Source of the DNA: a virus
Taxonomy: Duplodnaviria > Heunggongvirae > Uroviricota > Caudoviricetes
Virus record (IMG/VR): IMGVR_UViG_2711768072_000014
Direction: 5' to 3' (one strand)
Length of the DNA: 14,720 nt
Shown here: positions 1 to 14,720 of the stretch, one piece after another
How the letters are laid out: the number at the start of each line of letters is the position of its first letter
Position numbering within the stretch: the stretch's first letter is position 1
Program-made: the position numbers and the translations under genes
The notes under the pieces: model-generated
The model's input: only the letters and a program-made list of their open reading frames with translations
What the model was told of the DNA's origin: nothing
Database searches by the model: none

Positions 1-1218
1 ATGAACAAACTGAGCGACACATTGCTAAGGAAACTTCATGGTAAGCCAGCGGAGAAAAACACGTTTTATAGTGATGGCGGAAACCTGAGCGTGAAATATT
101 TAACATCAGGGAAATTGACCTGGTATTTCACATACAGGGCCGGAACGGGAAGGGAGACACGACCCGAACGCATTAAGCTGGGAAGTTATCCTGATCTGAG
201 CCTGAAAGCAGCCAGGGAAAAAGCCGCACAGTGTCGCACATGGCTGGCTGAGGGGAAAAATCCACGTCATGAGATGAATTACACCGTACAGGAAGCGTTA
301 AAGCCCGTAACGGTTGGCGATGCGCTCACCTACTGGCTTGAGTATTACGTAAAGGAAAACCGCGTGGATTATATCGCCCTGAAAAGGCGACTTAATAATC
401 ACGTAATACAGCAGATTGGTGCTATGCCGCTGGATAAATGCGAGCTACGGCACTGGCTGGCCTGTTTTGACCAGGTGGCAAAGCGAACGCCTGTTACTGC
501 CGGATTCGTGCTACAGGCGTGCAAACAGGCGCTTAAGTTCTGCCGTAGGCGGCGCTATGCAATCAGCAACGTTCTGGACGATCTGAACGTGGCGGACGTT
601 GGGAAAAAACCGGATATAAGCGAACGTGTCTTAAGTAACAAAGAACTTGGCGAATTATTGCAGGCACTGGACAAAAAAATATTTTCCCCTTACTACGTCG
701 CGTTAATCCGCCTCCTGATTGTCTTCGGAGCCAGGACGGTAGAACTGAGGCTATCGGAGATCGGGGAGTGGGATTTTACGGAAATGCTATGGACCGTTCC
801 GAAGGAGCACAGCAAAACGAAGGTCGCAATATTCCGGCCCATACCGGAAGCGATCCTGCCGTTCGTCACGCAGCTGGTGGAGCAGAACAGGCACACGGGC
901 TTATTGCTGGGGGAAGCGAAACAGGAGGCCAGCGTATCGCAGTATGGAAGATTAGCGCACAGGAGGCTTAATCATCCTCACTGGTCACTGCATGACATCC
1001 GGCGCACCTTTACAACCATGCTGAACGATTTAGGCGTTGATCCGCATGTCGTGGAGCAGCTTACAGGTCATCAGATGCCAGGAATGCAGCGAGTTTATAA
1101 TCATTCCCGTTATCTGGATGCTAAACGCAATGCGCTGGATATGTGGACGGAGCGGTTAGGGATACTGGCGGGAACACATGAAAACGTAACCACGCTACCA
1201 GTAGCCAGAAGAAAATAA
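1..1218 (+). CDS. int: Tyrosine site-specific integrase, P4-like (N-terminal arm-binding domain plus C-terminal catalytic domain)
   Basis: 405-aa ORF. N-terminus FYSDGGNLSVKY...WYFTYR resembles the arm-type DNA-binding domain of P4-family integrases. C-terminus HDIRRTF...LTGHQ...RVYNHSRY carries the R/H/R/Y catalytic signature of tyrosine recombinases. Confidence 0.9.
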   Translation: MNKLSDTLLRKLHGKPAEKNTFYSDGGNLSVKYLTSGKLTWYFTYRAGTGRETRPERIKLGSYPDLSLKAAREKAAQCRTWLAEGKNPRHEMNYTVQEALKPVTVGDALTYWLEYYVKENRVDYIALKRRLNNHVIQQIGAMPLDKCELRHWLACFDQVAKRTPVTAGFVLQACKQALKFCRRRRYAISNVLDDLNVADVGKKPDISERVLSNKELGELLQALDKKIFSPYYVALIRLLIVFGARTVELRLSEIGEWDFTEMLWTVPKEHSKTKVAIFRPIPEAILPFVTQLVEQNRHTGLLLGEAKQEASVSQYGRLAHRRLNHPHWSLHDIRRTFTTMLNDLGVDPHVVEQLTGHQMPGMQRVYNHSRYLDAKRNALDMWTERLGILAGTHENVTTLPVARRK

Positions 1219-1235
1219 TTTTTTTCGTGTTTTTT

Positions 1236-1251
1236 CAGTATGCGCATACTG
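1236..1251. repeat. 16-bp perfect palindrome CAGTATGCGCATACTG just after the integrase stop, followed by ACAA-rich short repeats (to about 1310)
   Basis: Sequence is its own reverse complement. Downstream run ACAACATGCAACAATGAGCAACAATGCGGAACAACTACGAACAA contains CAACAATG twice. Lies in the int-alpA intergenic region. Confidence 0.5.
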
Positions 1252-1592
1252 GATATGCGAACAGATACAACATGCAACAATGAGCAACAATGCGGAACAA
1301 CTACGAACAAGAGGCGAAAAAGTGTACGGATTTATAAGTGGCTGATTTTTAATGTGTTACTGGTTTTTTATACACTAGCGAATCACTCTTTAAATAGCGA
1401 GAAAAAAGGCATGAAACAATATTTTATGCCTTTGTATTAACATGAATTTAAATGATTTTATCCTGATTATTCCTGTTTCTGTAAACCATACGACCTCAAC
1501 ATTTGCCAACTCTGAATCATCCTGACACAATCAGACACATCCCAACGCAATAGAACACGAAATAACTCTTTAAGAAACGAAAGGGGGCAATA

Positions 1593-1781
1593 GTGTTAAG
1601 CACTGATCGGTTTATACGTGAAAAAGAATGCGAAAAGCTAACAGGCCTTAGCCGCTCATGCCGCTACCGCCTGGAAAAGGCCGGACAATTCCCATCACGT
1701 CGTAAACTTGGCGGTCGTTCCGTTGGCTGGTCTTTATCCGAGGTTCTGGCCTGGAAGGATAGCTGCAAGGCAGTTCATTAA
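1593..1781 (+). CDS. alpA: AlpA-family transcriptional regulator / excisionase-like small DNA-binding protein
   Basis: 62-aa ORF with GTG start at 1593 preceded by AGGGGG Shine-Dalgarno. Motif LTGLSRSCRYRLEKAGQFP...KLGGRSVGW matches the AlpA/MerR-type helix-turn-helix signature (LTGLSRSTIYRL..G.FP...LGGRSVRW). Confidence 0.85.
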   Translation: MLSTDRFIREKECEKLTGLSRSCRYRLEKAGQFPSRRKLGGRSVGWSLSEVLAWKDSCKAVH

Positions 1782-1927
1782 TCACGCTGGCGGCACACAG
1801 CCGCCACACATCAATCATCTGAACACAGAGCTATAACCATGAAGATTGAATATACGCCAGAACGTGGGCGGGGATTCGTTCGCCCTGGTGAGACTGGAAA
1901 ACCACAAAATTGGGGTTTTTCAGGCAT

Positions 1928-1955
1928 AAAAAAAGCGGCCCCGAAATGGAGCCGC
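1928..1955 (-). terminator. Putative intrinsic terminator for leftward (minus-strand) transcription
   Basis: GCGGC (1935-1939) pairs with GCCGC (1951-1955) around an 11-nt loop. On the minus strand the stem is followed by a U7 run (A-run 1928-1934 on +). Sits downstream of the minus-strand ORFs at 2051-2461. Confidence 0.35.
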
Positions 1956-2050
1956 CTTTCTGAACAGATAACCCGCTGCGCCGTTTGTGTGTGTGATCCC
2001 AAACATAAGCACGGGGATGATAGCCGCTATCAGGCTGGTGGGCAATGCAA

Positions 2051-2239
2051 TCAGTCTGGTTCAGTTCGTTGCCATACCTGCAATGAGCGCTTTTCCCTGT
2101 ACTCTTTAAGGAATTGCTCAAGGGCAAAAGCACATGGCGCGAATCTTTCTGATTCATGTTCTATCTTTCTGCGCCGTCTTTTCCGTGCCGGTGATAATGT
2201 TTTGGTCAATTCTTTATCGGTCATTGTGTTGTCCTGCAT
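2051..2239 (-). CDS. Hypothetical small basic protein (62 aa), possibly co-transcribed with the RHH gene
   Basis: ORF in the track. Very basic stretch (ARKRRRRK). Lies 42 nt downstream of the RHH gene on the same strand. No clear Shine-Dalgarno. Confidence 0.35.
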   Translation of the reverse strand: MQDNTMTDKELTKTLSPARKRRRRKIEHESERFAPCAFALEQFLKEYREKRSLQVWQRTEPD

Positions 2240-2281
2240 AGCAATGCGCCGTAATACCTTACACCACGGCGCTGATGGTGA

Positions 2282-2461
2282 TTACTCTGGTTCTTTGGCC
2301 TTGCGCCGCTGGCGATATTCAACTTCTCGTTTTAATGCTGCAGTAACAAATTGCCCCGTACTTTCGCCAGGCATTTTTACCGCCTCAACATTGTTCATAA
2401 CTTCATGCGGAACCCTTGCCGCAACGGTTTGTGATTTTGCGTTTACTGCTTTTGTCGCCAT
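2282..2461 (-). CDS. Small ribbon-helix-helix-like DNA-binding protein (59 aa), candidate repressor of the divergent operon; below the size cutoff of the ORF track
   Basis: Translated by hand from the reverse complement: MATKAVNAKSQTVAARVPHEVMNNVEAVKMPGESTGQFVTAALKREVEYRQRRKAKEPE. ATG at 2461-2459 with GAGGGG Shine-Dalgarno 8 nt upstream; stop TAA at 2284-2282. The pattern of a short strand (VAARVPHEV) followed by two helices, and the basic tail, fit an RHH (Arc/CopG-like) fold. Confidence 0.6.
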   Translation of the reverse strand: MATKAVNAKSQTVAARVPHEVMNNVEAVKMPGESTGQFVTAALKREVEYRQRRKAKEPE

Positions 2462-2511
2462 GTGGTGTACCCCTCATAAAAAACAAATGCAGTATGCAGG
2501 AAAAAAAATAA

Positions 2512-2563
2512 GTGTTCAACACTTGACGTGTTTAACACCTGGGTTTAAATTGGTGTTCAACAC
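2512..2563. promoter_or_regulatory. Operator array: three copies of the 11-bp palindrome GTGTT(C/T)AACAC overlapping a candidate rightward promoter
   Basis: Copies at 2512-2522 (GTGTTCAACAC), 2528-2538 (GTGTTTAACAC) and 2553-2563 (GTGTTCAACAC). -35 TTGACG at 2523-2528 and -10 TAAATT at 2546-2551 with 17-bp spacing. Sits between the divergent RHH gene (minus) and the rightward operon starting at about 2661. Confidence 0.6.
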
Positions 2564-2660
2564 CTTGTTGGCGCAAGGTGCAGAAACGACGAAACCCGGC
2601 AGTGCGCTAACACTAACCGGGCTTCTAACCACCAACGATAGCGAAAGTATCGAGGTAGCT

Positions 2661-2864
2661 ATGAGAAATAATACCACACACCCGCAAGGGCGGGACTCGC
2701 ACAACCTGAATAAATACATCTGGCGTTTTATCGCCCTGAGCACGGCACAACCGCGCGTGATTACCATTGAGGCCACCAGCGAACAGGAAGCACGCCAGCA
2801 ATCTCCGGCTGGCTGCGTGATGGTATTCGCTGCCCGTATTCGTCAGGAGGTGCGCCATGATTAA
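2661..2864 (+). CDS. Hypothetical protein (67 aa), possible first gene of the rightward operon
   Basis: In-frame ATG at 2661 preceded by GAGGT. Stop overlaps the start of the next gene by 8 nt. It is the only part of the long 1839-2864 ORF with a plausible start downstream of the promoter. Confidence 0.4.
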   Translation: MRNNTTHPQGRDSHNLNKYIWRFIALSTAQPRVITIEATSEQEARQQSPAGCVMVFAARIRQEVRHD

Positions 2865-3069
2865 TCTGTCACTTACTGACCTTAACCGCATTCAGTTTCG
2901 TGAGAAATTCACAGGGCAGCTACTGGTCAATGTGGATAAAGGTCGCGTGGTGTGTAATTACCACTTACCAGATGAAGCAATTGTCGCCACAAGGGAATCA
3001 TTACAGGAAATCACAAAACGTGCCGGAATGATTAACACGAATATTCAGGGGATGCTTTATGCACAATAA
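2857..3069 (+). CDS. Hypothetical protein (70 aa)
   Basis: ATG at 2857 with strong AGGAGG Shine-Dalgarno 6 nt upstream. Stop overlaps the next start. Confidence 0.6.
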   Translation: MINLSLTDLNRIQFREKFTGQLLVNVDKGRVVCNYHLPDEAIVATRESLQEITKRAGMINTNIQGMLYAQ

Positions 3070-3298
3070 AACCACACCGGACGCAGCCGCCGAAGCCATC
3101 AAAACGCTGATGCACGCGCTGATTGATATTTCTGTTATCGCGGACAGGGCACATAAGCACGCCACCAGCGAAACAGAATATGCCGGTGCTTTCGTTCCTC
3201 ACTCACTGGCTGTCATGCAATTTAGTGCTGATACGGCGCTGAATGAGGCCAAAGCTATCCTGATTGCTGATTGTGAAAATGGGGGGGGTTATGCGTGA
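3059..3298 (+). CDS. Hypothetical protein (79 aa)
   Basis: ATG at 3059 overlapping the upstream stop; AGGGGA upstream. Translationally coupled arrangement. Confidence 0.55.
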   Translation: MHNKTTPDAAAEAIKTLMHALIDISVIADRAHKHATSETEYAGAFVPHSLAVMQFSADTALNEAKAILIADCENGGGYA

Positions 3299-3524
3299 TG
3301 ATCGTTTTAATTCCCTGAAACAGGAATTTTCCGGCGTTCCTGATGATGCGGCTGATGCGCTTTCGTCAATGCCAGAACTTATTAGAGCGGCTTTTTTCTT
3401 ACTTTCCACGAGAGAATATAAATCAACGGGGCTTGATGTACTGAATATCGCCGCCGATTATGCGGAATATGTGGCAGAGGCGCGTTATAGAAGAAAATTT
3501 CCTGAGGATGTAAGCCATGCGTGA
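3291..3524 (+). CDS. Hypothetical protein (77 aa from ATG 3291; the track ORF begins at 3264 with TTG)
   Basis: ATG at 3291 preceded by a G8 run acting as Shine-Dalgarno and overlapping the upstream stop (ATGCGTGATGA). Start assignment is uncertain. Confidence 0.5.
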   Translation: MRDDRFNSLKQEFSGVPDDAADALSSMPELIRAAFFLLSTREYKSTGLDVLNIAADYAEYVAEARYRRKFPEDVSHA

Positions 3525-3750
3525 TATTTACCACCAAACAATAGACCGCGCATTTCTTGCACTTTCTCACAGTGAAAACATGCTGGAAATATTGCGCATA
3601 TGGCTTGAAACACTTGGCGACAATGAACGCGACAAACAAAAATCAAGAATTGCCACGGCATTAATAACGCTTCTTGAGCCTGTAATAATGGAACTGCAAG
3701 AAATAGATCTATTGCACGACAGATATAAAGAACAGCACACCGGAGAATAA
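3517..3750 (+). CDS. Hypothetical protein (77 aa)
   Basis: ATG at 3517 overlapping the upstream stop; GAGGA 8 nt upstream. Confidence 0.55.
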   Translation: MRDIYHQTIDRAFLALSHSENMLEILRIWLETLGDNERDKQKSRIATALITLLEPVIMELQEIDLLHDRYKEQHTGE

Positions 3751-3755
3751 AAATA

Positions 3756-4055
3756 ATGAAACTTAAATATTCTGGCTTAACTGCCAGTGGCAACACTCAC
3801 CCTAAATTTACGCGCGGTGATATTTACCGCGACCAGTACGGCGGCACGGTAATGATTAAGGGCGTGGCGGGACGGTGCGTAACTTACCGCCGTGAAGGTT
3901 ACGAATATGATTGCGTGATGCCTGTTTATCAGTTCCGGCGTGATTTTTCTCTGGTACAGACCGCGCCGCATAACGTGCCCACCAGCAACGCCAGGGCACG
4001 GGCAAACATCCAGAAGCTGAAAACCATGATTAACGGATTCAGGGGCAAGAAATGA
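3756..4055 (+). CDS. Hypothetical protein (99 aa)
   Basis: ATG at 3756 with GGAGA upstream. Stop overlaps the start of the replication gene (ATGA). Confidence 0.6.
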   Translation: MKLKYSGLTASGNTHPKFTRGDIYRDQYGGTVMIKGVAGRCVTYRREGYEYDCVMPVYQFRRDFSLVQTAPHNVPTSNARARANIQKLKTMINGFRGKK

Positions 4056-5449
4056 AAAGCGCACCGAACTTAAAAAAACAGCCTTACGACAAGATGACCG
4101 AAGTCATCATTTTTGCGGGTAGTGATGCGTGGGCACATGCGAAACAGTGGCAGGAACAGGACGGGCGACTGGCTGGCGATAATGTGCCTCCCATTGTGCT
4201 GGCTGATGATCAACTGGATGAACTGGCAGACCTGAGAATCATCGACGAGGGGCGCTATTGTGTCCGGCTGTACAAGGCAGGCCACATCAGGCCATCAAAT
4301 ATTAATGCCATTGCGCACAAGCTGGCGGCGGCGGGCGTAACTGATGCGAATTATTACCCCGAAGGGATACACAGCCAGAAGCGGGAGAACTGGCGCGAAT
4401 ATCTGGAACGGGAGCGGGGGAAAAAGCCAGGGGAAGAACACCACCAGCGAAAAACCACGCTACCGATGAGCGTTGGATCTGCCGGATACGACACGCAATT
4501 AGATTACGTGGTAAAGGGGATTATTCCGGCATCGTCGCTATGCAGCATATACGGGGCAAGCGGTTCCTATAAATCATTCCTTGCGGGTTCGTGGGCGTGT
4601 CACGTTTCCACGGGCCGCCAGTGGGGAGGCCGCAGGGTGGCGCATGGCGCTGTTCTCTATGTGGTTGGTGAAGGCGGTATCGGCGTTCCGCGTCGTGTAA
4701 AAGCCTGGGAGGTTGTGCACGGTGAGCAGGTGAAAAATCTGTATCTGGTAAACCGTCCAGTTTTTCCGGCTGTCCCGCTTGATGTTGATGAACTGGTTAT
4801 CGCTGCCCGTCAGGTGGAGCGGGAAACGGGTAAACCTGTACGCATGATTATTCTTGATACTCTGGCGCGTTGCTTTGGTGGCAATGATGAAAATGATTCC
4901 CGTGATATGGGGGCGTTTATCCGTGGGTGTGACGAGCTTAAACGGCGCACAGGGGCCACGGTGCTGGTGGTTCACCATTCCGGCAAGGATGAGACGAAAG
5001 GCGCGCGCGGTTCCAGTGCATTTCGTGCTTCGCTGGATGCTGAATACCGGATACGCAGGGAGGACGCAGGAAGCGAAGCGCTGGTTATCTCATGCACCAA
5101 AATGAAGGACGCGGAGGAACTCAAAGAGGCTGCCTATGATTTGCGGGTGGTGGAGCTTTTTACCGACGCTGACGGGGAGTTAATCACGTCGCTGGTGGTG
5201 GTGGATAAGCCGCGCCCTCCCGTTGAACTGGAGCGCATCGAGGAGGCAGGCAACAAGACGGAAAACCATACCGCACTATGGGGGTGCATCCGTTCACGCA
5301 CACAGAACGGCGACAAGTGCACGATCCCGCTGTTACGTGATGACATGAAACGGCTTGGGTATGACGTGAAAAATATGCGGCGATGGTTAGCCAAACTGGA
5401 AAAAGACGCCGTGATTTACATTGATGGTGATGATGTAGGACCACTGTAA
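4052..5449 (+). CDS. Replication protein with RecA-fold ATPase domain (AAA_25 / RepA-DnaB-like helicase type; PICI Pri-Rep-like)
   Basis: 465-aa ORF. Walker A-like YGASGSYKSF, Walker B-like MIILDTL and LVVHHSGKDETKG are arranged as in RecA-fold replicative ATPases of plasmids and satellites. Immediately followed by an iteron cluster. Confidence 0.8.
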   Translation: MKSAPNLKKQPYDKMTEVIIFAGSDAWAHAKQWQEQDGRLAGDNVPPIVLADDQLDELADLRIIDEGRYCVRLYKAGHIRPSNINAIAHKLAAAGVTDANYYPEGIHSQKRENWREYLERERGKKPGEEHHQRKTTLPMSVGSAGYDTQLDYVVKGIIPASSLCSIYGASGSYKSFLAGSWACHVSTGRQWGGRRVAHGAVLYVVGEGGIGVPRRVKAWEVVHGEQVKNLYLVNRPVFPAVPLDVDELVIAARQVERETGKPVRMIILDTLARCFGGNDENDSRDMGAFIRGCDELKRRTGATVLVVHHSGKDETKGARGSSAFRASLDAEYRIRREDAGSEALVISCTKMKDAEELKEAAYDLRVVELFTDADGELITSLVVVDKPRPPVELERIEEAGNKTENHTALWGCIRSRTQNGDKCTIPLLRDDMKRLGYDVKNMRRWLAKLEKDAVIYIDGDDVGPL

Positions 5450-5450
5450 A

Positions 5451-5648
5451 AAGTGAGTAGCAAAAGTGAGTAATGGTGAGGTTTTTACAAAATATTAACA
5501 CGATTGCTCACTTTCTCACCTGTATACATGCTCAAAAGTGAGGAGTAAAAAAATGCTTATGAAACATGCATATATAAAACACGAAAATCTCAAGCGAGAC
5601 GAAGTGAGACGCGTTAAAAAGTGAGGCGTAAAAGTGAGCGCGAGTGAG
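5451..5648. repeat. Putative replication origin: iterons of (A)AGTGAG in direct and inverted orientation flanking AT-rich spacers
   Basis: AAGTGAG at 5451, 5464, 5536, 5602, 5619 and 5632; GGTGAG at 5475; GAGTGAG at 5642; inverted copies CTCACTT and TCTCACC at 5507-5520. AT-rich stretches at 5481-5500 and 5545-5590. Directly downstream of the replication ATPase gene. Confidence 0.6.
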
Positions 5649-5660
5649 GAGATAACCAAA

Positions 5661-5903
5661 ATGCGCAGAGACAGAACAGCGCCAAAATATAAAGCGTTAG
5701 ACATGACAGAGCACGCTTTAAAGGTGGCAATCAGAACGATAGACCGCCACGCGGGGGAAGGATACGCGAAGGAGCATCCCGAACTGATAAGCGCATTCAT
5801 GACAACAGCGGCGGCAAACTTTGCCACGCTGACAGAACGGGAGATTGCCGAAGCGGAACAGGTAACAACCATCAACGTTAAAACCGGAGAGGTGGAATCA
5901 TGA
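5661..5903 (+). CDS. Hypothetical protein (80 aa from ATG 5661; alternative GTG start at 5634)
   Basis: ORF in the track. GAGGA upstream of ATG 5661. The 5' end overlaps the iteron region, so the start is uncertain. Confidence 0.5.
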   Translation: MRRDRTAPKYKALDMTEHALKVAIRTIDRHAGEGYAKEHPELISAFMTTAAANFATLTEREIAEAEQVTTINVKTGEVES

Positions 5904-6205
5904 GCGAACCAAAATTTGGTGAAAAATTTTACAAGCACAACGGACGGATCACGATTCTGCAAATAAGCGCAGCTACACCAGGCTGGTGGGTTGAAACAGA
6001 CGAAGGATCCTCACCCGTGGCATCATGGGCGCTTTGTGTGCTTAGTTACCCTGACCGCGATGTGTATCAGGATATTCTGCCTGTGATATCCACTGACAAA
6101 GGCATGAAACCCGTAGACATCAAAAACATGGGGTTTCAGTGCGTAATGCTCACTGAAAAAATGATGGAAGAGATGAAAAAGAACAATGCCGGATCGCTTC
6201 ACTGA
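5900..6205 (+). CDS. Hypothetical protein (101 aa)
   Basis: ATG at 5900 with GGAGAGG Shine-Dalgarno; overlaps the upstream stop. Confidence 0.55.
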   Translation: MSEPKFGEKFYKHNGRITILQISAATPGWWVETDEGSSPVASWALCVLSYPDRDVYQDILPVISTDKGMKPVDIKNMGFQCVMLTEKMMEEMKKNNAGSLH

Positions 6206-6214
6206 GGTGGCAAT

Positions 6215-6625
6215 ATGACAGCACAAATTGCAGCTTACGGGCGGCTGGTGGACGACCCGCTGGTAAAACAGAGCAGCAAGGGCACACCGATGACTCTGGC
6301 GCGTATGGCGGTATCGTTGCCATGCAGCCAGGCACATGACGGACAGGCGACGTTATGGTTATCGGTTATCGCATTTGGCAAACAGGCCGATTTCCTGGCT
6401 AAACATCAAAAAGGCGATGTTGCCAGCGTATCCGGCACGATGCAGGTAAGCCAGTGGACCGGACAGAACGGGGAAACGCGGCGGGGGTATCAGGTTATTG
6501 CAGACAGCGTAATCAGTGCCCGCGCGGCACGTCCAGGCGGGAACAGACGCAAAACCACAGGCACACAGGGTAATCAGCCACCAGCGGGAGGCGATGACCC
6601 TTACGGTGACGGTATTCCGTTCTGA
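6215..6625 (+). CDS. ssb: Single-stranded DNA-binding protein (short SSB with acidic C-terminal tail)
   Basis: 136 aa. Core WLSVIAFGKQADFLAKHQKGD...QWTGQNGETRRGYQV parallels the E. coli SSB OB-fold (WHRVVLFGKLAE...KWTDQSGQDRY). The C-terminus DDPYGDGIPF matches the SSB protein-interaction tail (DDDIPF). GAGGTGG Shine-Dalgarno. Confidence 0.8.
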   Translation: MTAQIAAYGRLVDDPLVKQSSKGTPMTLARMAVSLPCSQAHDGQATLWLSVIAFGKQADFLAKHQKGDVASVSGTMQVSQWTGQNGETRRGYQVIADSVISARAARPGGNRRKTTGTQGNQPPAGGDDPYGDGIPF

Positions 6626-6635
6626 GGGGGTGACG

Positions 6636-6884
6636 ATGGTACATGACCGCACAGCGGAGGAACTCGAGGCAAAAGGCTTTTACCGGAGGGCGTCGGCGCG
6701 ATGGGGTGAAGTCATGCAACTGGTGGAGACAGACAAGGAACGGCATCAGGTTACGATGCGACGGCTGGAATGTTCCAGGAAGGCACAGAGGCCACCGGAG
6801 CCGCCAACGGAGAACTACGCAGACCTGAGAAATGCAGTAAATCGCACTTACGCAGACATGGGGCTGAGCAAATTAGCAGAGTAG
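6636..6884 (+). CDS. Small putative transcriptional regulator, PerC-like (tentative family assignment)
   Basis: 82 aa from ATG 6636, with GGGGG upstream just after the SSB stop. Motif AEELEAKGFYRRASARWGEVM resembles the LEAKG-x-RRAA-x-RW motif I recall for PerC/Pch-family activators; this is a recollection, not a search. The track ORF starting at 6516 overlaps ssb and is taken as an unlikely extension. Confidence 0.5.
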   Translation: MVHDRTAEELEAKGFYRRASARWGEVMQLVETDKERHQVTMRRLECSRKAQRPPEPPTENYADLRNAVNRTYADMGLSKLAE

Positions 6885-6907
6885 GAATATCAGAACCACA
6901 CCACGCA

Positions 6908-6938
6908 GCCGGAGCAATCCGGCTTTTTGTTATTTTTT
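6908..6938 (+). terminator. Intrinsic terminator after the PerC-like gene
   Basis: GCCGGA (6908-6913) pairs with TCCGGC (6918-6923) around a GCAA loop, followed by TTTTTGTTATTTTTT. Confidence 0.6.
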
Positions 6939-7150
6939 GTAAATTATTTGTTCGTGGTTGTTCCACGTTGTTCACTGAGCGGATCGGCATATTTTACCCG
7001 AACTGAATCATGATTATTCTCGCCCGTGGTGCCAGGACGCTGGGGCCACTTTCCTGCCTGTTAATGTGCCCGCCAATATTCATTACCAGGCGGGAAAACG
7101 ATCGGTGCGATTACTGATTTCCTTATGAAAAACGGTTGAGTGTTTGCCGC

Positions 7151-7189
7151 GTCCTGGAGTTCCTTACTTAACCCCAGGACTTTTTTTTT
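7151..7189 (+). terminator. Terminator-like hairpin plus T9 run abutting the capsid gene start codon (candidate attenuator)
   Basis: GTCCTGG (7151-7157) pairs with CCAGGAC (7174-7180); T9 at 7181-7189; ATG at 7190. No Shine-Dalgarno between the hairpin and the start. Confidence 0.4.
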
Positions 7190-8347
7190 ATGCAGAGAAT
7201 AATCGAATTACGCCAGCAGAAAACCGCCATTAAAAATCAGATGCGCGACATGCTGGAGAACGCTGAAAAAGAAAACCGCAGTCTTAACGATGCTGAGGGC
7301 GCAAAATTTGACGAATTACGCGCTAAAGCTGAATCCCTCGATAAAGACATTTCCCGCCTTGAAGCCATTGCAGACGAAGAGCGCAGCAAGCCAGGTAAAA
7401 GCAGCCAGACCACTGACCCCGCAGAACTACGCAGCTACATTCTGACAGGTGAAACCCGCGCATTAAGTACAGGCGTTCCCGCTGATGGTGGTTATACCGT
7501 TATCCCCGAACTGAACACCGAAATCATGCGAATGCTGGCGGATGAATCCACCATGCGCCGCATCTGTACCGTGAAGAAAATCAGCAGCAACGAGTTTAAG
7601 CAGCTTGTTTCCGCTGGCGGTGCGACCGTTAACCACGGTGAAGAGGGTAAGGCACGCGAACAGACCAGCACCCCGCAGATTAACGAGGTGAGCATTAAGC
7701 TGTATCCGGTCTATGCGTACCCGCGCACCACGCAGGAAATCGTGGATTTTTCCGATGTGGACATCCTTTCATGGCTGACGGGCGAGATTGGCGACACCTT
7801 CACGGAAACCGAAGAAAGCGATCTGGTTGTGGGCGACGGTGACAAAAAAGCAAAAGGTTTTTTATCCGTACCCCGTGCAGAGAAGAACGACAAAGAGCGT
7901 GATTTTGGTACGTTGCAGGTAATTAAACCTTCCGAATCTCTGGCGTGGACATCTGCGGACCCGCTGATCGACCTGAAATTTGCATTACGTAAAAAATACC
8001 GCAAAAACGCGGTCTGGGTGGTTAACTCCACGACGGCCGCAAAACTTCAGAAGGTGAAGAACGCGAACGGTGATTACATCTGGCGCGACCGTTTACAGGC
8101 GGGTGATCCTGATACGTTGCTGGGCCTTCCGGTCGAATATCTGGAGTTTATGCCTGATAACGTTATTGCCCTGGGTGACTTCAAACGCGGTTACTACATT
8201 GTTGATCACGAAACAGGTGTTCGCACCAGACCGGACAACCTCACAGAGCCGGGCTTCATCAAAATTTTCACGCAGAAATATTTAGGCGGTGGCGTGGTGG
8301 ATTCGAACGCGATCAAGATTCTGGAACTGCCACAGGACGACGATTAA
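7190..8347 (+). CDS. Major capsid protein, HK97 fold, with N-terminal coiled-coil scaffolding (delta-like) domain
   Basis: 385 aa. The first ~100 residues are charged and helical (ELRQQKTAIKNQMRDMLENAEKE...DKDISRLEAIADEE), as in HK97-type delta domains. The remainder has a typical HK97-family capsid composition. No separate scaffold gene is present. Followed by protease and portal. Confidence 0.88.
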   Translation: MQRIIELRQQKTAIKNQMRDMLENAEKENRSLNDAEGAKFDELRAKAESLDKDISRLEAIADEERSKPGKSSQTTDPAELRSYILTGETRALSTGVPADGGYTVIPELNTEIMRMLADESTMRRICTVKKISSNEFKQLVSAGGATVNHGEEGKAREQTSTPQINEVSIKLYPVYAYPRTTQEIVDFSDVDILSWLTGEIGDTFTETEESDLVVGDGDKKAKGFLSVPRAEKNDKERDFGTLQVIKPSESLAWTSADPLIDLKFALRKKYRKNAVWVVNSTTAAKLQKVKNANGDYIWRDRLQAGDPDTLLGLPVEYLEFMPDNVIALGDFKRGYYIVDHETGVRTRPDNLTEPGFIKIFTQKYLGGGVVDSNAIKILELPQDDD

Positions 8348-8357
8348 CAGCATACAG

Positions 8358-8386
8358 AAGGGGCTTAAAAGCCCCTTTAGTGTTTT
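8358..8386 (+). terminator. Terminator-like hairpin between capsid and protease genes (possible partial terminator setting capsid:protease stoichiometry)
   Basis: AAGGGGC (8358-8364) pairs with GCCCCTT (8371-8377) around a TTAAAA loop, followed by a T-rich tail TAGTGTTTT directly before ATG 8387. Confidence 0.4.
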
Positions 8387-8959
8387 ATGGGTGAAAAAAT
8401 TATGAAGAGTATGGAAATCCGGTCATCGGAAATCACTACCAGCGGAGCCGGTACGCTGACGGGCTACGTTGTTCGCTGGGATAAGCTTTCAGAACTGCTA
8501 TGGGGGGAGTTTTACGAAAAATTCCAGCGGGGGGCGTTTACTGAGTGGCTTGCGGCGGATAATGACGTTCGCGGCCTGTATGAGCATGACCACAGCATGT
8601 TACTGGGGCGCACCCGTTCCGGCACGCTGAAACTGGAAGAGGACGAAACAGGGTTACGCTTTGAACTGACCCCACCGGATACCAGTACAGGGCGCGACGT
8701 TATCGAACTGGTTAAACGAGGTGATATATCCGGCATGAGCTTTGGCTTTCGTTCCCGTAAGGATGTATGGGATACCACAACAGATCCATGCGTGCGCACC
8801 GTGCTGGTGGCGGAACTGTACGAAATTACCGTTACATCCGTACCGGCTTACCCTGATTCCGGCGTGGAGCTGGCCCGCCGCTCCCTGTACGAGCAGCACC
8901 CCGAAAAAATGCCGCGTGCGGATAATCGCCGCTGGTGGGCGGATTTAGCGGGGGTGTGA
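8387..8959 (+). CDS. Prohead maturation protease, HK97 family (S78-type)
   Basis: 190 aa. Motifs GYVVRWD, YEHDHS, GMSFGF and VPAYPDS parallel HK97 gp4-type prohead proteases (GYAAVFD, WAHD, GLSIGF, FPAN). Start may instead be ATG 8402 or 8411. Confidence 0.85.
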   Translation: MGEKIMKSMEIRSSEITTSGAGTLTGYVVRWDKLSELLWGEFYEKFQRGAFTEWLAADNDVRGLYEHDHSMLLGRTRSGTLKLEEDETGLRFELTPPDTSTGRDVIELVKRGDISGMSFGFRSRKDVWDTTTDPCVRTVLVAELYEITVTSVPAYPDSGVELARRSLYEQHPEKMPRADNRRWWADLAGV

Positions 8960-8960
8960 T

Positions 8961-10172
8961 ATGTGGCCTTTCAGAAGAAAAAAAGAGCAGCGCAGCATGA
9001 CGCTTGATGAGTTTATGGCGCTGGCCGGCACATCGAACACGGGGGCTGGTGAGTACGTATCATCGGGGACAGCGGAATCACTGCCCGCCGTCATGAACGC
9101 CGTCACGGTCATCTCTGAGGCGGTGGCTACCATGCCGTGTTACCTGTACCTGGTACGCAATGAGAAGGGGAAGGAGGCCCGAGAGTGGCTTGATTCTCAT
9201 CCGGTCGATCACATCCTCAACGAGCGCCCGAACGCATGGCAAACCCCCTACCAGTTTAAGCGAATGATGATCCGCCACTGCCTGTTAAACGGTAATGCTT
9301 ACGCGGTGATTCAGTGGGGGCGTGATGGTTTTCCGGCGGCTTTACATCCTTACCCGCCGCAGTCGGTGAACGTGGAGCAGACAGGTGAGCATAACTGGCG
9401 CTATTGCATCACTGACGCCTACACCGGAAACACCCGCAACTATTTACCGTGGGAGGTTCTCCACCTTCGTTACTCCACGGATGACGGTTTTATGGGGCGC
9501 TCACCTGTAACCATCTGCCGCGAATCGCTGGGGCTTGGGCTGGCCCAACAACGCCACGGCGCGAGCGTGATGCGTGATGGCATGATGGCGGCAGGGGTTA
9601 TCACGTCAGGCGAATGGCTGGACGGCGTGAAGGGCAAACAGGCATTAGCCGCACTGGAACGCTACAAAGGGGCCAGAAACGCCGGAAAAACGCCCATCCT
9701 TGAAGGGGGTATGAGCTATCAGCAGCTGGGCATGAGTAATCAGGATGCTGAATGGCTGGCCTCCCGTCGCTTCACCATTGAAGACATCGCCCGAATGTTC
9801 AACGTCTCGCCGATTTTTTTGCAGGAATACAGCAACAGCACCTACAGCAATTTCAGCGAGGCAAGCCGCGCATTTCTCACCATGACGATGCGCCCGTGGC
9901 TGGCGAACTTTGAGCAGCAGATAAAAAACGCCCTGCTGGTGGCCTCACCTGTACCTGGTATCCGGTATCAGGTGGAGTTTGACAGCGCGGACCTGTTACG
10001 GGCCACTCCTGGCGAACGCTTTGCCACCTATGAACGCGGCATCAAATCCGGCGTTATGTGCCCGAACGAAGCCCGCGAACGTGAAGGGCTGTCCCCGCGT
10101 GATGGTGGTGATGAGTTCAGCCAGGCATGGAAACAGGAAGTAAAAATCAGCGAGGGAGAAAAACCGGAATGA
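8961..10172 (+). CDS. Portal protein, HK97 family
   Basis: 403-aa ORF. ATG overlaps the protease stop; GGGGGT Shine-Dalgarno. Size, position between protease and adaptor, and composition fit HK97-type portals. Confidence 0.85.
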   Translation: MWPFRRKKEQRSMTLDEFMALAGTSNTGAGEYVSSGTAESLPAVMNAVTVISEAVATMPCYLYLVRNEKGKEAREWLDSHPVDHILNERPNAWQTPYQFKRMMIRHCLLNGNAYAVIQWGRDGFPAALHPYPPQSVNVEQTGEHNWRYCITDAYTGNTRNYLPWEVLHLRYSTDDGFMGRSPVTICRESLGLGLAQQRHGASVMRDGMMAAGVITSGEWLDGVKGKQALAALERYKGARNAGKTPILEGGMSYQQLGMSNQDAEWLASRRFTIEDIARMFNVSPIFLQEYSNSTYSNFSEASRAFLTMTMRPWLANFEQQIKNALLVASPVPGIRYQVEFDSADLLRATPGERFATYERGIKSGVMCPNEAREREGLSPRDGGDEFSQAWKQEVKISEGEKPE

Positions 10173-10507
10173 ACATAGGGCGACTGCGTGACAGGGTAAC
10201 GATTCAGACCCTGAAACAGACCAGGGATATAACCGGCGAAATACTCGAAACGTGGGTGGACGGTCACACACTCTGGGCAAGCGTGAACATGATCAGCAGC
10301 AAGGAGGCCATTTCATCGGGTGCAGAACTGGCGACTGGAACGGTAAGGATATGGATACGCTACAGGAAGGACATCAACGCCACCAGCCGGATAAAGGTCA
10401 ATACGGGGCCGCTGGCGGGGCGTGTACTGAATATCATCGGGCAGCCGCTGCCGGATGCCGCCAGGACACGCCTTGAAATTCTTTGTCGTGAGGGCGCGGA
10501 AAAATGA
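10169..10507 (+). CDS. Head closure / head-tail joining protein
   Basis: 112 aa from ATG 10169, which overlaps the portal stop (ATGA). N-terminal RLRDRVTIQ...W..VWASV pattern is typical of phage head-tail joining proteins. The track ORF starts at 10127 inside the portal gene. Confidence 0.7.
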   Translation: MNIGRLRDRVTIQTLKQTRDITGEILETWVDGHTLWASVNMISSKEAISSGAELATGTVRIWIRYRKDINATSRIKVNTGPLAGRVLNIIGQPLPDAARTRLEILCREGAEK

Positions 10508-10800
10508 CAGAAGAACTTATCACCCTGGAAGAAGTGAAACTCCATTGCCGCATCGATGGCGACGAGGAAGACCAGTTAATCAGCGGATACATCGCCGCAT
10601 CGCTTGAGGCGTGCCAGATACACATAGGCAGGCGCTTTGATGACGGGCTGGAGTTCACGCCAGCCATAAAGATTGGCTGCATGATGTTTATCGCTCACCT
10701 GTATGAAAATCGCCAGATTGTCGCGGATAACGCAAAAACACGCGTACCCATGACGATTGGTGCACTCTGGACGGCTTACCGTGATGTGGGGGTGTACTGA
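10504..10800 (+). CDS. Head-tail connector protein, gp6-like
   Basis: 98 aa. N-terminal LITLEEVKLHCRIDGDEEDQLISGYIAAS resembles gp6-like connector proteins (L.LEE.K.HLRID...D.LI). ATG overlaps the upstream stop. Confidence 0.7.
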   Translation: MTEELITLEEVKLHCRIDGDEEDQLISGYIAASLEACQIHIGRRFDDGLEFTPAIKIGCMMFIAHLYENRQIVADNAKTRVPMTIGALWTAYRDVGVY

Positions 10801-11240
10801 TGCCGTGGCAACCATTAAGACGATGCACAGAACCAGGCTGTAACAGGCGCGTGAAGTCCGGCAAGTGTGAGGAGCACAGGCGGGCGGCATGGCGTGCAGA
10901 GGATGCCAGACGAGGACACCGCCGCGCGCGTGGGTACTCCAGACAGTGGGACAAATACCGCGCCATGTATCTGAGTAAAAACCCGTTATGCGTGCGATGC
11001 CTTGAGAAGGGGATATATACGCCCGCCGTGGTGGTGGATCACATTATCCCGATTAATGGCGGTGATGATGTTCTCTTCTGGCCCGAATGGAACCATCAGC
11101 CATTGTGCCAGGCGTGCCATAACCAGAAAACGAAATGGCTTGATCCGGCAACAAAAAGCAAGCGTGCCGCAGGTGGATTTCGTGAAGAGGAAGAACGGGC
11201 CGCTAACCGCAATAACTGGATGTATGACGCTGATGAATGA
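10800..11240 (+). CDS. HNH endonuclease (packaging-associated)
   Basis: 146 aa. CxxC...CxxC zinc-binding cysteines and VDHIIPINGG...NHQPLCQACHNQKT match the HNH motif (DH..P....N.Q.LC..CH..K). Located immediately upstream of terS as in HK97-like cos phages. Confidence 0.9.
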   Translation: MPWQPLRRCTEPGCNRRVKSGKCEEHRRAAWRAEDARRGHRRARGYSRQWDKYRAMYLSKNPLCVRCLEKGIYTPAVVVDHIIPINGGDDVLFWPEWNHQPLCQACHNQKTKWLDPATKSKRAAGGFREEEERAANRNNWMYDADE

Positions 11241-11406
11241 GCGGGAACAAAACCGCCTTATCCGTGGACTTATAAGGCAGCGTGACGCATGGAAGACACA
11301 GGAAACAGGGCATAAAGATAAAGCGTCAGGACGCGCAGAACGCATCACAGCGAAGCGATTAACCGACCGTGACTGCGAGGTTATGGAATGTTTCCGCAAT
11401 CGCTGA

Positions 11407-11529
11407 TGAGGCTGTATGACGGGGTGGGGGGCGTTTTCAGGACAAACCCGACCCCGCCGGGCACCGACCGCCTCCTCAAATTTTTATGCACGGGAATTTT
11501 TTGAAAAATAATCTGGCGAAAAAATAAGC
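11407..11529. other. Candidate cos / packaging-recognition region between HNH and terS
   Basis: 123-bp intergenic region with G/C-rich runs (GGGGTGGGGGGCG at 11421-11433; CCCGACCCCGCCGGGCACCGACCGCC at 11447-11472) followed by an AT-rich stretch. This is the position where HK97-like cos phages carry cos. Confidence 0.35.
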
Positions 11530-11886
11530 ATGGCAAGACCACCGAAAGCCCCCGCCTACCTGGATGATATCGCCGTGAAGCAGTGGCGGGAAAAATCGCG
11601 GCAGCTTGCGGAACGGGGAGACCTTACCCCCGCCGACTGGAGTAATCTGGAACTGTATTGTGTCAACTACTCCATTTACCGGAAAGCCGTTGCAGACCTT
11701 GCGGCGCGCGGGTTCAGCATTGTTAACAGTCAGGGCGGCGAGAGCAGAAACCCCGCATTAAGCGCAAAATCCGACGCTGAAAGAGTGATGATAAAAATGG
11801 CCTCTTTGCTCGGTTTTGACCCGATAAGCCGCCGTAAAAATCCACCGGAAACAGAAGAAGAGGACGAGCTTGACCGCCTGGAATAA
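11530..11886 (+). CDS. terS: Terminase small subunit, P27 family
   Basis: 118 aa. Pattern W...LAERGDLTPADWSNLELYCVNYSIYRKA...LGFDPISRRK is typical of P27-family small terminases. Directly precedes and overlaps the large terminase. Confidence 0.85.
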   Translation: MARPPKAPAYLDDIAVKQWREKSRQLAERGDLTPADWSNLELYCVNYSIYRKAVADLAARGFSIVNSQGGESRNPALSAKSDAERVMIKMASLLGFDPISRRKNPPETEEEDELDRLE

Positions 11887-13531
11887 GTACGCAGAAGACG
11901 TAAAAACGGGCAAAATTCCGGCCTGTAAACGGCTGAAACAGGCCGTTAAACGGTACTTTTCGGACCTTGAAAGCCCCCTTTACACGTTCGATCGTGAGGT
12001 TGTGGAGCGGTTTATTGCCTTTTCCAGGGTGTGCCCGCACGTAAAAGGCGCAATGCGCGGTAGCCCCATTGAGCTGGAGCCGTGGCAGCAGTTCGCCTTT
12101 GCGTGCATCCTCGGCTTTAAGGTTAAGGCCACCGGACGGCGCAAATACACGAGCGCCTTTATCGAAGTGCCGCGCAAAAATGCGAAATCCACGACCGCCG
12201 CGATTCTGGCTAACTGGTTTTTGATTATGGAGAACGGTCAGCAGGATATCTACACCGCAGCGGTGAGCCGTGACCAGGCGCGGATCGTCTTTGATGATGC
12301 GCGTCAGATGTGCCTTTTATCCCGACCGTTACGCAGGCGGGTGAATATTCAGGCGCATAAGGTGATACACCCGAAAAGCAACAGCCTGTTAAAGCCGCTG
12401 GCAGCAAAAGCGGCAACCATTGAAGGTACAAACCCGAGTCTTGCCATTGTGGATGAATATCACCTGCACCCTGACAACGGGGTTTATTCCGCGCTTGAAC
12501 TGGGAATGGGGGCGCGTCCGGAGGGGCTGTTATTTGCCATCACCACATCGGGGAGCAACGTTGTTTCAGCCTGTAAACAACACTACGACTATTGCTGCCA
12601 GATACTGGATGGTGAAGAGGTGAACGAATCCATGTTCGTGCTGATTTACGAGCTGGATGATGAAAGCGAGGTTGACGATCCGGCGATGTGGATAAAGGCG
12701 AATCCCAATATCGATGTTTCCGTCGATCGTGAAAAACTGGCCTCAACCATCCAGAAAGCGCGGGGAATACCGTCGCAGTGGGTGGAGATGATGACAAAGC
12801 GATTTAATATCTGGTGCCAGGGGGCTACCCCGTGGATGGGTAACGGCGCATGGGCTGAGTGTGCCGGAACGTTCACGGAGGAAGATTTACACGGCCAGGA
12901 GTGTTACGCGGGGCTGGATTTATCATCAACCAGCGATATTTCCAGCGTATGCTATGCCTTTCCGGTCGGTAAAACCATTATGCTGATTTCCCGTCATTAT
13001 CTGCCGGAGTTCCAGCTACAGAACCCCGCCAATAAAAACCGCGCTGTCTATCGTCAGTGGGCTAAAGCGGGCTGGATACGCACAACGCCTGGCGACTGCA
13101 TTGATTACGACCGGATCAGAGATGACATCATGCAGGACGCGGAGAAATTTCATATCAGGCTGGTGGGCTTTGATACGTGGAACGCCACGCATCTCAGAAC
13201 GCAATTACAGGGGGCAGGTTTTGAGGTGGAGCCGTTCCCGCAAACCTACCTCAGATTCAGTCCGGCGGCGAAATCGTTCGAAGTTTTTGTTAACCGCAGG
13301 GTGATTGTGCATCGTGGCGATCCGGTGTTGTCCTGGTCGATGAGTAACGTCGTGATGCAGAGTGACGCGAACGCCAATATCAAGCCGAACAAGAAAAAAT
13401 CACCGAACAAGATAGACCCGAGCGTAGCGGCGCTGATGGCGTTTGGTACATTCCAGGCAGAGCATGAGGATTTTGCTTTTGATATAAGCGACAGCCACCG
13501 CCAGAAACTGGAAGAATTTAGCGGGGTGTAA
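11870..13531 (+). CDS. terL: Terminase large subunit (ATPase plus nuclease domains)
   Basis: 553 aa. Walker A-like VPRKNAKSTTAA in the N-terminal ATPase region, acidic motifs (IVDEYH) and a C-terminal nuclease-like region. TTG start at 11870 preceded by GAGGA, overlapping terS. Confidence 0.9.
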   Translation: MTAWNKYAEDVKTGKIPACKRLKQAVKRYFSDLESPLYTFDREVVERFIAFSRVCPHVKGAMRGSPIELEPWQQFAFACILGFKVKATGRRKYTSAFIEVPRKNAKSTTAAILANWFLIMENGQQDIYTAAVSRDQARIVFDDARQMCLLSRPLRRRVNIQAHKVIHPKSNSLLKPLAAKAATIEGTNPSLAIVDEYHLHPDNGVYSALELGMGARPEGLLFAITTSGSNVVSACKQHYDYCCQILDGEEVNESMFVLIYELDDESEVDDPAMWIKANPNIDVSVDREKLASTIQKARGIPSQWVEMMTKRFNIWCQGATPWMGNGAWAECAGTFTEEDLHGQECYAGLDLSSTSDISSVCYAFPVGKTIMLISRHYLPEFQLQNPANKNRAVYRQWAKAGWIRTTPGDCIDYDRIRDDIMQDAEKFHIRLVGFDTWNATHLRTQLQGAGFEVEPFPQTYLRFSPAAKSFEVFVNRRVIVHRGDPVLSWSMSNVVMQSDANANIKPNKKKSPNKIDPSVAALMAFGTFQAEHEDFAFDISDSHRQKLEEFSGV

Positions 13532-13544
13532 TGAGGTCAGCAGC

Positions 13545-13826
13545 ATGACAGAAGCCGAAATACTGCGATTAATCCGCCGCGTCTCTGGAATCAGCCAGCA
13601 GCATGACGAACAGGCCACGCAGCCGGACAGCGTGACCGCCGAAAATTATGCGCGTGTTGTTGCTGAGGTGATGCGCCGTGATGGTATCCAGCTTAATGAT
13701 GTGGATATGCGCAACATACGGATCCGCGTTCTTGAAATGCTGGCCTACCGTCGCCGCGTGCAGACGTACAGGGAAAAAGCAAAAATTACGTACCACTGGA
13801 AGAAGCCGGAGCGGTTACGGCGGTAA
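13545..13826 (+). CDS. Hypothetical protein (93 aa), last gene before the noncoding right end
   Basis: ORF in the track. GAGG 9 nt upstream of ATG. No recognisable motif. Confidence 0.5.
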   Translation: MTEAEILRLIRRVSGISQQHDEQATQPDSVTAENYARVVAEVMRRDGIQLNDVDMRNIRIRVLEMLAYRRRVQTYREKAKITYHWKKPERLRR

Positions 13827-13831
13827 CTGGT

Positions 13832-13859
13832 TGAACTTAAAGCAAAGCGCAAAATTGCG
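13832..13859. repeat. 28-bp perfect direct repeat, copy 1 (TGAACTTAAAGCAAAGCGCAAAATTGCG)
   Basis: Identical to 14051-14078; start-to-start distance 219 bp. Contains the internal inverted repeat GCGCAA..TTGCG. Confidence 0.9.
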
Positions 13860-13872
13860 TTGGCTGGTGGGT

Positions 13873-13892
13873 GAGTTGCAGATCTGCAACTC
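13873..13892. repeat. 20-bp perfect palindrome GAGTTGCAGATCTGCAACTC
   Basis: Sequence is its own reverse complement. Shares the TGCA-N4-TGCA core with the palindrome at 14101-14124. Confidence 0.9.
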
Positions 13893-14050
13893 GACCATGA
13901 AATTACGGAAAATACCCGTAGTTTGGGTAGTAAGAGTAACACCCAGATTTTGGGGCTTACTCGCGATACCCAAATAAAGGGTATCGGTGGAAGAAATATC
14001 GTTTCTCATATGTGAGTACCGAGGGCGGAATTCCGCCTTCGGTTACTCGC

Positions 14051-14078
14051 TGAACTTAAAGCAAAGCGCAAAATTGCG
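14051..14078. repeat. 28-bp perfect direct repeat, copy 2
   Basis: Identical to 13832-13859. Confidence 0.9.
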
Positions 14079-14100
14079 CTGATTACTGGTTGGAATTGTT

Positions 14101-14124
14101 CCAGAGTGCAAATTTGCACTCTGG
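14101..14124. repeat. 24-bp perfect palindrome CCAGAGTGCAAATTTGCACTCTGG
   Basis: Sequence is its own reverse complement. TGCA-N4-TGCA core as in 13873-13892. Confidence 0.9.
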
Positions 14125-14555
14125 CCTAACCCGTTGATATTTCCGGCAACCTCAATTTGAGGAGATCGGAAACATCACCCTTCAAATTCTGAATGGTCAT
14201 AATGACCACGCAGACCATCAAGGCAACCACAACGAACATCGTTACGGTTGGAGCTTTTACCCCACTGGGGAAAAGGTACGCACCTGAATCATCATTACCG
14301 TGATCAAGGGTATGTAAAGCCCACCAGCCTGATTAACGTTTAACCGGAAAAAAATTCCGGTAGGTGGGGATCCCCATATCGACATTAACGCCCCTCATGA
14401 ATTGGTGCGCTTCCCCCTGGAAAGATGACCCGCCTTTATATTTCTTGTGTCTATTTGTTCCACGTTGTTTCATACAGTGCACCGAACGGTGTAGTCACTG
14501 GTGTAGTCATTTTGCGATTTTTGGCACTTTTTGTGGTGCAAATTATTTAATTAAA

Positions 14556-14720
14556 TCAATTAGTTAAGTTAAATAAGTTATATATAACAGCAATAAATAA
14601 TGCGAGAATAAACGGCACGATGATCTCGGCGGCAAAACGGATACCGCAGAGAATAATGACCAGCATTCCCAACATAATGACGATTTTTAGGCCATTGAGC
14701 GTGATGATCGGCTTTGCCAT
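14556..14720 (-). pseudogene. tqsA: 5' fragment of a membrane transporter gene (TqsA/YdgG-like N-terminus) ending in a stop after 54 codons; not in the ORF track
   Basis: Hand translation of the reverse complement from ATG 14720-14718: [54 protein letters not shown]. The first ~46 residues match my recollection of the E. coli TqsA N-terminus; the last 8 codons run into AT-rich DNA. Confidence 0.4.

Follow-up and report, generated by a model that had tools for sequence, protein, structure and literature searches.

Insertion site and left half of the element

The window, by which we mean the whole stretch of 14,720 nucleotides analysed here, ends inside tqsA. The attR core ATAACAGCA, with which the element ends on its right, was placed at 14584–14592 by comparing the unoccupied K-12 site and the attL of relatives; Table S1 of Fillol-Salom 2018 gives this core for PICIs inserted in tqsA. 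Outside the element, positions 14593–14720 carry a 5′ fragment of tqsA on the minus strand, which is 100% identical to K-12 tqsA and whose ATG forms the final three bases of the window. The left end lies beyond the window. As anticipated in an earlier reading of the sequence (hereafter the first-pass annotation), an attL copy is found upstream of int, 196 nt before base 1 in the five contigs checked out of five, four of which encode an identical 405-aa integrase. Contigs that encode the same integrase carry the tqsA 3′ fragment 196 nt before int, and truncated tqsA always adjoins the gene of the identical integrase protein. With attL at 196 nt before base 1 and the attR core at 14584–14592, the element measures 14,788 bp. 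The right boundary at 13860 and the length below 14 kb that had been proposed are therefore wrong.

Genes are on the plus strand unless indicated. The element starts with a tyrosine integrase (1–1218; Arm-DNA-bind_3 1e-18, Phage_integrase 1e-16), a tqsA-specific allele whose start is annotated 12 nt upstream of base 1 in RefSeq relatives. It is followed by an AT-rich int-alpA intergenic region (1219–1592, 31–36% GC) with GAACA/TGTTC-type repeats and promoter-like sites at 1437–1464 and 1503–1531, which is presumably the helper-responsive alpA promoter region. The AlpA regulator/excisionase is encoded at 1593–1781 (PF05930 5e-18, phrog_2790) and is 98.4% identical to AlpA of EcCIEDL933, where mutation of alpA has been published to abolish induction and transfer. 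The first-pass annotation had rightly recognized an AlpA; its place is 1593–1781, where the family match is found, and not the 66-aa ORF at 1240–1440.

A 341-aa open frame lies 3′ of alpA (1839–2864). It has family support only in its last 67 codons, which are Icd-like, and is probably composite rather than one gene; the AT skew flips within it, across 2000–2500. We observed that a small leftward cassette of two genes (2051–2461, minus strand) is concealed within this annotated ORF. It comprises a YlcI/YnfO-like gene (2282–2461; NF041551 2e-16, phrog_949 9e-22) and a 62-aa ORF (2051–2239; phrog_21027 1.6e-15), both of which are also predicted by gene callers in the relative L147. The Icd-like (host cell-division inhibitor-like) gene itself (2661–2864; NF033153 2e-18, phrog_6196 3e-47) opens the rightward replication operon. 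Opposite this gene, we noted an unannotated cis-antisense sRNA candidate resembling SymR (about 75 nt; 2583–2660, minus strand), complementary to the icd-like SD and 5′ UTR. Its structure is conserved and consists of two stem-loops, the second of which would act as a terminator, and a conserved extended −10 TGGTATTAT is found at 2676–2668.

Three small genes of unknown function come next, at 2857–3069 (phrog_340), at 3059–3298 plus 3264–3524 (phrog_2512) and at 3517–3750 (phrog_2196). The two ORFs of the second cover positions 1–76 and 72–154 of 154 and represent one 154-aa gene broken by a 1-nt indel in the window; it is intact in the relative L142, which differs from the window by one mismatch and one gap. 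A DUF4222 protein (3756–4055; PF13973 2e-23) precedes the RepA-family replicative helicase (4052–5449; AAA_25 5e-44). Residues 1–122 of the latter are common to other PICI replication-protein alleles, and a primase domain was not detected in it.

The replication origin (5447–5660) consists of two clusters of AAGTGAG iterons around an AT-rich core (about 5545–5600). The iterons start directly after the rep stop codon, and all seven exact copies in the window fall within 5451–5638, against 1.2 expected by chance; seven were reached in none of 200 shuffles. The iteron origin reported in the first pass is thus real, and this layout has been published as functional in EcCICFT073. Downstream are two small conserved genes of unknown function (5661–6205; phrog_1231, phrog_27268), a single-strand DNA-binding protein (SSB, 6215–6625; PF00436 9e-16) and a PerC-family regulator (6636–6884; PF06069 3e-35). 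SSB, PerC, DUF4222 and the Icd-like gene had previously gone unmentioned.

Capsid and packaging module and right arm

A terminator-like hairpin (6907–6924) is followed by the putative upstream region of the capsid operon (to 7189), with a TGTTC-rich repeat at 6940–6972. From 6906 to 13834, the DNA is 97.8% identical to that of EcCIEDL933, and the encoded proteins are of equal lengths and 94–100% identical, so that the head genes are not degraded. The HK97-fold major capsid protein (7190–8347; PF05065 2e-61) shares 381 of 385 residues with PDB 9GYI, identified by its paper as the T=4 capsid of EcCIEDL933; the next-best solved capsids are the HK97-family capsids of RcGTA. It is followed by an S78 prohead serine protease (8387–8959; 6e-48) and a portal (8961–10172; PF04860 3e-90), which are respectively 97.4% and 99.3% identical to their EcCIEDL933 counterparts. 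The head closure/head-tail adaptor (head completion) protein (10169–10507; PF05521, TIGR01563) is 94.4% identical, about 6% of its residues being unlike the prototype, and adaptor differences are able to change tail specificity according to published work. Identity reaches 100% for the gp6-like head-tail connector (10504–10800; PF05135, TIGR01560).

The packaging genes comprise an HNH endonuclease acting as packaging cofactor (10800–11240; PF01844; 99.3% identical to EcCIEDL933), a P27-family TerS (11530–11886; PF05119, TIGR01558; 100%) and TerL (11870–13531; TerL_ATPase, TerL_nuclease; 99.5%). A 60-aa protein (11224–11406; phrog_3173; 98.3%) occupies the position of the small ORF found between HNH and terS in EcCIEDL933. 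On the assumption that the two correspond, it may be "gene 1792", whose mutation severely reduces transfer of the prototype (published). The gap between HNH and terS, one nucleotide away from its EcCIEDL933 counterpart, would contain cos: the putative cos region (11407–11529) carries a GC-rich but imperfect palindrome, GGGGTGGGG...CCCGACCCC, with its centre near 11443. The packaged cf-PICI-like genome vB_KppS-Ant is recorded in linear form with its ends in the HNH-terS gap; this end corresponds by homology to 11443, and we took it purely as a pointer to cos.

The last gene (13545–13826; phrog_1561 1e-56) encodes a 93-aa protein of unknown function common to classical PICIs and present in L007. 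The following non-coding right arm (13827–14400) contains about 13 short stacked palindromes made of shuffled modules (z = −9.6). This palindrome stack has three repeat boxes here versus seven in EcCIEDL933. Closer to attR, the probable P′ arm of attP (14437–14509) shows a TGTTC-rich box and two tandem copies of GGTGTAGTCA (14488–14509), which are probably arm-type sites for Int. These repeats are mirrored upstream of int in relatives.

Each gene named in the first-pass annotation was found on the plus strand, and profile searches confirmed its family with strong support. With all plus-strand genes accounted for, the reported absence of tail, holin and lysin genes stands. No PHROG match was obtained for nine minus-strand ORFs of more than 100 aa inside plus-strand genes or for a 108-aa minus-strand ORF at 1831–2157, and 10 ORFs left wholly or partly without assignment gave no PADLOC hit.

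Affiliation and proposed life cycle

EcCIEDL933, from E. coli O157:H7 EDL933, is the experimentally defined prototype of the capsid-forming PICIs (cf-PICIs) (Alqurainy et al. 2022/2023; He et al. 2025). Its alpA-dependent induction by HK106/HK446, its PICI-encoded small capsids (T=4 versus T=7 for HK97-like phage) and the requirement for each packaging gene have been published, helper tails being its only need. The element has the same order of the core modules, a 99% identical major capsid protein, and SSB, PerC and DUF4222 in common with it. However, the stretch from alpA to the capsid operon, including its alpA-rep part, carries different small genes, and the Icd-like proteins are only 51% identical. 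EcCIEDL933 encodes a 710-aa DUF927 replication protein whereas a 465-aa RepA/AAA_25 protein is found here, the two sharing only their first ~122 residues (68% identity). The prototype is inserted between roxA(ycfD) and phoQ instead of in tqsA, with a 91% identical integrase, and is longer (15.4–15.5 kb versus 14.8 kb). Judged by sequence, the element is a mosaic compared with EcCIEDL933.

The classical PICIs EcCICFT073, EcCI042 and EcCIK1516 (Fillol-Salom et al. 2018, 2019) are built on the backbone also seen here (int, alpA, icd-like, DUF4222, rep with iterons, perC). The attB core ATAACAGCA in tqsA is that of EcCI042 and EcCIK1516, and the origin layout, the last gene and the palindromic right arm are also those of classical E. 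coli PICIs. In contrast, these lack the portal, adaptor, connector, protease and TerL, all five of which the element possesses. They use helper capsids and helper TerS/TerL via Rpp and a lambda-like cosN; a lambda-type cosN is not present in the element. HK97 and HK97-like helpers such as HK106 resemble the element in capsid fold, S78 protease, portal and HNH/TerS/TerL-dependent cos packaging, but modules for tails, lysis and lysogeny control are missing from the element, whose identity to the proteins of these phages is low. The 16.5-kb "Escherichia phage" record vB_KppS-Ant (LR881103.1) has the same circular order (terS, terL, integrase, primase, capsid, protease, portal, adaptor, connector, HNH) and terS/terL genes 77% identical in DNA. 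It belongs to another lineage, with a 765-aa ORF annotated as tape measure after terL, and looks like a packaged cf-PICI that entered the phage collection under a phage name.

Taken together, we consider with a probability of about 90% that the window holds an integrated, apparently intact cf-PICI of the EcCIEDL933 lineage in E. coli tqsA. The cf-PICI-like interpretation given in the first pass is thus supported, the capsid and packaging module being nearly identical to that of EcCIEDL933. All 11 core components (int, alpA, rep, major capsid, S78 protease, portal, head-closure/adaptor, connector, HNH, TerS and TerL) are intact and strongly matched in Pfam, NCBIfam or PHROG, and the element shows every sequence-level hallmark of the family. 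Nothing in the sequence argues against this reading, and its functional claims are predictions for this copy. By homology, the element would form its own small T=4 capsids, depend on a helper phage and capture only tails from it. The element is not new but a close relative of the prototype; published work already covers the cf-PICI family and this lineage, with its attachment site and mechanism.

Descent from a genuine cf-PICI would also be compatible with a dead copy, disabled by a lesion outside the core ORFs (promoters, cos, ori), by the split accessory gene or by the want of a compatible helper. The 154-aa gene is indeed frameshifted here and intact in a 99.98% identical copy, and EcCIEDL933 itself is not induced by any prophage of its own strain (published). 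Moreover, a Shigella flexneri relative bears a 91-bp deletion that takes part of the cos region and the start of terS; therefore, decay does occur in this lineage. However, the 11 core ORFs all retain their full length, a single base separates the HNH-terS gap from that of the functional prototype, neither the iterons nor the repeat sets near the two att sites are damaged, and identical and 99.98% identical copies exist in independent assemblies, which makes inactivity unlikely.

We regard as very improbable that the locus is a defective HK97-like prophage, deleted of its tail and lysis genes, rather than a satellite. Its head and packaging genes do belong to ordinary phage families, and the RcGTA capsids rank next after 9GYI, but the left half (int, alpA, icd-like, DUF4222, rep with iterons, SSB, perC) is the PICI backbone common to classical PICIs. 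A precise att core closes the element, and tqsA fragments, not tail or lysis genes, lie beyond both ends. Phage genomes match at most 13% of it, at only 76–78% identity, tail-less islands of this same architecture are found at several att sites and with several rep alleles, and the prototype is demonstrably functional. Even less credible is a classical PICI or P4-like satellite remodelling helper capsids. The integrase family, the attB (tqsA, ATAACAGCA) and the left arm as in EcCI042 and EcCIK1516 would fit, as would a right arm common to a classical PICI, but portal, adaptor, connector and TerL are exclusion markers for that class in SatelliteFinder, and the element showed no gene for capsid remodelling of the Rpp, Ccm or Sid-like kind.

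For an active cf-PICI, the following life cycle can be proposed, in which the integrase/tqsA and helicase/iteron steps have their anatomy in the window and the others are drawn from near-identity to EcCIEDL933. The tyrosine integrase would hold the element in tqsA until a helper phage turns on alpA, and AlpA would then promote excision and rightward transcription. The RepA-type helicase would bind the AAGTGAG iterons and the circle would be replicated with the SSB of the element; since no primase domain is detectable in the helicase, priming is presumably ensured by host DnaG. Expression of the late operon would provide capsid protein, S78 protease and portal for small T=4 procapsids suited to about 15 kb, into which HNH, TerS and TerL would package element DNA cut at cos in the HNH-terS gap. 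The adaptor and connector would finish the head and dock helper siphovirus tails; as they are respectively 94% and 100% identical to their EcCIEDL933 counterparts, our best guess would be tails of the HK106 type. Lysis would also be due to the helper.

Distribution and close relatives

Copies covering at least 80% of the element were counted in 178 of 5,426 complete E. coli genomes, and the loci inspected among these relatives were always tail-less islands. An identical copy is present in the public assembly GCA_049861655.1. The exact gene combination of the window occurs in no genome of the complete-genome set, where the best match to the whole window has 96% identity over 96% coverage. The cf-PICI of B1_2 (NZ_CP074764.1) shares the tqsA site and the packaging module, with a 99.3% identical integrase, and the right arm of another tqsA-inserted cf-PICI, in SCPM-O-B-9504 (NZ_CP144930.1), is identical to that of the window. 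The roxA-phoQ copy of strain 25-07338 has a 99.6% identical rep and 97% DNA identity over 3064–13865. From these alignments, the window looks like a recombinant between a B1_2-type left end and a 25-07338-type body.

Gene content and ends of the element

Searches with Pfam, NCBIfam and PHROG profiles showed that a single rightward gene array on the plus strand fills the window. The left part encodes a tyrosine integrase (int, 1-1218), AlpA (alpA, 1593-1781; PF05930), an Icd-like protein, resembling a host cell-division inhibitor (2661-2864), a DUF4222 protein (3756-4055), a RepA-family AAA_25 helicase (rep, 4052-5449), SSB (6215-6625) and PerC (6636-6884). Then come an HK97-type major capsid protein (7190-8347; PF05065), an S78 prohead protease (8387-8959; PF04586), a portal (8961-10172; PF04860), a head-closure/adaptor protein (10169-10507; PF05521/TIGR01563), a gp6-like connector (10504-10800; PF05135/TIGR01560), an HNH endonuclease (10800-11240; PF01844), a 60-aa protein (11224-11406), a P27-family TerS (11530-11886; PF05119), TerL (11870-13531; PF03354 and PF20441) and a final 93-aa protein (13545-13826). 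Each gene named in the first-pass annotation was identified in this way, and the iteron origin that it proposed is genuine. All seven exact copies of AAGTGAG in the window lie at 5451-5638, just past the rep stop codon, grouped into two clusters with an AT-rich core between them. By chance 1.2 copies are expected, and none of 200 shuffles reached seven or matched the clustering.

Among the plus-strand genes and the longer minus-strand ORFs, Pfam and PHROGs returned no tail, baseplate, fibre, holin or lysin family, which bears out the earlier reading that the window lacks tail and lysis genes. Nine minus-strand ORFs of more than 100 aa within plus-strand genes, as well as a 108-aa ORF at 1831-2157, had no PHROG match. 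PADLOC detected no defence system in 10 small, unassigned or partly assigned ORFs.

Over its last 137 bases, the window matches K-12 tqsA at 100% identity. When occupied sites were set against the empty K-12 site, a 9-bp core, ATAACAGCA, proved to be duplicated and present at both junctions, the attR copy being at 14584-14592. For the classical PICIs EcCI042 and EcCIK1516, this core in tqsA is the listed attachment site (Fillol-Salom et al., 2018, Table S1). The window runs exactly from the integrase ATG (1-3) to the opposite-strand tqsA ATG (14718-14720), and since its first base is that of the integrase ATG, attL falls outside it. The identical 405-aa integrase appears in 1,623 index blocks; in RefSeq relatives its start is annotated 12 nt further upstream (409 aa). 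In four contigs with the identical integrase and in a tqsA-inserted relative (L146), 196 nt separate the attL core from the integrase ATG downstream of it, and the core directly follows the 3' part of tqsA and pntB. The element therefore measures 14,788 bp from attL to attR. It reaches about 730 bp beyond the end first placed at 13860, and slightly exceeds the size of under 14 kb first given. Host genes stand directly beyond both att cores, and neither side of the element has space for tail or lysis genes. A tRNA scan found no tRNA gene in the window, and the element is therefore without a tRNA attachment site.

Assignment to the cf-PICI family and likeness to EcCIEDL933

The cfPICI definition of SatelliteFinder comprises 11 core components and forbids tail and holin profiles. 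Judged from its sequence, the element agrees with this definition on every point that can be tested in that manner. The PICI backbone of int, alpA and rep is at the left end, all rightward. The major capsid, maturation protease and portal genes are present, as are the adaptor and connector of the SatelliteFinder model and the packaging enzymes HNH, TerS and TerL. Tail and holin functions, for which SatelliteFinder has 96 forbidden profiles, were absent as assessed with Pfam and PHROGs. The length lies in the range of satellites (about 10-16 kb), and the core in tqsA is a published PICI site, in line with the family's insertion at attachment sites that prophages do not use.

The element closely matches EcCIEDL933, on which the cf-PICI family was defined (Alqurainy et al.) and which sits between roxA and phoQ on the EDL933 chromosome. 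The two share 97.8% DNA identity over window 6906-13834, and their HNH-terS intergenic regions differ by one base. At the protein level, identity is 99.0% for the major capsid protein, 97.4% for the protease, 99.3% for the portal, 94.4% for the adaptor, 100% for the connector, 99.3% for HNH, 98.3% for the 60-aa protein, 100% for TerS, 99.5% for TerL and 98.4% for AlpA, all of these being equal in length in the two elements. The capsid protein shares 381 of 385 residues with PDB 9GYI, the cryo-EM model of the EcCIEDL933 T=4 capsid (He et al.). Outside the head and packaging module the integrases are 91% identical, and EcCIEDL933 carries a 710-aa DUF927 protein as Rep, in contrast to the 465-aa RepA/AAA_25 helicase found here. 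The cf-PICI interpretation of the first-pass annotation is hence well supported, and by its sequence the element is a new member, and a natural recombinant, of a well-described family.

A defective HK97-like prophage is contradicted by the presence of the PICI backbone, by the exact att ends, by the intact ORFs and by the lack of a related full phage. Tail, lysis and repressor modules, which a temperate HK97-like prophage would carry, are absent within or adjoining the element. Nor are the head genes a degraded remnant, a possibility raised at the outset, since their ORFs are intact and equal in length to those of EcCIEDL933. A classical Gram-negative PICI of the EcCICFT073 type has no portal, adaptor or connector and uses a helper capsid and terminase (through Rpp or a helper cos); this class is excluded, as portal, adaptor, connector and TerL are all present here. 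The realistic caveat to the cf-PICI assignment concerns activity, as this copy may be inactive from causes invisible in its sequence. The sole lesion seen concerns a 154-aa gene of phrog_2512, which a 1-nt indel breaks into ORFs at 3059-3298 (79 aa) and 3264-3524 (86 aa), and which is whole in L142, a 99.98% identical copy.

Work on EcCIEDL933 established by mutagenesis, EM and cryo-EM that it makes small capsids of its own proteins and fills them with its own DNA only, that every packaging gene is needed and that the helper gives tails only. Induction is by HK106 or HK446 and depends on alpA, and tail specificity is determined by the adaptor and the connector. The anatomy of the present element supports integration in tqsA, use of an iteron origin by the neighbouring helicase and SSB, and a full set of head and cos-packaging genes. 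From its near-identity to the prototype, we infer that a helper phage would trigger induction through AlpA (98.4% identical) and that T=4 capsids would form. The 94-100% protein identity to EcCIEDL933 suggests that these small capsids would be the element's own, would hold only satellite DNA and would require helper tails alone. Capture of HK106-type tails and lysis provided by the helper are likewise predicted.

The family, its mechanism, the prototype with its 97.8% identical head module and the attachment site are already published, and automated tools detect such elements; as a cf-PICI, this one adds little. It has a modest value as a natural recombinant in which the EcCIEDL933 capsid and packaging cassette stands on another integrase and on a replicon without a detectable primase domain, illustrating module exchange between classical PICIs and cf-PICIs. 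With a connector identical to that of the prototype and a 94% identical adaptor, it also offers a testable prediction of tail specificity.

Mosaic structure, relatives and putative cos

The integrase shares 99.3% identity with its counterpart in a tqsA-inserted cf-PICI of strain B1_2. From 3064 onward the body is 97% identical to the roxA-phoQ-inserted cf-PICI of strain 25-07338 (Rep, 99.6%), and other relatives have D5_N/primase proteins in the Rep position. Known modules have thus been recombined in this element. Residues 1 to about 122 of Rep (window 4052-4420) are common, at 68-74% identity, to two PICI replication proteins that are otherwise unrelated: the DUF927 type in EDL933 and the DNA-primase-family type in strain SCPM-O-B-9504. 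This distribution suggests that the N-terminal ~122 residues are a common swappable domain.

Among 5,426 complete E. coli genomes, 178 carry copies with at least 80% coverage, and the best match to the whole window has 96% identity at 96% coverage. Outside this set, GCA_049861655.1 is 100% identical over 1870-14720, and a second assembly is 99.98% identical. Coverage of the element by any single record of the phage collection stays at or below 13%. Scanning species-representative genomes with the capsid protein gave only 12 loci: a decayed copy in S. flexneri stands closest, followed by loci of 66-74% identity in Rosenbergiella, Citrobacter, Erwinia and Gilliamella. Two islands at the roxA-phoQ site (L148 and L149) have the same left arm (int, alpA, a 70-aa gene, AAA_25 rep, SSB and PerC), and in them a lambda gpE-type capsid gene (PF03864) and a head-decoration gene (PF02924) replace the HK97-type module. 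They may represent an alternative capsid cassette on the same PICI backbone.

A GC-rich imperfect palindrome around 11420-11460, kept across relatives, is the putative cos. The linear record of vB_KppS-Ant, a packaged cf-PICI-like genome, begins 22 nt before its own terS and ends at a position homologous to window 11443, which is a pointer to the location of cos and not a mapping. The lambda-type cosN (GGGCGGCGACCT, at most 2 mismatches) is absent from the window and from related islands, which makes the classical-PICI cos model inapplicable. In Shigella flexneri SFBU1023, a 91-bp deletion at about 14263-14269 of the locus, equivalent to window 11459-11549, removes the start of terS together with the distal portion of the putative cos, so this locus is a decayed copy. 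The vB_KppS-Ant record itself (LR881103.1, 'Escherichia phage vB_KppS-Ant') is a 16.5-kb entry of the phage collection with cf-PICI content and order. Its linear ends lie in the HNH-terS gap, and a 765-aa ORF after terL is annotated as a tape measure protein.

Leftward cassette, candidate antisense RNA and right arm

A candidate antisense RNA, a hidden leftward cassette and the palindromes of the right arm recur over hundreds of islands, are nowhere annotated and may merit separate study; of all parts of the element, only the RNA and the palindrome stack might reward more work. Downstream of alpA, a 341-aa ORF (1839-2864) is open in all relatives, and its RefSeq labels vary between hypothetical, 'icd-like' and pseudogene. 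The Icd-like gene forms its last 67 codons. On the minus strand within it we found a YlcI/YnfO-like gene (2282-2461; NF041551, 2e-16) and a 62-aa ORF (2051-2239; phrog_21027, 2e-15), and the AT skew turns negative in this region. The 341-aa ORF was therefore rejected as a single gene and read as a composite, and these data define a small leftward cassette (2051-2461) within an island described as unidirectional.

Between this cassette and icd lies a candidate minus-strand RNA of about 75 nt, running from 2660 to about 2583. At least 120 IMG/VR contigs contain its invariant motif, GGGCTTCTAACCA[C/A]CAACG, which in 86 of 94 distinct cases is upstream of an Icd-like ORF. We folded each sequence separately and also imposed a hand-specified structure on a minus-strand alignment. 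The minus strand folds into two stem-loops followed by a U-rich, terminator-like tail. Its fold exceeds that of the plus strand in stability by a mean of 12.6 kcal/mol and is the better of the two in 67 of 67 distinct variants. In the alignment of 28 minus-strand sequences, 95.6% of cells pair and six pairs are changed on both sides, a result equalled by none of 500 shuffles. Many pairs are G-U, which become mismatches if read on the plus strand. The covariation and the G-U pairs favour the minus strand; these pairs, the difference in stability and the U-rich tail led us to reject a hairpin in a plus-strand 5' UTR. RNAalifold applied to a plus-strand MAFFT alignment of the icd leader gave almost no structure, because the hairpin variants are misaligned there.

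Just upstream, at about 2668-2676, is an extended -10 element (TGGTATNAT) that is conserved inside two otherwise divergent icd-like coding sequences; the putative promoter sequence of the candidate RNA is TGGTATTAT. From the sequence, full complementarity is predicted between the RNA and the Shine-Dalgarno sequence and leader of the icd-like gene. The Rfam family SymR (RF01809) matches the same strand and position below its gathering threshold of 61 bits: the window scores 33.3 bits, and the corresponding site of Pseudomonas phage PS-1 scores 39.4 bits. The candidate RNA is thus alike to SymR in shape and geometry, yet is not a member by the Rfam criterion. Rfam searches of the whole window and of sub-regions gave no match at gathering score and no C4 or IsrK, the only matches being SymR below threshold and others at chance level. 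The hairpin region is also found upstream of Rha/KilA genes in a P22-like phage, and by its position the RNA recalls c4-icd-ant of phage P1.

By analogy with c4-icd-ant or with SymR/symE, we tentatively propose an RNA switch: the unannotated RNA, which most E. coli PICIs and cf-PICIs would carry, could, if expressed, silence the division inhibitor and the replication genes until induction, a role that we regard as possible though less likely than not. If true, the RNA may provide a means of repression or maintenance in Gram-negative PICIs. To our knowledge, no such RNA mechanism has been described for these elements, and a literature search on SymR or Icd in satellites found no relevant report.

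In the right arm, 13827-14400 has no supported ORF and consists of about 13 short perfect palindromes stacked together (z = -9.6 compared to shuffles), with counterparts in the loci L004 (15756-16200) and L007 (15465-15960). The arm consists of modules in shuffled order, with a recurring box, GGTAACTNGNTGA / AACCCGYTGAT, at their borders. Between the two copies of a 53-nt direct repeat (13821-13873 and 14040-14092) lies a 184-bp module which is present in 707 of 5,426 E. coli genomes, is never annotated and also stands at the right end of a classical PICI. At four regulatory positions there is a TGTTC/GTTCC-rich box of about 33 nt: the attL arm (5889-5923 of the related locus L001), the int-alpA gap (window 1449-1481), upstream of the capsid operon (6940-6972) and the attR arm (14437-14469). 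This box is a possible common target for binding by AlpA or Int.

Follow-up and report, generated by a model that had tools for sequence, protein, structure and literature searches.

We found that a hitherto uncharacterized 59-aa gene very probably encodes a ribbon-helix-helix (RHH) repressor that acts on three sites over the promoter of the replication genes in a capsid-forming PICI of E. coli. Judged from sequence, we put at roughly 0.7 the probability that this protein binds the three sites and represses the promoter, P_R. The window, meaning the whole stretch of 14,720 nucleotides that was analyzed, was compared with about 110 related loci, across which the architecture is fixed, while within each locus all sites change together. 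An earlier note on this DNA had described a minus-strand ORF of 59 aa with a good Shine-Dalgarno, three GTGTTYAACAC sites and a promoter (TTGACG, 17 nt, TAAATT) pointing into a replication operon, and we find all of them at the positions listed in Table 1; the gene is real and conserved. P_R heads seven tightly packed genes, with overlapping stops and starts, the last of which encodes a RepA-type helicase. Matches to the region occur in up to 6 places per genome. Both EcCICFT073 and an EcCIEDL933-type cf-PICI, located between roxA and phoQ in E. coli O157:H7 strain F6321, carry the RHH module, and a protein search of the phage collection returned a single record with the module, vB_KppS-Ant, a 16.5-kb "induced prophage". 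In our literature search, we found no paper linking Gram-negative PICIs with an RHH protein.

Table 1. Features of the switch region, with positions in the window
Feature	Position	Strand	Remarks
alpA	1593..1781	+	Pfam Phage_AlpA, E 5e-18
Long eta-like ORF, 341 aa	1839..2864	+	antisense to orf62 and the RHH gene; spans promoters and operators; continues in frame as the icd-like gene
Intrinsic terminator of the leftward RHH-orf62 operon	1929..1961	-	weak when read rightward
orf62, second gene of the leftward operon	2051..2239	-	phrog_21027, function unknown
RHH (YlcI/YnfO family) gene, candidate repressor, 59 aa	2282..2461	-	protein MATKAVNAKSQTVAARVPHEVMNNVEAVKMPGESTGQFVTAALKREVEYRQRRKAKEPE
Shine-Dalgarno GAGGGG of the RHH gene	2470..2475	-	read from sequence; 8 nt upstream of the ATG at 2461
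Candidate P_L	2491..2519	-	-35 TTGAAC (2519-2514, within O1), 17-nt spacer, -10 CATACT (2496-2491); read from sequence
Operator O1, GTGTTCAACAC	2512..2522	.	adjoins -35 of P_R, overlaps -35 of P_L
P_R	2523..2551	+	-35 TTGACG (2523-2528), 17-nt spacer, -10 TAAATT (2546-2551); consensus scan, 9/12 matches
Operator O2, GTGTTTAACAC	2528..2538	.	starts at the last base of the P_R -35, fills the spacer
Operator O3, GTGTTCAACAC	2553..2563	.	begins 1 nt past the -10, spans the expected start of transcription
5' hairpin of the P_R transcript, CACCTTG-N6-CAAGGTG	2561..2580	+	computed fold
cis-antisense sRNA (~75 nt) facing the ribosome-binding site and 5' UTR of the icd-like gene	2583..2660	-	covariation, fold, sub-threshold symR; 5' hairpin 2661-2626 (anti-SD in loop), single-stranded GGUGGUUAGA, terminator hairpin 2625-2591, U-rich tail
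Icd-like gene, first of the replication operon	2661..2864	+	related to the C-terminal part of P4 eta/kil; NF033153, E 1.4e-19
Extended -10 TGgTATTAT of the sRNA promoter	2668..2676	-	inside the first icd-like codons; T-A-x-x-x-T invariant

The RHH gene had been called unlisted, and it is indeed missing from the ORF track through a 60-aa cut-off, but RefSeq annotates the gene, naming its orthologue a YlcI/YnfO family protein. A match to NCBIfam NF041551 (59.7 bits, E 2.1e-16, cut-off 30), in which residues 9-50 align to profile positions 1-42 of 42, places the product in this family, which is of modest size, with 79 representatives at 50% identity in a set of 1.84 billion proteins, and includes two uncharacterized E. 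coli prophage proteins, YlcI of DLP12 and YnfO of Qin. Structure prediction bears out the strand-helix-helix layout that had been read from the letters: the AF2 model (pLDDT 80.6) has an extended segment at 11-17 and helices at 19-28 and 35-56, matching the N-terminal β-strand and two helices of the RHH superfamily. Members of this superfamily have a glycine-mediated turn and a G-x-S/T motif, which starts helix B and anchors a phosphate. The motif is found here as well, with G32, E33 and S34 at the start of helix B invariant in 31 homologues and T35 nearly so. The best structural matches are CopG-family chains. Foldseek matches to the PDB were not significant, no RHH-type Pfam family was found at E up to 1, and phmmer and profile searches of PDB sequences returned nothing relevant, leaving the protein with no profile match to a curated RHH family or a solved RHH structure. 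RHH proteins form homodimers in which an intertwined antiparallel β-ribbon reads the major groove, and we expect that this protein, probably as a dimer, would contact the 11-bp GTG-N5-CAC sites in this way, with a two-stranded β-ribbon (residues ~11-17) inserted in their major groove.

The sites overlap core promoter elements, with O2 in the spacer of P_R, O3 at +1, and O1 abutting the -35. Because the three of them occupy P_R, RHH bound there should keep RNA polymerase off the promoter of the icd-like/replication operon. When one mismatch was allowed, GTGTTYAACAC matched 7 times in the window over both strands, compared to a mean of 0.53 in dinucleotide-preserving shuffles, none of which reached 7 (0/200); no operator copies above chance level were found elsewhere in the window or in the 6-kb loci. 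The seventh match, a candidate fourth operator at the start of alpA (GTGTTAAGCAC, 1593-1603), is coincidental, since EcCICFT073 and the O157 element have the same sequence there although their operators differ. Measured from the RHH ATG, sites occur at about +22, +67, and +88 to +93 in almost all related loci: O2 is found at +66 to +68 (mostly +67) in any sequence class and O3 at +88 to +93, while O1 (+51) is restricted to the TTCAA class. When loci of a single class are compared, the intergenic region has diverged except for its conserved blocks, which are the operators and promoter hexamers. The TTGAC of the P_R -35 is kept across loci, and at the position of the 5' hairpin of the P_R transcript related loci have an inverted repeat with a variable loop. 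P_L has weak hexamers and is inferred, since the consensus scan did not report it; its 'cagtat' block is kept in all related loci. As O1 overlaps the -35 of this candidate promoter, autoregulation of RHH is plausible and would be negative. The window and its close relatives lack a site at +1 of P_L, whereas most loci have one, which would serve autoregulation instead.

Altogether, 12 operator classes were found, and they follow the β-strand residues of RHH (Table 2). Mutual information with operator class is highest at residue 14 (2.84 of 3.24 bits, z 12.7), followed by residues 5, 12 and 4, with helix positions lower. This points to residues 14 and 12 of the predicted β-strand as determinants of specificity, which is indirect support for a β-ribbon that reads the major groove, and these residues and the site sequence change together. 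There is no simple one-to-one code, since the K12/S14 and R12/D14 types share the core GTGTCCGACAC and K12/S14 also occurs with a second core, and some co-inheritance is expected through linkage alone because the operators adjoin the N-terminal coding half. The pairing of RHH repressor and operators is strongly supported by this comparison, because the operators track the RHH β-strand and not AlpA, integrase or the Icd-like protein. Int and AlpA have the same accessions in EcCICFT073 as in the O157 cf-PICI, yet these two elements differ in RHH protein and operators, and an almost identical Icd-like protein accompanies five operator classes. An Edwardsiella locus has an RHH protein identical over 57 residues and the same operators as the window; its Icd-like protein is 55% identical, and its 3-kb flanks hold no close AlpA or Int (best 31% and 21%). 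The module is probably an immunity-type cassette, in which the N-terminal half of the protein and the operators are swapped jointly between islands, which would create many non-cross-reacting specificities. The earlier suggestion of an autoregulated repressor acting on the palindromes stands to the extent that the 12 classes co-vary with the β-strand and that O1 makes autoregulation plausible.

Table 2. Examples from the 12 classes: β-strand residues 11-17 of RHH and the operator found with them
Residues 11-17	Operator
QTVAARV	GTGTTCAACAC
QALKARV or QSLKSRV	GTGGGCCACAC
KKLEARV	GTGGCTGACAC
QSVTARI	GTGTAAGACAC
QALRARV	GTGTAGACCAC
KKIDVRV	GTGTCAGACAC
QQLNARF	GTGCGATTCAC

Two features come in addition to those of the earlier note, an antisense sRNA over the ribosome-binding site of the icd-like gene and a long ORF antisense to the RHH gene. 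For the sRNA, 17 of 25 pairs show compensatory changes, values that were reached in none of 500 shuffles, and in the strand test 95.4% of cells were paired versus 80.7%. Its fold has a free energy of -36.5 kcal/mol (z -5.25), and the T-A-x-x-x-T of its -10 is invariant in 27 diverse loci even though the proteins encoded opposite differ. It resembles E. coli SymR in its size (~77 nt for SymR), its two hairpins, its start beside the start codon of the opposed gene and its coverage of the ribosome-binding site. The Rfam symR model (RF01809) gives 33.3 bits in the window and 40.4, 34.4 and 32.3 in three related loci (L008, L092 and L007), each time at full length and in the homologous place and strand. 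These scores lie below 61, the gathering score for assignment to RF01809, and the sRNA differs further from SymR in that its target is the Icd-like gene and not SymE. No known RNA family reached its gathering score in the window. For C4, isrK or CI-type RNA in particular, nothing was found at E up to 10 in 1200-3200, so the leader shows no match to the P4 type of RNA immunity (Rfam C4 / isrK), and related loci gave int-alpA RNA matches alone, far from the antisense sRNA region. The sRNA would be constitutive and act in cis as a second lock by pairing with the icd-like ribosome-binding site.

A small RHH repressor and an antisense RNA are combined in two known systems. In plasmid pMV158, CopG acts on the replication-operon promoter and is co-transcribed with repB, and antisense RNA II carries a terminator hairpin over the translation start of the first gene. 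In the immI region of P22 (Mnt, Arc, sar RNA), which controls an antirepressor, a tetramer of the divergent RHH repressor Mnt occupies one operator over the facing promoter, and the sar antisense RNA acts on a downstream ribosome-binding site. The window shares with immI the divergent RHH gene facing its promoter and the small antisense RNA on a ribosome-binding site, but its target is replication genes rather than an antirepressor, and there is no detectable homology. The likeness to pMV158 extends to the structural matches, which are best for CopG-family chains; on the other hand, the RHH gene is divergent where copG lies in the operon with repB, there is no sequence similarity, and the operators come as three or four copies of an 11-bp GTG-N5-CAC unit. 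The pMV158 logic, RHH on the replication-operon promoter and antisense RNA on the ribosome-binding site of the first gene, suggests that the two could serve copy-number or establishment control, shutting down replication after entry or limiting runaway replication rather than maintaining lysogeny. This would suit the finding that uncontrolled replication after AlpA overexpression is harmful to the cell (PMC6092414), but a copy-number role sits less well with an RHH gene that is divergent from the operon it controls and not a member of it, and with the integrated single-copy state, which likewise needs P_R off. We regard it as unlikely, though deserving of real weight. It is compatible with repression of P_R by RHH, our preferred reading.

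RHH could also be a true master repressor in the sense of SaPI Stl, which alone silences the island until a helper-phage protein lifts repression. Helper proteins inactivate Stl, which does not belong to the RHH superfamily, whereas the window has an RHH fold, known induction via AlpA and no known antirepressor. Like the Stl and Rpr master repressors of Gram-positive PICIs (PMC6092414), RHH is divergent and lies between the int side and the replication side. RHH sits over the only recognizable promoter of the replication operon, and its specificity has diversified in an immunity-like fashion, as a master repressor might. However, the helper-responsive regulator of Gram-negative PICIs is the activator AlpA, helper phages raise alpA transcription, and AlpA overexpression alone, without a helper, leads to excision and replication of EcCICFT073 (PMC6092414), and no antirepressor is indicated by sequence. 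Since this element carries the module, RHH is neither the sole gate nor the dominant block. We therefore consider an Stl-type role improbable, and the "master switch" awaiting a helper signal that had been proposed for this gene is unsupported. The difference between Gram-negative and Gram-positive PICIs has been termed a mystery (PMC6092414).

The frame of the long rightward ORF is stop-free opposite the RHH gene in all 89 distinct sequences, 80 of which also lack a stop in the intergenic stretch, and wobble bases that would create a stop are avoided (0/358); as read from these sequences, selection keeps this ORF open. P4 offers a close parallel. Its immunity region (P_LL as late promoter, vis, nested eta/kil, P_LE as internal promoter, CI RNA) likewise lies between int with an alpA homologue and the primase/helicase genes, and a long ORF there encloses an internal promoter together with a short gene nested in its C-terminal part. 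The frame that selection holds open in the window is equivalent to eta, whose translation from the upstream promoter prevents termination in P4 (PMC10111431). The Icd-like protein and P4 ORF137 have phrog_1743 and phrog_29966 in common, and the link rests on these profiles, the BLASTP match being weak (E 0.15). The two regions differ in that P4 immunity depends on a sense-strand processed CI RNA that causes termination, without a protein repressor, whereas the window has the RHH gene antisense in the long ORF, protein operators on the internal promoter and a regulatory RNA that is cis-antisense, with no C4, isrK or CI-type RNA detected. Opposite P4 eta, we found no RHH-like ORF.

An open frame opposite RHH raises the question of which strand is read. 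If the 59-aa frame were a shadow of the long ORF, the plus-strand product would be the one to co-vary with the repeats, and it is true that every change at RHH residue 12 or 14 also alters the opposite frame, which selection holds open in all 89 sequences. The RHH frame is nevertheless better conserved (BLOSUM62 3.26 vs 2.60 per site) and has its own Shine-Dalgarno, conserved ATG and conserved length. In several loci (L008, L035, L041 and L064), the plus-strand frame is broken in its intergenic part while RHH and operators are intact, and residues 1-250 of the long ORF had no family match in Pfam, PHROG and PADLOC scans. We hold the shadow explanation to be very improbable. Slightly harder still to sustain is a type II toxin-antitoxin pair of RHH and orf62, the small gene next on the same strand, with the repeats as a merely autoregulatory operator. 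We reject it for want of a conserved partner gene: tblastn gave no match to orf62 in 37 loci (L002-L038), and orf62 is not conserved outside the E. coli group, its place in other loci being taken by a 69-aa gene, a 126-aa gene or nothing. Furthermore, orf62 has no PADLOC or Pfam match, and it is the divergent promoter, rather than that of RHH itself, that has the best-conserved sites. That the repeats bind AlpA, a DNA-binding activator (PMC6092414), or the Icd-like protein, with the small ORF irrelevant, is scarcely credible, given that AlpA is identical where the repeats of EcCICFT073 and the O157 element differ, that loci share a nearly identical Icd-like protein but not their operators (five classes), and that the PHROGs label 'transcriptional repressor' of phrog_6196 and phrog_1743 for the Icd-like protein derives from the legacy 'cI gene product' annotation of P4 ORF137, P4 immunity being now ascribed to the CI RNA (PMC10111431).

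Repression by RHH at P_R leaves the route of induction to be explained, and we suggest that it probably proceeds without removal of RHH, which would hold the internal promoter off while AlpA-driven transcription from upstream bypasses it. The AlpA-dependent transcript would pass the terminator at the end of the leftward operon, stay translated along the eta-like ORF antisense to RHH, and enter the replication operon independently of P_R, as transcription from the P4 late promoter does. This terminator is asymmetric, with -25.5 kcal/mol (z -4.1) followed by U7 on the minus strand and -15 kcal/mol (z -1.55) on the plus strand. The basis for a bypass is this asymmetry, together with the long ORF kept open, the P4 precedent (PMC10111431) and the sufficiency of AlpA (PMC6092414). 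Taken alone, read-through from AlpA as a bypass of P_R falls somewhat short of an even chance in our estimate. More speculatively, Gram-negative PICIs including the laboratory prototype EcCICFT073 and the O157:H7 cf-PICI may contain an overlooked three-layer, face-to-face switch, made of an RHH immunity repressor gene antisense in an eta-like ORF, operators on the internal replication promoter and a SymR-like antisense RNA. AlpA-driven transcription and translation of the long ORF would run head-on into the repressor gene, silencing it and bypassing the operators in one act, and the dual-coded stretch would be under selection on both strands. As a whole, this scheme is tentative and, in our judgment, unlikely to hold in every part.

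The dual-coding antisense stretch provides direct sequence evidence of selection on a second frame, which is of a rare kind. Should the pairing of RHH and operators be confirmed, the natural protein-operator pairs, roughly 12 in number, would be a ready set of small orthogonal repressors, and they would explain how several related islands can reside in one genome without cross-repression. The module is present in the laboratory elements EcCICFT073 and the O157:H7 cf-PICI of EcCIEDL933 type, so the question is open to test in existing strains. If our reading is true, Gram-negative satellites would gain the repressor that was supposedly missing from them.

We found the three 11-bp candidate operators (pattern GTGTTYAACAC; O1, 2512-2522; O2, 2528-2538; O3, 2553-2563) and the hexamers of the rightward promoter P_R at the positions given by the earlier note, and the pattern is matched 7 times in the window compared to 0.53 matches expected, a count reached by none of 200 shuffles. 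In P_R (TTGACG, 17 nt, TAAATT), O1 abuts the -35, O2 fills the spacer, and O3 extends from 1 nt past the -10 over the expected start, a geometry that argues for repression by occlusion. Since the genes between 2661 and 5449 run into one another with overlapping stops and starts, P_R stands at the head of the whole early/replication operon. For the 59-aa minus-strand gene beside the operators (2282-2461; here the RHH gene, for the candidate ribbon-helix-helix repressor that it encodes), we propose a promoter with the -35 TTGAAC, which lies within O1, and the -10 CATACT. A dedicated site directly past this leftward -10 is present in most relatives and is lost from the allele group of the window, which has O1 instead. 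A conserved inverted repeat with loops that vary in other loci (CACCTTG-N6-CAAGGTG, window 2561-2580, plus strand) opens the predicted transcript from P_R; it could stabilise the 5' end as a hairpin or be a further protein site.

The 59-aa ORF and its Shine-Dalgarno sequence were confirmed; the gene is already annotated under the RefSeq name YlcI/YnfO family protein and passes the NCBIfam cut-off. No function is assigned to it in PHROGs (phrog_949, "unknown function") or in the literature searched. The family is small, with 79 cluster representatives (50% identity) among 1.84 billion proteins, and every named match comes from Enterobacterales. In an AlphaFold2 model built with 31 homologues (pLDDT 80.6), residues 11-17 are extended and residues 19-28 and 35-56 form helices, and the turn G32-E33-S34 preceding the second helix is invariant in these homologues. 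Searches of curated RHH profiles and PDB sequences gave no match, and a Foldseek search with the model gave no significant one. We therefore consider the fold supported, but not decisively so on structure alone.

To compare the arrangement across elements, we assembled related loci from species-representative genomes (31), viral contigs (80), and an exact protein look-up (6), along with EcCICFT073, a prototype Gram-negative PICI, and the capsid-forming PICI (cf-PICI) of O157:H7. The layout of the locus is essentially fixed (see the table), the site sequence varies among loci, and the copies inside one locus change in concert. We distinguished 12 operator classes, each of which is paired with a particular RHH beta-strand sequence; within a class found across genera, operators and promoter hexamers are identical, while the intervening bases have diverged. 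We computed mutual information between RHH protein columns and operator class for 32 collapsed alleles; residue 14 gave the highest value (2.84 of 3.24 bits, z 12.7), residues 5, 12, and 4 came next, and the helix columns scored lower. This is exactly the pattern predicted for an RHH protein that would read DNA by its ribbon and N-terminal arm. A near-palindrome at the alpA start codon (window 1593-1603, GTGTTAAGCAC) is operator-like, but we rejected it as an operator; the likeness is coincidental, since elements of other operator classes carry the identical sequence. In two Xenorhabdus loci, the stretch upstream of the RHH gene carries deletions whose end-points fall within the operator repeats; the -10 is gone from L013 and the entire rightward promoter from L022. 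Both have the look of decayed copies and suggest that the operator repeats are prone to recombination.

Features of the window and of the conserved locus layout (positions marked + are distances from the RHH ATG along the opposite strand)
Feature	Position	Strand	Remarks
Tyrosine integrase	1-1218		first in gene order
AlpA regulator	1593-1781		after integrase
Long ORF, 341 codons	1839-2864 (stop-to-stop from 1783)	plus	icd-like frame extended upstream
Cis-antisense sRNA, ~75 nt	2583-2676, including promoter -10	minus	opposite icd-like leader/ribosome-binding site
RepA/AAA_25 helicase	4052-5449		closes a series of small, overlapping genes
HK97-type capsid, protease, portal, connectors, HNH, terminase			after helicase
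Operator site	about +22		adjoins conserved "cagtat", the leftward promoter -10
Rightward promoter -35 TTGAC	about +62		
Operator site	about +67		begins on last base of -35
Rightward promoter -10 TAnnnT	between sites at about +67 and +88 to +93		
Operator site	+88 to +93		

We then asked which protein the operators follow. EcCICFT073 and the O157:H7 element have one integrase (WP_000085269.1) and one AlpA (WP_000953274.1) in common; the former pairs the RHH strand QALKARV with the operator GTGGGCCACAC, the latter QQLNARF with GTGCGATTCAC. Near-identical copies of the window's Icd-like protein, encoded by the first gene of the replication operon, accompany five operator classes. Conversely, a locus in Edwardsiella hoshinae (L002, 2767-3171) encodes an RHH protein identical over 57 residues and carries the same three operators as the window; its Icd-like protein is 55% identical, and within its 3-kb flanks AlpA and integrase have only distant matches (31% and 21% at best), which points to mosaic exchange of a putative RHH-operator cassette across genera. 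An E. coli locus differs from the window only in the N-terminal RHH half and the operators, and matches it in the C-terminal half (96%) and in the Icd-like protein (91%). The unit of exchange in these decoupled loci is therefore the "N-terminal half plus operators", as it is in phage immunity regions. Together, these sequence comparisons show site specificity co-varying with the RHH strand residues alone and not tracking the neighboring proteins. The Icd-like protein (window 2661-2864) and an ORF of P4 (8168-8584) have phrog_1743 and phrog_29966 in common. The PHROG label "transcriptional repressor" for the Icd-like family appears to derive from this obsolete P4 "cI gene product" ORF and is no evidence of DNA binding by Icd-like proteins. 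A toxin-antitoxin reading of the RHH gene and its downstream gene was rejected because the latter is not conserved.

The long ORF runs antisense to orf62 and the entire RHH gene and over the operators, promoters, and leader into the icd-like gene, and PGAP annotates part of it as an 'Icd-like pseudogene'. Among 89 distinct sequences, the plus-strand frame that has its third codon positions in register with the RHH ones is stop-free antisense to RHH in 89 and through the 175-nt intergenic stretch in 80, whereas the other two plus-strand frames average 2.7-2.8 and 4.2-4.8 stops in these stretches, respectively. A stop in the long-ORF frame can arise only if an RHH CAN or TAN codon is preceded by a T-ending codon (or a C-ending one, before TAN). 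Over 76 distinct coding sequences of RHH, the wobble base was T before CAN in 0 of 358 cases and T or C before TAN in 0 of 23, compared to a T share of 21% at third positions elsewhere in the gene; therefore, the opposite frame is held open by selection. Of the two frames, that of RHH is nevertheless more strongly conserved (BLOSUM62 per site, 3.26 versus 2.60 in the long-ORF frame). By eye, the start of the long ORF in EcCICFT073 and the O157 element looks like a Bro-N-type N-terminus. Read leftward, the terminator that separates alpA from the leftward operon is strong (-25.5 kcal/mol, z -4.1, then U7); read rightward, it is weak (-15 kcal/mol, z -1.55). In the P4 eta paradigm, a long ORF is coupled to the alpA homologue, with an internal constitutive promoter and a nested short product, and its translation from an upstream promoter prevents termination (PMC10111431); the long ORF here fits both this paradigm and the "Bro zone" of Gram-negative PICIs (PMC10111431).

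Opposite the icd-like leader, the Rfam symR model aligned end-to-end at sub-threshold scores in the window (33.3 bits) and at the corresponding position of three related loci (40.4, 34.4, and 32.3 bits). The minus-strand -10 (T-A-x-x-x-T) is invariant in 27 diverse loci, where it lies within the first icd-like codons, even though these encode unrelated N-termini. Compensatory changes support 17 of 25 pairs in the two hairpins; none of 500 shuffles matched any observed measure, and slid controls were ~40% paired. G-U pairs decide the strand of the sRNA in favor of the minus strand (95.4% of cells paired with 101 G-U, versus 80.7% with 2 G-U on the plus strand), and a U-rich tail is found on the minus strand only. 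The 5' hairpin loop displays an anti-Shine-Dalgarno, and the window's sRNA folds at -36.5 kcal/mol (z -5.25). Dual logic combining an RHH protein and an antisense RNA has precedents in pMV158 and P22 immI.

By its RefSeq annotation, the window is a cf-PICI of the type described in bioRxiv 10.1101/2022.09.08.507074, and in 178 complete E. coli genomes megablast finds elements that cover 80% or more of its length. The basic 62-aa protein of orf62 (2051-2239, minus strand; phrog_21027), on the same transcript as RHH, is conserved in E. coli elements only, EcCICFT073 included. Immediately past the alpA stop codon is a hairpin without a T-run (GGCGGC-acaca-GCCGCC, 1789-1810, plus strand), which may be relevant to read-through or antitermination. 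The Rfam int-alpA RNA motif (RF02996) exceeds its gathering score in the int-alpA spacer of several related loci (L003, L005, L007, L018, and L037), and none was detected in the window's own spacer.

AlpA acts as an activator in EcCICFT073: helper phages raise its transcription, its overexpression alone leads to excision and uncontrolled replication, and the authors saw no evident global repressor (PMC6092414); cf-PICI induction likewise needs alpA (bioRxiv 10.1101/2022.09.08.507074). EcCICFT073 also carries the RHH module, so RHH is no dominant lock, and the "master switch" of the earlier note was overstated. We propose instead that RHH would repress P_R and its own gene, while the sRNA would block icd-like translation from leaky transcripts. 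Upon induction, AlpA-dependent transcription from upstream, kept translated via the long ORF, would reach the replication operon whatever the state of the operators and, on its way, may also switch off the convergent RHH gene.

An RHH repressor acting on promoter operators is a familiar device. What would be new is a repressor role for the YlcI/YnfO family, a repressor module in prototype Gram-negative PICIs previously without a known repressor, and a repressor gene nested antisense in an ORF kept open by selection. Unlike P4, which relies on RNA immunity, the homologous region here would hold a protein-operator cassette in its place, which is likewise new. The RHH-operator module should be of real interest to those who study satellites, and it lends itself to direct testing.

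Follow-up and report, generated by a model that had tools for sequence, protein, structure and literature searches.

A candidate antisense RNA and exchangeable small genes in the probable early operon of an EcCIEDL933-type satellite of E. coli

Introduction

Directly in front of the replication gene of an E. coli phage satellite lies a chain of six short genes, and this arrangement raises two questions, namely what such small proteins contribute to the satellite and how the chain as a whole is switched on and off. The stretch of DNA analysed here (the window, 14,720 nt; IMG/VR record IMGVR_UViG_2711768072_000014) had been read before from its letters alone, and this sequence-only reading described an operon of six overlapping genes of unknown function, in a position that in satellites often holds helper-sensing, helper-interference or anti-defence genes. 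Here, we describe the anatomy, relatives and surroundings of these genes, termed O1 to O6 (Table 1). The explanation that we favour as a whole, with a probability of about 0.6, is that the block is the RNA-gated front half of the early operon of a capsid-forming PICI (cf-PICI), encoding small modulators that would be made at induction.

Identity of the element and its relatives

Sequence comparison identifies the window as an EcCIEDL933-type cf-PICI, with the block apparently forming the front half of its early/replication operon. That the element is a phage satellite, as had been proposed, is borne out by the packaging module, since positions 6906-13834 (capsid to terminase) share 97.8% nucleotide identity with the annotated head/packaging module of Sakai Sp7; int-alpA is 92.6% identical to the same element. 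Sp7 is also known as OI-51 or CP-933C (PMC3378721) and corresponds to EcCIEDL933, the cf-PICI prototype and the only one of these elements for which helper-dependent induction, and transfer packed in small capsids of its own, have been shown (10.1101/2022.09.08.507074). The window, which starts at int, carries the genes that characterise a cf-PICI (int, alpA, rep, its own capsid, protease, portal, connectors, HNH, TerS and TerL) and contains no tail or lysis genes, terL being followed by one small ORF and then by homology to the right end of Sp7.

The gene order is that of EcCIEDL933, with int-alpA, the small-gene block, rep, ssb-PerC and the capsid-to-TerL genes following one another, whereas the central module has been replaced: a YlcI/YnfO gene is present, rep is of a different type, the Icd-like allele is 51% identical, ECs_1578/1579 give way to O2-O3-O4, and O5 is only 26% identical to ECs_1580. 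The PerC-family protein of the window is encoded at 6516-6884. Among 5,426 complete genomes, 1,870 contain partial matches.

Table 1. Position, strand and basis of the features discussed, numbered from the first letter of the window
Feature	Position	Strand	Basis
alpA, AlpA-family regulator	1593..1781	+	Pfam Phage_AlpA, 5e-18
Divergent two-gene unit: YlcI/YnfO-family gene (2282-2461) and small partner (2051-2239)	2051..2461	-	NCBIfam NF041551, 2.1e-16
Three GTGTT(C/T)AACAC palindromes (at 2512, 2528 and 2553)	2512..2565		Motif comparison across loci
Putative sigma70-like promoter of the O1-to-rep operon, TTGACG-17-TAAATT	2523..2551	+	Consensus match only
Candidate cis-antisense small RNA, two hairpins and U-rich tail	2581..2660	-	SymR-like; covariation; fold
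Candidate antisense-RNA promoter, extended -10 (TGGTATTAT)	2668..2676	-	Read from sequence
O1, 67-aa Icd-like protein (pI 10) that opens the operon	2661..2864	+	NF033153; phrog_6196
O2, accessory cassette, 70 aa, phrog_340	2857..3069	+	dN/dS 0.41
O3, 79 aa, phrog_2512; helical hairpin that forms the N-terminal half of a 154-aa 'prophage protein'	3059..3298	+	dN/dS 0.13
Poly-G tract, hypervariable, G8	3281..3288	+	Tract lengths in 80 IMG/VR contigs
O4, 77 aa, C-terminal helical half of the O3O4 protein	3291..3524	+	dN/dS 0.18
O5, acidic helical protein, 77 aa, phrog_2196	3517..3750	+	dN/dS 0.38
O6, RgdR orthologue, 99 aa, pI 10.2	3756..4055	+	DUF4222 (PF13973); identity to ECs1581
rep, RepA-type (AAA_25) replication helicase	4052..5449	+	Pfam AAA_25, 4.7e-44

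Six genes in one coupled chain

All six plus-strand ORFs were recovered at 2661-4055, each starting with ATG, although a program-made ORF list places the start of O4 at an upstream TTG (3264). O1 and O2 overlap by 8 nt (ATGATTAA) and O2 and O3 by 11 nt, the O3/O4 and O4/O5 junctions are each an 8-nt overlap (ATGCGTGA), O5 and O6 are separated by 5 nt, and O6 runs into rep through a 4-nt ATGA overlap. Shine-Dalgarno-like motifs precede the starts in chain order as GAGG (5), AGGAGG (6), AGGGG (7-8), the G-run, GAGGA (8-9), a weak GGAG (10) and AGGGG (6), with the spacing in brackets. No convincing terminator was found in a scan of the block.

Such a chain exceeds chance. For each of the six, homologues lie in conserved order in up to ~80 related loci, an outcome of the conservation check that had been suggested for related elements, and pooled dN/dS in the annotated frame is 0.45 and 0.27 for O1 and O6 and 0.13-0.41 for the genes between them (Table 1), against ~0.7-2.4 in the two shifted frames, pointing to selection that is purifying, not diversifying. 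In-frame selection, synteny and overlapping junctions together uphold the earlier view that these are real, co-oriented and translationally coupled genes directly 5' of rep, and frame-specific dN/dS with conserved synteny rules out spurious ORFs or pseudogenes. The count of six is less stable, varying with the length of a poly-G tract because O3 and O4 form a single ORF in sister elements. One longer ORF was rejected as a gene, namely a 341-aa frame at 1839-2864 that lies opposite two conserved minus-strand genes with family matches and whose RefSeq counterpart is labelled partial or pseudo; O1 is its in-frame 3' end.

The statement that none of the six carries a recognisable motif is corrected for two of them by profile searches, O1 being a member of NF033153 (Icd-like) and O6 of the DUF4222/RgdR family. 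Sequence searches with O1, O2, fused O3O4, O5 and O6 against solved structures gave no relative with E below 0.79.

Exchangeable middle genes and a hypervariable poly-G tract

Across related loci the block is mosaic, with the Icd-like gene, O5 and RgdR as a core and the middle genes as exchangeable cassettes that occur in no phage record. Neither megablast of the region nor tblastn with O2, O5, O3O4 and O6 against 50,697 phage records found a homologue, apart from one weak DUF4222 match. O2 is missing from most relatives, and a 127-aa O2-like variant lies between O3 and O4 in other elements; Pfam and PHROG scans of this variant, of fused O3O4 and of the Sakai cassettes returned only families of 'unknown function'. 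O5, a core gene that always adjoins RgdR, is the distant counterpart of Sakai ECs_1580, and a sensitive search of 1.84 billion proteins with it found only nine representative clusters, none linked to a known family. All of O2-O5 are acidic or neutral, satellite-specific and cassette-like.

Within the middle genes lies a poly-G tract that codes for the Gly linker joining the O3 and O4 domains and at the same time acts as the Shine-Dalgarno-like site of O4. At G8, as in the window, O3 is ended by a frameshift, while sister elements with identical flanks have a single ORF of 154/155 aa. Among 80 IMG/VR contigs, tract lengths were G7 in 23, G8 in 33, G9 in 18, and G10 and G11 in three each, although homopolymer sequencing error may account for part of these records, and the in-frame fraction (32.5%) equals the neutral expectation. 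Read from these lengths, G7 and G10 would fuse O3 and O4, and G8, G9 and G11 would split them, the window belonging to the split class. Five locus groups with identical flanks (225+235 nt, 460 nt in all) differ solely in the number of Gs, so that length is polymorphic among otherwise identical alleles; the window, for instance, has G8 where L047, L049, L055 and L056 have G7. The O4 ATG is retained in all tract states, and O4 is a stand-alone gene in some architectures. The modelled O3O4 protein has two predicted helical domains joined by a disordered Gly linker, at a pLDDT of 58 that is too low for a meaningful fold search.

Homopolymeric tracts underlie contingency (phase-variable) loci in, for example, Neisseria, Haemophilus and Campylobacter, and coding poly-G tracts of this kind are unusual in E. 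coli. As in those loci, the length of a coding poly-G tract varies here between identical alleles and shifts the frame. The out-of-frame states differ in their apparent outcome, in that the gene would stay on and yield two proteins, each initiated separately, and downstream translational coupling would be kept.

It is these middle genes that bear on the view that O2-O5, or the whole block, are cargo of an arms race, serving helper sensing, helper interference or anti-defence as small acidic products that would bind, and so neutralise, proteins of the helper or of host defences. The block does sit where P4 carries epsilon, its helper-derepression protein, an epsilon homologue has been reported in some cfPICIs, and a small set of satellite-specific genes swapped between otherwise similar elements, three of whose products (O3, O4 and O5) combine acidity with a predicted or likely helical fold, has the look of such cargo; a hypervariable O3/O4 tract would fit a contingency function as well. 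Against this, selection on the block is purifying, the O5 family is extremely narrow yet well conserved, and cf-PICI papers put presumed immune cargo elsewhere in the island. PADLOC-DB gave no family at E of 1 or below for the six block proteins, rep and three downstream ORFs, and Pfam no match to P4 Derepression or a known anti-defence family. There is, then, no evidence for a defence or anti-defence function of the block genes, and we consider this explanation unlikely. In the early-operon explanation that we prefer, O2-O5 would be satellite-specific, exchangeable small proteins, with O3 and O4 as helical domains of one protein that is split in the window.

RgdR and the replication gene

O6 has a relative that has been studied by experiment. 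It scores 82.1 bits against Pfam DUF4222 (cutoff 27; E 2.1e-23) and is 77.8% identical over its full length (residues 1-99) to RgdR (ECs1581), a published activator of type III secretion in E. coli O157:H7 (Flockhart et al. 2012, PMC3378721). RgdR binds DNA non-specifically, activates LEE1 independently of Ler and represses motility (Flockhart et al. 2012, PMC3378721), and single residues, at positions 20 and 35, alter its activity (PMC3378721). In the translation of O6 the RGD motif occupies residues 20-22, of which G21 and D22 are invariant across 45 homologues and R20 is variable. O6 shares K35 and R61 with the active ECs1581 protein and differs from it in A10 and R45, as do the CFT073 and ED1a variants. 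A contig scan with RgdR returned only two loci, a single-protein query finding close relatives only.

The predicted fold of O6 is a Tudor/SH3-like barrel with a basic C-terminal helix. The closest compact structural neighbours of the RgdR model are RNA-polymerase-binding Tudor domains, and its neighbours in BFVD are all uncharacterised or DUF1653. On these models O6 is most likely an RNA-polymerase- and DNA-associated cofactor, a role that would explain the global effects of RgdR, with LEE1 raised and motility lowered. Those effects were established with published RgdR alleles.

Could the block then be mainly 'moron' cargo for the benefit of the host, with RgdR and the PerC homologue downstream tuning LEE type III secretion and motility? 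Deletion of rgdR or of OI-51 lowers type III secretion, adherence and colonisation of sheep, with complementation in trans (PMC3378721), and the presence of a PerC-family gene would suit such a role. However, LEE-negative commensal, UPEC and Shigella strains also carry RgdR orthologues, RgdR has been reported as encoded by all analysed E. coli PICIs, and the other five genes have no virulence link. The fixed, coupled position of RgdR before rep argues instead that it primarily serves the cycle of the satellite itself, and we regard host-benefit cargo as highly improbable.

This position is strict. The RgdR stop and the rep start share the ATGA overlap in all 86 loci, placing RgdR right before pri/rep, and ECs1581 sits likewise in an island of this kind, overlapping the start of its replication gene. 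The gene that follows O6 encodes a RepA/AAA_25 helicase, as opposed to a DUF927 primase in Sakai, although the N-terminal ~120 aa of rep are common to both. RgdR and these first ~120 Rep residues make up one module, with 77% nucleotide identity to Sakai and differing flanks, that has been joined to two different helicase/primase bodies.

A rival view places the role in replication itself: O5 and RgdR, perhaps with O3/O4, would be accessory factors that regulate or load Rep at the island origin in the manner of Cnr, and the effects of RgdR on virulence would follow incidentally from a basic protein that binds DNA. The invariable junction with rep, the shared module, the non-specific DNA binding of a protein of such high pI, and the equivalent position in P4 of Cnr, which acts on the alpha protein, all speak for it. 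It is opposed by the lack of any sequence relationship to Cnr/DUF5375, by the effects that RgdR exerts in trans on LEE1 and motility while the island is uninduced, with a single residue change switching its activity, and by structural models whose compact neighbours are RNA-polymerase-binding Tudor domains and not initiator cofactors. In addition, replication of EcCICFT073 is reported to need only int, alpA and pri-rep (Fillol-Salom 2018). We judge this role doubtful for the block, and return to the early-operon explanation, under which RgdR would act on transcription.

The Icd-like first gene and a candidate antisense RNA

At the other end of the chain, O1 is the first ORF 3' of the putative promoter and opens the coupled series. 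Its residues 19-62 score 69.8 bits against NCBIfam NF033153 (phage_ICD_like; E 1.4e-19), above the curated cutoff of 25. By family name O1 would be a cell-division inhibitor, a label that comes from annotation, and a literature search on Icd-like proteins gave nothing useful.

Opposite the O1 leader lies a previously unannotated candidate small RNA, complementary to this leader and to the O1 Shine-Dalgarno site. The Rfam model symR (RF01809) matches the minus strand at 2588-2660 over model positions 1-77, ending 1 nt before the O1 ATG, with E of 1.4e-4 when 461 nt were searched and 0.021 when 68 kb were. At 33.3 bits the match falls far short of the Rfam gathering score (61), so that homology to SymR is at most tentative; in gathering mode no match appears. 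In E. coli, SymR is transcribed from a promoter within symE and prevents translation of that gene (Kawano et al. 2007, PMC1891008). The candidate resembles SymR in its predicted ~77-80-nt length, its two hairpins and terminator, its match over the full length of the model and its geometry, being cis-antisense to the ribosome-binding and start region of its target with a putative promoter in the first codons of the target ORF, whereas that target is an Icd-like gene here and the AbrB-fold SymE in the case of SymR. The candidate extended -10 falls in codons 3-6 of O1, with its hexamer at 2668-2673, and TATGAT, TATAAT, TATTAT or TATGCT stands at fixed positions -13 to -8 in three otherwise unrelated leader classes.

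The structure of this RNA is conserved. Its minimum free energy is -35.1 kcal/mol (z -4.55), and minus-strand folds range from -34 to -39 kcal/mol, whereas those of the complement reach only -20 to -24, an asymmetry between strands seen both in stability and in G.U pairs. A covariance model found 84 full-length minus-strand matches, including alleles and leader classes absent from the model. Nine pairs have changed on both sides, a count biased upwards by an alignment fitted to the model; covariation is 0.211 against 0.141, with none of 500 shuffles as high, and 90% of cells are paired against 34-54% in slid controls, all of which score lower. Hairpin 2 exists in five sequence versions that all fold alike. 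Covariation and thermodynamic stability thus both mark the locus as a structured RNA. The minus-strand RNA heads for the YlcI gene, whose 5' leader it could form as an alternative or additional role; in some loci a second copy of the RNA lies beside a second YlcI module with no adjacent intact Icd-like gene. A literature search on small RNAs in CP-933C gave nothing useful.

Similar layouts are known from phages P1 and P7, whose immI operon reportedly runs from the c4 antisense RNA through icd to ant. There, as would be the case here, an ORF of the Icd family comes first among translationally coupled cistrons, the lytic or induction programme is driven by genes further down, and a small RNA acting on the icd ribosome-binding region gates the whole operon, a parallel that we propose by analogy. 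The two differ in that the P1/P7 regulator is a processed C4 RNA from the sense strand and the candidate here is cis-antisense on the opposite strand; moreover, the downstream gene in P1/P7 is an antirepressor, unlike those in the window.

P4 offers a second comparison. Its left operon reads vis - isrK/C4(CI) RNA - Icd-like/Ash CDS - epsilon - orf151 - cnr - alpha, and the window follows a P4-like layout of AlpA/Vis regulator, RNA regulator, Icd-like domain and small genes, then primase/helicase. The Icd-like domain, in the equivalent position in both, is shared at profile level (7.8e-21). P4 uses the sense-strand CI RNA, unlike the window, in which an Rfam search found no C4 or isrK immunity RNA. 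Such RNAs were found in P4 and in locus L006, and both precede the Icd-like gene in P4 and in an E. albertii element; the conserved antisense RNA lies upstream of O1 just where P4 and L006 have C4/isrK RNAs before the Icd-like domain. Going by position, O1 would thus share with its P1 and P4 counterparts the context of a first, RNA-gated cistron in a coupled operon. Homology of O1-O6 to epsilon (PF25738), ORF151 or Cnr (DUF5375) was not supported, with no Pfam match to epsilon or Cnr and only E values of 0.005 or more in BLASTP of the block against P4 proteins (a six-sequence database). A weak lead is a resemblance between ORF151 and RgdR (GEIYR...RRKFSIL and GDIYR...RRDFSLV, respectively).

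Operators and a divergent regulator

The operon promoter, on the plus strand, matches the consensus at 9 of 12 positions, in a scan that yielded no more sites than shuffled sequence. Three palindromes bracket or overlap its -35 and -10 elements, and the divergently transcribed YlcI/YnfO-family gene is, from sequence comparison, the candidate for the regulator of the block that binds them. Loci carrying the YlcI allele of the window (at least 96% identity) have GTGTT(C/T)AACAC operators in 14 of 14 cases and loci with other alleles in 0 of 43, a co-variation that does not follow the AlpA or Icd alleles. Operators of a second type, CTGGAATCCAG/GTGGATTCCAC/CTGGAATCCAG, show the same arrangement and are paired with a different YlcI allele. 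Mere physical linkage within one recombination module could also produce this pattern. AlpA, encoded upstream, is the helper-induced activator of island genes in Gram-negative PICIs (Fillol-Salom 2018).

A model for control of the block

Taken together, these elements suggest the following course of events. Transcription would start at the sigma70-like promoter embedded in the three operators, which would belong to the divergent YlcI/YnfO-family protein, and the transcript would read through O1-O6 into rep without meeting a terminator. The ORFs overlap or abut, so ribosomes would be passed along the chain and the whole of it, rep included, would depend on translation of O1. The O1 ribosome-binding site would be covered by the constitutively promoted antisense RNA, which we infer to hold the operon silent until helper-induced, AlpA-dependent transcription from this promoter outruns it.

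A bolder and more tentative proposal, to which we give clearly less than even odds, is that two layers together silence the PICI early operon. A YlcI/YnfO-family repressor acting on allele-specific triple operators would be the first, and the second a SymR-like RNA that blocks the Icd-like leader ORF, with coupling and polarity carrying the silencing down to rep. In the same proposal the poly-G tract would be a satellite contingency locus, by which one early protein alternates between a fused two-domain form and two proteins.

Implications

Most of the block is ordinary, since it belongs to the early operon of a satellite that is very common in E. coli, with an Icd-like gene first and the known RgdR last, and what could matter is the control logic around and inside it. 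For annotators, a pair of 79- and 77-aa genes and a single 154-aa gene should be recognised as the same locus. The Tudor-like fold predicted for RgdR offers a candidate mechanism, that of an RNA-polymerase/DNA cofactor, for how this protein regulates type III secretion in EHEC, a question standing since 2012. If the two-layer switch were true, it would be the 'missing repressor' of Gram-negative PICIs, previously undescribed, for E. coli PICIs and cf-PICIs, and the YlcI/YnfO-operator pairs and the antisense RNA are testable candidates for what keeps these islands quiescent.

A known kind of satellite with a new allele combination

The window matches the prophage-like element Sp7 of E. coli O157:H7 Sakai with 92.6% identity in the int-alpA region and 97.8% identity over 6906-13834. 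Sp7 is OI-51/CP-933C (Flockhart et al., PMC3378721) and its EDL933 copy is EcCIEDL933, the prototype capsid-forming PICI (bioRxiv 10.1101/2022.09.08.507074), so the satellite context supposed in the sequence-only reading is right. The region 2400-4300, which holds the six small ORFs (O1-O6), is partially matched in 1,870 of 5,426 complete E. coli genomes, the best match having 97% identity over 90% of the query, and none of these genomes carries an identical copy. The block itself brings together alleles of a known operon in a new combination; two of its genes are already named and one of these is experimentally characterised.

Features of the satellite, in window coordinates
Feature	Position	Strand	Description
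Tyrosine integrase	1-1218		first in gene order
alpA	1593-1781		Pfam 5e-18
Two genes	after alpA, before O1-O6	-	one (2282-2461) of the YlcI/YnfO family
Three GTGTT(C/T)AACAC palindromes	2512-2565		bracket the operon promoter
Sigma70-like promoter, TTGACG-17-TAAATT	2523-2551		consensus match
Candidate antisense RNA, ~80 nt	2581-2660	-	SymR-like, conserved, covarying
O1	2661-2864	+	67 aa, ATG start
O2	2857-3069	+	70 aa, ATG start
O3	3059-3298	+	79 aa, ATG start
O4	3291-3524	+	77 aa, ATG start
O5	3517-3750	+	77 aa, ATG start
O6	3756-4055	+	99 aa, ATG start
rep	4052-5449		RepA/AAA_25 helicase (Pfam)
ssb	downstream of rep, before PerC-family gene
PerC-family regulator	6516-6884	+	PchE-like transcriptional regulator, Pfam PerC 8.5e-35
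HK97-type capsid, protease, portal, connectors, HNH, TerS, TerL	end of gene order

Six chained genes upstream of rep

Neighbouring ORFs from O1 to O5 overlap by 8, 11, 8 and 8 nt, a 5-nt gap separates O5 from O6, and the start of rep overlaps the O6 stop as ATGA. A Shine-Dalgarno-like motif precedes every ORF by 5-10 nt, that of O6 being the weakest, and no convincing intrinsic terminator was found within the block. That these are genes rather than chance ORFs, as had been proposed from their chained overlaps, is borne out by recurrence of the proteins, in the same order, in up to ~80 related loci and by pooled dN/dS values of 0.45, 0.41, 0.13, 0.18, 0.38 and 0.27 for O1 to O6 in the annotated frame, against ~0.7-2.4 in the two shifted frames. 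A 341-aa plus-strand ORF (1839-2864), whose 3' end contains O1 in the same frame, is almost certainly not a real gene, lying antisense to two conserved minus-strand genes; its counterpart is ECs_1576 in the Sakai annotation, and RefSeq calls it partial or pseudo in other genomes.

The sequence-only reading recognised no motif in any of the six, which does not hold for O1 and O6. O1 matches the NCBIfam family NF033153, 'host cell division inhibitor Icd-like protein', at 69.8 bits (cutoff 25). In satellite P4 this domain (7.8e-21) makes up the C-terminal portion of an old CDS labelled 'cI, 137 aa', after vis and in a position equivalent to that of O1, which is probably why PHROGs labels the O1 family 'transcriptional repressor'.

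O6 matches Pfam DUF4222 (2.1e-23) and across its full 99 residues shares 77.8% identity with ECs_1581, which is RgdR; R20-G21-D22, K35 and R61 are present in O6. RgdR, a basic protein of 99 aa whose RGD motif occupies residues 20-22, activates the LEE1 promoter without the need for Ler, raises type III secretion, represses motility, binds DNA non-specifically and contributes to colonisation of sheep (Flockhart et al., PMC3378721). As a PerC-family gene lies downstream of ssb, the island has two families of LEE regulators. The block might on this account be read purely as a virulence moron, a view contradicted by the presence of RgdR also in LEE-negative strains and in all analysed E. coli PICIs (PMC3378721; Fillol-Salom et al.). 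The predicted RgdR fold has as neighbours the Tudor domains through which UvrD and PcrA bind RNA polymerase, including 7egs, a complex of the UvrD C-terminal domain with the RNA polymerase lobe, as well as CarD/CdnL and the Spt5 KOW domain. These neighbours, along with published evidence that RgdR binds DNA non-specifically and activates at the promoter level, raise the tentative and rather doubtful idea of a CarD-like polymerase/DNA cofactor, held so low because the fold is very common. Residues 8-52 of P4 ORF151 (P4 7440-7895; GEIYR...YRRKFSIL) weakly resemble the RgdR core (GDIYR...FRRDFSLV; BLASTP E 0.035-0.2 against a very small database); DUF4222 is not among the Pfam assignments of ORF151.

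Mosaic architecture among relatives

Across 82 further loci collected with RgdR as anchor, the recurring order is Icd-like gene, variable middle, O4, O5, RgdR and rep. The Icd-like gene falls into two allele classes that are ~51% identical, while the middle may be O2, ECs_1578-like genes, ECs_1579-like genes or one of two O3 allele classes; in one architecture a 74-aa O3 is followed by a 127-aa O2-like protein and a stand-alone O4. Sakai ECs_1580, the O5 counterpart, occupies the same place at only 26% identity. The starts of O4 (3291-3299) and O5 (3517-3525) are both ATGCGTGAT (MRD...) and share the ATGCGTGA stop/start overlap, and some homologues of the joined O3 and O4 (P0186) end in an O5-like C-terminus (...HTGE), which together suggest recombination between the two junctions.

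Searches of 50,697 phage records returned no counterparts of O2, O3/O4, O5 or RgdR except for one weak DUF4222 match, a search of 1.84 billion proteins gave just 9 representative clusters for O5, and these families are satellite-specific and essentially confined to Escherichia and Shigella. Such cassette behaviour, and a positional analogy with P4 epsilon, would suit arms-race cargo for helper interference or anti-defence, but the family searches, the defence-profile search and dN/dS give that reading no positive support. O2-O5 are small and mostly acidic, O3 and O4 being predicted helical, and they would most likely act as protein-binding modulators of host or helper.

At the downstream end, the ATGA junction of RgdR with rep is present in 86 of 86 loci. 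RgdR and the first ~120 Rep residues form one conserved module (3741-4417 in the window against 4290-4975 in the Sp7 locus, 77% nucleotide identity; 68% amino-acid identity in the Rep N-terminus), which is joined to either of two unrelated bodies, RepA/AAA_25 in the window or a DUF927 primase in Sakai. This shared module and the invariable coupling to rep lend support to O5 and RgdR being replication accessory factors; on the other side stand their lack of homology to Cnr and the action of RgdR in trans on host promoters (PMC3378721).

A gene divided by a poly-G tract

The 154-aa PHROG 2512 aligns with O3 over its first half and with O4 over its second, and the O3/O4 junction falls on a G8 tract (3281-3288). 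A tract of G7 or G10 fuses the two into a protein of 154 or 155 aa (…CENGG(G)VMRDD…), whereas G8, the state of the window, gives 79 + 77 aa and G9 gives 86 + 77 aa. O3 and O4 are a single gene that a slippery tract splits. Fused alleles are diverse (79-99% identity, in E. coli and E. albertii), and tract length is the sole difference within each of five sets of loci whose 225+235-nt flanks are identical, the window sharing its flanks with four G7 loci. Counts over 80 IMG/VR contigs were G7 x23, G8 x33, G9 x18, G10 x3 and G11 x3, the in-frame share of 32.5% being indistinguishable from the one-third expected under free length drift, and homopolymer sequencing error may inflate this variation. 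The tract does truly change in length, however, since G10 alleles that are in frame are represented by many sequences (P0167). In two loci the tract is interrupted.

Purifying selection nevertheless acts strongly on both halves (dN/dS 0.13 for O3 and 0.18 for O4). Every length state is likely to be tolerated, since O4 retains both an ATG of its own and a Shine-Dalgarno-like site rich in G, and coupled translation is maintained by the stop/start overlap. In a low-confidence AlphaFold model (pLDDT 58) the tract falls within a disordered Gly linker that connects two helical hairpins.

Operators and a candidate antisense RNA

The promoter and palindromes lie in a divergent region of 200 nt upstream of O1. 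All 14 loci that carry the YlcI/YnfO allele of the window type have the palindromes and none of 43 with other alleles does, regardless of the AlpA (64-100% identity) or Icd (51-100%) allele, and a second YlcI allele has its own, different triple palindrome in the same arrangement. This is the pattern of a candidate repressor gene with cognate operators, although physical linkage alone could give it.

In both P1 and P4 an immunity RNA lies ahead of the icd-type ORF, and the O1 leader was scanned for RNA for this reason. An Rfam scan of the leader found neither C4 nor isrK RNA. On the minus strand, 2588-2660 gave a full-length, sub-threshold match to SymR (33.3 bits against a gathering score of 61, E 1.4e-4) that stops 1 nt short of the O1 ATG and covers its Shine-Dalgarno site. 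The predicted fold of the 80-nt RNA has two hairpins and a U-rich tail (-35.1 kcal/mol, z -4.55, none of 200 shuffles as stable). Among 21 leader variants stem 1 is constant with a freely varying loop, while hairpin 2 comes in five or more sequence versions, each of which retains its pairing and the T-rich tail. The minus strand folds far more stably (-34 to -39 kcal/mol) than its plus-strand complement (-20 to -24), and G.U pairs of stem 1 become A.C mismatches on the other strand.

A covariance model trained solely on O1-type leaders and searched in 88 sources gave 84 full-length matches, all on the minus strand, among them Sakai-type leaders absent from the model (Sp7 locus, 50.5 bits, E 6e-11). 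The RNA lies upstream of essentially every Icd-like gene in related loci, including that of Sp7 (3427-3506). Over 44 distinct sequences, in an alignment fitted to the model itself, 90.4% of cells pair against 34-54% with slid partners, and 9 pairs are changed on both sides against a shuffle mean of 4.5 (0/500). For covariation the score was 0.211 versus 0.141 (0/500 shuffles). A predicted antisense -10 hexamer, TATTAT with TG upstream (2668-2676, minus strand), holds a fixed position at -13 to -8 in three otherwise unrelated leader classes. This geometry, with a predicted promoter inside the target ORF, is that of SymR/symE, in which the RNA represses translation (Kawano et al. 2007, PMC1891008). 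Literature searches gave no description of the RNA, and Rfam gave no match at threshold.

The transcript may instead, or also, be a leader or attenuator of the YlcI gene towards which it runs, and in some loci a second copy does lie next to a second YlcI module. Such copies (L001 2434-2514; similarly in L014, L016, L023, L031 and L057) adjoin a duplicated hypothetical gene plus YlcI/YnfO module with no intact Icd-like gene beside it. In an RgdR-bearing E. albertii element (L006 3353-3541) and in P4 (8420-8705), isrK and C4/CI RNAs above Rfam thresholds precede the Icd-like gene in sense orientation, so related satellites place different RNA regulators at the same position.

Proposed control of the block

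The block would form the front of an early operon whose promoter may be repressed by the YlcI/YnfO protein, with the antisense RNA acting on the first ribosome-binding site as a putative second, post-transcriptional layer. Because of the overlaps that link the ORFs, a block of O1 translation should shut off every gene through to rep. Biere et al. 1992 reportedly found that P1 c4 RNA blocks icd translation, and thereby ant, via Rho-dependent polarity, and the same logic is proposed here. Helper-induced AlpA, which activates PICI genes (Fillol-Salom et al.), would override both layers, its action on this promoter being putative.

To a specialist, the conserved SymR-like antisense RNA, a candidate gate of the Icd-like leader ORF, might be unexpected, as might the hypervariable poly-G tract and the allele-matched YlcI/YnfO-operator pairs, these last being a candidate answer to the repressor question in Gram-negative PICIs (Fillol-Salom et al.).

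Follow-up and report, generated by a model that had tools for sequence, protein, structure and literature searches.

A gap of 202 nt (5450-5651) lies between the stop codon of a replication gene, rep, and the next gene in the window, which is the whole 14,720-nt (14.7-kb) stretch of viral DNA analyzed here, and the gap is filled by short repeated hexamers. The question raised by this locus is whether these repeats are the site at which replication of the element begins, or whether they serve another function. A reading made from the letters of the sequence alone had proposed an iteron-type origin for the upstream protein. Our results agree with this proposal and indicate that 5450-5651 is very probably the vegetative replication origin of an Escherichia coli capsid-forming PICI (cf-PICI), working with the upstream Rep. 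The evidence is comparative, and consists of a layout conserved among relatives, co-variation of the repeats with residue 441 of Rep, and the exchange of replication gene and repeats as a cassette.

The element and its repeat cluster

The genes matched by Pfam in the window are all on the + strand. They code, in order, for a tyrosine integrase, a DUF4222 protein, the AAA_25 protein Rep, a single-stranded DNA-binding protein (SSB), and PerC, followed by an HK97-type capsid protein, a prohead protease, a portal protein, a head completion protein, a connector, an HNH endonuclease, TerS, and TerL (Table 1). No tail or lysis families were matched by Pfam in the 20 ORFs scanned. This content includes the genes by which cf-PICIs have been defined (10.1101/2025.02.11.637232), and judged by its genes the window is an E. 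coli cf-PICI. The segment 4052-6700 is 98.8% identical to part of an island of about 15 kb located in tqsA of E. coli strain 10, which has the same gene order, and related copies were found in 1668 of 5426 complete E. coli genomes, O157:H7 among them. The SSB encoded by the element probably belongs to the replication module.

The repeats form one dense cluster. Ten RGTGAG hexamers, eight direct and two inverted, are present inside 5450-5651, together with one degenerate AGCGAG at 5593-5598. The direct copies start at 5452, 5465, 5475 (GGTGAG), 5537, 5603, 5620, 5633, and 5643, and the inverted copies occupy 5507-5512 and 5515-5520 (GGTGAG); the repeat unit kept between copies is 7-10 nt. In the whole window AGTGAG occurs 12 times and RGTGAG 28 times, and 8 and 10 of these, respectively, fall within 5452-5648. 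In 2000 sequences simulated from the window by a second-order Markov model, 200 nt contained at most 4, against the 10 seen here. When only the base composition of 5440-5660 was simulated, RGTGAG hexamers averaged 0.25 and never exceeded 4. The cluster is thus genuine, and much denser than chance would produce. The 14.7-kb window has no second RGTGAG cluster; 18 copies lie outside 5450-5650, and these are isolated except for an overlapping AGTGAG pair at 3198-3207, which lies inside a coding region and was not taken as part of a second cluster. In addition, a repeat search returned a 46-nt direct repeat between the left and right arrays (5447-5492 and 5615-5660, 72% identical), a 17-mer, AAAAGTGAGGAGTAAAA, present in three copies, and a 20-nt palindrome.

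The sequence-only reading had described at least eight direct and two inverted copies within 200 bp, interleaved with AT-rich stretches and lying immediately downstream of the replication gene. Its coordinates, counts, and description proved right. With the TAA stop of rep at 5447-5449, the first iteron follows without a gap, at 5450; GC content is as low as 0.35 over 5400-5599. Duplex stability within the region is lowest in the 30-mers 5469-5498 (dG -32.6) and 5550-5579 (dG -32.4), both weaker by about 2.7 sd than the average 30-mer of the window (-41.7, sd 3.4). The AT-rich tracts are only moderately unstable; in seven further 30-mers of the window the stability is lower still.

The arrangement of the parts agrees with the plan of PICI origins, with iterons at 5450-5542 and 5593-5648 on either side of the AT-rich 5543-5592. 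Iterons of opposite orientation are present (5507 and 5515 vs 5537), and all inverted copies lie to the left of the main AT-rich tract. The palindromic core of the central dyad, which is also the centre of the 20-nt palindrome, is TGTATACA (5521-5528). The right array is direct throughout, and its iterons are spaced 10-17 nt apart.

Table 1. Coordinates of the putative origin, its parts, and neighbouring genes in the window.
Feature	Position	Strand	Content or evidence
Tyrosine integrase gene	1..1218	+	Pfam
DUF4222 gene	3756..4055	+	Pfam
rep, 465-aa RepA-family (AAA_25, RecA-fold) helicase	4052..5449	+	Pfam AAA_25 E 4.7e-44, residues 146-314
Rep N-terminal domain, residues ~1-122	4052..4419	+	Common to elements with other rep core types
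Rep C-terminal winged-helix domain, residues 395-465, predicted iteron reader	5234..5446	+	AF2 and Foldseek
Asn441 codon, candidate specificity determinant	5372..5374	+	Caps N-terminus of predicted recognition helix 442-451
Left array, three direct iterons	5450..5480	+	AAAGTGAG 5450-5457, AAAGTGAG 5463-5470, TGGTGAG 5474-5480
First AT-rich stretch, ~80% A+T	5481..5499	.	Stability of 30-mer 5469-5498
Central dyad	5507..5542	.	Inverted iterons 5507-5512 and 5515-5520; direct iteron 5537-5542
Main AT-rich tract, candidate DNA-unwinding element	5543..5592	.	30-mer 5550-5579 least stable of region
Right array	5593..5648	+	AGCGAG 5593-5598 and four direct AGTGAG at 5603, 5620, 5633, 5643
First gene past the putative origin, 80 aa	5661..5903	+	PHROG 1231, E 3e-51
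SSB, element-encoded	6215..6625	+	Pfam SSB E 9e-16; PHROG 44

Several other signals were sought in and around the repeats. Allowing up to one mismatch, no DnaA box was found among the iterons, the sole match in the region being TTTTACAAA at 5483, and matches in the window are at chance level. Similarly, the IHF consensus is absent within 5450-5650 and is not enriched. Neither a sigma-70 promoter consensus nor an intrinsic terminator consensus was found in 5300-5800, and because of this the origin is probably transcribed within the rightward operon.

The gene following the repeats most likely starts at ATG 5661. Its homologues begin with MTQKRRDRT or MRRDRT, at an ATG equivalent to 5652-5661, and PGAP annotates an 83-aa version of it in two of the related loci. 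It had been claimed that the start of this gene overlaps the repeats. This holds for its Shine-Dalgarno sequence, GAGGAG at 5646-5651, which overlaps the last iteron, but not for its coding start, which the homologues place at ATG 5661. An alternative GTG start at 5634, inside the repeats, is present in the ORF list. A coupling of origin activity to expression of the downstream gene, as also suggested in that reading, is speculation.

Rep, its relatives and the specificity of the iterons

Rep is named 'helicase RepA family protein' in the RefSeq record of the 98.8%-identical copy. PHROG 2850 covers the protein over its full length, and helicase/primase PHROGs match its core. The only sequence match of Rep in the PDB is the RSF1010 RepA helicase (1g8y, E 0.007, residues 147-319). 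Since its Walker A motif, GASGSYKS, is unusual, the helicase activity of Rep is assumed here from family membership. The N-terminal domain is alpha/beta in the AF2 model (pLDDT 60-91) and has a partial match to PHROG 864, 'DNA primase'. AF2 modelled the full-length protein poorly (pLDDT 64, with the helicase core partly below 50), although the last 65 residues are confident. A fold search with this poor model returned generic RecA-fold proteins (RadA, Rad51, T7 gp4) and unrelated matches, and was set aside. For this reason, a model of the C-terminal domain was used instead. It has a mean pLDDT of 87.9 over residues 390-465 and the order of three helices followed by a beta hairpin (H-H-H-strand-strand). 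Its top PDB matches in Foldseek are winged-helix DNA binders only, including HrcA, MepR/MarR, ArsR, Fur, LexA, DtxR, the winged helix of ORC/Cdc6, DnaD, and the winged helix of MCM, with TM scores of 0.6-0.8, probabilities up to 0.98, and E-values that are weak (about 0.1), as expected for a small domain. On these models, we are confident in predicting that the C-terminal domain of Rep is a winged helix. Rep is proposed to be both initiator and helicase.

Relatives of Rep were collected by scanning one genome per species, which gave 80 loci with 52-72% identity over residues ~130-465. They were found in Xenorhabdus, Citrobacter, Kluyvera, Pantoea, Kosakonia, Pectobacterium, Serratia, Morganella, Erwinia, and other genera, and a repeat array is present in the 300 nt after the Rep stop in nearly all of the 80. 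The layout is also conserved in loci of Escherichia and Salmonella, and the rep-then-iteron plan recurs throughout Enterobacterales, in about 85 homologous loci. The common plan runs from direct iterons to an inverted iteron, a TATA(C/T)A core, a direct iteron, an AT-rich tract, and again direct iterons. The first one to three direct iterons begin 3-15 nt past the stop in almost all relatives, and the AT-rich tract, about 40-50 nt long, has the same relative position in most of them and is followed by two to five direct iterons.

The central unit of this plan consists of CACTT, 7-9 nt, TATA(C/T)A, 5-8 nt, and AAGTG, with a total length of 28-32 nt. A regular expression found it in 70 of 85 distinct origins, whatever their iteron class, and recognisable variants occur in most of the others. 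It lies 47-73 nt (mostly 58-63 nt) past the rep stop, with one locus at 38 nt. As judged by this comparison, the architecture is conserved across genera, and the inverted copies in the window are not incidental: 5507-5512 and the direct iteron at 5537 form the family-wide central dyad.

The iterons themselves differ between loci in a regular manner. The 5' half (AAGTG) is near-constant and the 3' half varies, with all copies within a locus switching together to GTGAG(GA), GTGGGG(A), GTGGGGG(A/C), or (G/A)TGCGGCA. In an alignment of 64 Reps with their loci, the iteron class followed residue 441 throughout: Asn with GTGAG (21/21 loci), His with GTGGG (8/8), Lys, within SKKF, with GTGGGGG (28/28), and Ser, within an inserted RKSF, with (G/A)TGCGG or (G/A)TGCCG (7/7). 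A GRKGF allele likewise has (G/A)TGCG iterons, as in the RKSF class, and a K. pneumoniae element with KVRKSF carries GTGCGGCA. In the AF2 model, residue 441 directly precedes helix 442-451, the third of the domain and, in winged helices, usually the recognition helix. The pairings of Asn with adenine and of His or Lys with guanine are the usual side-chain/base preferences, and they fit the rule for residue 441.

By mutual information over the whole Rep alignment residue 441 ranks second, but other top columns (315, 246, and 157 among them) follow clades, so that the score alone is confounded by phylogeny. Near-isogenic pairs and a prediction test were therefore relied on. Over the last 40 residues, which were compared, the Rep allele P0050 departs from the L003 Rep only by H441N, and it has GTGAG iterons in place of GTGGGG. 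The alleles P0031 and P0007 differ over the same stretch only by M439V and N441H, with the same iteron switch. For the prediction test, the iteron class was predicted before the DNA was inspected, and the contigs of eleven further Rep alleles were then examined. Ten of ten predictions were correct (5/5 for N441 and 5/5 for H441), near-isogenic N/H pairs among them. The counts of GTGAG and GTGGG were 8:0, 8:0, 9:0, 9:0, and 5:2 for the five N441 alleles, and 1:8, 0:11, 0:8, 0:11, and 0:11 for the five H441 alleles. On this comparative evidence the iteron sequence appears to be specific to the cognate Rep, and Asn441 is a candidate reader of the A in GTGAG. A second association, of position 451 (Q/H vs N) with AAGTG vs AAATG in Xenorhabdus, comes from three loci of one clade and is not claimed.

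The exchange of replication genes among sister cf-PICIs points in the same direction. Three sister elements have the same upstream DUF4222 gene and the same downstream small gene and SSB gene, with a different replication gene between them, which is P4-alpha-like in L004 and L005 and codes for a DUF927 protein in L006. Homology of the window to these elements (blastn, ~77% identity) ends at 4418-4419, that is, at Rep residue ~122, and resumes at ~5700, about 40 nt into the downstream gene. The gap contains another array in each case, GGTGAACAG/CTGTTCACC after the P4-alpha-like rep and TAACCCGCA/GCGGGTTA after the DUF927 rep, both unrelated to the AGTGAG iterons. In the P4 record, GGTGAACA is annotated as 'ori type 1 repeat' in crr, the cis-required replication region directly after alpha. 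In addition, the iterons still follow a RepA-type rep where the downstream gene differs, for example in three loci in which it is ProQ-like. From these comparisons, the Rep core with its winged helix and the array of repeats behave as one cassette, which is inherited and exchanged as a unit. A relative from K. pneumoniae with the same origin layout is a 16,971-bp circle in its assembly and was deposited as a plasmid, which agrees with an extrachromosomal form.

Proposed initiation and other possible functions of the repeats

In the model outlined here, we only infer the binding of Rep to the iterons, the melting of the duplex, the self-loading of the helicase, and the direction of replication. 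Rep, a RepA/DnaB-like RecA-fold helicase with a C-terminal winged helix, would be made from the rightward operon once the element is induced. Its winged-helix domains would read the (A)AGTGAG iterons, with the iteron DNA AAAGTGAGG as their target, and Asn441 would specify the A of GTGAG. Rep bound to the central inverted pair would be oppositely oriented across TGTATACA, and the flanking direct arrays may recruit further Rep protomers. The duplex would then open at the TATA core and/or in the AT-rich tract, where the Rep helicase might load itself without DnaA or a separate loader. The SSB of the element would coat the single strands, and host primase and polymerase would complete the synthesis. 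The absence of DnaA boxes and IHF sites among the iterons is circumstantial support for such a mechanism.

The repeats might instead be operators, through which Rep or another winged-helix regulator would control rep or the downstream operon, with no part in replication. We consider this improbable. Winged-helix domains are typical of transcription factors, but the one predicted here is fused to a helicase, and the published precedent in PICIs is an origin. The region is apparently transcribed, with no terminator between rep and the next gene, yet a sigma-70 promoter consensus is also missing, as described above. Although the ribosome-binding site of the downstream gene shares bases with the last iteron, the layout persists when that gene is replaced. 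Co-variation with residue 441 could in principle reflect Rep acting as a DNA-binding regulator only, and plasmid initiators often autoregulate via inverted iterons, but eleven sites over 200 nt, combined with an AT-rich tract and a TATA-centred dyad, are the layout of an origin rather than of an operator. Autoregulation by Rep could coexist with origin function.

Another explanation is that the array is a replication enhancer similar to crr of P4, or a copy-control ('handcuffing') site, and that synthesis starts elsewhere in the island. In P4, crr is the array beside alpha, and 4.5 kb separate it from the annotated ori. Since that array is not the start, an array adjacent to rep is not automatically the start of synthesis, and the sister cf-PICIs with a P4-alpha-like rep do carry P4-type iterons. 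This explanation has little probability for the window, however, in which the RGTGAG cluster has no second counterpart and the array itself holds the AT-rich tracts and the dyad expected of a melting site. That the repeats are a packaging signal (cos/pac) read by TerS, arise from chance or low complexity, or belong to a small coding ORF is highly improbable. In favour of such readings, cf-PICIs package their own DNA by their own TerS, TerL, and HNH (10.1101/2022.09.08.507074), and 5554-5625 contains an ORF of 23 codons whose ribosome-binding site is good. Against them, the repeats co-vary with Rep rather than with packaging genes and are present after rep despite other downstream content, the simulations exclude chance, the ORF is not conserved (absent or in another frame in five related loci), and Rfam gave nothing credible in 5300-5800.

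Comparison with known replication systems

The interpretation of 5450-5651 as an origin is in line with earlier work on PICIs, and the claim that the locus matches their rep-then-ori layout is borne out by the cf-PICI gene content and by this published precedent. PICI origins are described as lying directly 3' of rep, with an AT-rich region between two sets of iterons (PMC6092414), and the rep-ori of EcCICFT073 drives the replication of a plasmid (Fillol-Salom et al., 2018, PMC6092414). The window has the position, the two-set iterons, and the host genus in common with the Gram-negative PICI origins described there (EcCICFT073 and other E. coli PICIs), as well as the order of int, rep, ori, and then late genes, all rightward. 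The replicon tested in EcCICFT073 uses pri-rep, whereas the initiator in the window is a RepA-family (AAA_25) helicase and the element is a cf-PICI. Neither of two cf-PICI papers (10.1101/2022.09.08.507074, 10.1101/2025.02.11.637232) mentions an origin or iterons.

The rep-then-ori layout is already known for PICIs, and an iteron origin after rep is what specialists would expect, so the general picture of PICI replication is unchanged. What the comparisons made here add is the conserved central dyad and the apparent rule linking residue 441 to a base. Our results would also locate the replication origin of a satellite family that is widespread in E. coli, Salmonella, and Klebsiella, the cf-PICIs, where it is undescribed in the literature searched. 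The residue-to-base rule, which extends over about 75 natural alleles, would be a ready specificity code. With it, satellites that use one another's replication proteins could be told from those that avoid them, and orthogonal rep-ori pairs could be designed on its basis.

The SaPI origins offer a similar case. The SaPIbov1, SaPI1, and SaPI5 origins resemble the window in that penta- or hexanucleotide iterons, 6-12 in number, directly follow rep, that the centre is AT-rich, and that iterons of both orientations occur, those inverted in the window all lying to the left of its main AT-rich tract. In Qiao et al. (2022, PMC9371898), SaPI Reps are described as AAA+ helicases with kinship to the SF3/MCM groups, and they read the iterons via a C-terminal winged-helix domain. 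As proposed for the Rep of the window, the initiator is also the helicase and the iteron sequence defines specificity. However, SaPI Rep is an AAA+ protein, in contrast to the RecA-fold, RepA/DnaB-like AAA_25 core of the window Rep, and no sequence homology was found between the two. The resemblance is one of design, not of descent.

P4 is, like the window element, an enterobacterial phage satellite with an iteron array (crr) directly after its replication gene. The first ~122 residues of the window Rep are common to the P4-alpha-like proteins of the sister elements, and it is these sisters (L004 and L005), not the window, that combine a P4-alpha-like rep with P4-type GGTGAACA iterons. The helicase core and the winged helix of the window Rep are unrelated to alpha. 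P4 has type 1 iterons, TGTTCACC, at two separate cis sites, whereas the window has AGTGAG iterons in a single cluster. With its AAA_25 core, AGTGAG iterons, and single cluster, the window does not belong to the P4 alpha/ori-crr system.

Among plasmids, RSF1010 (IncQ) has a RepA of the same hexameric-helicase fold as the core of the window Rep, with distant similarity. RSF1010 divides the work among several proteins, in that RepC binds iterons of about 20 bp, RepA unwinds the DNA, and RepB' primes synthesis. In the window, by contrast, the predicted iteron reader is fused to the helicase and the iterons are 7-10 bp long. No match to the RepC or RepB families was found in the window, which is not an IncQ replicon. 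The classical iteron plasmids (pSC101, R6K, RK2, and F) have in common with the window an initiator site made of repeats beside an AT-rich region, and a specificity that lies in the iteron set. Classical iterons are 17-22 bp long, and their two-winged-helix initiators have no helicase activity and need DnaA boxes and the host DnaB/DnaC. The window has a unit of 7-10 nt and no DnaA box among its iterons. Nor is it a Rep_3-type replicon, as no Rep_3 match was obtained in the 20 ORFs scanned and the only Pfam family of Rep is AAA_25. A preprint on the plasmid pIGMS31 has no bearing on the window origin.

A parallel in design is found in eukaryotic viruses. In SV40 large T antigen and papillomavirus E1, one protein recognises the origin and becomes the helicase, probably as two opposed rings, and inverted short repeats form a dyad beside an AT tract. 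The helicase superfamily and the DNA-binding fold of these SF3 initiator-helicases differ from those of the window Rep, and there is no homology. We lean, with some reserve, towards the joint view that Rep is a RecA-fold self-loading initiator-helicase and that its specificity is switched at a single residue. If this is true, N441 would serve for A, H or K for G, and an RK(S/G) insertion for CGG, and the resulting rep-ori cassettes, which would not cross-react with one another, would let several satellites replicate in one cell. The window Rep would then represent an independent invention of the design seen in the AAA+ Reps of SaPIs and the SF3 helicases of eukaryotic viruses.

TATA core of the central dyad and GGTGAG elsewhere in the element

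A TATA(C/T)A core is located in the central dyad of the putative origin (Table). Among the related origins of loci L002-L098, this core was found with an inverted iteron on one side and a direct one on the other in 70 of 85, its distance from the rep stop codon was almost constant, and it was kept in every iteron class and genus compared. Melting may begin at this core, or the core may be bound by a host factor or act as a signal for priming.

Iteron-like hexamers were also counted in the rest of the window. GGTGAG occurred 14 times outside 5450-5650 alone, against 5.6 copies (sd 2.3) expected for the whole window; these copies were dispersed on both strands in coding regions. AGTGAG showed no comparable excess. 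The GGTGAG excess could be a codon-pair effect.

Table. Positions of the features of Rep, the putative origin, and the Icd-like ORF
Feature	Window position	Rep or ORF residues	Description
341-aa ORF	1839-2864	293-336	Residues given match an Icd-like cell-division-inhibitor domain
Rep N-terminal domain	4052-4419	1-122	
Rep P-loop	4550-4576	167-175	YGASGSYKS
Central dyad with TATA(C/T)A core	5507-5542		Core flanked by an inverted and a direct iteron; TGTATACA in the window

Domains of Rep and its relatives

The P-loop of Rep was unchanged in 37 relatives, and it differs from the Walker A consensus GxxxxGK(S/T) in that Tyr replaces the second Gly. Among the H441 Reps, those with MKHFR in the recognition helix (loci L091 and L097) were associated with GTGGGGA iterons, whereas those with TKHLK (L092 and L096) were associated with looser iterons, in which GTGGG is followed by C, T, or A. 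This difference suggests that residues 442-443 form a second iteron-specificity position.

An alpha/beta fold was confidently predicted for the N-terminal domain, which partially matched the PHROG "DNA primase"; no Pfam family was found for these residues. The domain shares approximately 77% DNA identity with elements that otherwise carry a P4-alpha-like or DUF927-type replication protein. Because it is shared with otherwise different replication proteins, the recombination breakpoint must fall within the rep gene.

According to ORF coordinates, many Rep relatives in L008-L026 (Xenorhabdus) and L048-L057 (Serratia and Pectobacterium) are approximately 690-730 aa long. These long relatives have an N-terminal extension, possibly a primase domain, that the 465-aa E. 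coli Rep does not have. In several Xenorhabdus genomes, two copies were present on separate contigs.

Icd-like ORF and a circular Klebsiella element

The 341-aa ORF had no match in Pfam or PADLOC, and its Icd-like match corresponds to the last 44 residues (293-336). Because the Icd-like protein is encoded by a separate gene of approximately 65 aa in relatives, the ORF could represent either a fused gene or a reading frame that was called too long.

A complete cf-PICI-like element, with integrase, Rep, capsid, adaptor, and terminases, makes up L099 (CP018459.1), the K. pneumoniae record pKp_Goe_795-4, which was deposited as a plasmid and assembled as a circle of 16,971 bp. It also contains a 1135-aa ORF (10983-14390 of that record) annotated as a tail tape measure protein, which was unexpected, since cf-PICI-type elements are described as having no tail genes.

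Follow-up and report, generated by a model that had tools for sequence, protein, structure and literature searches.

A predicted attenuator-like leader RNA precedes the capsid gene of an EcCIEDL933-type capsid-forming PICI

In the 14,720-nucleotide stretch of viral DNA analysed here (IMG/VR record IMGVR_UViG_2711768072_000014; hereafter, the window), the capsid gene is preceded by a 305-bp spacer, which contains a terminator, a conserved promoter and a folded leader RNA, as judged from the sequence. In related loci, the terminator (T1), a conserved motif, phased TTGTTC repeats, the sigma70-type promoter and a leader of approximately 165 nt are co-inherited as one cassette. Our best explanation, to which as a whole we give slightly less than an even chance, is that the spacer is the control cassette of the packaging (late) operon and that its leader acts like an attenuator, with terminator and antiterminator alternatives, and not like a lambda Q-type system.

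Pfam matches, the RefSeq annotation and the published description identify the window as an EcCIEDL933/CP-933C-type capsid-forming PICI (cf-PICI), an E. coli phage satellite. The annotated genes are int, alpA, helicase, ssb, capsid, protease, portal, HNH, terS and terL. As in other cf-PICIs, a P4-type integrase, alpA and primase/helicase are combined with an own set of capsid, protease, portal, connector and HNH-terS-terL genes; tail and lysis genes are absent and the size is about 15 kb. In RefSeq, a 99.5%-identical island sits between allE and allC. EcCIEDL933 is a published cf-PICI whose capsids are known to form after induction, and the alpA gene of EcCICFT073 has been described as identical to EcCIEDL933 alpA. 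For comparison, we used more than 130 related loci. The window-type leader was present in at least 360 of 5,426 complete E. coli genomes. In the phage database, no record contained the window leader, and the leader of the main cf-PICI lineage (main family) was found in only three records, namely a 16.5-kb 'induced prophage', a 3.8-kb fragment and a 106-kb Klebsiella phage record.

The gene that precedes the spacer (6636-6884, plus strand) encodes an 82-amino-acid protein of the PerC family (PchE-type; Pfam PF06069, E = 2.8e-35), and its product is named PchE in OI-51/CP-933C/Sp7. The initial annotation had regarded this gene as a small regulator-like gene and had named its protein among the factors to be considered for read-through into the capsid operon. 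The Pfam match supports the former description. However, a consistent link to the capsid control region was not observed. Among close relatives, at least four different genes precede the T1-promoter-leader cassette; in other cf-PICIs, ProQ/FinO or other genes fill this slot, and in one locus (L002) only a remnant of PerC is left. Because the same cassette follows such varied genes, PerC is not a dedicated capsid regulator, and control by this protein is not supported. Judged from these neighbourhoods, PerC is interchangeable accessory cargo before the packaging operon, outside the conserved control cassette. This corrects the tempting annotation-based inference that an adjacent PerC gene regulates the capsid operon.

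Downstream of the PerC gene, the intrinsic terminator reported earlier is indeed located at 6907-6939 (T1, plus strand). Its stem (6907-6924; 7 bp, of which five are GC, with a loop of 4) is followed by a T-rich tail at 6925-6939 (TTTTGTTATTTTTTG; the tail is also listed as TTTTGTTATT). A GC-rich stem, a short loop and a T-rich tail directly 3' to the stem are the features of an intrinsic terminator, and T1 ranked second among the terminator-like sites of the window in a consensus scan (folding dG -12.6, z -2.8). In close relatives, T1 is kept with the cassette whichever gene precedes it. T1 is predicted to end the early/accessory transcription unit and to insulate the capsid operon from upstream genes.

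On the same strand, the motif TTTTGTAAATTAT (6935-6947) is followed by three TTGTTC repeats at 6948, 6958 and 6968, and this array (6935-6975) is conserved across loci. The motif and the repeats form four units in a 10-11 bp phase, at about -91 to -51 from the predicted transcription start. The motif, slightly varied, occurs upstream of capsid genes in Escherichia, Shigella, Rosenbergiella, Citrobacter and Erwinia loci, and a looser version is found in Gilliamella; the TTGTTC repeats differ according to the element. An inverted copy of the phased TTGTTC/TTGTTG array lies in the int-alpA spacer, upstream of alpA (1255-1312, minus strand). Within it, a 25-nt stretch of the array is copied with three mismatches (1286-1310, minus strand), where zero such copies are expected by chance. 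A mirror arrangement with element-specific repeats was also found in L014, L084, L094 and L020. The array at 1255-1312 is likely a binding site for the same island protein as the capsid array. In EcCICFT073, AlpA activates its own promoter and PICI genes. The duplication of the array, inverted, upstream of alpA suggests an AlpA-type activation of the capsid promoter. When island proteins were compared with repeat type, AlpA separated most clearly relative to the window in a comparison that is confounded by phylogeny: AlpA identity to the window was at least 60% where the repeats are the same and at most 64% where they are different. Three different AlpA variants occur with the same repeats, and AlpA type and repeat type do not correlate cleanly.

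Between T1 and the terminator-like hairpin at the capsid start codon, a sigma70-type late promoter is predicted at 6993-7020 (plus strand), with a -35 element TTTACC (6993-6998), a 16-bp spacer and a -10 element TATTCT (7015-7020); the predicted transcription start is 7026-7028. We counted promoter positions from the start of hairpin A (described below) in 108 distinct upstream sequences. At -11 to -6, the conservation was T 100%, A 100%, T 94%, n, T 86% and T 100%, and at -33 to -29 it was TTT 98-100%, A 58% and C 84%. Throughout these 108 sequences, T-A-T-n-T-T and TTTAC are placed at a fixed 16-bp spacing and at a fixed distance to hairpin A.

At the predicted 5' end of the leader, hairpin A (7026-7049, plus strand; GUGG-UG-CCAG-GACG-CUGG-GG-CCAC) folds with a dG of -15.6, and other lineages possess compensatory variants of it (CUCA/UGAG, CUCC/GGAG and GUGAC/GUCAC). 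Hairpin B (7053-7094) and hairpin B2 (7100-7119) follow and form a variable central domain (7053-7119). In the main family, eight of the nine basal pairs of hairpin B have undergone double compensatory changes, and in L183 hairpin B is a perfect 12-bp version. By the compensatory changes in hairpins A and B, the leader is an RNA structure. A palindromic DNA operator in place of hairpin A is less likely, because hairpin A of the main family is asymmetric (5-1-4-4-4-2-5) and hairpin B shows covariation of the RNA type with variable length. A covariance model of the main-family leader, which we built here, did not match the window leader with default filters. With the filters off, 7026-7095 aligned to hairpins A and B as a weak match (14.2 bits, E = 5e-4 in 401 nt), and the 3' half was unmatched. 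In a scan of the leader against Rfam 15, no family was found (the best scores were 11-21 bits, far below the gathering thresholds), and there was no known ligand-binding fold among the Rfam aptamers. A leader peptide was considered and rejected: the mini-ORF ATGAAAAACGGTTGA (7125-7139) has no Shine-Dalgarno (SD) sequence, and L183 does not possess it. An ORF that would begin with GUG near the 5' end is not conserved; in L004 it appears, by eye, to stay open through to the capsid ATG. The cf-PICI literature examined contains no published description of a capsid leader.

The 3' end of the leader is formed by hairpin C (7151-7180, plus strand; stem GTCCTGG...CCAGGAC) and U9 (7181-7189), which directly abuts the capsid AUG at 7190. 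The earlier observation that a second hairpin plus T9 ends exactly at the capsid start codon is thereby confirmed. The folding energy of hairpin C was -15.0 in one calculation (z -4.4; none of 200 shuffled sequences folded as well) and -12.7 in another, and its predicted probability was approximately 1.0 for transcript starts from 7022 to 7028. A GC-rich stem followed at once by at least seven U residues is the arrangement of a terminator. The loop comprises 12-16 nt, which is reduced to 8 nt if GUU/AAC pair as a 3-bp inner stem. Long loops weaken intrinsic terminators, in which a compact loop of approximately 3-8 nt is usual. The consensus terminator scan missed hairpin C because its loop exceeds 8 nt. 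In 24 distinct sequences, the T-run was T7 in 17, T8 in 6 and T9 in 1, so that the T9 of the window is the extreme, and the U-run was never shorter than seven and never interrupted. In L183, the capsid protein of which is 69% identical, hairpin C is kept with compensatory changes in the upper stem and a T8. In the 24 distinct close relatives, the 5' arm and the loop of hairpin C are invariant. In contrast, no part of the leader varies more than the 3' arm (seven of nine positions), and the stem is broken in 2 of the 24 sequences. This result suggests that selection may act mainly on the loop and on a long-range pairing of the 5' arm (P1, see below), and not on the hairpin. In the main family, the equivalent hairpin is located 4 nt from the AUG, at the ribosome-binding site, and has no U-run. 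Thus compared, the main-family leader looks like the same leader with translational rather than transcriptional output.

The HK97-fold major capsid gene (7190-8347, plus strand; Pfam PF05065, E = 1.6e-61) is the first gene of the packaging operon. PGAP/RefSeq uses the start at 7190, and the N-terminus M-x-(K/R)-(L/I)-(I/L)-ELRQQK is conserved from this codon in all lineages. Because the T-run varies from T7 to T9, a conserved in-frame upstream start is ruled out. By these three lines, 7190 is the right start. The earlier statement that the gene has no SD sequence is only partly correct: the 3' arm of hairpin C contains a weak AGGA core (7176-7179), which is separated from the ATG by 10 nt in the window and by 8 nt in the relatives with T7, the majority, but its anti-SD pairing is only -4.0 kcal/mol, as compared with -6 to -12.5 for most island genes. 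In all cf-PICI lineages compared, the SD of the capsid gene is weak or missing and the sequence before the AUG is A/C- or U-rich.

The 5' arm and loop of hairpin A contain the segment CCAGGACGC (7032-7040, plus strand), which is a perfect 9-nt complement of GCGUCCUGG (7149-7157, plus strand; 'anti-A'). These are the only two occurrences in the window, where 0.10 were expected, and the duplex (P1) has a dG of -19.8. Because 7149-7157 overlaps the 5' arm of hairpin C, P1 and hairpin C are mutually exclusive. Anti-A is invariant in the 24 distinct close relatives, while the rest of the leader varies. In other lineages, the anti-A equivalent co-varies with hairpin A: the pairs are AGACGUGA/UCACGUCU in the main lineage, GACGGGA/UCCCGUC in M2 and UAGACUG/CAGUCUA in Gilliamella. 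Hairpin A of M2 (L252/L272) has a U-to-G change in its 3' arm, and matching A-to-C changes are present in the 5' arm as well as in the distal segment. This three-way change suggests that both alternative pairings are under selection. The cross-lineage covariation of P1 rests on four lineage types, and its register differs, since P1 involves the 5' arm and loop of hairpin A in the window and the loop and 3' arm in the main family. A shuffled generic search for duplexes between the 5' end and the distal leader was too permissive to inform; therefore, explicit covariation was used for P1 instead. In folding calculations, nascent RNA up to 7158-7170 favours P1. Once the 3' arm of hairpin C is transcribed, the full RNA favours hairpins A and C by approximately 10 kcal/mol, and in equilibrium folding of the window leader P1 is never favoured. 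The proposed switch therefore requires an assumed trigger. For L183, the fold of lowest energy is the long-range helix.

Downstream of the capsid gene, the hairpin AAGGGGC-N4-GCCCCUU with a T-rich tail (8357-8386, plus strand) is the best terminator-like site in the window. It is conserved after the capsid stop codon in nearly all lineages, with or without a structured leader, and is probably a leaky terminator or stabiliser that sets the ratio of capsid to downstream products. The apparent lack of an SD sequence for the protease gene behind this terminator is an artefact of the longest-ORF/PGAP start at 8387: the ATG at 8402 is preceded by GGGTGA and agrees with relatives.

Taken together, we propose the following mechanism. 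T1 would stop transcription that arrives from the early/accessory genes. A helper phage would induce alpA, and the island activator, most likely AlpA, would probably switch on the late promoter via the phased repeats. Transcription from about 7026 would then produce the leader of approximately 165 nt, in which hairpins A, B and B2 are followed by hairpin C and U7-9 directly before the capsid AUG. Because this leader ends in a hairpin and a U-run, capsid expression plausibly needs read-through. Hairpin C would act as an intrinsic-terminator-like attenuator, which also buries the only SD-like element (AGGA), and hairpin A would be the anti-antiterminator. When P1 forms, the terminator would be blocked, and the AUG would be preceded by an unfolded, pyrimidine-rich stretch of approximately 30 nt in which AGGA is exposed. 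The two folds would be exclusive, A plus C being off and P1 being on, with the off state as the thermodynamic default, and the fold might be flipped by some trigger, such as a protein, an RNA or folding kinetics. The initial annotation had suggested that late expression is conditional on an antiterminator or activator. The terminator-promoter-leader-terminator form fits the conditional part of this proposal, but we favour an RNA-internal antiterminator and repeat-linked activation over a protein antiterminator. On this view, control of capsid production appears to reside in the RNA and not in the adjacent PerC gene.

Other readings of the same elements were compared with this attenuator-like switch. 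Hairpin C and the U-run may be mainly a translation or mRNA-stability element and not a working terminator, which we consider unlikely. The U-tract would then be an S1-binding, SD-poor initiation region and a spacer that puts AGGA 8-10 nt from the AUG, and the folded leader would shield the 5' end of a heavily used mRNA. The poor SD and A/C- or U-rich pre-AUG sequence common to all cf-PICI lineages and the canonical spacing of AGGA in the T7 majority are consistent with this idea. Moreover, the long loop and the variable 3' arm speak against a strong terminator, and capsids are made after induction, so that read-through must be substantial. However, intrinsic terminators are defined by just this anatomy, a GC-rich stem that runs directly into an uninterrupted U7-9, and the stem is maintained by compensatory changes in L183. 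Furthermore, hairpin C hides AGGA and is within the ribosome footprint; alone, it would therefore inhibit initiation. It is also conceivable, but rather improbable, that the leader is a constitutive leaky attenuator without a switch. In that case, T1 and hairpin C would damp read-through and the basal activity of the late promoter while the island is integrated; after induction, promoter activation and island replication would suffice, a fixed fraction of transcripts reading through, and the 5'-distal complementarity would serve overall folding only. Equilibrium folding, which always yields hairpin C, agrees with such a leaky attenuator, no candidate trigger was found, and the conserved, leaky-looking post-capsid terminator suggests that partial terminators are used for dosage. 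The three-way covariation in M2, which indicates selection on both exclusive pairings, argues against it, as do the invariance of the anti-A strand in an otherwise variable leader and the minimum-energy long-range helix of L183.

Lambda-like protein antitermination was given a low probability, below that of a leaky attenuator. Here, a helper Q/N-type factor or an island protein (AlpA or PerC) would modify RNA polymerase at the late promoter, and the modified polymerase would ignore both hairpin C and the post-capsid terminator. The order of promoter, short leader and terminator has the pR'-6S-tR' form, and the downstream genes lie behind another terminator-like site, the post-capsid one. For the Stx-phage PR', constant activity and termination a short distance past the promoter have been reported. 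Thus, the resemblance to lambdoid late operons in the initial annotation holds for the promoter/leader/terminator form. However, the first 25 bases of the predicted transcript (7026-7050; GTGGTGCCAGGACGCTGGGGCCACT) contain no TAnnnT and thus no -10-like pause element of the kind expected at a Q-dependent late promoter. A Q-like protein was found neither in the set of ORFs compared with Pfam nor in the annotation of the near-identical RefSeq island. Most cf-PICI lineages lack a leader terminator, sister lineages keeping the leader without the T-run, and the post-capsid terminator occurs whether or not the leader is structured. PerC is not conserved at this position. AlpA as the antiterminator was also dismissed: the P. 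aeruginosa AlpA antiterminator is a Q-like protein with eight helices and residues numbered beyond 140, which binds an element between -35 and -10, whereas AlpA of the window is an unrelated 62-amino-acid PF05930 protein. Finally, the terminated leader (approximately 7026-7189) might be a stable trans-acting sRNA, acting for example via the invariant CU-rich loop UUCCUUACUU, with capsid expression as a read-through by-product; this we regard as very improbable. Hfq/ProQ-bound sRNAs typically end in a 3' hairpin with a long U tail, the loop at 7160-7171 does not vary, and there are two copies of the motif G(A/U)UUCCUUA (7116-7125 and 7157-7166). In addition, ProQ/FinO is encoded just upstream in some cf-PICIs, and StxS, an sRNA from the Stx-phage PR' leader, is a precedent. 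Against such an sRNA, the main family has no terminator and would make no discrete sRNA. Also, the main text and supplementary tables of an EHEC Hfq-crosslinking study, which covered uninduced cells only, contain no ECs158x/ECs159x tags and no mention of Sp7, which counts against this possibility.

Since cf-PICIs build their own capsids and borrow tails and lysis from the helper, the timing and dose of capsid decide their spread. In the accessible literature, there is no description of how the packaging operon of cf-PICIs is controlled. As a broader and more speculative proposal, which is somewhat unlikely as a whole, cf-PICIs across Enterobacterales may share a previously undescribed bistable capsid leader RNA, in which hairpin A and P1 are both selected. 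By responding to a factor from the helper phage, the host or the island, the leader would time capsid production, and its output module would have been swapped (a start-codon terminator in the EDL933/CP-933C lineage and ribosome-binding-site occlusion in the main lineage), with the promoter wired to the AlpA-type repeat array that drives island induction. This would add a candidate cis-regulatory RNA family present in hundreds of enterobacterial genomes. The defined four-part cassette (terminator, repeat-flanked promoter, folded leader and terminator/RBS hairpin) would be a handle for experiments and for engineered PICI-based delivery particles.

These features can be compared with known systems. 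In lambdoid late control (pR'-qut-6S RNA-tR' with Q, and Stx PR'/StxS), as in the window, the promoter is followed within approximately 165 nt by a terminator that lies ahead of morphogenesis genes, and transcription yields a short leader RNA by default, which is a prediction in our case. Unlike these systems, the window has no Q gene, Q-binding element or sigma-dependent pause element; its predicted terminator abuts the start codon, an RNA-internal antiterminator is predicted, and sister lineages have no terminator. HK022 put RNA, which acts in cis to render RNA polymerase resistant to terminators, is similar in that a conserved pair of stem-loops comes right after a phage-type promoter, upstream of terminators that need read-through. 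However, the post-capsid terminator is also present in lineages with a short unstructured leader, so that the expected correlation is missing and put-like processive antitermination was rejected. The AlpA-dependent activation of EcCICFT073 involves the same AlpA type (PF05930), and in the window the capsid promoter is preceded by a second copy of the array that lies upstream of alpA; binding of AlpA to these repeats and its control of the packaging promoter are proposed here and go beyond what has been reported for that system. Attenuators and riboswitch expression platforms differ from the window leader, which has no conserved leader peptide, known ligand fold or Rfam match. Nevertheless, as in these systems, there are three mutually exclusive pairings in the window leader, the regulated gene is directly preceded by the predicted terminator, hairpin A sequesters a strand that could bind the 5' arm of this terminator, and related cf-PICI elements appear to occlude the ribosome-binding site in place of forming a terminator.

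The window is a capsid-forming phage-inducible chromosomal island (cf-PICI). A Pfam scan identified a P4-type integrase (1-1218), AlpA (1593-1781; PF05930), a DUF4222 protein with an RGD motif (3756-4055), an AAA_25 helicase/primase (4052-5449), SSB (6215-6625), a PerC-family protein (6636-6884) and an HK97-type capsid protein (7190-8347). Prohead protease, portal, head completion and connector proteins are encoded downstream of the capsid gene, and HNH, P27-type small terminase and large terminase genes are also present. E. coli 2012C-4502 has a 99.5%-identical island, with the same capsid start, flanked by allE and allC. The type element EcCIEDL933 is OI-51 (CP-933C, Sp7), in which the PerC homologue is named PchE. 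The DUF4222 protein (99 aa, with FTRGDIY; R20-G-D) fits what has been described for RgdR, which regulates LEE and motility in OI-51/CP-933C (PMC3378721). On this basis, two genes of the virulence-regulator type, RgdR and PchE, are present in the window. At least five copies of the iteron AAAAGTGAG, direct and inverted, are found at 5447-5660 in a 450-bp non-coding stretch 3′ of the helicase/primase gene; this stretch is probably the replication origin of the island.

The initial annotation described a terminator after the regulator-like gene and a second hairpin with a T-run ending at the capsid start codon, and both are present. The terminator, T1, has a 7-bp stem (6907-6924) and a T-rich tail (dG -12.6, z -2.8), and ranks second among the terminator-like sites of the window. 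The second hairpin, hairpin C (GTCCTGG...CCAGGAC, 7151-7180; dG -15.0, z -4.4), is followed by T9 (7181-7189) and the ATG at 7190; none of 200 shuffles folded equally well. RefSeq uses this start codon, and the N-terminus is conserved from it in lineages with differing upstream DNA. Among 24 distinct sequences, from the window and relatives L137-L176, the T-run before the ATG is T7 in 17, T8 in six and T9 in one (the window). Because its length differs, there is no conserved in-frame start upstream. Thus, the start at 7190 is secure. In T7 copies, an upstream GTG falls in frame with the capsid gene and therefore ORF finders can over-extend it (for example, L002 5953, in the Shigella flexneri copy). 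The start had also been described as lacking a Shine-Dalgarno sequence. A weak core, AGGA, nevertheless exists at 7176-7179 in the 3′ arm of hairpin C, 10 nt from the ATG in the window and 8 nt from it in most copies, which have T7. The anti-SD pairing predicted for AGGA is -4.0 kcal/mol, whereas most genes of the island reach -6 to -12.5.

The PerC gene had been described as a regulator-like gene preceding the capsid operon. Among close relatives, at least four different genes occupy the position ahead of the T1-to-ATG block, and PerC is interchangeable there. In other E. coli cf-PICIs, the motif and repeats of this block are preceded either by a hypothetical gene together with one of the ProQ/FinO family, or by a gene on the reverse strand. 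In L002 (5173-5700), ssb and perC are fused and a 53-aa remnant is left. According to a published comparison of EcCIGN02175 and KpCIDSM30104, the region before the packaging operon varies, and immune systems are expected to be encoded there. LEE1 was unaffected by the PerC homologues of EcCIEDL933 and EcCICFT073. Therefore, PerC is not a dedicated regulator of the capsid operon; sequence comparison indicates that it is cargo and that the T1-to-ATG spacer is a mobile cassette. The ProQ/FinO-family RNA-binding protein gene is directly upstream of the cassette in L014 (6209-6739) and L015 (6190-6732), and a link to the structured leader is possible. L002 has an additional 100-aa ORF without a Pfam match ahead of T1; in Rosenbergiella (L003) and Gilliamella (L006), homologues of this ORF end shortly upstream of the predicted late promoter.

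We compared capsid upstream regions from Shigella, Rosenbergiella, Citrobacter, Erwinia, Gilliamella and viral-contig collections. The motif TTTTGTAAATTAT followed by repeats at a 10-11 bp phase is common to all of them, more loosely in Gilliamella; in the window, TTGTTC at 6948, 6958 and 6968 accompanies the motif. Positions were counted from hairpin A, the first hairpin of the leader, in 108 distinct sequences. Conservation at -11 to -6 is T 100%, A 100%, T 94%, n, T 86% and T 100%, and at -33 to -29 it is TTT (98-100%), A 58% and C 84%. Judged by this base conservation, these positions are a sigma70 promoter signature with a 16-bp spacer. For the window, this predicts a -35 at 6993-6998, a -10 at 7015-7020 and a start at 7026-7028, at the very beginning of hairpin A. 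About two-fifths of the sequences have T instead of A at -30, and a GC hairpin and T-run in place of the -35-like TTTACA. Thus, every cassette examined has a terminator-like insulator, either T1-like before the repeats or abutting the core promoter. The int-alpA spacer contains an inverted copy of the motif/repeat array at 1286-1310 (three mismatches in 25 nt; no matches expected by chance). The wider array there (1255-1312, minus strand; about six phased TTGTTC/TTGTTG repeats) mirrors the pre-capsid array, and L014, L084, L094 and L020 have the same arrangement with element-specific repeat sequences. In EcCICFT073, alpA is switched on by helper phages, and AlpA activates its own promoter and PICI genes. 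The mirrored repeats and this self-activation would be explained most simply if a single island protein, most likely AlpA, bound to both arrays and so coupled the late promoter to induction. AlpA type and repeat type showed no clean correspondence; three different AlpA variants are found with identical repeats. Just upstream of the int-alpA array there is a perfect 16-bp palindrome, CAGTATGCGCATACTG (1238-1253), flanked by T-runs.

In the main cf-PICI family (M), hairpin A is GUGGC-A-CUCA-GACG-UGAG-CC-GCCAC. A variable hairpin B, a CU-rich linker, the invariant block GGUUUCACGUC and hairpin C (UGGUUUC...GAAACCA, ending 4 nt from the AUG) follow, without a U-run. RNAalifold recovered hairpins A and B, and double compensatory changes were found in eight of the nine basal pairs of hairpin B. 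Thus, this region functions as RNA. In the window lineage (W), hairpin A (7026-7049; GUGG-UG-CCAG-GACG-CUGG-GG-CCAC) is followed by hairpins B (7053-7094) and B2 (7100-7119), and the 3′ part beyond is unlike M. A covariance model of the M leader matched its variant M2 (L252, L272) at E ~1e-19. With filters off only, it matched hairpins A and B of the window (7026-7095) at 14.2 bits, a weak match (E 5e-4 in 401 nt) with the 3′ half unmatched. No Rfam family matched any leader version. Only three records of the phage database contain the M leader (a 16.5-kb "induced prophage", a 3.8-kb fragment and a 106-kb Klebsiella phage), and none contains the W leader. AT-rich cf-PICI lineages (L223, L224, L226, L229-L231, L235, L236; L228, L233, L234) retain the motif, repeats, hairpin/T-run and promoter. 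One of their leader types is only about 45 nt and unstructured; in the other, the 5′ end pairs with an RBS-adjacent segment (CATGTAGGT/ACCTACATG, CATGCAGGTG/CACTGCATG). The window leader carries the direct repeat GA(T/G)TTCCTTA at 7116-7125 and 7157-7166, the second copy being within the invariant loop of hairpin C. This repeat resembles the 16S rRNA 3′ end (CCUCCUUA), and M leaders have the CU-rich linker (e.g. CCUCCCCUCC) instead.

In the window, CCAGGACGC (7032-7040, 5′ arm and loop of hairpin A) is perfectly complementary to GCGUCCUGG (7149-7157), which overlaps the 5′ arm of hairpin C; these are the sole two occurrences (0.10 expected). Long-range complementarity is also found in M (AGACGUGA/UCACGUCU), M2 (GACGGGA/UCCCGUC) and Gilliamella (UAGACUG(C)/(G)CAGUCUA). 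In M2, a U-to-G change in the 3′ arm of hairpin A is accompanied by A-to-C changes in its 5′ arm and in the distal segment. These three-way matched changes suggest that hairpin A and the long-range helix (P1) are both selected although they are mutually exclusive. Across the 24 distinct W sequences, 7149-7171 (distal strand and hairpin C loop) is invariant, and the 3′ arm of hairpin C (7172-7180) is the most variable stretch of the leader; some variants lengthen the stem (CUUC) and two break it. In L183, a more distant relative whose capsid is 69% identical, hairpin C is retained together with T8, and its upper stem carries compensatory changes. Nearest-neighbour equilibrium folding from starts at 7022-7028 predicted hairpins A and C with a probability of about 1, and the constrained long-range fold in the window was predicted to be about 10-12 kcal/mol worse. 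P1 was predicted to be preferred in nascent RNA that extends to 7158-7170 and still lacks the 3′ arm, and in L183 it is the predicted minimum-energy fold. These predictions suggest that the default state in the window is the formed terminator. Read-through would need hairpin A to be opened or pre-empted.

We propose that T1 ends the upstream transcription unit, that the repeat-flanked promoter would fire upon induction, and that the leader would then choose between hairpins A and C and P1. Formation of A and C would cause termination at the U-run and bury AGGA; P1 would abolish the terminator, so that AGGA would be exposed and about 30 nt of pyrimidine-rich RNA would stay open. In M, the same logic may apply with a translational output. 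A strong hairpin after the capsid gene (8357-8378; AAGGGGC-N4-GCCCCUU and a T-rich tail) is conserved in nearly all cf-PICI lineages, with or without a structured leader; it probably determines how much capsid is made relative to the downstream products. For the protease, a start at ATG 8402 (GGGTGA upstream, M-K-x as in relatives) is more likely than the PGAP/longest-ORF start at 8387.

Other explanations of the leader were considered. It is unlikely that the hairpin and U-run serve translation or stability without real termination, and a fixed leaky attenuator without a switch is less likely again. The initial annotation likened the arrangement to lambdoid antitermination. Protein antitermination of this kind is improbable: the predicted initially transcribed bases (7026-7050) contain no pause element, no Q-like gene was seen among the ORFs scanned against Pfam or in the RefSeq annotation of the near-identical island, the AlpA antiterminator of P. 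aeruginosa is an unrelated protein, PerC is not conserved upstream of the cassette, and most lineages have no leader terminator. A leader-derived sRNA like StxS seems the least probable; a published EHEC Hfq-crosslinking paper and its supplementary tables, which cover uninduced cells only, contain no ECs158x/ECs159x gene tags and do not mention Sp7.

The conditional read-through in the initial annotation was thus built on real features and right as a general idea, but it was attributed to the wrong players. The conserved leader and its proposed coupling to an alpA-shared repeat array are found neither in Rfam nor in the accessible PICI literature; the individual parts, namely an intrinsic terminator, a sigma70 promoter and an attenuator-type leader, belong to known kinds.

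Follow-up and report, generated by a model that had tools for sequence, protein, structure and literature searches.

A probable HNH-type cos site upstream of terS in a capsid-forming phage satellite

The 123-bp intergenic region that precedes terS in IMG/VR record IMGVR_UViG_2711768072_000014 (positions 11407–11529 of the 14,720-nt stretch analyzed here, hereafter “the window”) is very probably the cos site of a capsid-forming phage-inducible chromosomal island (cf-PICI), and it appears to be of the HNH-dependent type found in phages HK97 and Gamma. A preliminary description of this DNA had proposed a cos just upstream of terS, and four independent lines of evidence now favor that location: synteny, conservation of the non-coding DNA, the positions at which relatives’ contigs break, and collinearity with the HK97 and Gamma sites. 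The placement at the level of individual bases is drawn from relatives, namely one metagenome contig (library type unknown), a Klebsiella contig with a 69-bp loss, and homology.

Pfam matches and gene order lead us to assign the whole window to the cf-PICIs, a class of phage satellites. Such an element is defined by a length of 10–18 kb, an integrase, replication/regulation genes, a capsid-protease-portal-connectors block and an hnh-terS-terL block, and by the absence of tail and lysis genes (bioRxiv 10.1101/2022.09.08.507074; 10.1101/2025.02.11.637232). In the window we found the integrase (1–1218), the major capsid gene (7190–8347), and the genes for the prohead protease (8387–8959), portal (8961–10172), head-completion protein (10127–10507) and head-tail connector (10504–10800). 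The packaging genes follow on the plus strand: an HNH endonuclease, the likely packaging accessory nuclease (10800–11240; PF01844, E = 1.8e-8); a small conserved 57-aa ORF (11233–11406), the start of which overlaps the HNH stop (ATGAATGA); terS, encoding a small terminase of the P27 family (11530–11886; PF05119, E = 1.3e-23); and terL, encoding the large terminase with its ATPase and nuclease (11870–13531; PF03354 and PF20441). The preliminary description had likened this HNH-TerS-TerL trio to the cos-cleavage machinery of HK97. The comparison was apt: the HNH gene adjoins a terS-terL pair of the PF03354/PF20441 clade, and both the HNH protein and TerL have homologs in HK97 (39% identity to gp74, E = 2e-19, and 27% identity to gp2, E = 4e-47, respectively). 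Two cf-PICIs, EcCIEDL933 and KpCIDSM30104, are induced by a helper and packaged only by their own machinery, in small capsids (10.1101/2025.02.11.637232; 10.1101/2022.09.08.507074).

As the preliminary description had stated, the 123-bp region is the only non-coding DNA between the HNH gene/small ORF and terS. Its composition is sharply divided, with 70% GC in 11407–11475 (69 bp) vs. 28% in 11476–11529 (54 bp). The G box, GGGGTGGGGGGCGTTTT (11421–11437, plus strand), is unique in the window, and its G run ends at −44 relative to the predicted top-strand cut. To its right lie a variable spacer, CCCGACCCCGCCGGG (11447–11461), and the predicted bottom-strand nick between 11464 and 11465, inside CAC/CG (11462–11466, minus strand); this site reads ACCGR on the top strand and YCG^GT on the bottom. 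The putative cohesive end, a 10-nt 3′ overhang of sequence CGACCGCCTC (11465–11474, plus strand), comes next, followed by the left-end core CTCAAATTTTTATGCACGG (11475–11493, plus strand), with the predicted top-strand nick between 11474 and 11475. The candidate TerS recognition site, a GC cluster plus A-tract (GCACGGGAATTTTTTGAAAAATAA, 11488–11511, plus strand), spans +14 to +37 and resembles the HK97 TerS site in position and make-up.

The preliminary description had drawn attention to a G-rich run (GGGGTGGGGGGCG, 11421–11433) and a C-rich run (CCCGACCCCGCCGGGCACCGACCGCC, 11447–11472). Both are present, and the former, together with the second half of the latter, proved to be conserved, whereas the remainder of the C-rich run coincides with the variable spacer. 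The G-run pattern GGGGNGGGGG occurs once in the window vs. 0.13 occurrences expected, and at least one match appeared in 23 of 200 shuffles. Judged from the window alone, then, the G run exceeds chance weakly; its weight comes from relatives. The A/T-rich half of the element (CTCAAATTTTTATGCACGG..ATTTTTTGAAAAATA, 11475–11511), which is its best-conserved part, was absent from the preliminary description. Candidate features that we rejected are a direct repeat (CACCGACCGCCTCC / CACCGAAAGCCCCC), the second copy of which lies in terS codons (C-rich Pro/Ala coding sequence; no covariation in 61 variant pairs), and a hairpin of 11420–11429 with 11447–11456, which is specific to the window and not conserved among relatives.

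Relatives were collected via the TerS protein and DNA patterns. They derived from Enterobacterales (E. coli, Klebsiella, Enterobacter, Citrobacter, Kluyvera, Kosakonia, Pantoea, Erwinia, Rahnella, Serratia and Pectobacterium), from Aeromonas, and from many Pasteurellaceae. A non-coding element of about 92 bp (11421–11511) has been kept in 34 lineages from three orders, in 225 distinct variants. Its layout opens with a G box, GGGTGGGGG..GTTT(T). Some 10 semi-conserved positions and then roughly 15 variable ones separate this box from ACC.CCC.CC(C)C, which is followed by CTCAAATTTTTA.GCA.GG..ATTTTTT.GAAAATA. The conserved columns are 11422–11430, 11433–11437, 11444–11446, 11463–11473, 11476–11493, 11496–11502 and 11504–11511. 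Those of the G box (11422–11430 and 11433–11437) are at least 75–90% conserved across the 34 lineages; the C box, ACC.CC.CC (11463–11473), is also conserved, and the block at 11476–11493 is the best conserved of all.

To put figures on this conservation, we took the mean identity over 19 lineages with the window as the reference. The G box was 85% identical, the C box 73% and the A/T-rich core 83%, vs. 45% for the third codon positions of terS (28–36% in Pasteurellaceae). Thus, these non-coding blocks are under more constraint than the flanking gene. The corresponding values were 40% for the variable spacer, which has no conserved columns, and 33% for the 15-bp tail that follows the core (11512–11526). 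Because of insertions in some Pasteurellaceae, the element lies anywhere from 44 to 255 bp before the terS ATG; it is therefore independent of the translation signals of terS. At the predicted bottom-strand nick, the ACC is invariant in the family; many relatives have ACCA instead of ACCG, a point against the proposed nick site. The AC directly 5′ of the 10-mer is found in nearly all of the 225 variants, and the 10-nt spacing is also kept. Between E. coli copies, the length of the G run differs by 1–3 nt.

The ends of relatives’ contigs point to the same element. One such record, vB_KppS-Ant (LR881103, “Escherichia phage vB_KppS-Ant”), is a cf-PICI of 16,548 bp that corresponds to KpCIDSM30104 of 10.1101/2025.02.11.637232. 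Nextera XT sequencing of a phage preparation propagated on K. pneumoniae DSM 30104 supplied the reads for this SPAdes contig, and the paper describes no re-orientation of the sequence (PMC8006926). The gene order is terS, terL, ..., int, ..., capsid, ..., HNH; with int in an internal position, the attachment junction is internal too, and the break falls between HNH and terS. Both arms were compared to the chromosome of K. pneumoniae ATCC 13883, regarded here as identical with strain DSM 30104, and there were 0 mismatches over 2,409 and 2,876 bp. The contig lacks exactly 69 of the chromosomal bases between the arms, equivalent to window positions 11444–11512. Tagmentation does not allow recovery of the last tens of bases of linear molecules, and the 69-bp gap is thus what a physical end produces. 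Had the template been circular or concatemeric, overlapping contig ends would be expected.

A second relative, IMGVR_UViG_3300022664_000095, is a complete cf-PICI of 15,518 bp from a metagenome (library method unknown), and it also has the packaged order terS...int...HNH. Its terS begins at 61, terL occupies 401–2059, int 3219–4427, and the capsid gene starts at 11232; on the right side are HNH (14872–15309) and the small ORF (15308–15457). TerS, TerL and the portal protein are 80–83% identical to those of the window. From base 1 onward (locus L272), this contig reads CTCAAATTTTTACGCACGG, opening with CTCAAATTT, and its right end (locus L173) reads ...GTTTTCAGGACAAAACCCAAGCCGCAAGGCAC, with GGCAC as the final bases. 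In integrated relatives, exactly 10 bases separate GGCAC from CTCAAA (CACCCGCCCC, CGCCCGCCCC and similar; in the window, CGACCGCCTC at 11465–11474). The 15,518-bp contig is without those 10 nt. It also has no terminal direct repeat of at least 5 nt, which is the signature that the filled-in ends of a lambda-type 5′-cos would leave. During end repair, 3′ overhangs are trimmed away, whereas 5′ overhangs are filled in; a 10-mer that is missing without duplication therefore fits a 10-nt 3′ cohesive end. The ends of vB_KppS-Ant and of the 15,518-bp contig both lie inside the same 92-bp element, and they are defined and without redundancy; neither contig exhibited the circular permutation or terminal redundancy of pac/headful packaging.

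As a control, we examined about 400 copies of the element, including 42 bulk-metagenome contigs. Besides the 15,518-bp contig, none of the roughly 400 copies had the left-end core as a contig start; none of the 42 bulk-metagenome contigs scanned for that core as background started at the site; and a scan of IMG/VR for left ends of the E. coli type (96 loci) yielded no contig start there. Only four loci among the approximately 400 copies (vB_KppS-Ant, L173, L150 and L109) had ends within 40 nt of the G box. L109 was rejected as a contig end, as it is an internal slice of its contig. L150, an E. coli isolate contig, ends in ...GGGCACC, 1 nt beyond the predicted position, which could be an assembly accident. 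With so few contig ends at the site, it is not a systematic breaker of assemblies.

Phage HK97 provides a mapped site for comparison. Its genome ends have 10-nt 3′ overhangs, and its TerS binds +15 to +29 (CTAACCCGATTTTTT), where it recognizes a C:G pair at +21 together with the A-tract beside it (PMC9410871, PMC11331095). The cos core of HK106, the helper used for EcCIEDL933, is identical to that of HK97. When the spacer was aligned to the HK97 cos with gaps and no nick anchor, the match was only weakly significant (z = 2.7; 22 of 2,000 shuffles). We replaced this alignment with an ungapped, nick-anchored comparison, in which the predicted window cut at 11474/11475 was set on the HK97 cut and positions −60 to +40 were compared. 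In register, 40 of 100 positions were identical (43 of 100 for the Klebsiella element) against a background of 24.9 ± 4.4; a score of 40 was reached at 29 of 29,240 window positions (p about 0.001), and the best registers were −2 to +1.

The two sites are alike in many respects. Like the probable site of the window, the HK97/HK106 cos lies between HNH and terS, with homologous HNH and TerL, and its 10-nt 3′ overhang is C-rich on the top strand, as is the one predicted for the window. A G run ends approximately 43–44 bp upstream of the cut (−43 in HK97, −44 in the window), and a GC cluster plus A-tract is found 15–30 bp downstream: CCCG-A-T7 at +19 to +30 in HK97, CGGG-AA-T6 at +17 to +28 in the window. 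The terS gene starts some 50–56 bp past the cut (+50 in HK97, +56 in the window). The predicted overhang of the window lines up with the terminal 10 nt of HK97. On the other hand, the overhangs (CGCCGCCAAA in HK97, CGACCGCCTC predicted for the window) are equal at only 4 of 10 positions, and the sequence of the TerS site and the sequence family of TerS itself both differ. BLAST detected no similarity between the window TerS and HK97 gp1, which has no Pfam family. The AlphaFold model of the window TerS (28 sequences; pLDDT 59) was too poor to be compared with the HK97 TerS fold.

The nearest phage relatives of TerL are phi105, Gamma/WBeta, phiKO2 and BiPBO1 (33–36% identity), and the records of these phages start just upstream of terS. 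Among them, Bacillus phage Gamma (Wbetavirus) is very close at the core. Its record, NC_007458, has the cohesive end CGCCGCCCC written at both termini; the resulting concatemer junction, GTAC/CGCCGCCCC/CTCAACTTCG, is nearly the same as the cf-PICI consensus, CAC/CGCCCGCCCC/CTCAAATTT, and the cores AC/CGCCGCCCC/CTCAAC and AC/CGCCCGCCCC/CTCAAA are almost identical. Gamma also has an upstream G box, a P27-family TerS, and an HNH protein whose homology to that of the window extends along its entire length (35% identity over 118 aa, E = 5e-14). In the passage on N.phiGamma in PMC8845596, citing Xu and Gupta 2013, this HNH protein is described as a strand-specific nickase acting at AC^CGR / YCG^GT. 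The window has an ACCGR-type site (CAC/CGA) at the predicted bottom-strand cut, as does Gamma at its own cut. The differences are that the cohesive end of Gamma is 9 nt long (10 nt predicted for the window), that the flanks downstream of CTCAA are dissimilar, and that Gamma is a complete phage, not a satellite, with a Gram-positive host. Our literature search with the Gamma cohesive-end string returned unrelated papers only. In Klebsiella phage phiKO2, too, the G box (GGGGGTAGGGGGG) stops at −44, GGAC is followed by 10 terminal nt, and TerS belongs to the P27 family, but the overhang (TGCCGCTTCA) and left-end sequence of this phage are unrelated to those of the window. PF05119 is common to the TerS proteins of the window, Gamma and phiKO2. 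Overall, the layout of G box, C-rich overhang and A-tract site is collinear with the mapped sites of the HK97/Gamma type.

If this copy is cut as its relatives appear to be, packaging could proceed as follows. After excision and replication, the satellite TerS would bind the GC cluster and A-tract at 11488–11511, approximately 14–37 bp rightward of the cut. TerL and HNH would then make two staggered nicks, one in the bottom strand at CAC/CG (11464/11465) and one in the top strand at CTC/CTCAAA (11474/11475), leaving the 10-nt 3′ overhang CGACCGCCTC. Borrowing from Gamma, we would assign the bottom-strand nick to HNH and the top-strand nick to TerL, although the reverse is also possible; the authors of the HK97 work leave the assignment of enzymes to strands open (PMC11331095). 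Packaging would run rightwards, with terS entering first, into the small capsid made by the satellite, and would stop at the next cos. The G box, which precedes the cut by about 44 bp, would be on the last-entering end and may help in termination, as cosQ does in lambda. The cos of lambda (cosQ-cosN-cosB) follows the same functional logic: an upstream signal precedes the nick site, and downstream, towards terS, lies a terminase-binding site with bent or A/T-rich DNA. Unlike the window type, for which the contig ends are consistent with a 3′ overhang, lambda carries a 5′ overhang and does not need an HNH protein. This overhang is 12 nt long, and the lambda terminase is of a different family. 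The length is printed as 10 nt in PMC9410871.

Does the satellite have a site of its own, distinct from that of the helper, as the preliminary description had suggested? At the sequence level, this is supported. The comparison with the helper cos that had been called for was carried out, and the HK97/HK106 core was not found in the window. With the helper overhang and the predicted satellite overhang in agreement at only 4 of 10 positions, annealing between satellite and helper ends would not be possible. The two TerS proteins show no relationship in sequence, and none of 50,697 records contained the element in a genuine phage, the only matches being cf-PICI-like (ECO95 contig, Pmp7 and Pmp8). 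Because the cos sequence, the overhang and the TerS family of the helper all differ from those of the satellite, each terminase would be expected to cut only its own DNA. Published genetics show that PICI transfer requires the PICI’s own HNH, TerS and TerL and not those of the helper, and conversely for the phage (10.1101/2022.09.08.507074); in a Klebsiella relative, cohesive ends are reported to join the satellite DNA into concatemers (bioRxiv 10.1101/2025.02.11.637232). The difference between the sites, together with its fit to these genetics, supports the earlier idea that the satellite’s terminase packages satellite DNA exclusively. “Distinct” is to be read here as “diverged”: the satellite and helper sites appear to be built on one plan, with a G box, a C-rich 3′ overhang of 10 nt and an A-tract site. 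In P4 and SaPIbov5, which borrow the helper cos, and in the Rpp PICIs, which retarget the helper TerS, the satellite cos also decides which DNA is packaged (10.1101/2022.09.08.507074). Unlike in those satellites, the cos of the window is paired with the satellite’s own HNH-TerS-TerL, and a helper cos is absent.

Other explanations for the conserved spacer were weighed against the cos reading. With its A/T-rich half immediately before the terS ATG, the spacer might carry only the expression signals of that gene (promoter, terminator or ribosome-binding region), with cos located elsewhere. However, scans of the spacer gave no promoter-like site on the plus strand and no terminator-like site; the conserved blocks stop at 11511, leaving the 18 bp beside the ATG as the least conserved (33%); the element remains intact in some Pasteurellaceae despite 174–255 bp inserted before terS; and both the virion-DNA contig and the metagenome contig break in the spacer and nowhere else. 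We thus give this explanation very little credence. Coding is even harder to credit. Dozens of database proteins of 155–169 aa reach upstream of the 118-aa TerS, and many automatic gene calls have a TerS of 165 aa, as though the spacer encoded an N-terminal extension. In the window, however, an in-frame TAA at 11509–11511 closes that frame. Near-identical E. coli copies differ by single bases in the lengths of the G run and A run, the conservation lacks three-base periodicity, and TerS is 117–118 aa long in the NCBI annotation and in most lineages; an extension is therefore extremely improbable.

The G box repeats the predicted cohesive end imperfectly, in inverted orientation. RNAalifold pairs it with the C box of that end (8 pairs, −8.9 kcal/mol), and the window also contains a 10-nt inverted repeat (11420–11429 with 11447–11456); the two boxes could thus form a structured RNA or DNA hairpin (an attenuator or processing site), not a cos recognized by proteins. 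Yet no pair showed a compensatory change (covariation term −0.11), the window-specific repeat sits in the non-conserved spacer, and a search of Rfam returned no match at E ≤ 1. A hairpin would also leave the contig ends unexplained, and we regard it as highly unlikely. The evidence on termini comes from relatives, a circumstance that leaves some room for headful (pac) packaging or for a cut at another site in the island. Against this, TerL falls in the clade of the 3′-cos phages HK97, phi105, Gamma and phiKO2; the HNH gene adjoins terS; the ends of the complete linear contig are defined and non-redundant, with 10 nt missing between them; and the Klebsiella relative is reported to form cohesive-end concatemers (bioRxiv 10.1101/2025.02.11.637232). 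Either alternative is accordingly very improbable, and an HNH-dependent cos in the spacer remains the reading that we favor.

In kind, the site is an ordinary one, a typical HNH-associated 3′-cos, and it leaves the understanding of cos packaging in general unchanged. That cf-PICIs package via their own cos-type machinery was already established (10.1101/2022.09.08.507074; 10.1101/2025.02.11.637232). In the searchable cf-PICI literature (preprint rather than final journal versions), we found neither a location nor a description of the cos site. The present additions are the prediction at base level, the span of conservation over three orders, and the near-identity of the core with that of a Bacillus phage. 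The cf-PICIs are recently described and very widespread satellites that build their own capsids and package only themselves; a base-level prediction (3′ end at 11465–11474, TerS site at 11488–11511 and G box at 11421–11437) makes this exclusive packaging testable. The conserved element can also serve as a compact marker by which cf-PICIs are recognized and their genomes oriented, and it delimits a fragment for cos plasmids that cf-PICI particles would be expected to move.

A broader notion is more speculative. It is conceivable, if rather doubtful, that the G box and the AC/C-rich 9–10-mer/CTCAA core constitute one ancient nicking module of HNH-terminase systems, shared from Bacillus phages to proteobacterial phages and satellites, in which specificity would come from the adjacent TerS site only and the G box would be a termination signal like lambda cosQ. 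Were this so, swapping the TerS site of about 25 bp would suffice to retarget packaging between helper and satellite, and the near-invariance of the cf-PICI cos would contribute to the ability of identical cf-PICIs to move between genera.

The small ORF that precedes the site had no match in a Pfam search and is “hypothetical” in the annotation of E. coli genomes. It is missing from the Pasteurella elements; a homolog is present in the Klebsiella element and in the 15,518-bp contig (40% identity). The 700 bp around the intergenic region are found in 513 of 5,426 complete E. coli genomes, and all of these copies are chromosomal and identically annotated.

The G box of the cos site resembles the reverse complement of the cohesive end in four lineages: the window, where 11421-11430 is the counterpart of the inferred cohesive end at 11465-11474, and the phages HK97, Gamma and phiKO2. 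In Gamma, for example, the G box is GGGGCGGG and the reverse complement of the cohesive end is given by GGGGCGGCG. The cos site thus contains an imperfect inverted repeat, with its halves about 35 bp apart; we found no mention of this arrangement in the cos and cf-PICI papers that we consulted. In the G run of the G box (run at 11426-11431), the number of G residues ranges from five to eight among E. coli copies that are otherwise nearly identical (loci L006, L020 and L033), much as the runs of HK97 and HK106 differ by a single G (nine vs. ten). The G run is a slippage-prone homopolymer within a functional site, and the variation between near-identical copies implies that its exact length is apparently tolerated.

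A further inverted repeat, 71% complementary, is formed by 11434-11450 and 11491-11507. The former arm follows the G box (TTTTCAGGACAAA) and the latter the A-tract (TTTTGAAAAATAA); the two are also alike when read on one strand. The arms might serve as a pair of related sites for protein binding, or might be no more than A/T-rich quasi-palindromes.

The core of the left end raises the matter of a host factor. In the Pasteurellaceae loci this core is AATCAAATTTTTA (e.g., 2080-2095 of locus L210), which fits the IHF consensus WATCAANNNNTTR perfectly. In the enterobacterial cores, including the window's CCTCAAATTTTTA, the match is limited to TCAANNNNTTR. As at lambda cos, a DNA-bending protein of the host may be involved at the cos site of cf-PICIs.

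In many assemblies, automatic gene calling yields a “TerS” of 155-169 amino acids that reads through the cos element (proteins P0005-P0063; the E. coli group with 89% identity), while TerS is 118 amino acids long in the NCBI annotation. The added residues are in all likelihood spurious, produced because that E. coli group lacks an in-frame stop. On the other side of the cos region, a 57-amino-acid ORF (11233-11406) begins within the stop of the HNH gene (ATGAATGA) and extends to the border of that region. Among enterobacterial cf-PICIs the ORF is conserved, with a homologue of 40% identity in the virion-type contig IMGVR_UViG_3300022664_000095, but it is absent from the Pasteurella elements; no Pfam family was found for it. 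Mutation of “hypothetical gene 1792” severely reduced transfer of the E. coli cf-PICI EcCIEDL933 (10.1101/2022.09.08.507074), and this gene might be the 57-amino-acid ORF.

LR881103.1 (vB_KppS-Ant; L001) is titled “Escherichia phage” and is described in its paper as a filamentous ssDNA prophage (PMC8006926). It is in reality a cf-PICI, from K. pneumoniae DSM 30104, and has capsid, portal and terminase genes. The 765-amino-acid ORF after its terL carries the annotation “tail tape measure protein”. Klebsiella phage P12620-1 (PQ569648.1; L002; 106.5 kb) holds a cf-PICI terS-terL pair (TerL, 82% identity). The second codon of this terS adjoins unrelated sequence (around 2990-3000 of the locus) and the cos element is absent upstream; the record may have arisen by chimeric assembly or by recombination. 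In Shigella flexneri CP182556.1 (L212), terS is truncated at residue 8 and the cos core is absent upstream of it; this looks like a decayed element. Finally, one assembly, that of Pasteurellaceae bacterium Macca, contains at least nine separate loci with TerS and the cos element (L233-L240 and L250), which is unusually many copies for a satellite. In most of these loci, an insertion of about 230 bp separates the cos element from terS.

Follow-up and report, generated by a model that had tools for sequence, protein, structure and literature searches.

The right end of a 14,720-nucleotide stretch of viral DNA (the window) is crowded with perfect repeats and palindromes, which raises the question of what they are: attachment cores, binding sites for a recombinase or regulator, a structured RNA or something else. 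Integrated within tqsA, the window constitutes a capsid-forming phage-inducible chromosomal island (cf-PICI) that encodes int, helicase, SSB, PerC, capsid, protease, portal, HNH, TerS, TerL and ORF93, a gene content matching that of published cf-PICI descriptions (EcCICFT073, EcCIEDL933; PMC6739421, bioRxiv 10.1101/2022.09.08.507074). Our preferred reading, which we hold tentatively, is that the repeats and palindromes are parts of a modular, hairpin-dense, non-coding spacer between ORF93 and the attP arm of E. coli PICIs, and that this spacer is a satellite counterpart of the chromosomal BIME-1/RIB elements.

Anatomy of the spacer

The right end of the island, from its last gene to the junction with the host, is composed of the following features:

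13545–13826, plus strand: ORF93, the last island gene (93 aa; phrog_1561, function unknown), with the hairpin spacer always 3' of it
13821–13873, plus strand: repeat copy 1, a degenerate box-plus-hairpin unit with box TAACTGGTTGAAC (its TAA is the ORF93 stop), the 28-mer at 13832–13859 and the hairpin GCGCAA/TTGCGT
13863–13870, plus strand: Chi site GCTGGTGG, directly 3' of repeat copy 1
13873–13892: perfect 20-bp palindrome GAGTTGCAGATCTGCAACTC, which forms a block with the three-hairpin part; the block occurs in about 23 of 55 distinct spacers
13913–13983: three hairpins YACCC-N7-GGGKM starting at 13913, 13940 and 13967, a spacing of exactly 27 nt as read from the sequence
14014–14048: long hairpin GAGTACCGAGGGCGGAATTCCGCCTTCGGTTACTC, on the opposite side of the palindrome block in other islands
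14040–14092, plus strand: repeat copy 2, a degenerate unit with its box decayed to TTACTCGCTGAAC, the 28-mer at 14051–14078 and modest hairpin energies
14101–14124: perfect 24-bp palindrome CCAGAGTGCAAATTTGCACTCTGG, half deleted in relatives L007, L008 and L013
14127–14175, plus strand: canonical unit with box TAACCCGTTGATA (a perfect YAANNNNTTGATW), then the two-tier hairpin UUUCCG..CCUCA-AUU-UGAGG..CGGAAA
14194–14375: further hairpin modules (14194–14208, 14224–14250, 14254–14275, 14343–14361, 14366–14375)
14321–14328, minus strand: Chi site within this module stretch
14454–14509, plus strand: start of the attP arm, with TTGTTC direct repeats at 14454–14472 and tandem GGTGTAGTCA arm-type repeats at 14487–14509
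14554–14566, minus strand: match to the IHF consensus, 18 bp away from the core within the AT-rich arm
14577–14720, minus strand: 5' fragment of tqsA
14584–14592: att core ATAACAGCA, the actual junction with tqsA, about 500 bp to the right of the repeats

The 28-mer TGAACTTAAAGCAAAGCGCAAAATTGCG occurs exactly twice with 0 mismatches, and no match of any kind arose in 200 shuffles. The real repeat length is 53 nt at 83% identity (13821–13873 versus 14040–14092), with copy 1 beginning on the ORF93 stop codon. Both perfect palindromes described in the sequence-only reading are present and have KTGCARATYTGCAM in common, and so are the additional stem-loops, at 13964–13986 and at 14014–14048, the latter enclosing the hairpin originally placed at 14019–14042. 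That reading had overlooked the third, canonical unit (14127–14175), the two Chi sites and the continuation of the structured stretch to about 14375.

Folding of the 586 nt between 13815 and 14400 gave a z-score of -11.5 relative to dinucleotide shuffles. In a 300-nt sliding scan, 13801–14100 (z = -10.0) and 13951–14250 (z = -9.5) were the two strongest outliers of the whole window, the median of which was -0.5. The earlier judgement that no convincing open reading frame covers the stretch also held: the overlapping 64–99-aa frames lack codon periodicity and relatives carry 1-nt indels, whereas ORF93, used as the control gene, is periodic (47, 37 and 73 variable sites by codon position). Searches for tRNA and tmRNA genes returned none.

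ORF93 encodes a small, basic protein and is always adjacent to the spacer, whose neighbouring genes are TerL, ORF93 and int. It belongs to no Pfam family and, in PHROGs, only to a family of unknown function; its AlphaFold model, a three-helix structure of mediocre confidence (pLDDT 67), matched nothing in the PDB with Foldseek and shows no recognisable DNA-binding fold. A search of genome contigs with ORF93 yielded a single locus, in Shigella. The phage database gave no match at the DNA level or for the ORF93 protein, and the matches in the plasmid database were PICI-like records only. Neither the spacer, its repeat units nor ORF93 is mentioned, and the terms 'non-coding' and 'intergenic' are unmatched, in the accessible parts of the PICI papers searched (including PMC6739421 and bioRxiv 10.1101/2022.09.08.507074). 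Likewise, publications about sRNAs of EHEC prophages (AgvB/AsxR, Esr055, Pas) or about PICI transcriptomes provided no link to this locus.

A repeated box-plus-hairpin unit

Each 28-mer represents a degenerate version of a repeating unit, about 48 nt long, in which a box, TAA-N4-YTGATW, equal to the IHF consensus, precedes a two-tier hairpin. In the 28-mer units, the outer stem has an A-rich linker TTAAAGCAAA where its 5' half would be T-rich, and the decayed boxes miss the IHF consensus by 2 and 3 positions, as compared with a perfect match in the canonical unit at 14127. From these box sequences, IHF would be expected to recognise canonical units but not the 28-mer ones. Scored against a covariance model of the unit, the canonical copy reached 59.7 bits (E 2e-18) and repeat copy 1 matched weakly at 9.4 bits. 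Distinct from these units, the TGCA palindromes and remaining stem-loops constitute hairpin modules of their own, which have been shuffled from island to island.

Islands carry one to seven units. The IHF consensus WATCARNNNNTTR is fitted by 63 of the 87 distinct units, a fit partly built into the pattern by which units were collected; the strict consensus YAANNNNTTGATW occurs 82 times in forward and 15 times in reverse orientation in 42 kb, as against 0.65 expected. Relative to ORF93, 111 boxes point forward and 1 in reverse. The covariance model found 121 matches in 48 loci, and almost all full-length ones adjoin ORF93 and lie on its strand; four weak matches (17–22 bits; L075, L111) lie kilobases from ORF93. 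A K-12 control locus gave no matches to the model, and 16-mer box matches away from ORF93 arrays come without a hairpin.

ORF93 and its spacer also travel together in lambda-cos PICIs and in a third PICI type (a 10.8-kb circle), that is, with three packaging modules, and the pair was found across many integration sites. Strains CFSAN027343 and SCPM-O-B-9504 are examples of carriers of the present island, and matching E. coli genomes number 1,422. Within this common frame, the spacers are strongly mosaic: there are 36 different box layouts among 55 distinct spacers, tandem units are often spaced by 48 nt and also by 43, 46 or 49 nt, module order changes between islands, and fusion and deletion variants exist, as do tandem islands among the relatives. 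Chi is dense, with 79 sites in 46.6 kb against about 1.4 expected. The palindrome/three-hairpin block, in turn, is uniform, with only about 10 of 145 aligned positions variable among the nine distinct sequences carrying it. A test for homology breakpoints at the boxes was confounded by unit-to-unit matches and is not used here. Metagenome contigs that end inside the array are taken as assembly breaks rather than as cos ends.

The box is conserved while the hairpin sequence turns over, such that hairpins differ even within one array. In the canonical unit, both sides change in 9 of 11 pairs, including all five pairs of the inner helix, and covariation exceeded all 500 shuffles and all slid controls, statistics that overstate independence because the units are paralogues related by descent. 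The hairpin of the 28-mer family is 96% paired, with two of its six pairs changing on both sides (GC to UA, and GC to AU or CG exchanges), and the stem at 14254–14275 keeps its pairing despite changed sequence among relatives. RNAalifold found no consensus on the unit alignment, and the structure scored here was supplied by hand.

Palindromic DNA yields the same compensatory signal as structured RNA. The outer stem of the canonical unit contains many U.G pairs when read on the plus strand, and this strand is the more stable one in 42 units versus 16 (p about 0.01). Mismatches within the hairpins show no strand bias (23 G.T versus 25 A.C) and whole-region folds are equally stable on both strands, so that folding of an RNA from one strand is weakly supported. 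The proposal of a structured small RNA survives in part. Compensatory stems together with strict co-orientation fit a transcribed structure, but a discrete small RNA has neither promoter nor Rfam support: searches of Rfam 15 with the window and two richer arrays, at gathering and permissive thresholds, gave no gathering-level match, the best matches by E-value scoring 14–17 bits against gathering scores of 56–97.

Possible roles and competing explanations

We infer that the spacer is transcribed, binds IHF and benefits the island. Late transcripts should enter it, since no plus-strand terminator lies 3' of ORF93 in the window, and its hairpins are not canonical terminators because they lack U-tails on the plus strand. 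At the RNA level, the stretch would form the untranslated tail of the late packaging operon, with stem-loops that may block 3' exonucleases and damp read-through. At the DNA level, it would bind IHF and might keep late transcription away from attP and int once the island has excised as a circle, and away from the adjacent host gene while the island is integrated. ORF93, the array, attP and int follow one another in the circular form and share one orientation. Finally, the repeats and Chi sites could turn the stretch into a hot spot of recombination and so account for the mosaic.

It is also conceivable, though rather unlikely in our estimate, that the spacer is functionless and that its units are copies of the ORF93 3' end plus a hairpin, duplicated through Chi-stimulated or illegitimate recombination of co-resident or tandem satellites. 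Such an origin would be in line with the overlap of the first unit with the ORF93 stop and with a GGCG(N)GGTAAC lead-in, resembling the end of ORF93, that tandem units retain. The variety of box layouts (36 in 55 distinct spacers), the fusion and deletion variants, the tandem islands and the very dense Chi sites point the same way. Tandem duplication alone would produce a single orientation of units, and neutral DNA, too, would be expected to show such heavy reshuffling, in which some islands have even lost one half of the 24-bp palindrome. What neutrality does not predict is that every inner-helix pair has changed on both sides, with the stem kept likewise in the 28-mer hairpin, that the box is conserved while hairpin sequence turns over, and that three PICI types, which differ in packaging genes and occupy many integration sites, have all retained the module.

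Leftward transcription offers an explanation that we regard as unlikely. Here, each 28-mer would act on the minus strand as an intrinsic terminator (AGCGCA-AUUU-UGCGCU, then UUGCUUUAAGUU), either ending spacer sRNAs or blocking transcription from the host tqsA promoter that would run antisense into the packaging genes. The T-rich tail of the 28-mer family, TTTGCTTTAA, hardly varies, as against compensatory changes in the stem, terminator-like minus-strand sites lie at 14080–14065 and 13929–13913, a promoter-like minus-strand site lies at 14318–14291, and U-tailed hairpins found on one strand only number 20 on the minus strand versus 12 on the plus strand. However, the stems span only 6 bp and are weak: the 53-nt contexts of the two 28-mer copies, evaluated as minus-strand terminators, fold at -6.5 and -11.7 kcal/mol, the low value of copy 1 being due to an A.C mismatch, and copy 1 is more stable on the plus strand. 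Moreover, the numbers of terminator-like and promoter-like sites are within shuffle expectation, the candidate promoters are weak and partly conserved in relatives, Rfam gave no match, and canonical units are not terminators on either strand.

Similarly doubtful is a satellite-specific functional element. The array could yield an RNA with many hairpins that is processed at the conserved boxes, releasing stem-loop RNAs about 48 nt in length, the variable stems of which would confer island specificity as decoys or guides against helper or competitor phages, perhaps together with ORF93; or it could serve as an IHF-phased DNA scaffold needed for excision, packaging or re-integration.

That the inverted repeats are operators for dimeric DNA-binding proteins, namely a satellite or helper regulator and possibly ORF93 itself, appears improbable. 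This idea would account for the perfect 20-bp and 24-bp palindromes with their common KTGCARATYTGCAM, for the three 17-bp inverted repeats (TACCC-N7-GGGTA) at exact 27-bp spacing, for a block (13868–14012) more conserved than ORF93, and for the small, basic, always adjacent ORF93 product. The palindromes nevertheless keep their pairing through wide sequence differences, both inside single islands and from one island to another, a pattern that fits nucleic-acid structure better than the specificity of one protein; half of the 24-bp palindrome is gone in L007, L008 and L013, module order differs between islands, and the ORF93 model is without a recognisable DNA-binding fold. The suggestion of recombinase or regulator sites finds no support for the 28-mers and the TGCA palindromes: a half-palindrome has been lost, and within one island the palindromes diverge too far for recognition by a single protein. 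The box of the unit family that includes the 28-mers does, however, match the IHF consensus. TTGATA is the nick site of phiX174 and pC194, and GCCTAAC is the integron attC core. The box was considered as either and rejected, as there is no HUH or integron integrase gene and no matching second core.

Small proteins encoded on the minus strand, such as that of a 37-aa frame at 14126–14239 that runs through the canonical unit and ends in ...LRLPEISTG, are very improbable. The frame is open in five diverged variants, an IQNL.G..S motif recurs, and the frequent 48-nt spacing of tandem units equals 16 codons, but spacings of 43, 46 and 49 nt are seen as well, the residues encoded by the hairpin turn over completely while pairing is kept, and the tested frame of the stretch has no family match. 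We rejected the candidate on periodicity (variable sites 17, 17 and 10 by codon position, without the third-position excess seen in ORF93) and on the 1-nt indels between relatives.

A packaging site (cos or pac) or a satellite replication origin is no better placed, even though cosB regions and origins typically contain repeats, palindromes and boxes of the IHF type. Lambda-cos PICIs with the same module have both cosN copies (GGGCGGCGACCT) upstream of ORF93, positions with which the published cos1 and cos2 of EcCICFT073 agree (PMC6739421); in this, our lambda-cos relatives show two cos sites as in the published EcCICFT073/EcCIEDL933 anatomy. The window has no GGGCGGCGACCT at ≤2 mismatches, and the module is common to islands with unrelated terminases. 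The hairpin stretch is thus probably not cos. Nor is it the replication origin: iterons AAAAGTGAG lie at 5447–5660, directly 3' of the gene for the AAA_25 helicase, some 8 kb away from the spacer.

The initial idea, that the repeats are attachment cores or were left behind by an earlier tandem insertion, draws on the direct repeat pair near the right end of the integrated element and is refuted here: the empty K-12 tqsA site, attL and attR have only ATAACAGCA (14584–14592) in common, no third 28-mer copy is present at the left junction in a complete genome carrying the same right end, the arm repeats and IHF-consensus site lie elsewhere (14454–14566) with the GGTGTAGTCA repeats recurring just upstream of int, and unit spacing and number vary among islands. 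A circular episomal relative (L125) agrees, as its hairpin array ends at about 10620, outside the pair of integrase arm repeats ACGGTGTAGTTAATGGTGTAGTTAA (10687–10711 and 137–161) that brackets attP.

Relation to known elements

PICIs and cf-PICIs are studied as major gene-transfer vehicles and engineered delivery particles, and, to our knowledge, maps of them have so far covered genes, att and cos only. The conserved, directional array of hairpins and IHF boxes occupies the usual cargo-insertion site and, upon excision, immediately precedes attP and int. Expression of the late operon and the integrase, the recombination of satellites with one another and the stability of inserts added by engineering could therefore all depend on it. 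If functional, the array would carry the BIME/RIB idea beyond chromosomes to mobile satellites and provide a compact system for testing what BIME/RIB-like elements do. If neutral, it would still explain the assembly breaks encountered here and the mosaic right ends of islands.

Several known systems share part of this anatomy. On the minus strand, the 28-mer family resembles intrinsic terminators in that a conserved T-rich tail comes after a short GC hairpin, but its 6-bp stems are weak and canonical units are without a U-tail on either strand. The head-to-tail units of 36–48 nt, each with an inverted repeat and next to a small gene, recall the F sopC centromere and ToxI-type type III antitoxin RNA. 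Unlike the near-identical units of those arrays, the island hairpins differ within one array; genes of the ParA/SopA or ToxN type are also absent, and type III loci have the reverse gene order. A type III antitoxin or centromere array was rejected as a candidate on the differing hairpin sequences, the neighbours (TerL, ORF93 and int) and the absence of a Pfam family for ORF93.

Other parallels are found at the ends of operons. As with REP and other 3' stabilising stem-loops and with lambda sib, stem-loops without U-tails stand at the operon end; the island hairpins, at 11–12 bp, are shorter than typical RNase III substrates, in which they differ from these elements. As in sib, the array adjoins attP, integration and excision alter what it is joined to, and in the circle it lies between the late operon and int. 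It is located upstream of int, not downstream as in sib, because int is transcribed away from attP.

A further comparison underlies our preferred reading, a satellite counterpart of BIME-1/RIB. BIME-1, RIB or RIP elements, described by Boccard and Prentki and by Oppenheim et al. in 1993, reportedly consist of REP palindromes flanking an IHF site at the 3' ends of E. coli transcription units. The island hairpins are unrelated to REP (GCCGGATG...), judged by eye against the REP consensus, and each IHF-consensus box has one hairpin here rather than two inverted REPs around it. Arranged head to tail and in one orientation, the units repeat about every 48 nt and are almost all located downstream of ORF93 in phage satellites, as opposed to being dispersed over the chromosome. 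In common with BIME-1/RIB/RIP, they are repeated, recombination-prone and only partly understood in function, and they join an IHF-consensus box to imperfect palindromes in an extragenic position directly after the last gene of an operon.

The island and its attachment site

The window is almost exactly one E. coli capsid-forming phage-inducible chromosomal island (cf-PICI), inserted within tqsA and carrying the following genes.

Genes of the island
1-1218, integrase
3756-4055, DUF4222 protein
4052-5449, AAA_25 helicase
6215-6625, SSB
6516-6884, PerC
7190-8347, major capsid protein
8387-8959, prohead protease
8961-10172, portal
10127-10800, two connector proteins
10800-11240, HNH endonuclease
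11530-11886, P27-type small terminase
11870-13531, large terminase
13545-13826, + strand, ORF93 (93 aa, function unknown)

In a complete genome whose right end is identical, RefSeq lists 'phage major capsid protein', 'HK97 family phage prohead protease', 'phage portal protein', 'HNH endonuclease' and 'terminase', the last gene being a 'hypothetical protein'. About 730 bp 3' of ORF93 hold no credible gene and are followed by the 5' end of tqsA (14577-14720, minus strand). The island interrupts this AI-2 exporter coding sequence and splits off its first 48 codons; the parts at 14577-14720 of the window and at 1849-2754 of the compared locus L001 are both pseudogenes in RefSeq. The L001 island is otherwise similar to that of the window, but its replication gene is of a different, primase type, and where the window has a spurious-looking, Cys- and Arg-rich 341-aa ORF (1839-2864) it carries several small genes (HTH regulator, YlcI/YnfO, Icd-like); the two islands thus have their ends in common, not their middle.

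Alignment identified ATAACAGCA (14584-14592) as the sole sequence common to the K-12 empty site and both junctions. Inward of this core lie three further features.

Features inward of the core
14554-14566, minus strand, IHF-consensus site
14487-14509, tandem GGTGTAGTCA pair, recurring just upstream of int
14454-14472, TTGTTC repeats

The sequence-only reading had proposed that two identical 28-mers downstream of ORF93 might be duplicated attachment cores. A search for a third copy found none in 34.6 kb covering both junctions, and in a 10.8-kb E. coli 'plasmid' that is a circular PICI the order is ORF93, hairpin array, arm repeats, core region, arm repeats and int. The array therefore lies outside attP in the excised form, which, with ATAACAGCA alone common to junctions and empty site, refutes the proposal. 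This circle (NZ_CP148328.1, 10,790 bp), deposited as a non-mobilizable plasmid, is an excised satellite caught by assembly and contains int, alpA, primase, a protease-capsid fusion, DUF1441, ORF93, the hairpin array and attP.

Direct repeats of the form TTGTTC(N3-4)TTGTTC occur upstream of the capsid operon (6947-6974) and in both attP arms (14454-14472 in the window, ~2850-2880 in L001, 10660-10690 and ~100-125 in the circular relative). Through them, excision and late transcription may be under the control of a single protein; our guess would be an AlpA-type regulator. Separately, in one phoQ-integrated island (a metagenome or provirus spacer) the repeat unit TAACCCGTTGATTCTTTCGG is joined to host sequence beginning ACATATTTATTCATC exactly at the normal junction position; the entire attP arm is absent, which suggests a deletion with its endpoint at the core.

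A repeat family downstream of ORF93

The repeats and palindromes first noticed from sequence stand. Exactly two 28-mer copies are present (13832-13859 and 14051-14078; zero matches in shuffles), within a longer repeat of 53 nt at 83% identity; the 20-bp (13873-13892) and 24-bp (14101-14124) palindromes are both perfect, and the additional stem-loops were recovered as well. Folding of 13815-14400 gave z = -11.5, and in a sliding scan across the window 13801-14250 stood out most in structure (z ~ -10, median -0.5). The same scan ranked 6901-7200 second (z -7.8), where a strong intrinsic terminator (~6905-6935) after PerC gives way to a long structured leader preceding the capsid gene.

Genomes, proviruses and metagenomes supplied 55 distinct stretches downstream of ORF93, and their comparison revealed a recurrent unit of ~48 nt. 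In it a box, TAA-N4-YTGAT-W, precedes a two-tier stem-loop whose outer stem (for example, UUUCCG/CGGAAA) is separated by a small internal loop from an inner stem of 5-6 bp with a loop of 3-4 nt. Inner stems differ between units (CCUCA, CAGCC, CCCCC, CCACAG, GCGCA, GCUCA and others). The window holds a single canonical unit (14127-14175; 59.7 bits with a covariance model), and both 28-mer copies are a degenerate subtype with an A-rich linker (TTAAAGCAAA) ahead of a shorter hairpin; copy 1, whose box TAA is the ORF93 stop codon, scores only 9.4 bits. Islands carry one to seven units, frequently head to tail at 48-49 nt, with 111 boxes forward and one reverse relative to ORF93. The model returned 121 matches in 48 loci, nearly all full-length ones adjoining ORF93 in the same orientation, the exceptions being four weak full-length matches kilobases away in two loci (L075 and L111). 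The K-12 control locus gave zero matches, chance 16-mer box matches elsewhere lacked the hairpin, and the phage genomes searched contained neither spacer DNA nor ORF93.

The box has the same pattern of fixed and free positions as the IHF consensus WATCARNNNNTTR. The consensus fits 63 of 87 distinct units, a fit partly inherent in the search pattern, and 42 kb contain its strict form 82 times in the forward orientation, versus 0.65 expected; the boxes of the 28-mer units deviate at two and three positions. Judged by these motifs, IHF would bind at the unit boxes.

Base pairing, mosaicism and Chi

All five inner-helix pairs change on both sides among 36 aligned distinct canonical units, with covariation above that of each of the 500 shuffles and of every slid control, and the 6-bp stem of 23 distinct 28-mer-type units is 96% paired, with exchanges from GC to UA and from GC to AU or CG; these figures make the changes look more independent than they are, since the units are paralogues. 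Stems of other modules, such as 14254-14275, are likewise kept despite sequence change. Palindromic DNA would yield the same compensatory signal. As to which strand would fold, single hairpin mismatches are symmetric (23 G.T versus 25 A.C) and whole-region folds equally stable on either strand. The outer stem of canonical units contains many U.G pairs on the + strand, and the more stable strand per unit is + in 42 and the other in 16 (p ~0.01).

The remaining modules form a mosaic. The 20-bp palindrome and the block 13898-13990, which comprises three YACCC-N7-GGGKM hairpins at exact 27-nt spacing, travel as a pair in ~23 of 55 distinct spacers, with ~10 of 145 positions variable among nine distinct block-carrying sequences. 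Module order varies among islands, the 55 spacers show 36 different box layouts, and one lineage shows a fusion between the second 28-mer hairpin and one half of the 24-bp palindrome. The 14.7-kb window contains 18 Chi sites (GCTGGTGG) versus 0.49 expected from shuffles, a density several-fold above the usual E. coli average.

Chi sites in the window
+ strand: 873, 2034, 4963, 5191, 5982, 6244, 8803, 8931, 9935, 13159, 13863
Minus strand: 2773, 3162, 3979, 4441, 6578, 10380, 14321

Related right-end spacers contain 79 in 46.6 kb and the circular relative 9 in 10.8 kb. Dense Chi probably feeds module reshuffling, and the satellite may rely on it to survive RecBCD after injection or for recombination. 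In one contig (UYIS01000011.1), two PICIs stand in tandem ~11 kb apart (L023 and L024), the post-ORF93 spacer of L024 leading straight into the next island's integrase gene.

Readings of the array and known systems

Our preferred, though tentative, reading is that the array would, at the RNA level, end the late operon as its untranslated tail and, at the DNA level, serve as an IHF-binding buffer ahead of attP and int. Compatible with it are the lack of a + strand terminator after ORF93, the strict co-orientation of units, the mild + strand asymmetry and the circular form, in which ORF93, array, attP and int follow in one direction. The main rivals, both unlikely, are neutral recombination debris and, somewhat less probable, leftward terminators or small RNAs. 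The latter gain support from the T-rich tail of the 28-mer family, conserved on the minus strand, and lose it through the feeble stems.

Less likely still are operators bound by dimeric proteins, a role as att, cos or ori, and small proteins encoded on the minus strand. As the sequence-only reading had held, no coding ORF covers the region: overlapping ORFs lack a third-position excess at variable sites and relatives differ by 1-nt indels, in contrast to ORF93 with its codon periodicity. The spacer is not ori: the iteron AAAAGTGAG is present six times or more, in both orientations, at 5447-5660 directly after the AAA_25 helicase gene, the usual place of a PICI origin; this region, also a structural outlier (z -5.7, sliding scan), is by its sequence the likely replication origin. 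Nor is the spacer probably cos, judging from relatives with lambda-type packaging (Phage_cap_E, head decoration protein, Nu1 or Rpp): they too carry the ORF93-plus-spacer module, which is thus independent of the packaging system, and both of their cosN sequences lie upstream of ORF93. In these PICIs (L003, L005-L024) two exact cosN in inverted orientation flank the Nu1/Rpp gene (1558 and 2425 in L005), the second 76 bp upstream of ORF93, in agreement with cos1 and cos2 as described for EcCICFT073 (PMC6739421).

Rfam has no family for the array, and no passage returned by searches of PICI and cf-PICI papers deals with the spacer or its repeats. BIME-1/RIB elements combine chromosomal IHF sites and palindromes at the 3' end of transcription units, and their anatomy is the closest to that of the array. 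Unlike BIME/RIB, the array is, judged by eye against the consensus, devoid of REP and fails the sequence-level definition, so that it would work like these elements rather than be a member of them. We file it as extragenic IHF-palindrome repeats in a satellite-specific, tandem, directional form.

Follow-up and report, generated by a model that had tools for sequence, protein, structure and literature searches.

The window, i.e., the whole stretch of 14,720 nt that was analysed, starts at the ATG of an integrase gene and ends exactly at the start codon of tqsA (ydgG). Its right edge carries a chimeric stub ORF of 54 aa (14556-14720, minus strand), whose ATG lies at the last base of the window and whose N-terminus had been assigned in an earlier note to the TqsA/YdgG AI-2 exporter. 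This attribution is borne out by BLASTP against the intact TqsA of E. coli (344 aa, from the empty site L002): residues 1-48 of TqsA are matched with 47/48 identities (E=1e-27), and residues 1-46 of the stub are identical to TqsA. The NCBIfam profile NF008930 (AI-2E family transporter) covers the stub at profile positions 1-48 of 344 only (E=6.5e-21), with a score of 75.3 bits that is below the curated cutoff of 318. To judge from these matches, the stub is a gene fragment and not a member protein of the TqsA/AI-2E family.

The host supplies tqsA codons 1-45 and the first two bases of codon 46, down to 14584. Codon 46 is completed by the element at 14583, Ile being kept, and codons 47-54 with the stop (14556-14582) are AT-rich element DNA. 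The GC content is 0.18-0.22 over 14520-14609, where the stub ends; the ORF does stop after 54 codons in AT-rich DNA, as had been noted. The N-terminal hydrophobic region of TqsA corresponds to residues 3-56, and the break falls inside it. The last residues of the stub differ among islands (NLFNLTN, NLFHITR, NLFRITH, NLFHTTR, NLSRIVH, or a stop directly after NLF) and the stub is shortened to 50 aa in one island. In view of this variation the element-coded tail is not conserved as a protein.

Positions 14300-14720 were compared by megablast with 5,426 complete E. coli genomes, of which 5,423 matched. More than 5,000 complete genomes match only 14584-14720 (query 285-421), inside an annotated full-length tqsA, and the sequence left of 14584 has no similarity to tqsA. 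Since most genomes match the query from 14584 on only, the breakpoint is placed at 14584-14592; an integration junction had been expected near 14560-14590. The right-hand 137 nt (14584-14720, minus strand) are host chromosomal DNA, i.e., tqsA nt 1-137, within which lies the attR copy of a 9-bp core, ATAACAGCA (14584-14592, tqsA nt 129-137). In codon terms, this core begins with base 3 of tqsA codon 43 and finishes with base 2 of codon 46. Alignment to an intact tqsA locus without the element (empty site L002), which had been proposed as a check, also puts the break at the core.

The same 9-bp block is common to the three attachment sites: attB (...GGGTTAAGA-ATAACAGCA-ATAAATAATGCG..., empty site L002), attL (...GGGTTAAGA-ATAACAGCA-TTTTATCATTTA..., occupied site L001) and attR (...AAGTTATAT-ATAACAGCA-ATAAATAATGCG..., occupied site L001). 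Strand exchange must take place inside ATAACAGCA; the 9-bp identity bounds the crossover and leaves its exact point within the block unfixed. The right boundary of the island in the window is in this way fixed to 14584-14592.

Of the 5,426 complete E. coli genomes, 231 contain the attR junction (match to at least 80% of the query 14300-14720, junction included) and 247 the attL junction; from these two counts, about 4-5% of complete E. coli genomes carry a split tqsA. A few genomes gave partial tqsA matches: H30 (NZ_CP073976.1) is among those that match the tqsA 5' end only from window position 14638 onward, and H85 gave a partial match on the tqsA 3' side in the attL-junction search. These partial matches suggest other independent disruptions or rearrangements.

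As the window starts at the integrase ATG, attL and the tqsA 3' fragment were read in related islands, which are 94-96% identical to the window; in the same manner, the tqsA promoter and ydgV-mdtJI are visible in related genomes only. Eight island-bearing E. coli genomes were used (L001, L003, i.e., strain H19, L006 and L012-L016). The complete E. coli genome closest to the window has 96% identity over 96% of the window length. In all eight the order is pntB, tqsA 3' fragment, a left arm of about 190 bp, int to TerL, a 93-aa ORF, about 750 bp of non-coding DNA, the tqsA stub and ydgV-mdtJ-mdtI; the pntB-tqsA-ydgV-mdtJI context is found in these relatives and at the empty site. The tqsA 3' fragment is 906 nt long and is marked "missing N-terminus" in 8/8 genomes. 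The core ATAACAGCA is present at both island ends in each of the eight, with a core-to-core length of 15,055-15,601 bp. In-silico joining of the flanks at the core gives, in 8/8 genomes, an ORF of 344 aa that is free of stops and frameshifts.

These observations settle in favour of an insertion the main alternative of the earlier note, namely that the element has inserted into the gene and split it: the core is shared, the remainder of the gene, which was to be looked for upstream of int, lies there (906 nt, about 190 bp upstream in the eight related genomes), and in-silico excision yields the 344-aa ORF.

At attL, two consecutive stop codons in the tqsA frame are located just inside the element, before the junction, and the left arm showed no promoter-like site directed outward. 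A 60-aa "hypothetical protein" annotated by PGAP between attL and int was considered as a replacement N-terminus and rejected: although in the tqsA frame, it is cut off from the tqsA 3' fragment by the two stop codons. Decay is seen in some of the islands in tqsA: L012 has a frameshift in TerL (13524-15184), and in L013 an IS1 lies between the portal gene and the head-closure gene (11571-12268). In both of these genomes the two tqsA halves are undamaged.

The remaining part of the window is occupied by the island. A tyrosine integrase with an arm-binding domain is encoded at 1-1218 (plus strand; the start chosen by PGAP is 12 nt upstream, outside the window). It matches PF13356 (Arm-DNA-bind_3) and PF00589 above their cutoffs, and its putative catalytic residues (R245, H331-x-x-R334, H357 and Y366) were assigned by motif from the translation. 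There follow an AlpA-family regulator/excisionase-like protein (1593-1781, plus), a DUF4222 protein (3756-4055), a RepA-type replicative helicase (AAA_25; 4052-5449, plus), an SSB (6215-6625, plus) and a PerC-family regulator (within 6516-6884, plus). The capsid and packaging module (7190-13531, plus; Pfam matches above cutoff) is made of an HK97-type major capsid protein (7190-8347), a prohead protease (8387-8959), a portal (8961-10172), a head closure protein (10127-10507), a head-tail connector (10504-10800), an HNH protein (10800-11240), TerS (11530-11886) and TerL (11870-13531), all on the plus strand. A conserved 93-aa protein (phrog_1561, function unassigned; 13545-13826, plus) is encoded by the final gene ahead of attR, as in all related islands.

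No tail or lysis gene was found among the window ORFs or in the PGAP annotation of related islands. The size of the island is about 14.8 kb for the window, by extrapolation, and 15.06-15.60 kb in the related islands. Judged by its gene content and size, the element is a capsid-forming PICI-type phage satellite of about 15 kb.

The plus-strand frame 1839-2864 is stop-free over 341 aa, has an odd composition and is overlapped by the minus-strand ORFs 2051-2239 and 2282-2461. One of these two minus-strand ORFs matches, in position and length, the "YlcI/YnfO family" ORFs annotated by PGAP in related islands, which contain one to three copies of such small-ORF pairs. A plus-strand frame like 1839-2864 is called there alternately "hypothetical protein" or Icd-like pseudogene.

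The right (P) arm of the attachment site extends over 14314-14583 (plus strand). Its larger part (14314-14560) has about 90% identity with sister elements integrated elsewhere, and 14561-14583 occurs only in elements that target tqsA. At 14488-14509 (plus) GGTGTAGTCA is present twice in tandem, with starts 12 bp apart, and the same pair adjoins int in the left arm of the related islands. Since the repeats are found on both arms and Int has an Arm-DNA-bind_3 domain, the GGTGTAGTCA repeats are plausible candidates for arm-type integrase binding sites. A match to the IHF consensus WATCAANNNNTTR at 14554-14566 (plus) is 18 bp from the core and is kept in the sister attP type; it is a consensus match only and is statistically weak, the window containing 2 matches and 24/200 shuffles reaching 2. 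Core-type Int sites could not be assigned from the inverted repeats around the core (GTTATATATAAC in attR, GTTAAGAATAAC in attB), because the DNA around the core is too AT-rich.

Between the last ORF and attR, about 750 bp (13827-14583) contain no convincing gene. Three closely spaced palindromes precede attR, at 14018-14043 (ACCGAGGGCGGAA/TTCCGCCTTCGGT), 14065-14080 (AGCGCAAAATTGCGCT) and 14101-14124 (a perfect 24-bp palindrome, CCAGAGTGCAAATTTGCACTCTGG); they may be bidirectional terminators or protein-binding sites. Rfam at gathering thresholds gave nothing in the whole window, and a permissive Rfam search of 13800-14720 gave only tfoR at chance level (E=0.35); this non-coding stretch is not explained by an RNA known to Rfam. 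A search of 50,697 phage records with the region 13540-14592, which includes the right arm, gave no match, a result that bears on the arm sequence and not on the use of the tqsA attB by prophages.

Sister islands (L004 and L007) are integrated between roxA and phoQ; they share the gene order of the window's island, and their attP arms are nearly identical to its own. Because this target is intergenic, no gene is split by them. Their integrase is 90% identical to that of the window, 17/40 substitutions being in the N-terminal 60 residues. Comparison of the core region (window 14561-14592 vs. L004 16680-16714 and L007) reveals that about 35 bp around the core are replaced: the core is GGACATATTT where the tqsA type has ATAACAGCA. 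Three of the four arm-repeat positions have GGTGTAGTTA. On the basis of these alignments, the tqsA-type and roxA-phoQ-type islands form a compact natural target-switch pair. That a neighbouring remnant, and not the element itself, had split tqsA was another suggestion of the earlier note; it is excluded, the DNA up to the core being the element's own right arm, since the same arm adjoins the same packaging module at another chromosomal site.

Both target types can be found in one genome: CP146507.1 carries two cf-PICI-type islands, L006 in tqsA and L007 at roxA-phoQ, with an identical 465-aa RepA helicase. Two other islands at the roxA-phoQ site have a different late module, i.e., L005 (CP027452.1), whose 465-aa RepA is identical to that of the window, and L011 (O157:H7 strain 2-6-2), whose int-alpA-rep layout is like that of the window. 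The late module of both comprises a lambda-E-type capsid and a head decoration protein, with in addition a small terminase in L011. From these late-module swaps it follows that classical and capsid-forming PICIs share backbones and att sites. The O157:H7 locus L011 was considered as the cf-PICI prototype reference and rejected: it holds a classical PICI at roxA-phoQ whose int region contains an IS.

Taken together, the interruption of tqsA at a 9-bp core, the copy of this core at either end of a 15-kb island with a tyrosine integrase, and undamaged gene halves that can be rejoined in silico lead to the conclusion that 14584-14592 is almost certainly the attR of a capsid-forming PICI-type satellite of about 15 kb, integrated inside the tqsA (ydgG) coding sequence of E. 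coli, probably by its own Int. As deduced from this anatomy, the island integrase would recombine attP, i.e., an AT-rich core region with two GGTGTAGTCA repeats on each arm, with attB at ATAACAGCA (tqsA nt 129-137). The promoter-proximal 137 nt of tqsA would then stay at the right end, where translation would enter element DNA, read 8 foreign codons and stop, giving the 54-aa ORF; the promoterless remainder of 906 nt would lie beyond the window edge, about 190 bp ahead of int. The AI-2 exporter is expected to be inactive while the island is resident, since the element carries no tqsA substitute, and TqsA to be non-functional, since the break is inside the N-terminal hydrophobic region and 298 residues are cut off from the promoter. 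If a helper phage induced the island, excision dependent on AlpA would restore the gene, precise excision rebuilding in silico the intact 344-aa tqsA. About 4-5% of complete E. coli genomes would in that case be devoid of a functional AI-2 exporter gene and have a phage satellite inside it, which is useful for annotation and for studies of AI-2 phenotypes.

Other explanations of the truncated ORF have to be weighed against this integration. The AT-rich context is the one point that speaks for a sequencing or assembly artefact, or for a point mutation in a continuous tqsA. However, the DNA left of 14584 is unlike tqsA and is identical or nearly identical to the island right arm in many independent complete genomes; divergence is complete at 14583, with no frameshift, and no intact gene continues beyond a sequencing error, a possibility that the earlier note had kept in mind. 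The probability of an artefact is negligible. Duplication of the end of the target gene is a common strategy of integrative elements, discussed in PMC7192596, and the island could supply a functional replacement end for tqsA, as with tRNA genes or icd, the gene staying active. Yet only 8 codons follow the junction vs. 298 missing, a full TqsA query recovers by tblastn residues 1-48 only and no other TqsA-like sequence in the window, and on the other side the two stops close the tqsA frame at attL in a left arm with no promoter-like site; a functional end of this kind is extremely improbable. It is true in a trivial sense that the element supplies an altered gene end, as had been proposed, i.e., 8 codons and a stop, but nothing beyond that, the tail not being conserved. 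It is also very unlikely that the 54-aa ORF codes for a real small membrane protein, whether an independent family or a stub with a gained function, even though it keeps the native promoter side and start codon, is hydrophobic, and has database protein entries of exactly this sequence on 330 contigs, the cluster to which they belong having 227 members of 39-57 aa. The named members of this cluster are all from E. coli/Shigella and are named after TqsA/YdgG or "partial"; residues 1-46 are simply TqsA; the equivalent ORF in related genomes is a PGAP pseudogene, "missing C-terminus"; the element-coded tail is variable, down to a total of 50 aa in one island; and the ORF is absent wherever the island is absent. 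By these names and this distribution the cluster is one stub annotated repeatedly rather than a separate family of small proteins: database entries of 54 aa correspond to this E. coli stub, and not to a full-length small protein that would have contradicted the truncation. The ORF should be annotated as a tqsA pseudogene fragment and not as a small membrane protein.

A further explanation concerns the significance of the split. Under "regulated gene integrity", for which tqsA is named as a candidate in PMC7192596, the split would be a reversible switch: a helper phage would induce AlpA and Int, the island would excise and tqsA would be rebuilt, the site being selected and not incidental. If this were true, the resident satellite would block AI-2 export, and quorum-signal export and biofilm behaviour would be coupled to the state of the satellite and of the helper phage. 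Integration does inactivate tqsA without a restoring copy, the same site is used in 231-247 genomes, and the two tqsA halves are undamaged and restorable in 8/8 genomes, including the two with a decayed island, which is compatible with a reversible switch. On the other hand, a recent insertion would also leave undamaged halves, the gene being no longer than about 1 kb, and about 95% of genomes keep tqsA intact. PICI excision occurs in a cell infected by a helper phage, and such a cell usually lyses; a restored gene would for this reason rarely be of benefit. A selected switch is accordingly regarded as rather unlikely, and the integration of the satellite into tqsA is retained as such.

Some known systems are comparable. 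As with three gene-splitting residents that serve as switches, namely the Listeria comK phage, the Stx prophage in mlrA of E. coli and skin in sigK of B. subtilis, the insertion is inside a coding sequence and there is no restored copy. Precise excision rebuilds the gene in these three systems, and in silico only in the case of tqsA; moreover, the resident of tqsA is a phage satellite and not a phage, and a role as a switch is here hypothetical.

With regard to the element itself, the cf-PICI prototype is EcCIEDL933, according to bioRxiv 10.1101/2022.09.08.507074, where six attB sites are given for E. coli cf-PICIs, some of them shared with classical PICIs. The island of the window resembles EcCIEDL933 in its size of about 15 kb, in int, alpA and rep, in its HK97-type capsid, protease, portal, head-tail connectors, HNH, TerS and TerL, and in having no tail genes. 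EcCIEDL933 was mobilised by the helper phages HK106 and HK446; for the window element, induction by a helper phage and production of tail-less capsids are predictions.

With regard to the site, tqsA is listed among the core genes of E. coli that prophages disrupt by integrating (Bobay et al. 2013, PMC3603311), and the prophages concerned may be these same islands. Islands of 16, 11 and 15 kb, respectively, are reported as Eco282.16.tqsA, Eco33.11.tqsA and Eco557.15.tqsA (Mageeney et al. 2020, PMC7192596), and tqsA islands are scored there as disrupting the UPF0118 domain. In neither PMC7192596 nor PMC3603311 are the tqsA islands described as cf-PICIs, and the identity of the exact site with these entries is deduced from gene, size and species, not from sequence comparison. 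The junction is an ordinary insertion at an already catalogued site, which involves no new kind of biology: like the TIGER tqsA islands of PMC7192596, the island occupies the same host gene, falls in the same size class (11-16 kb) and disrupts the UPF0118/AI-2E domain without restoration.
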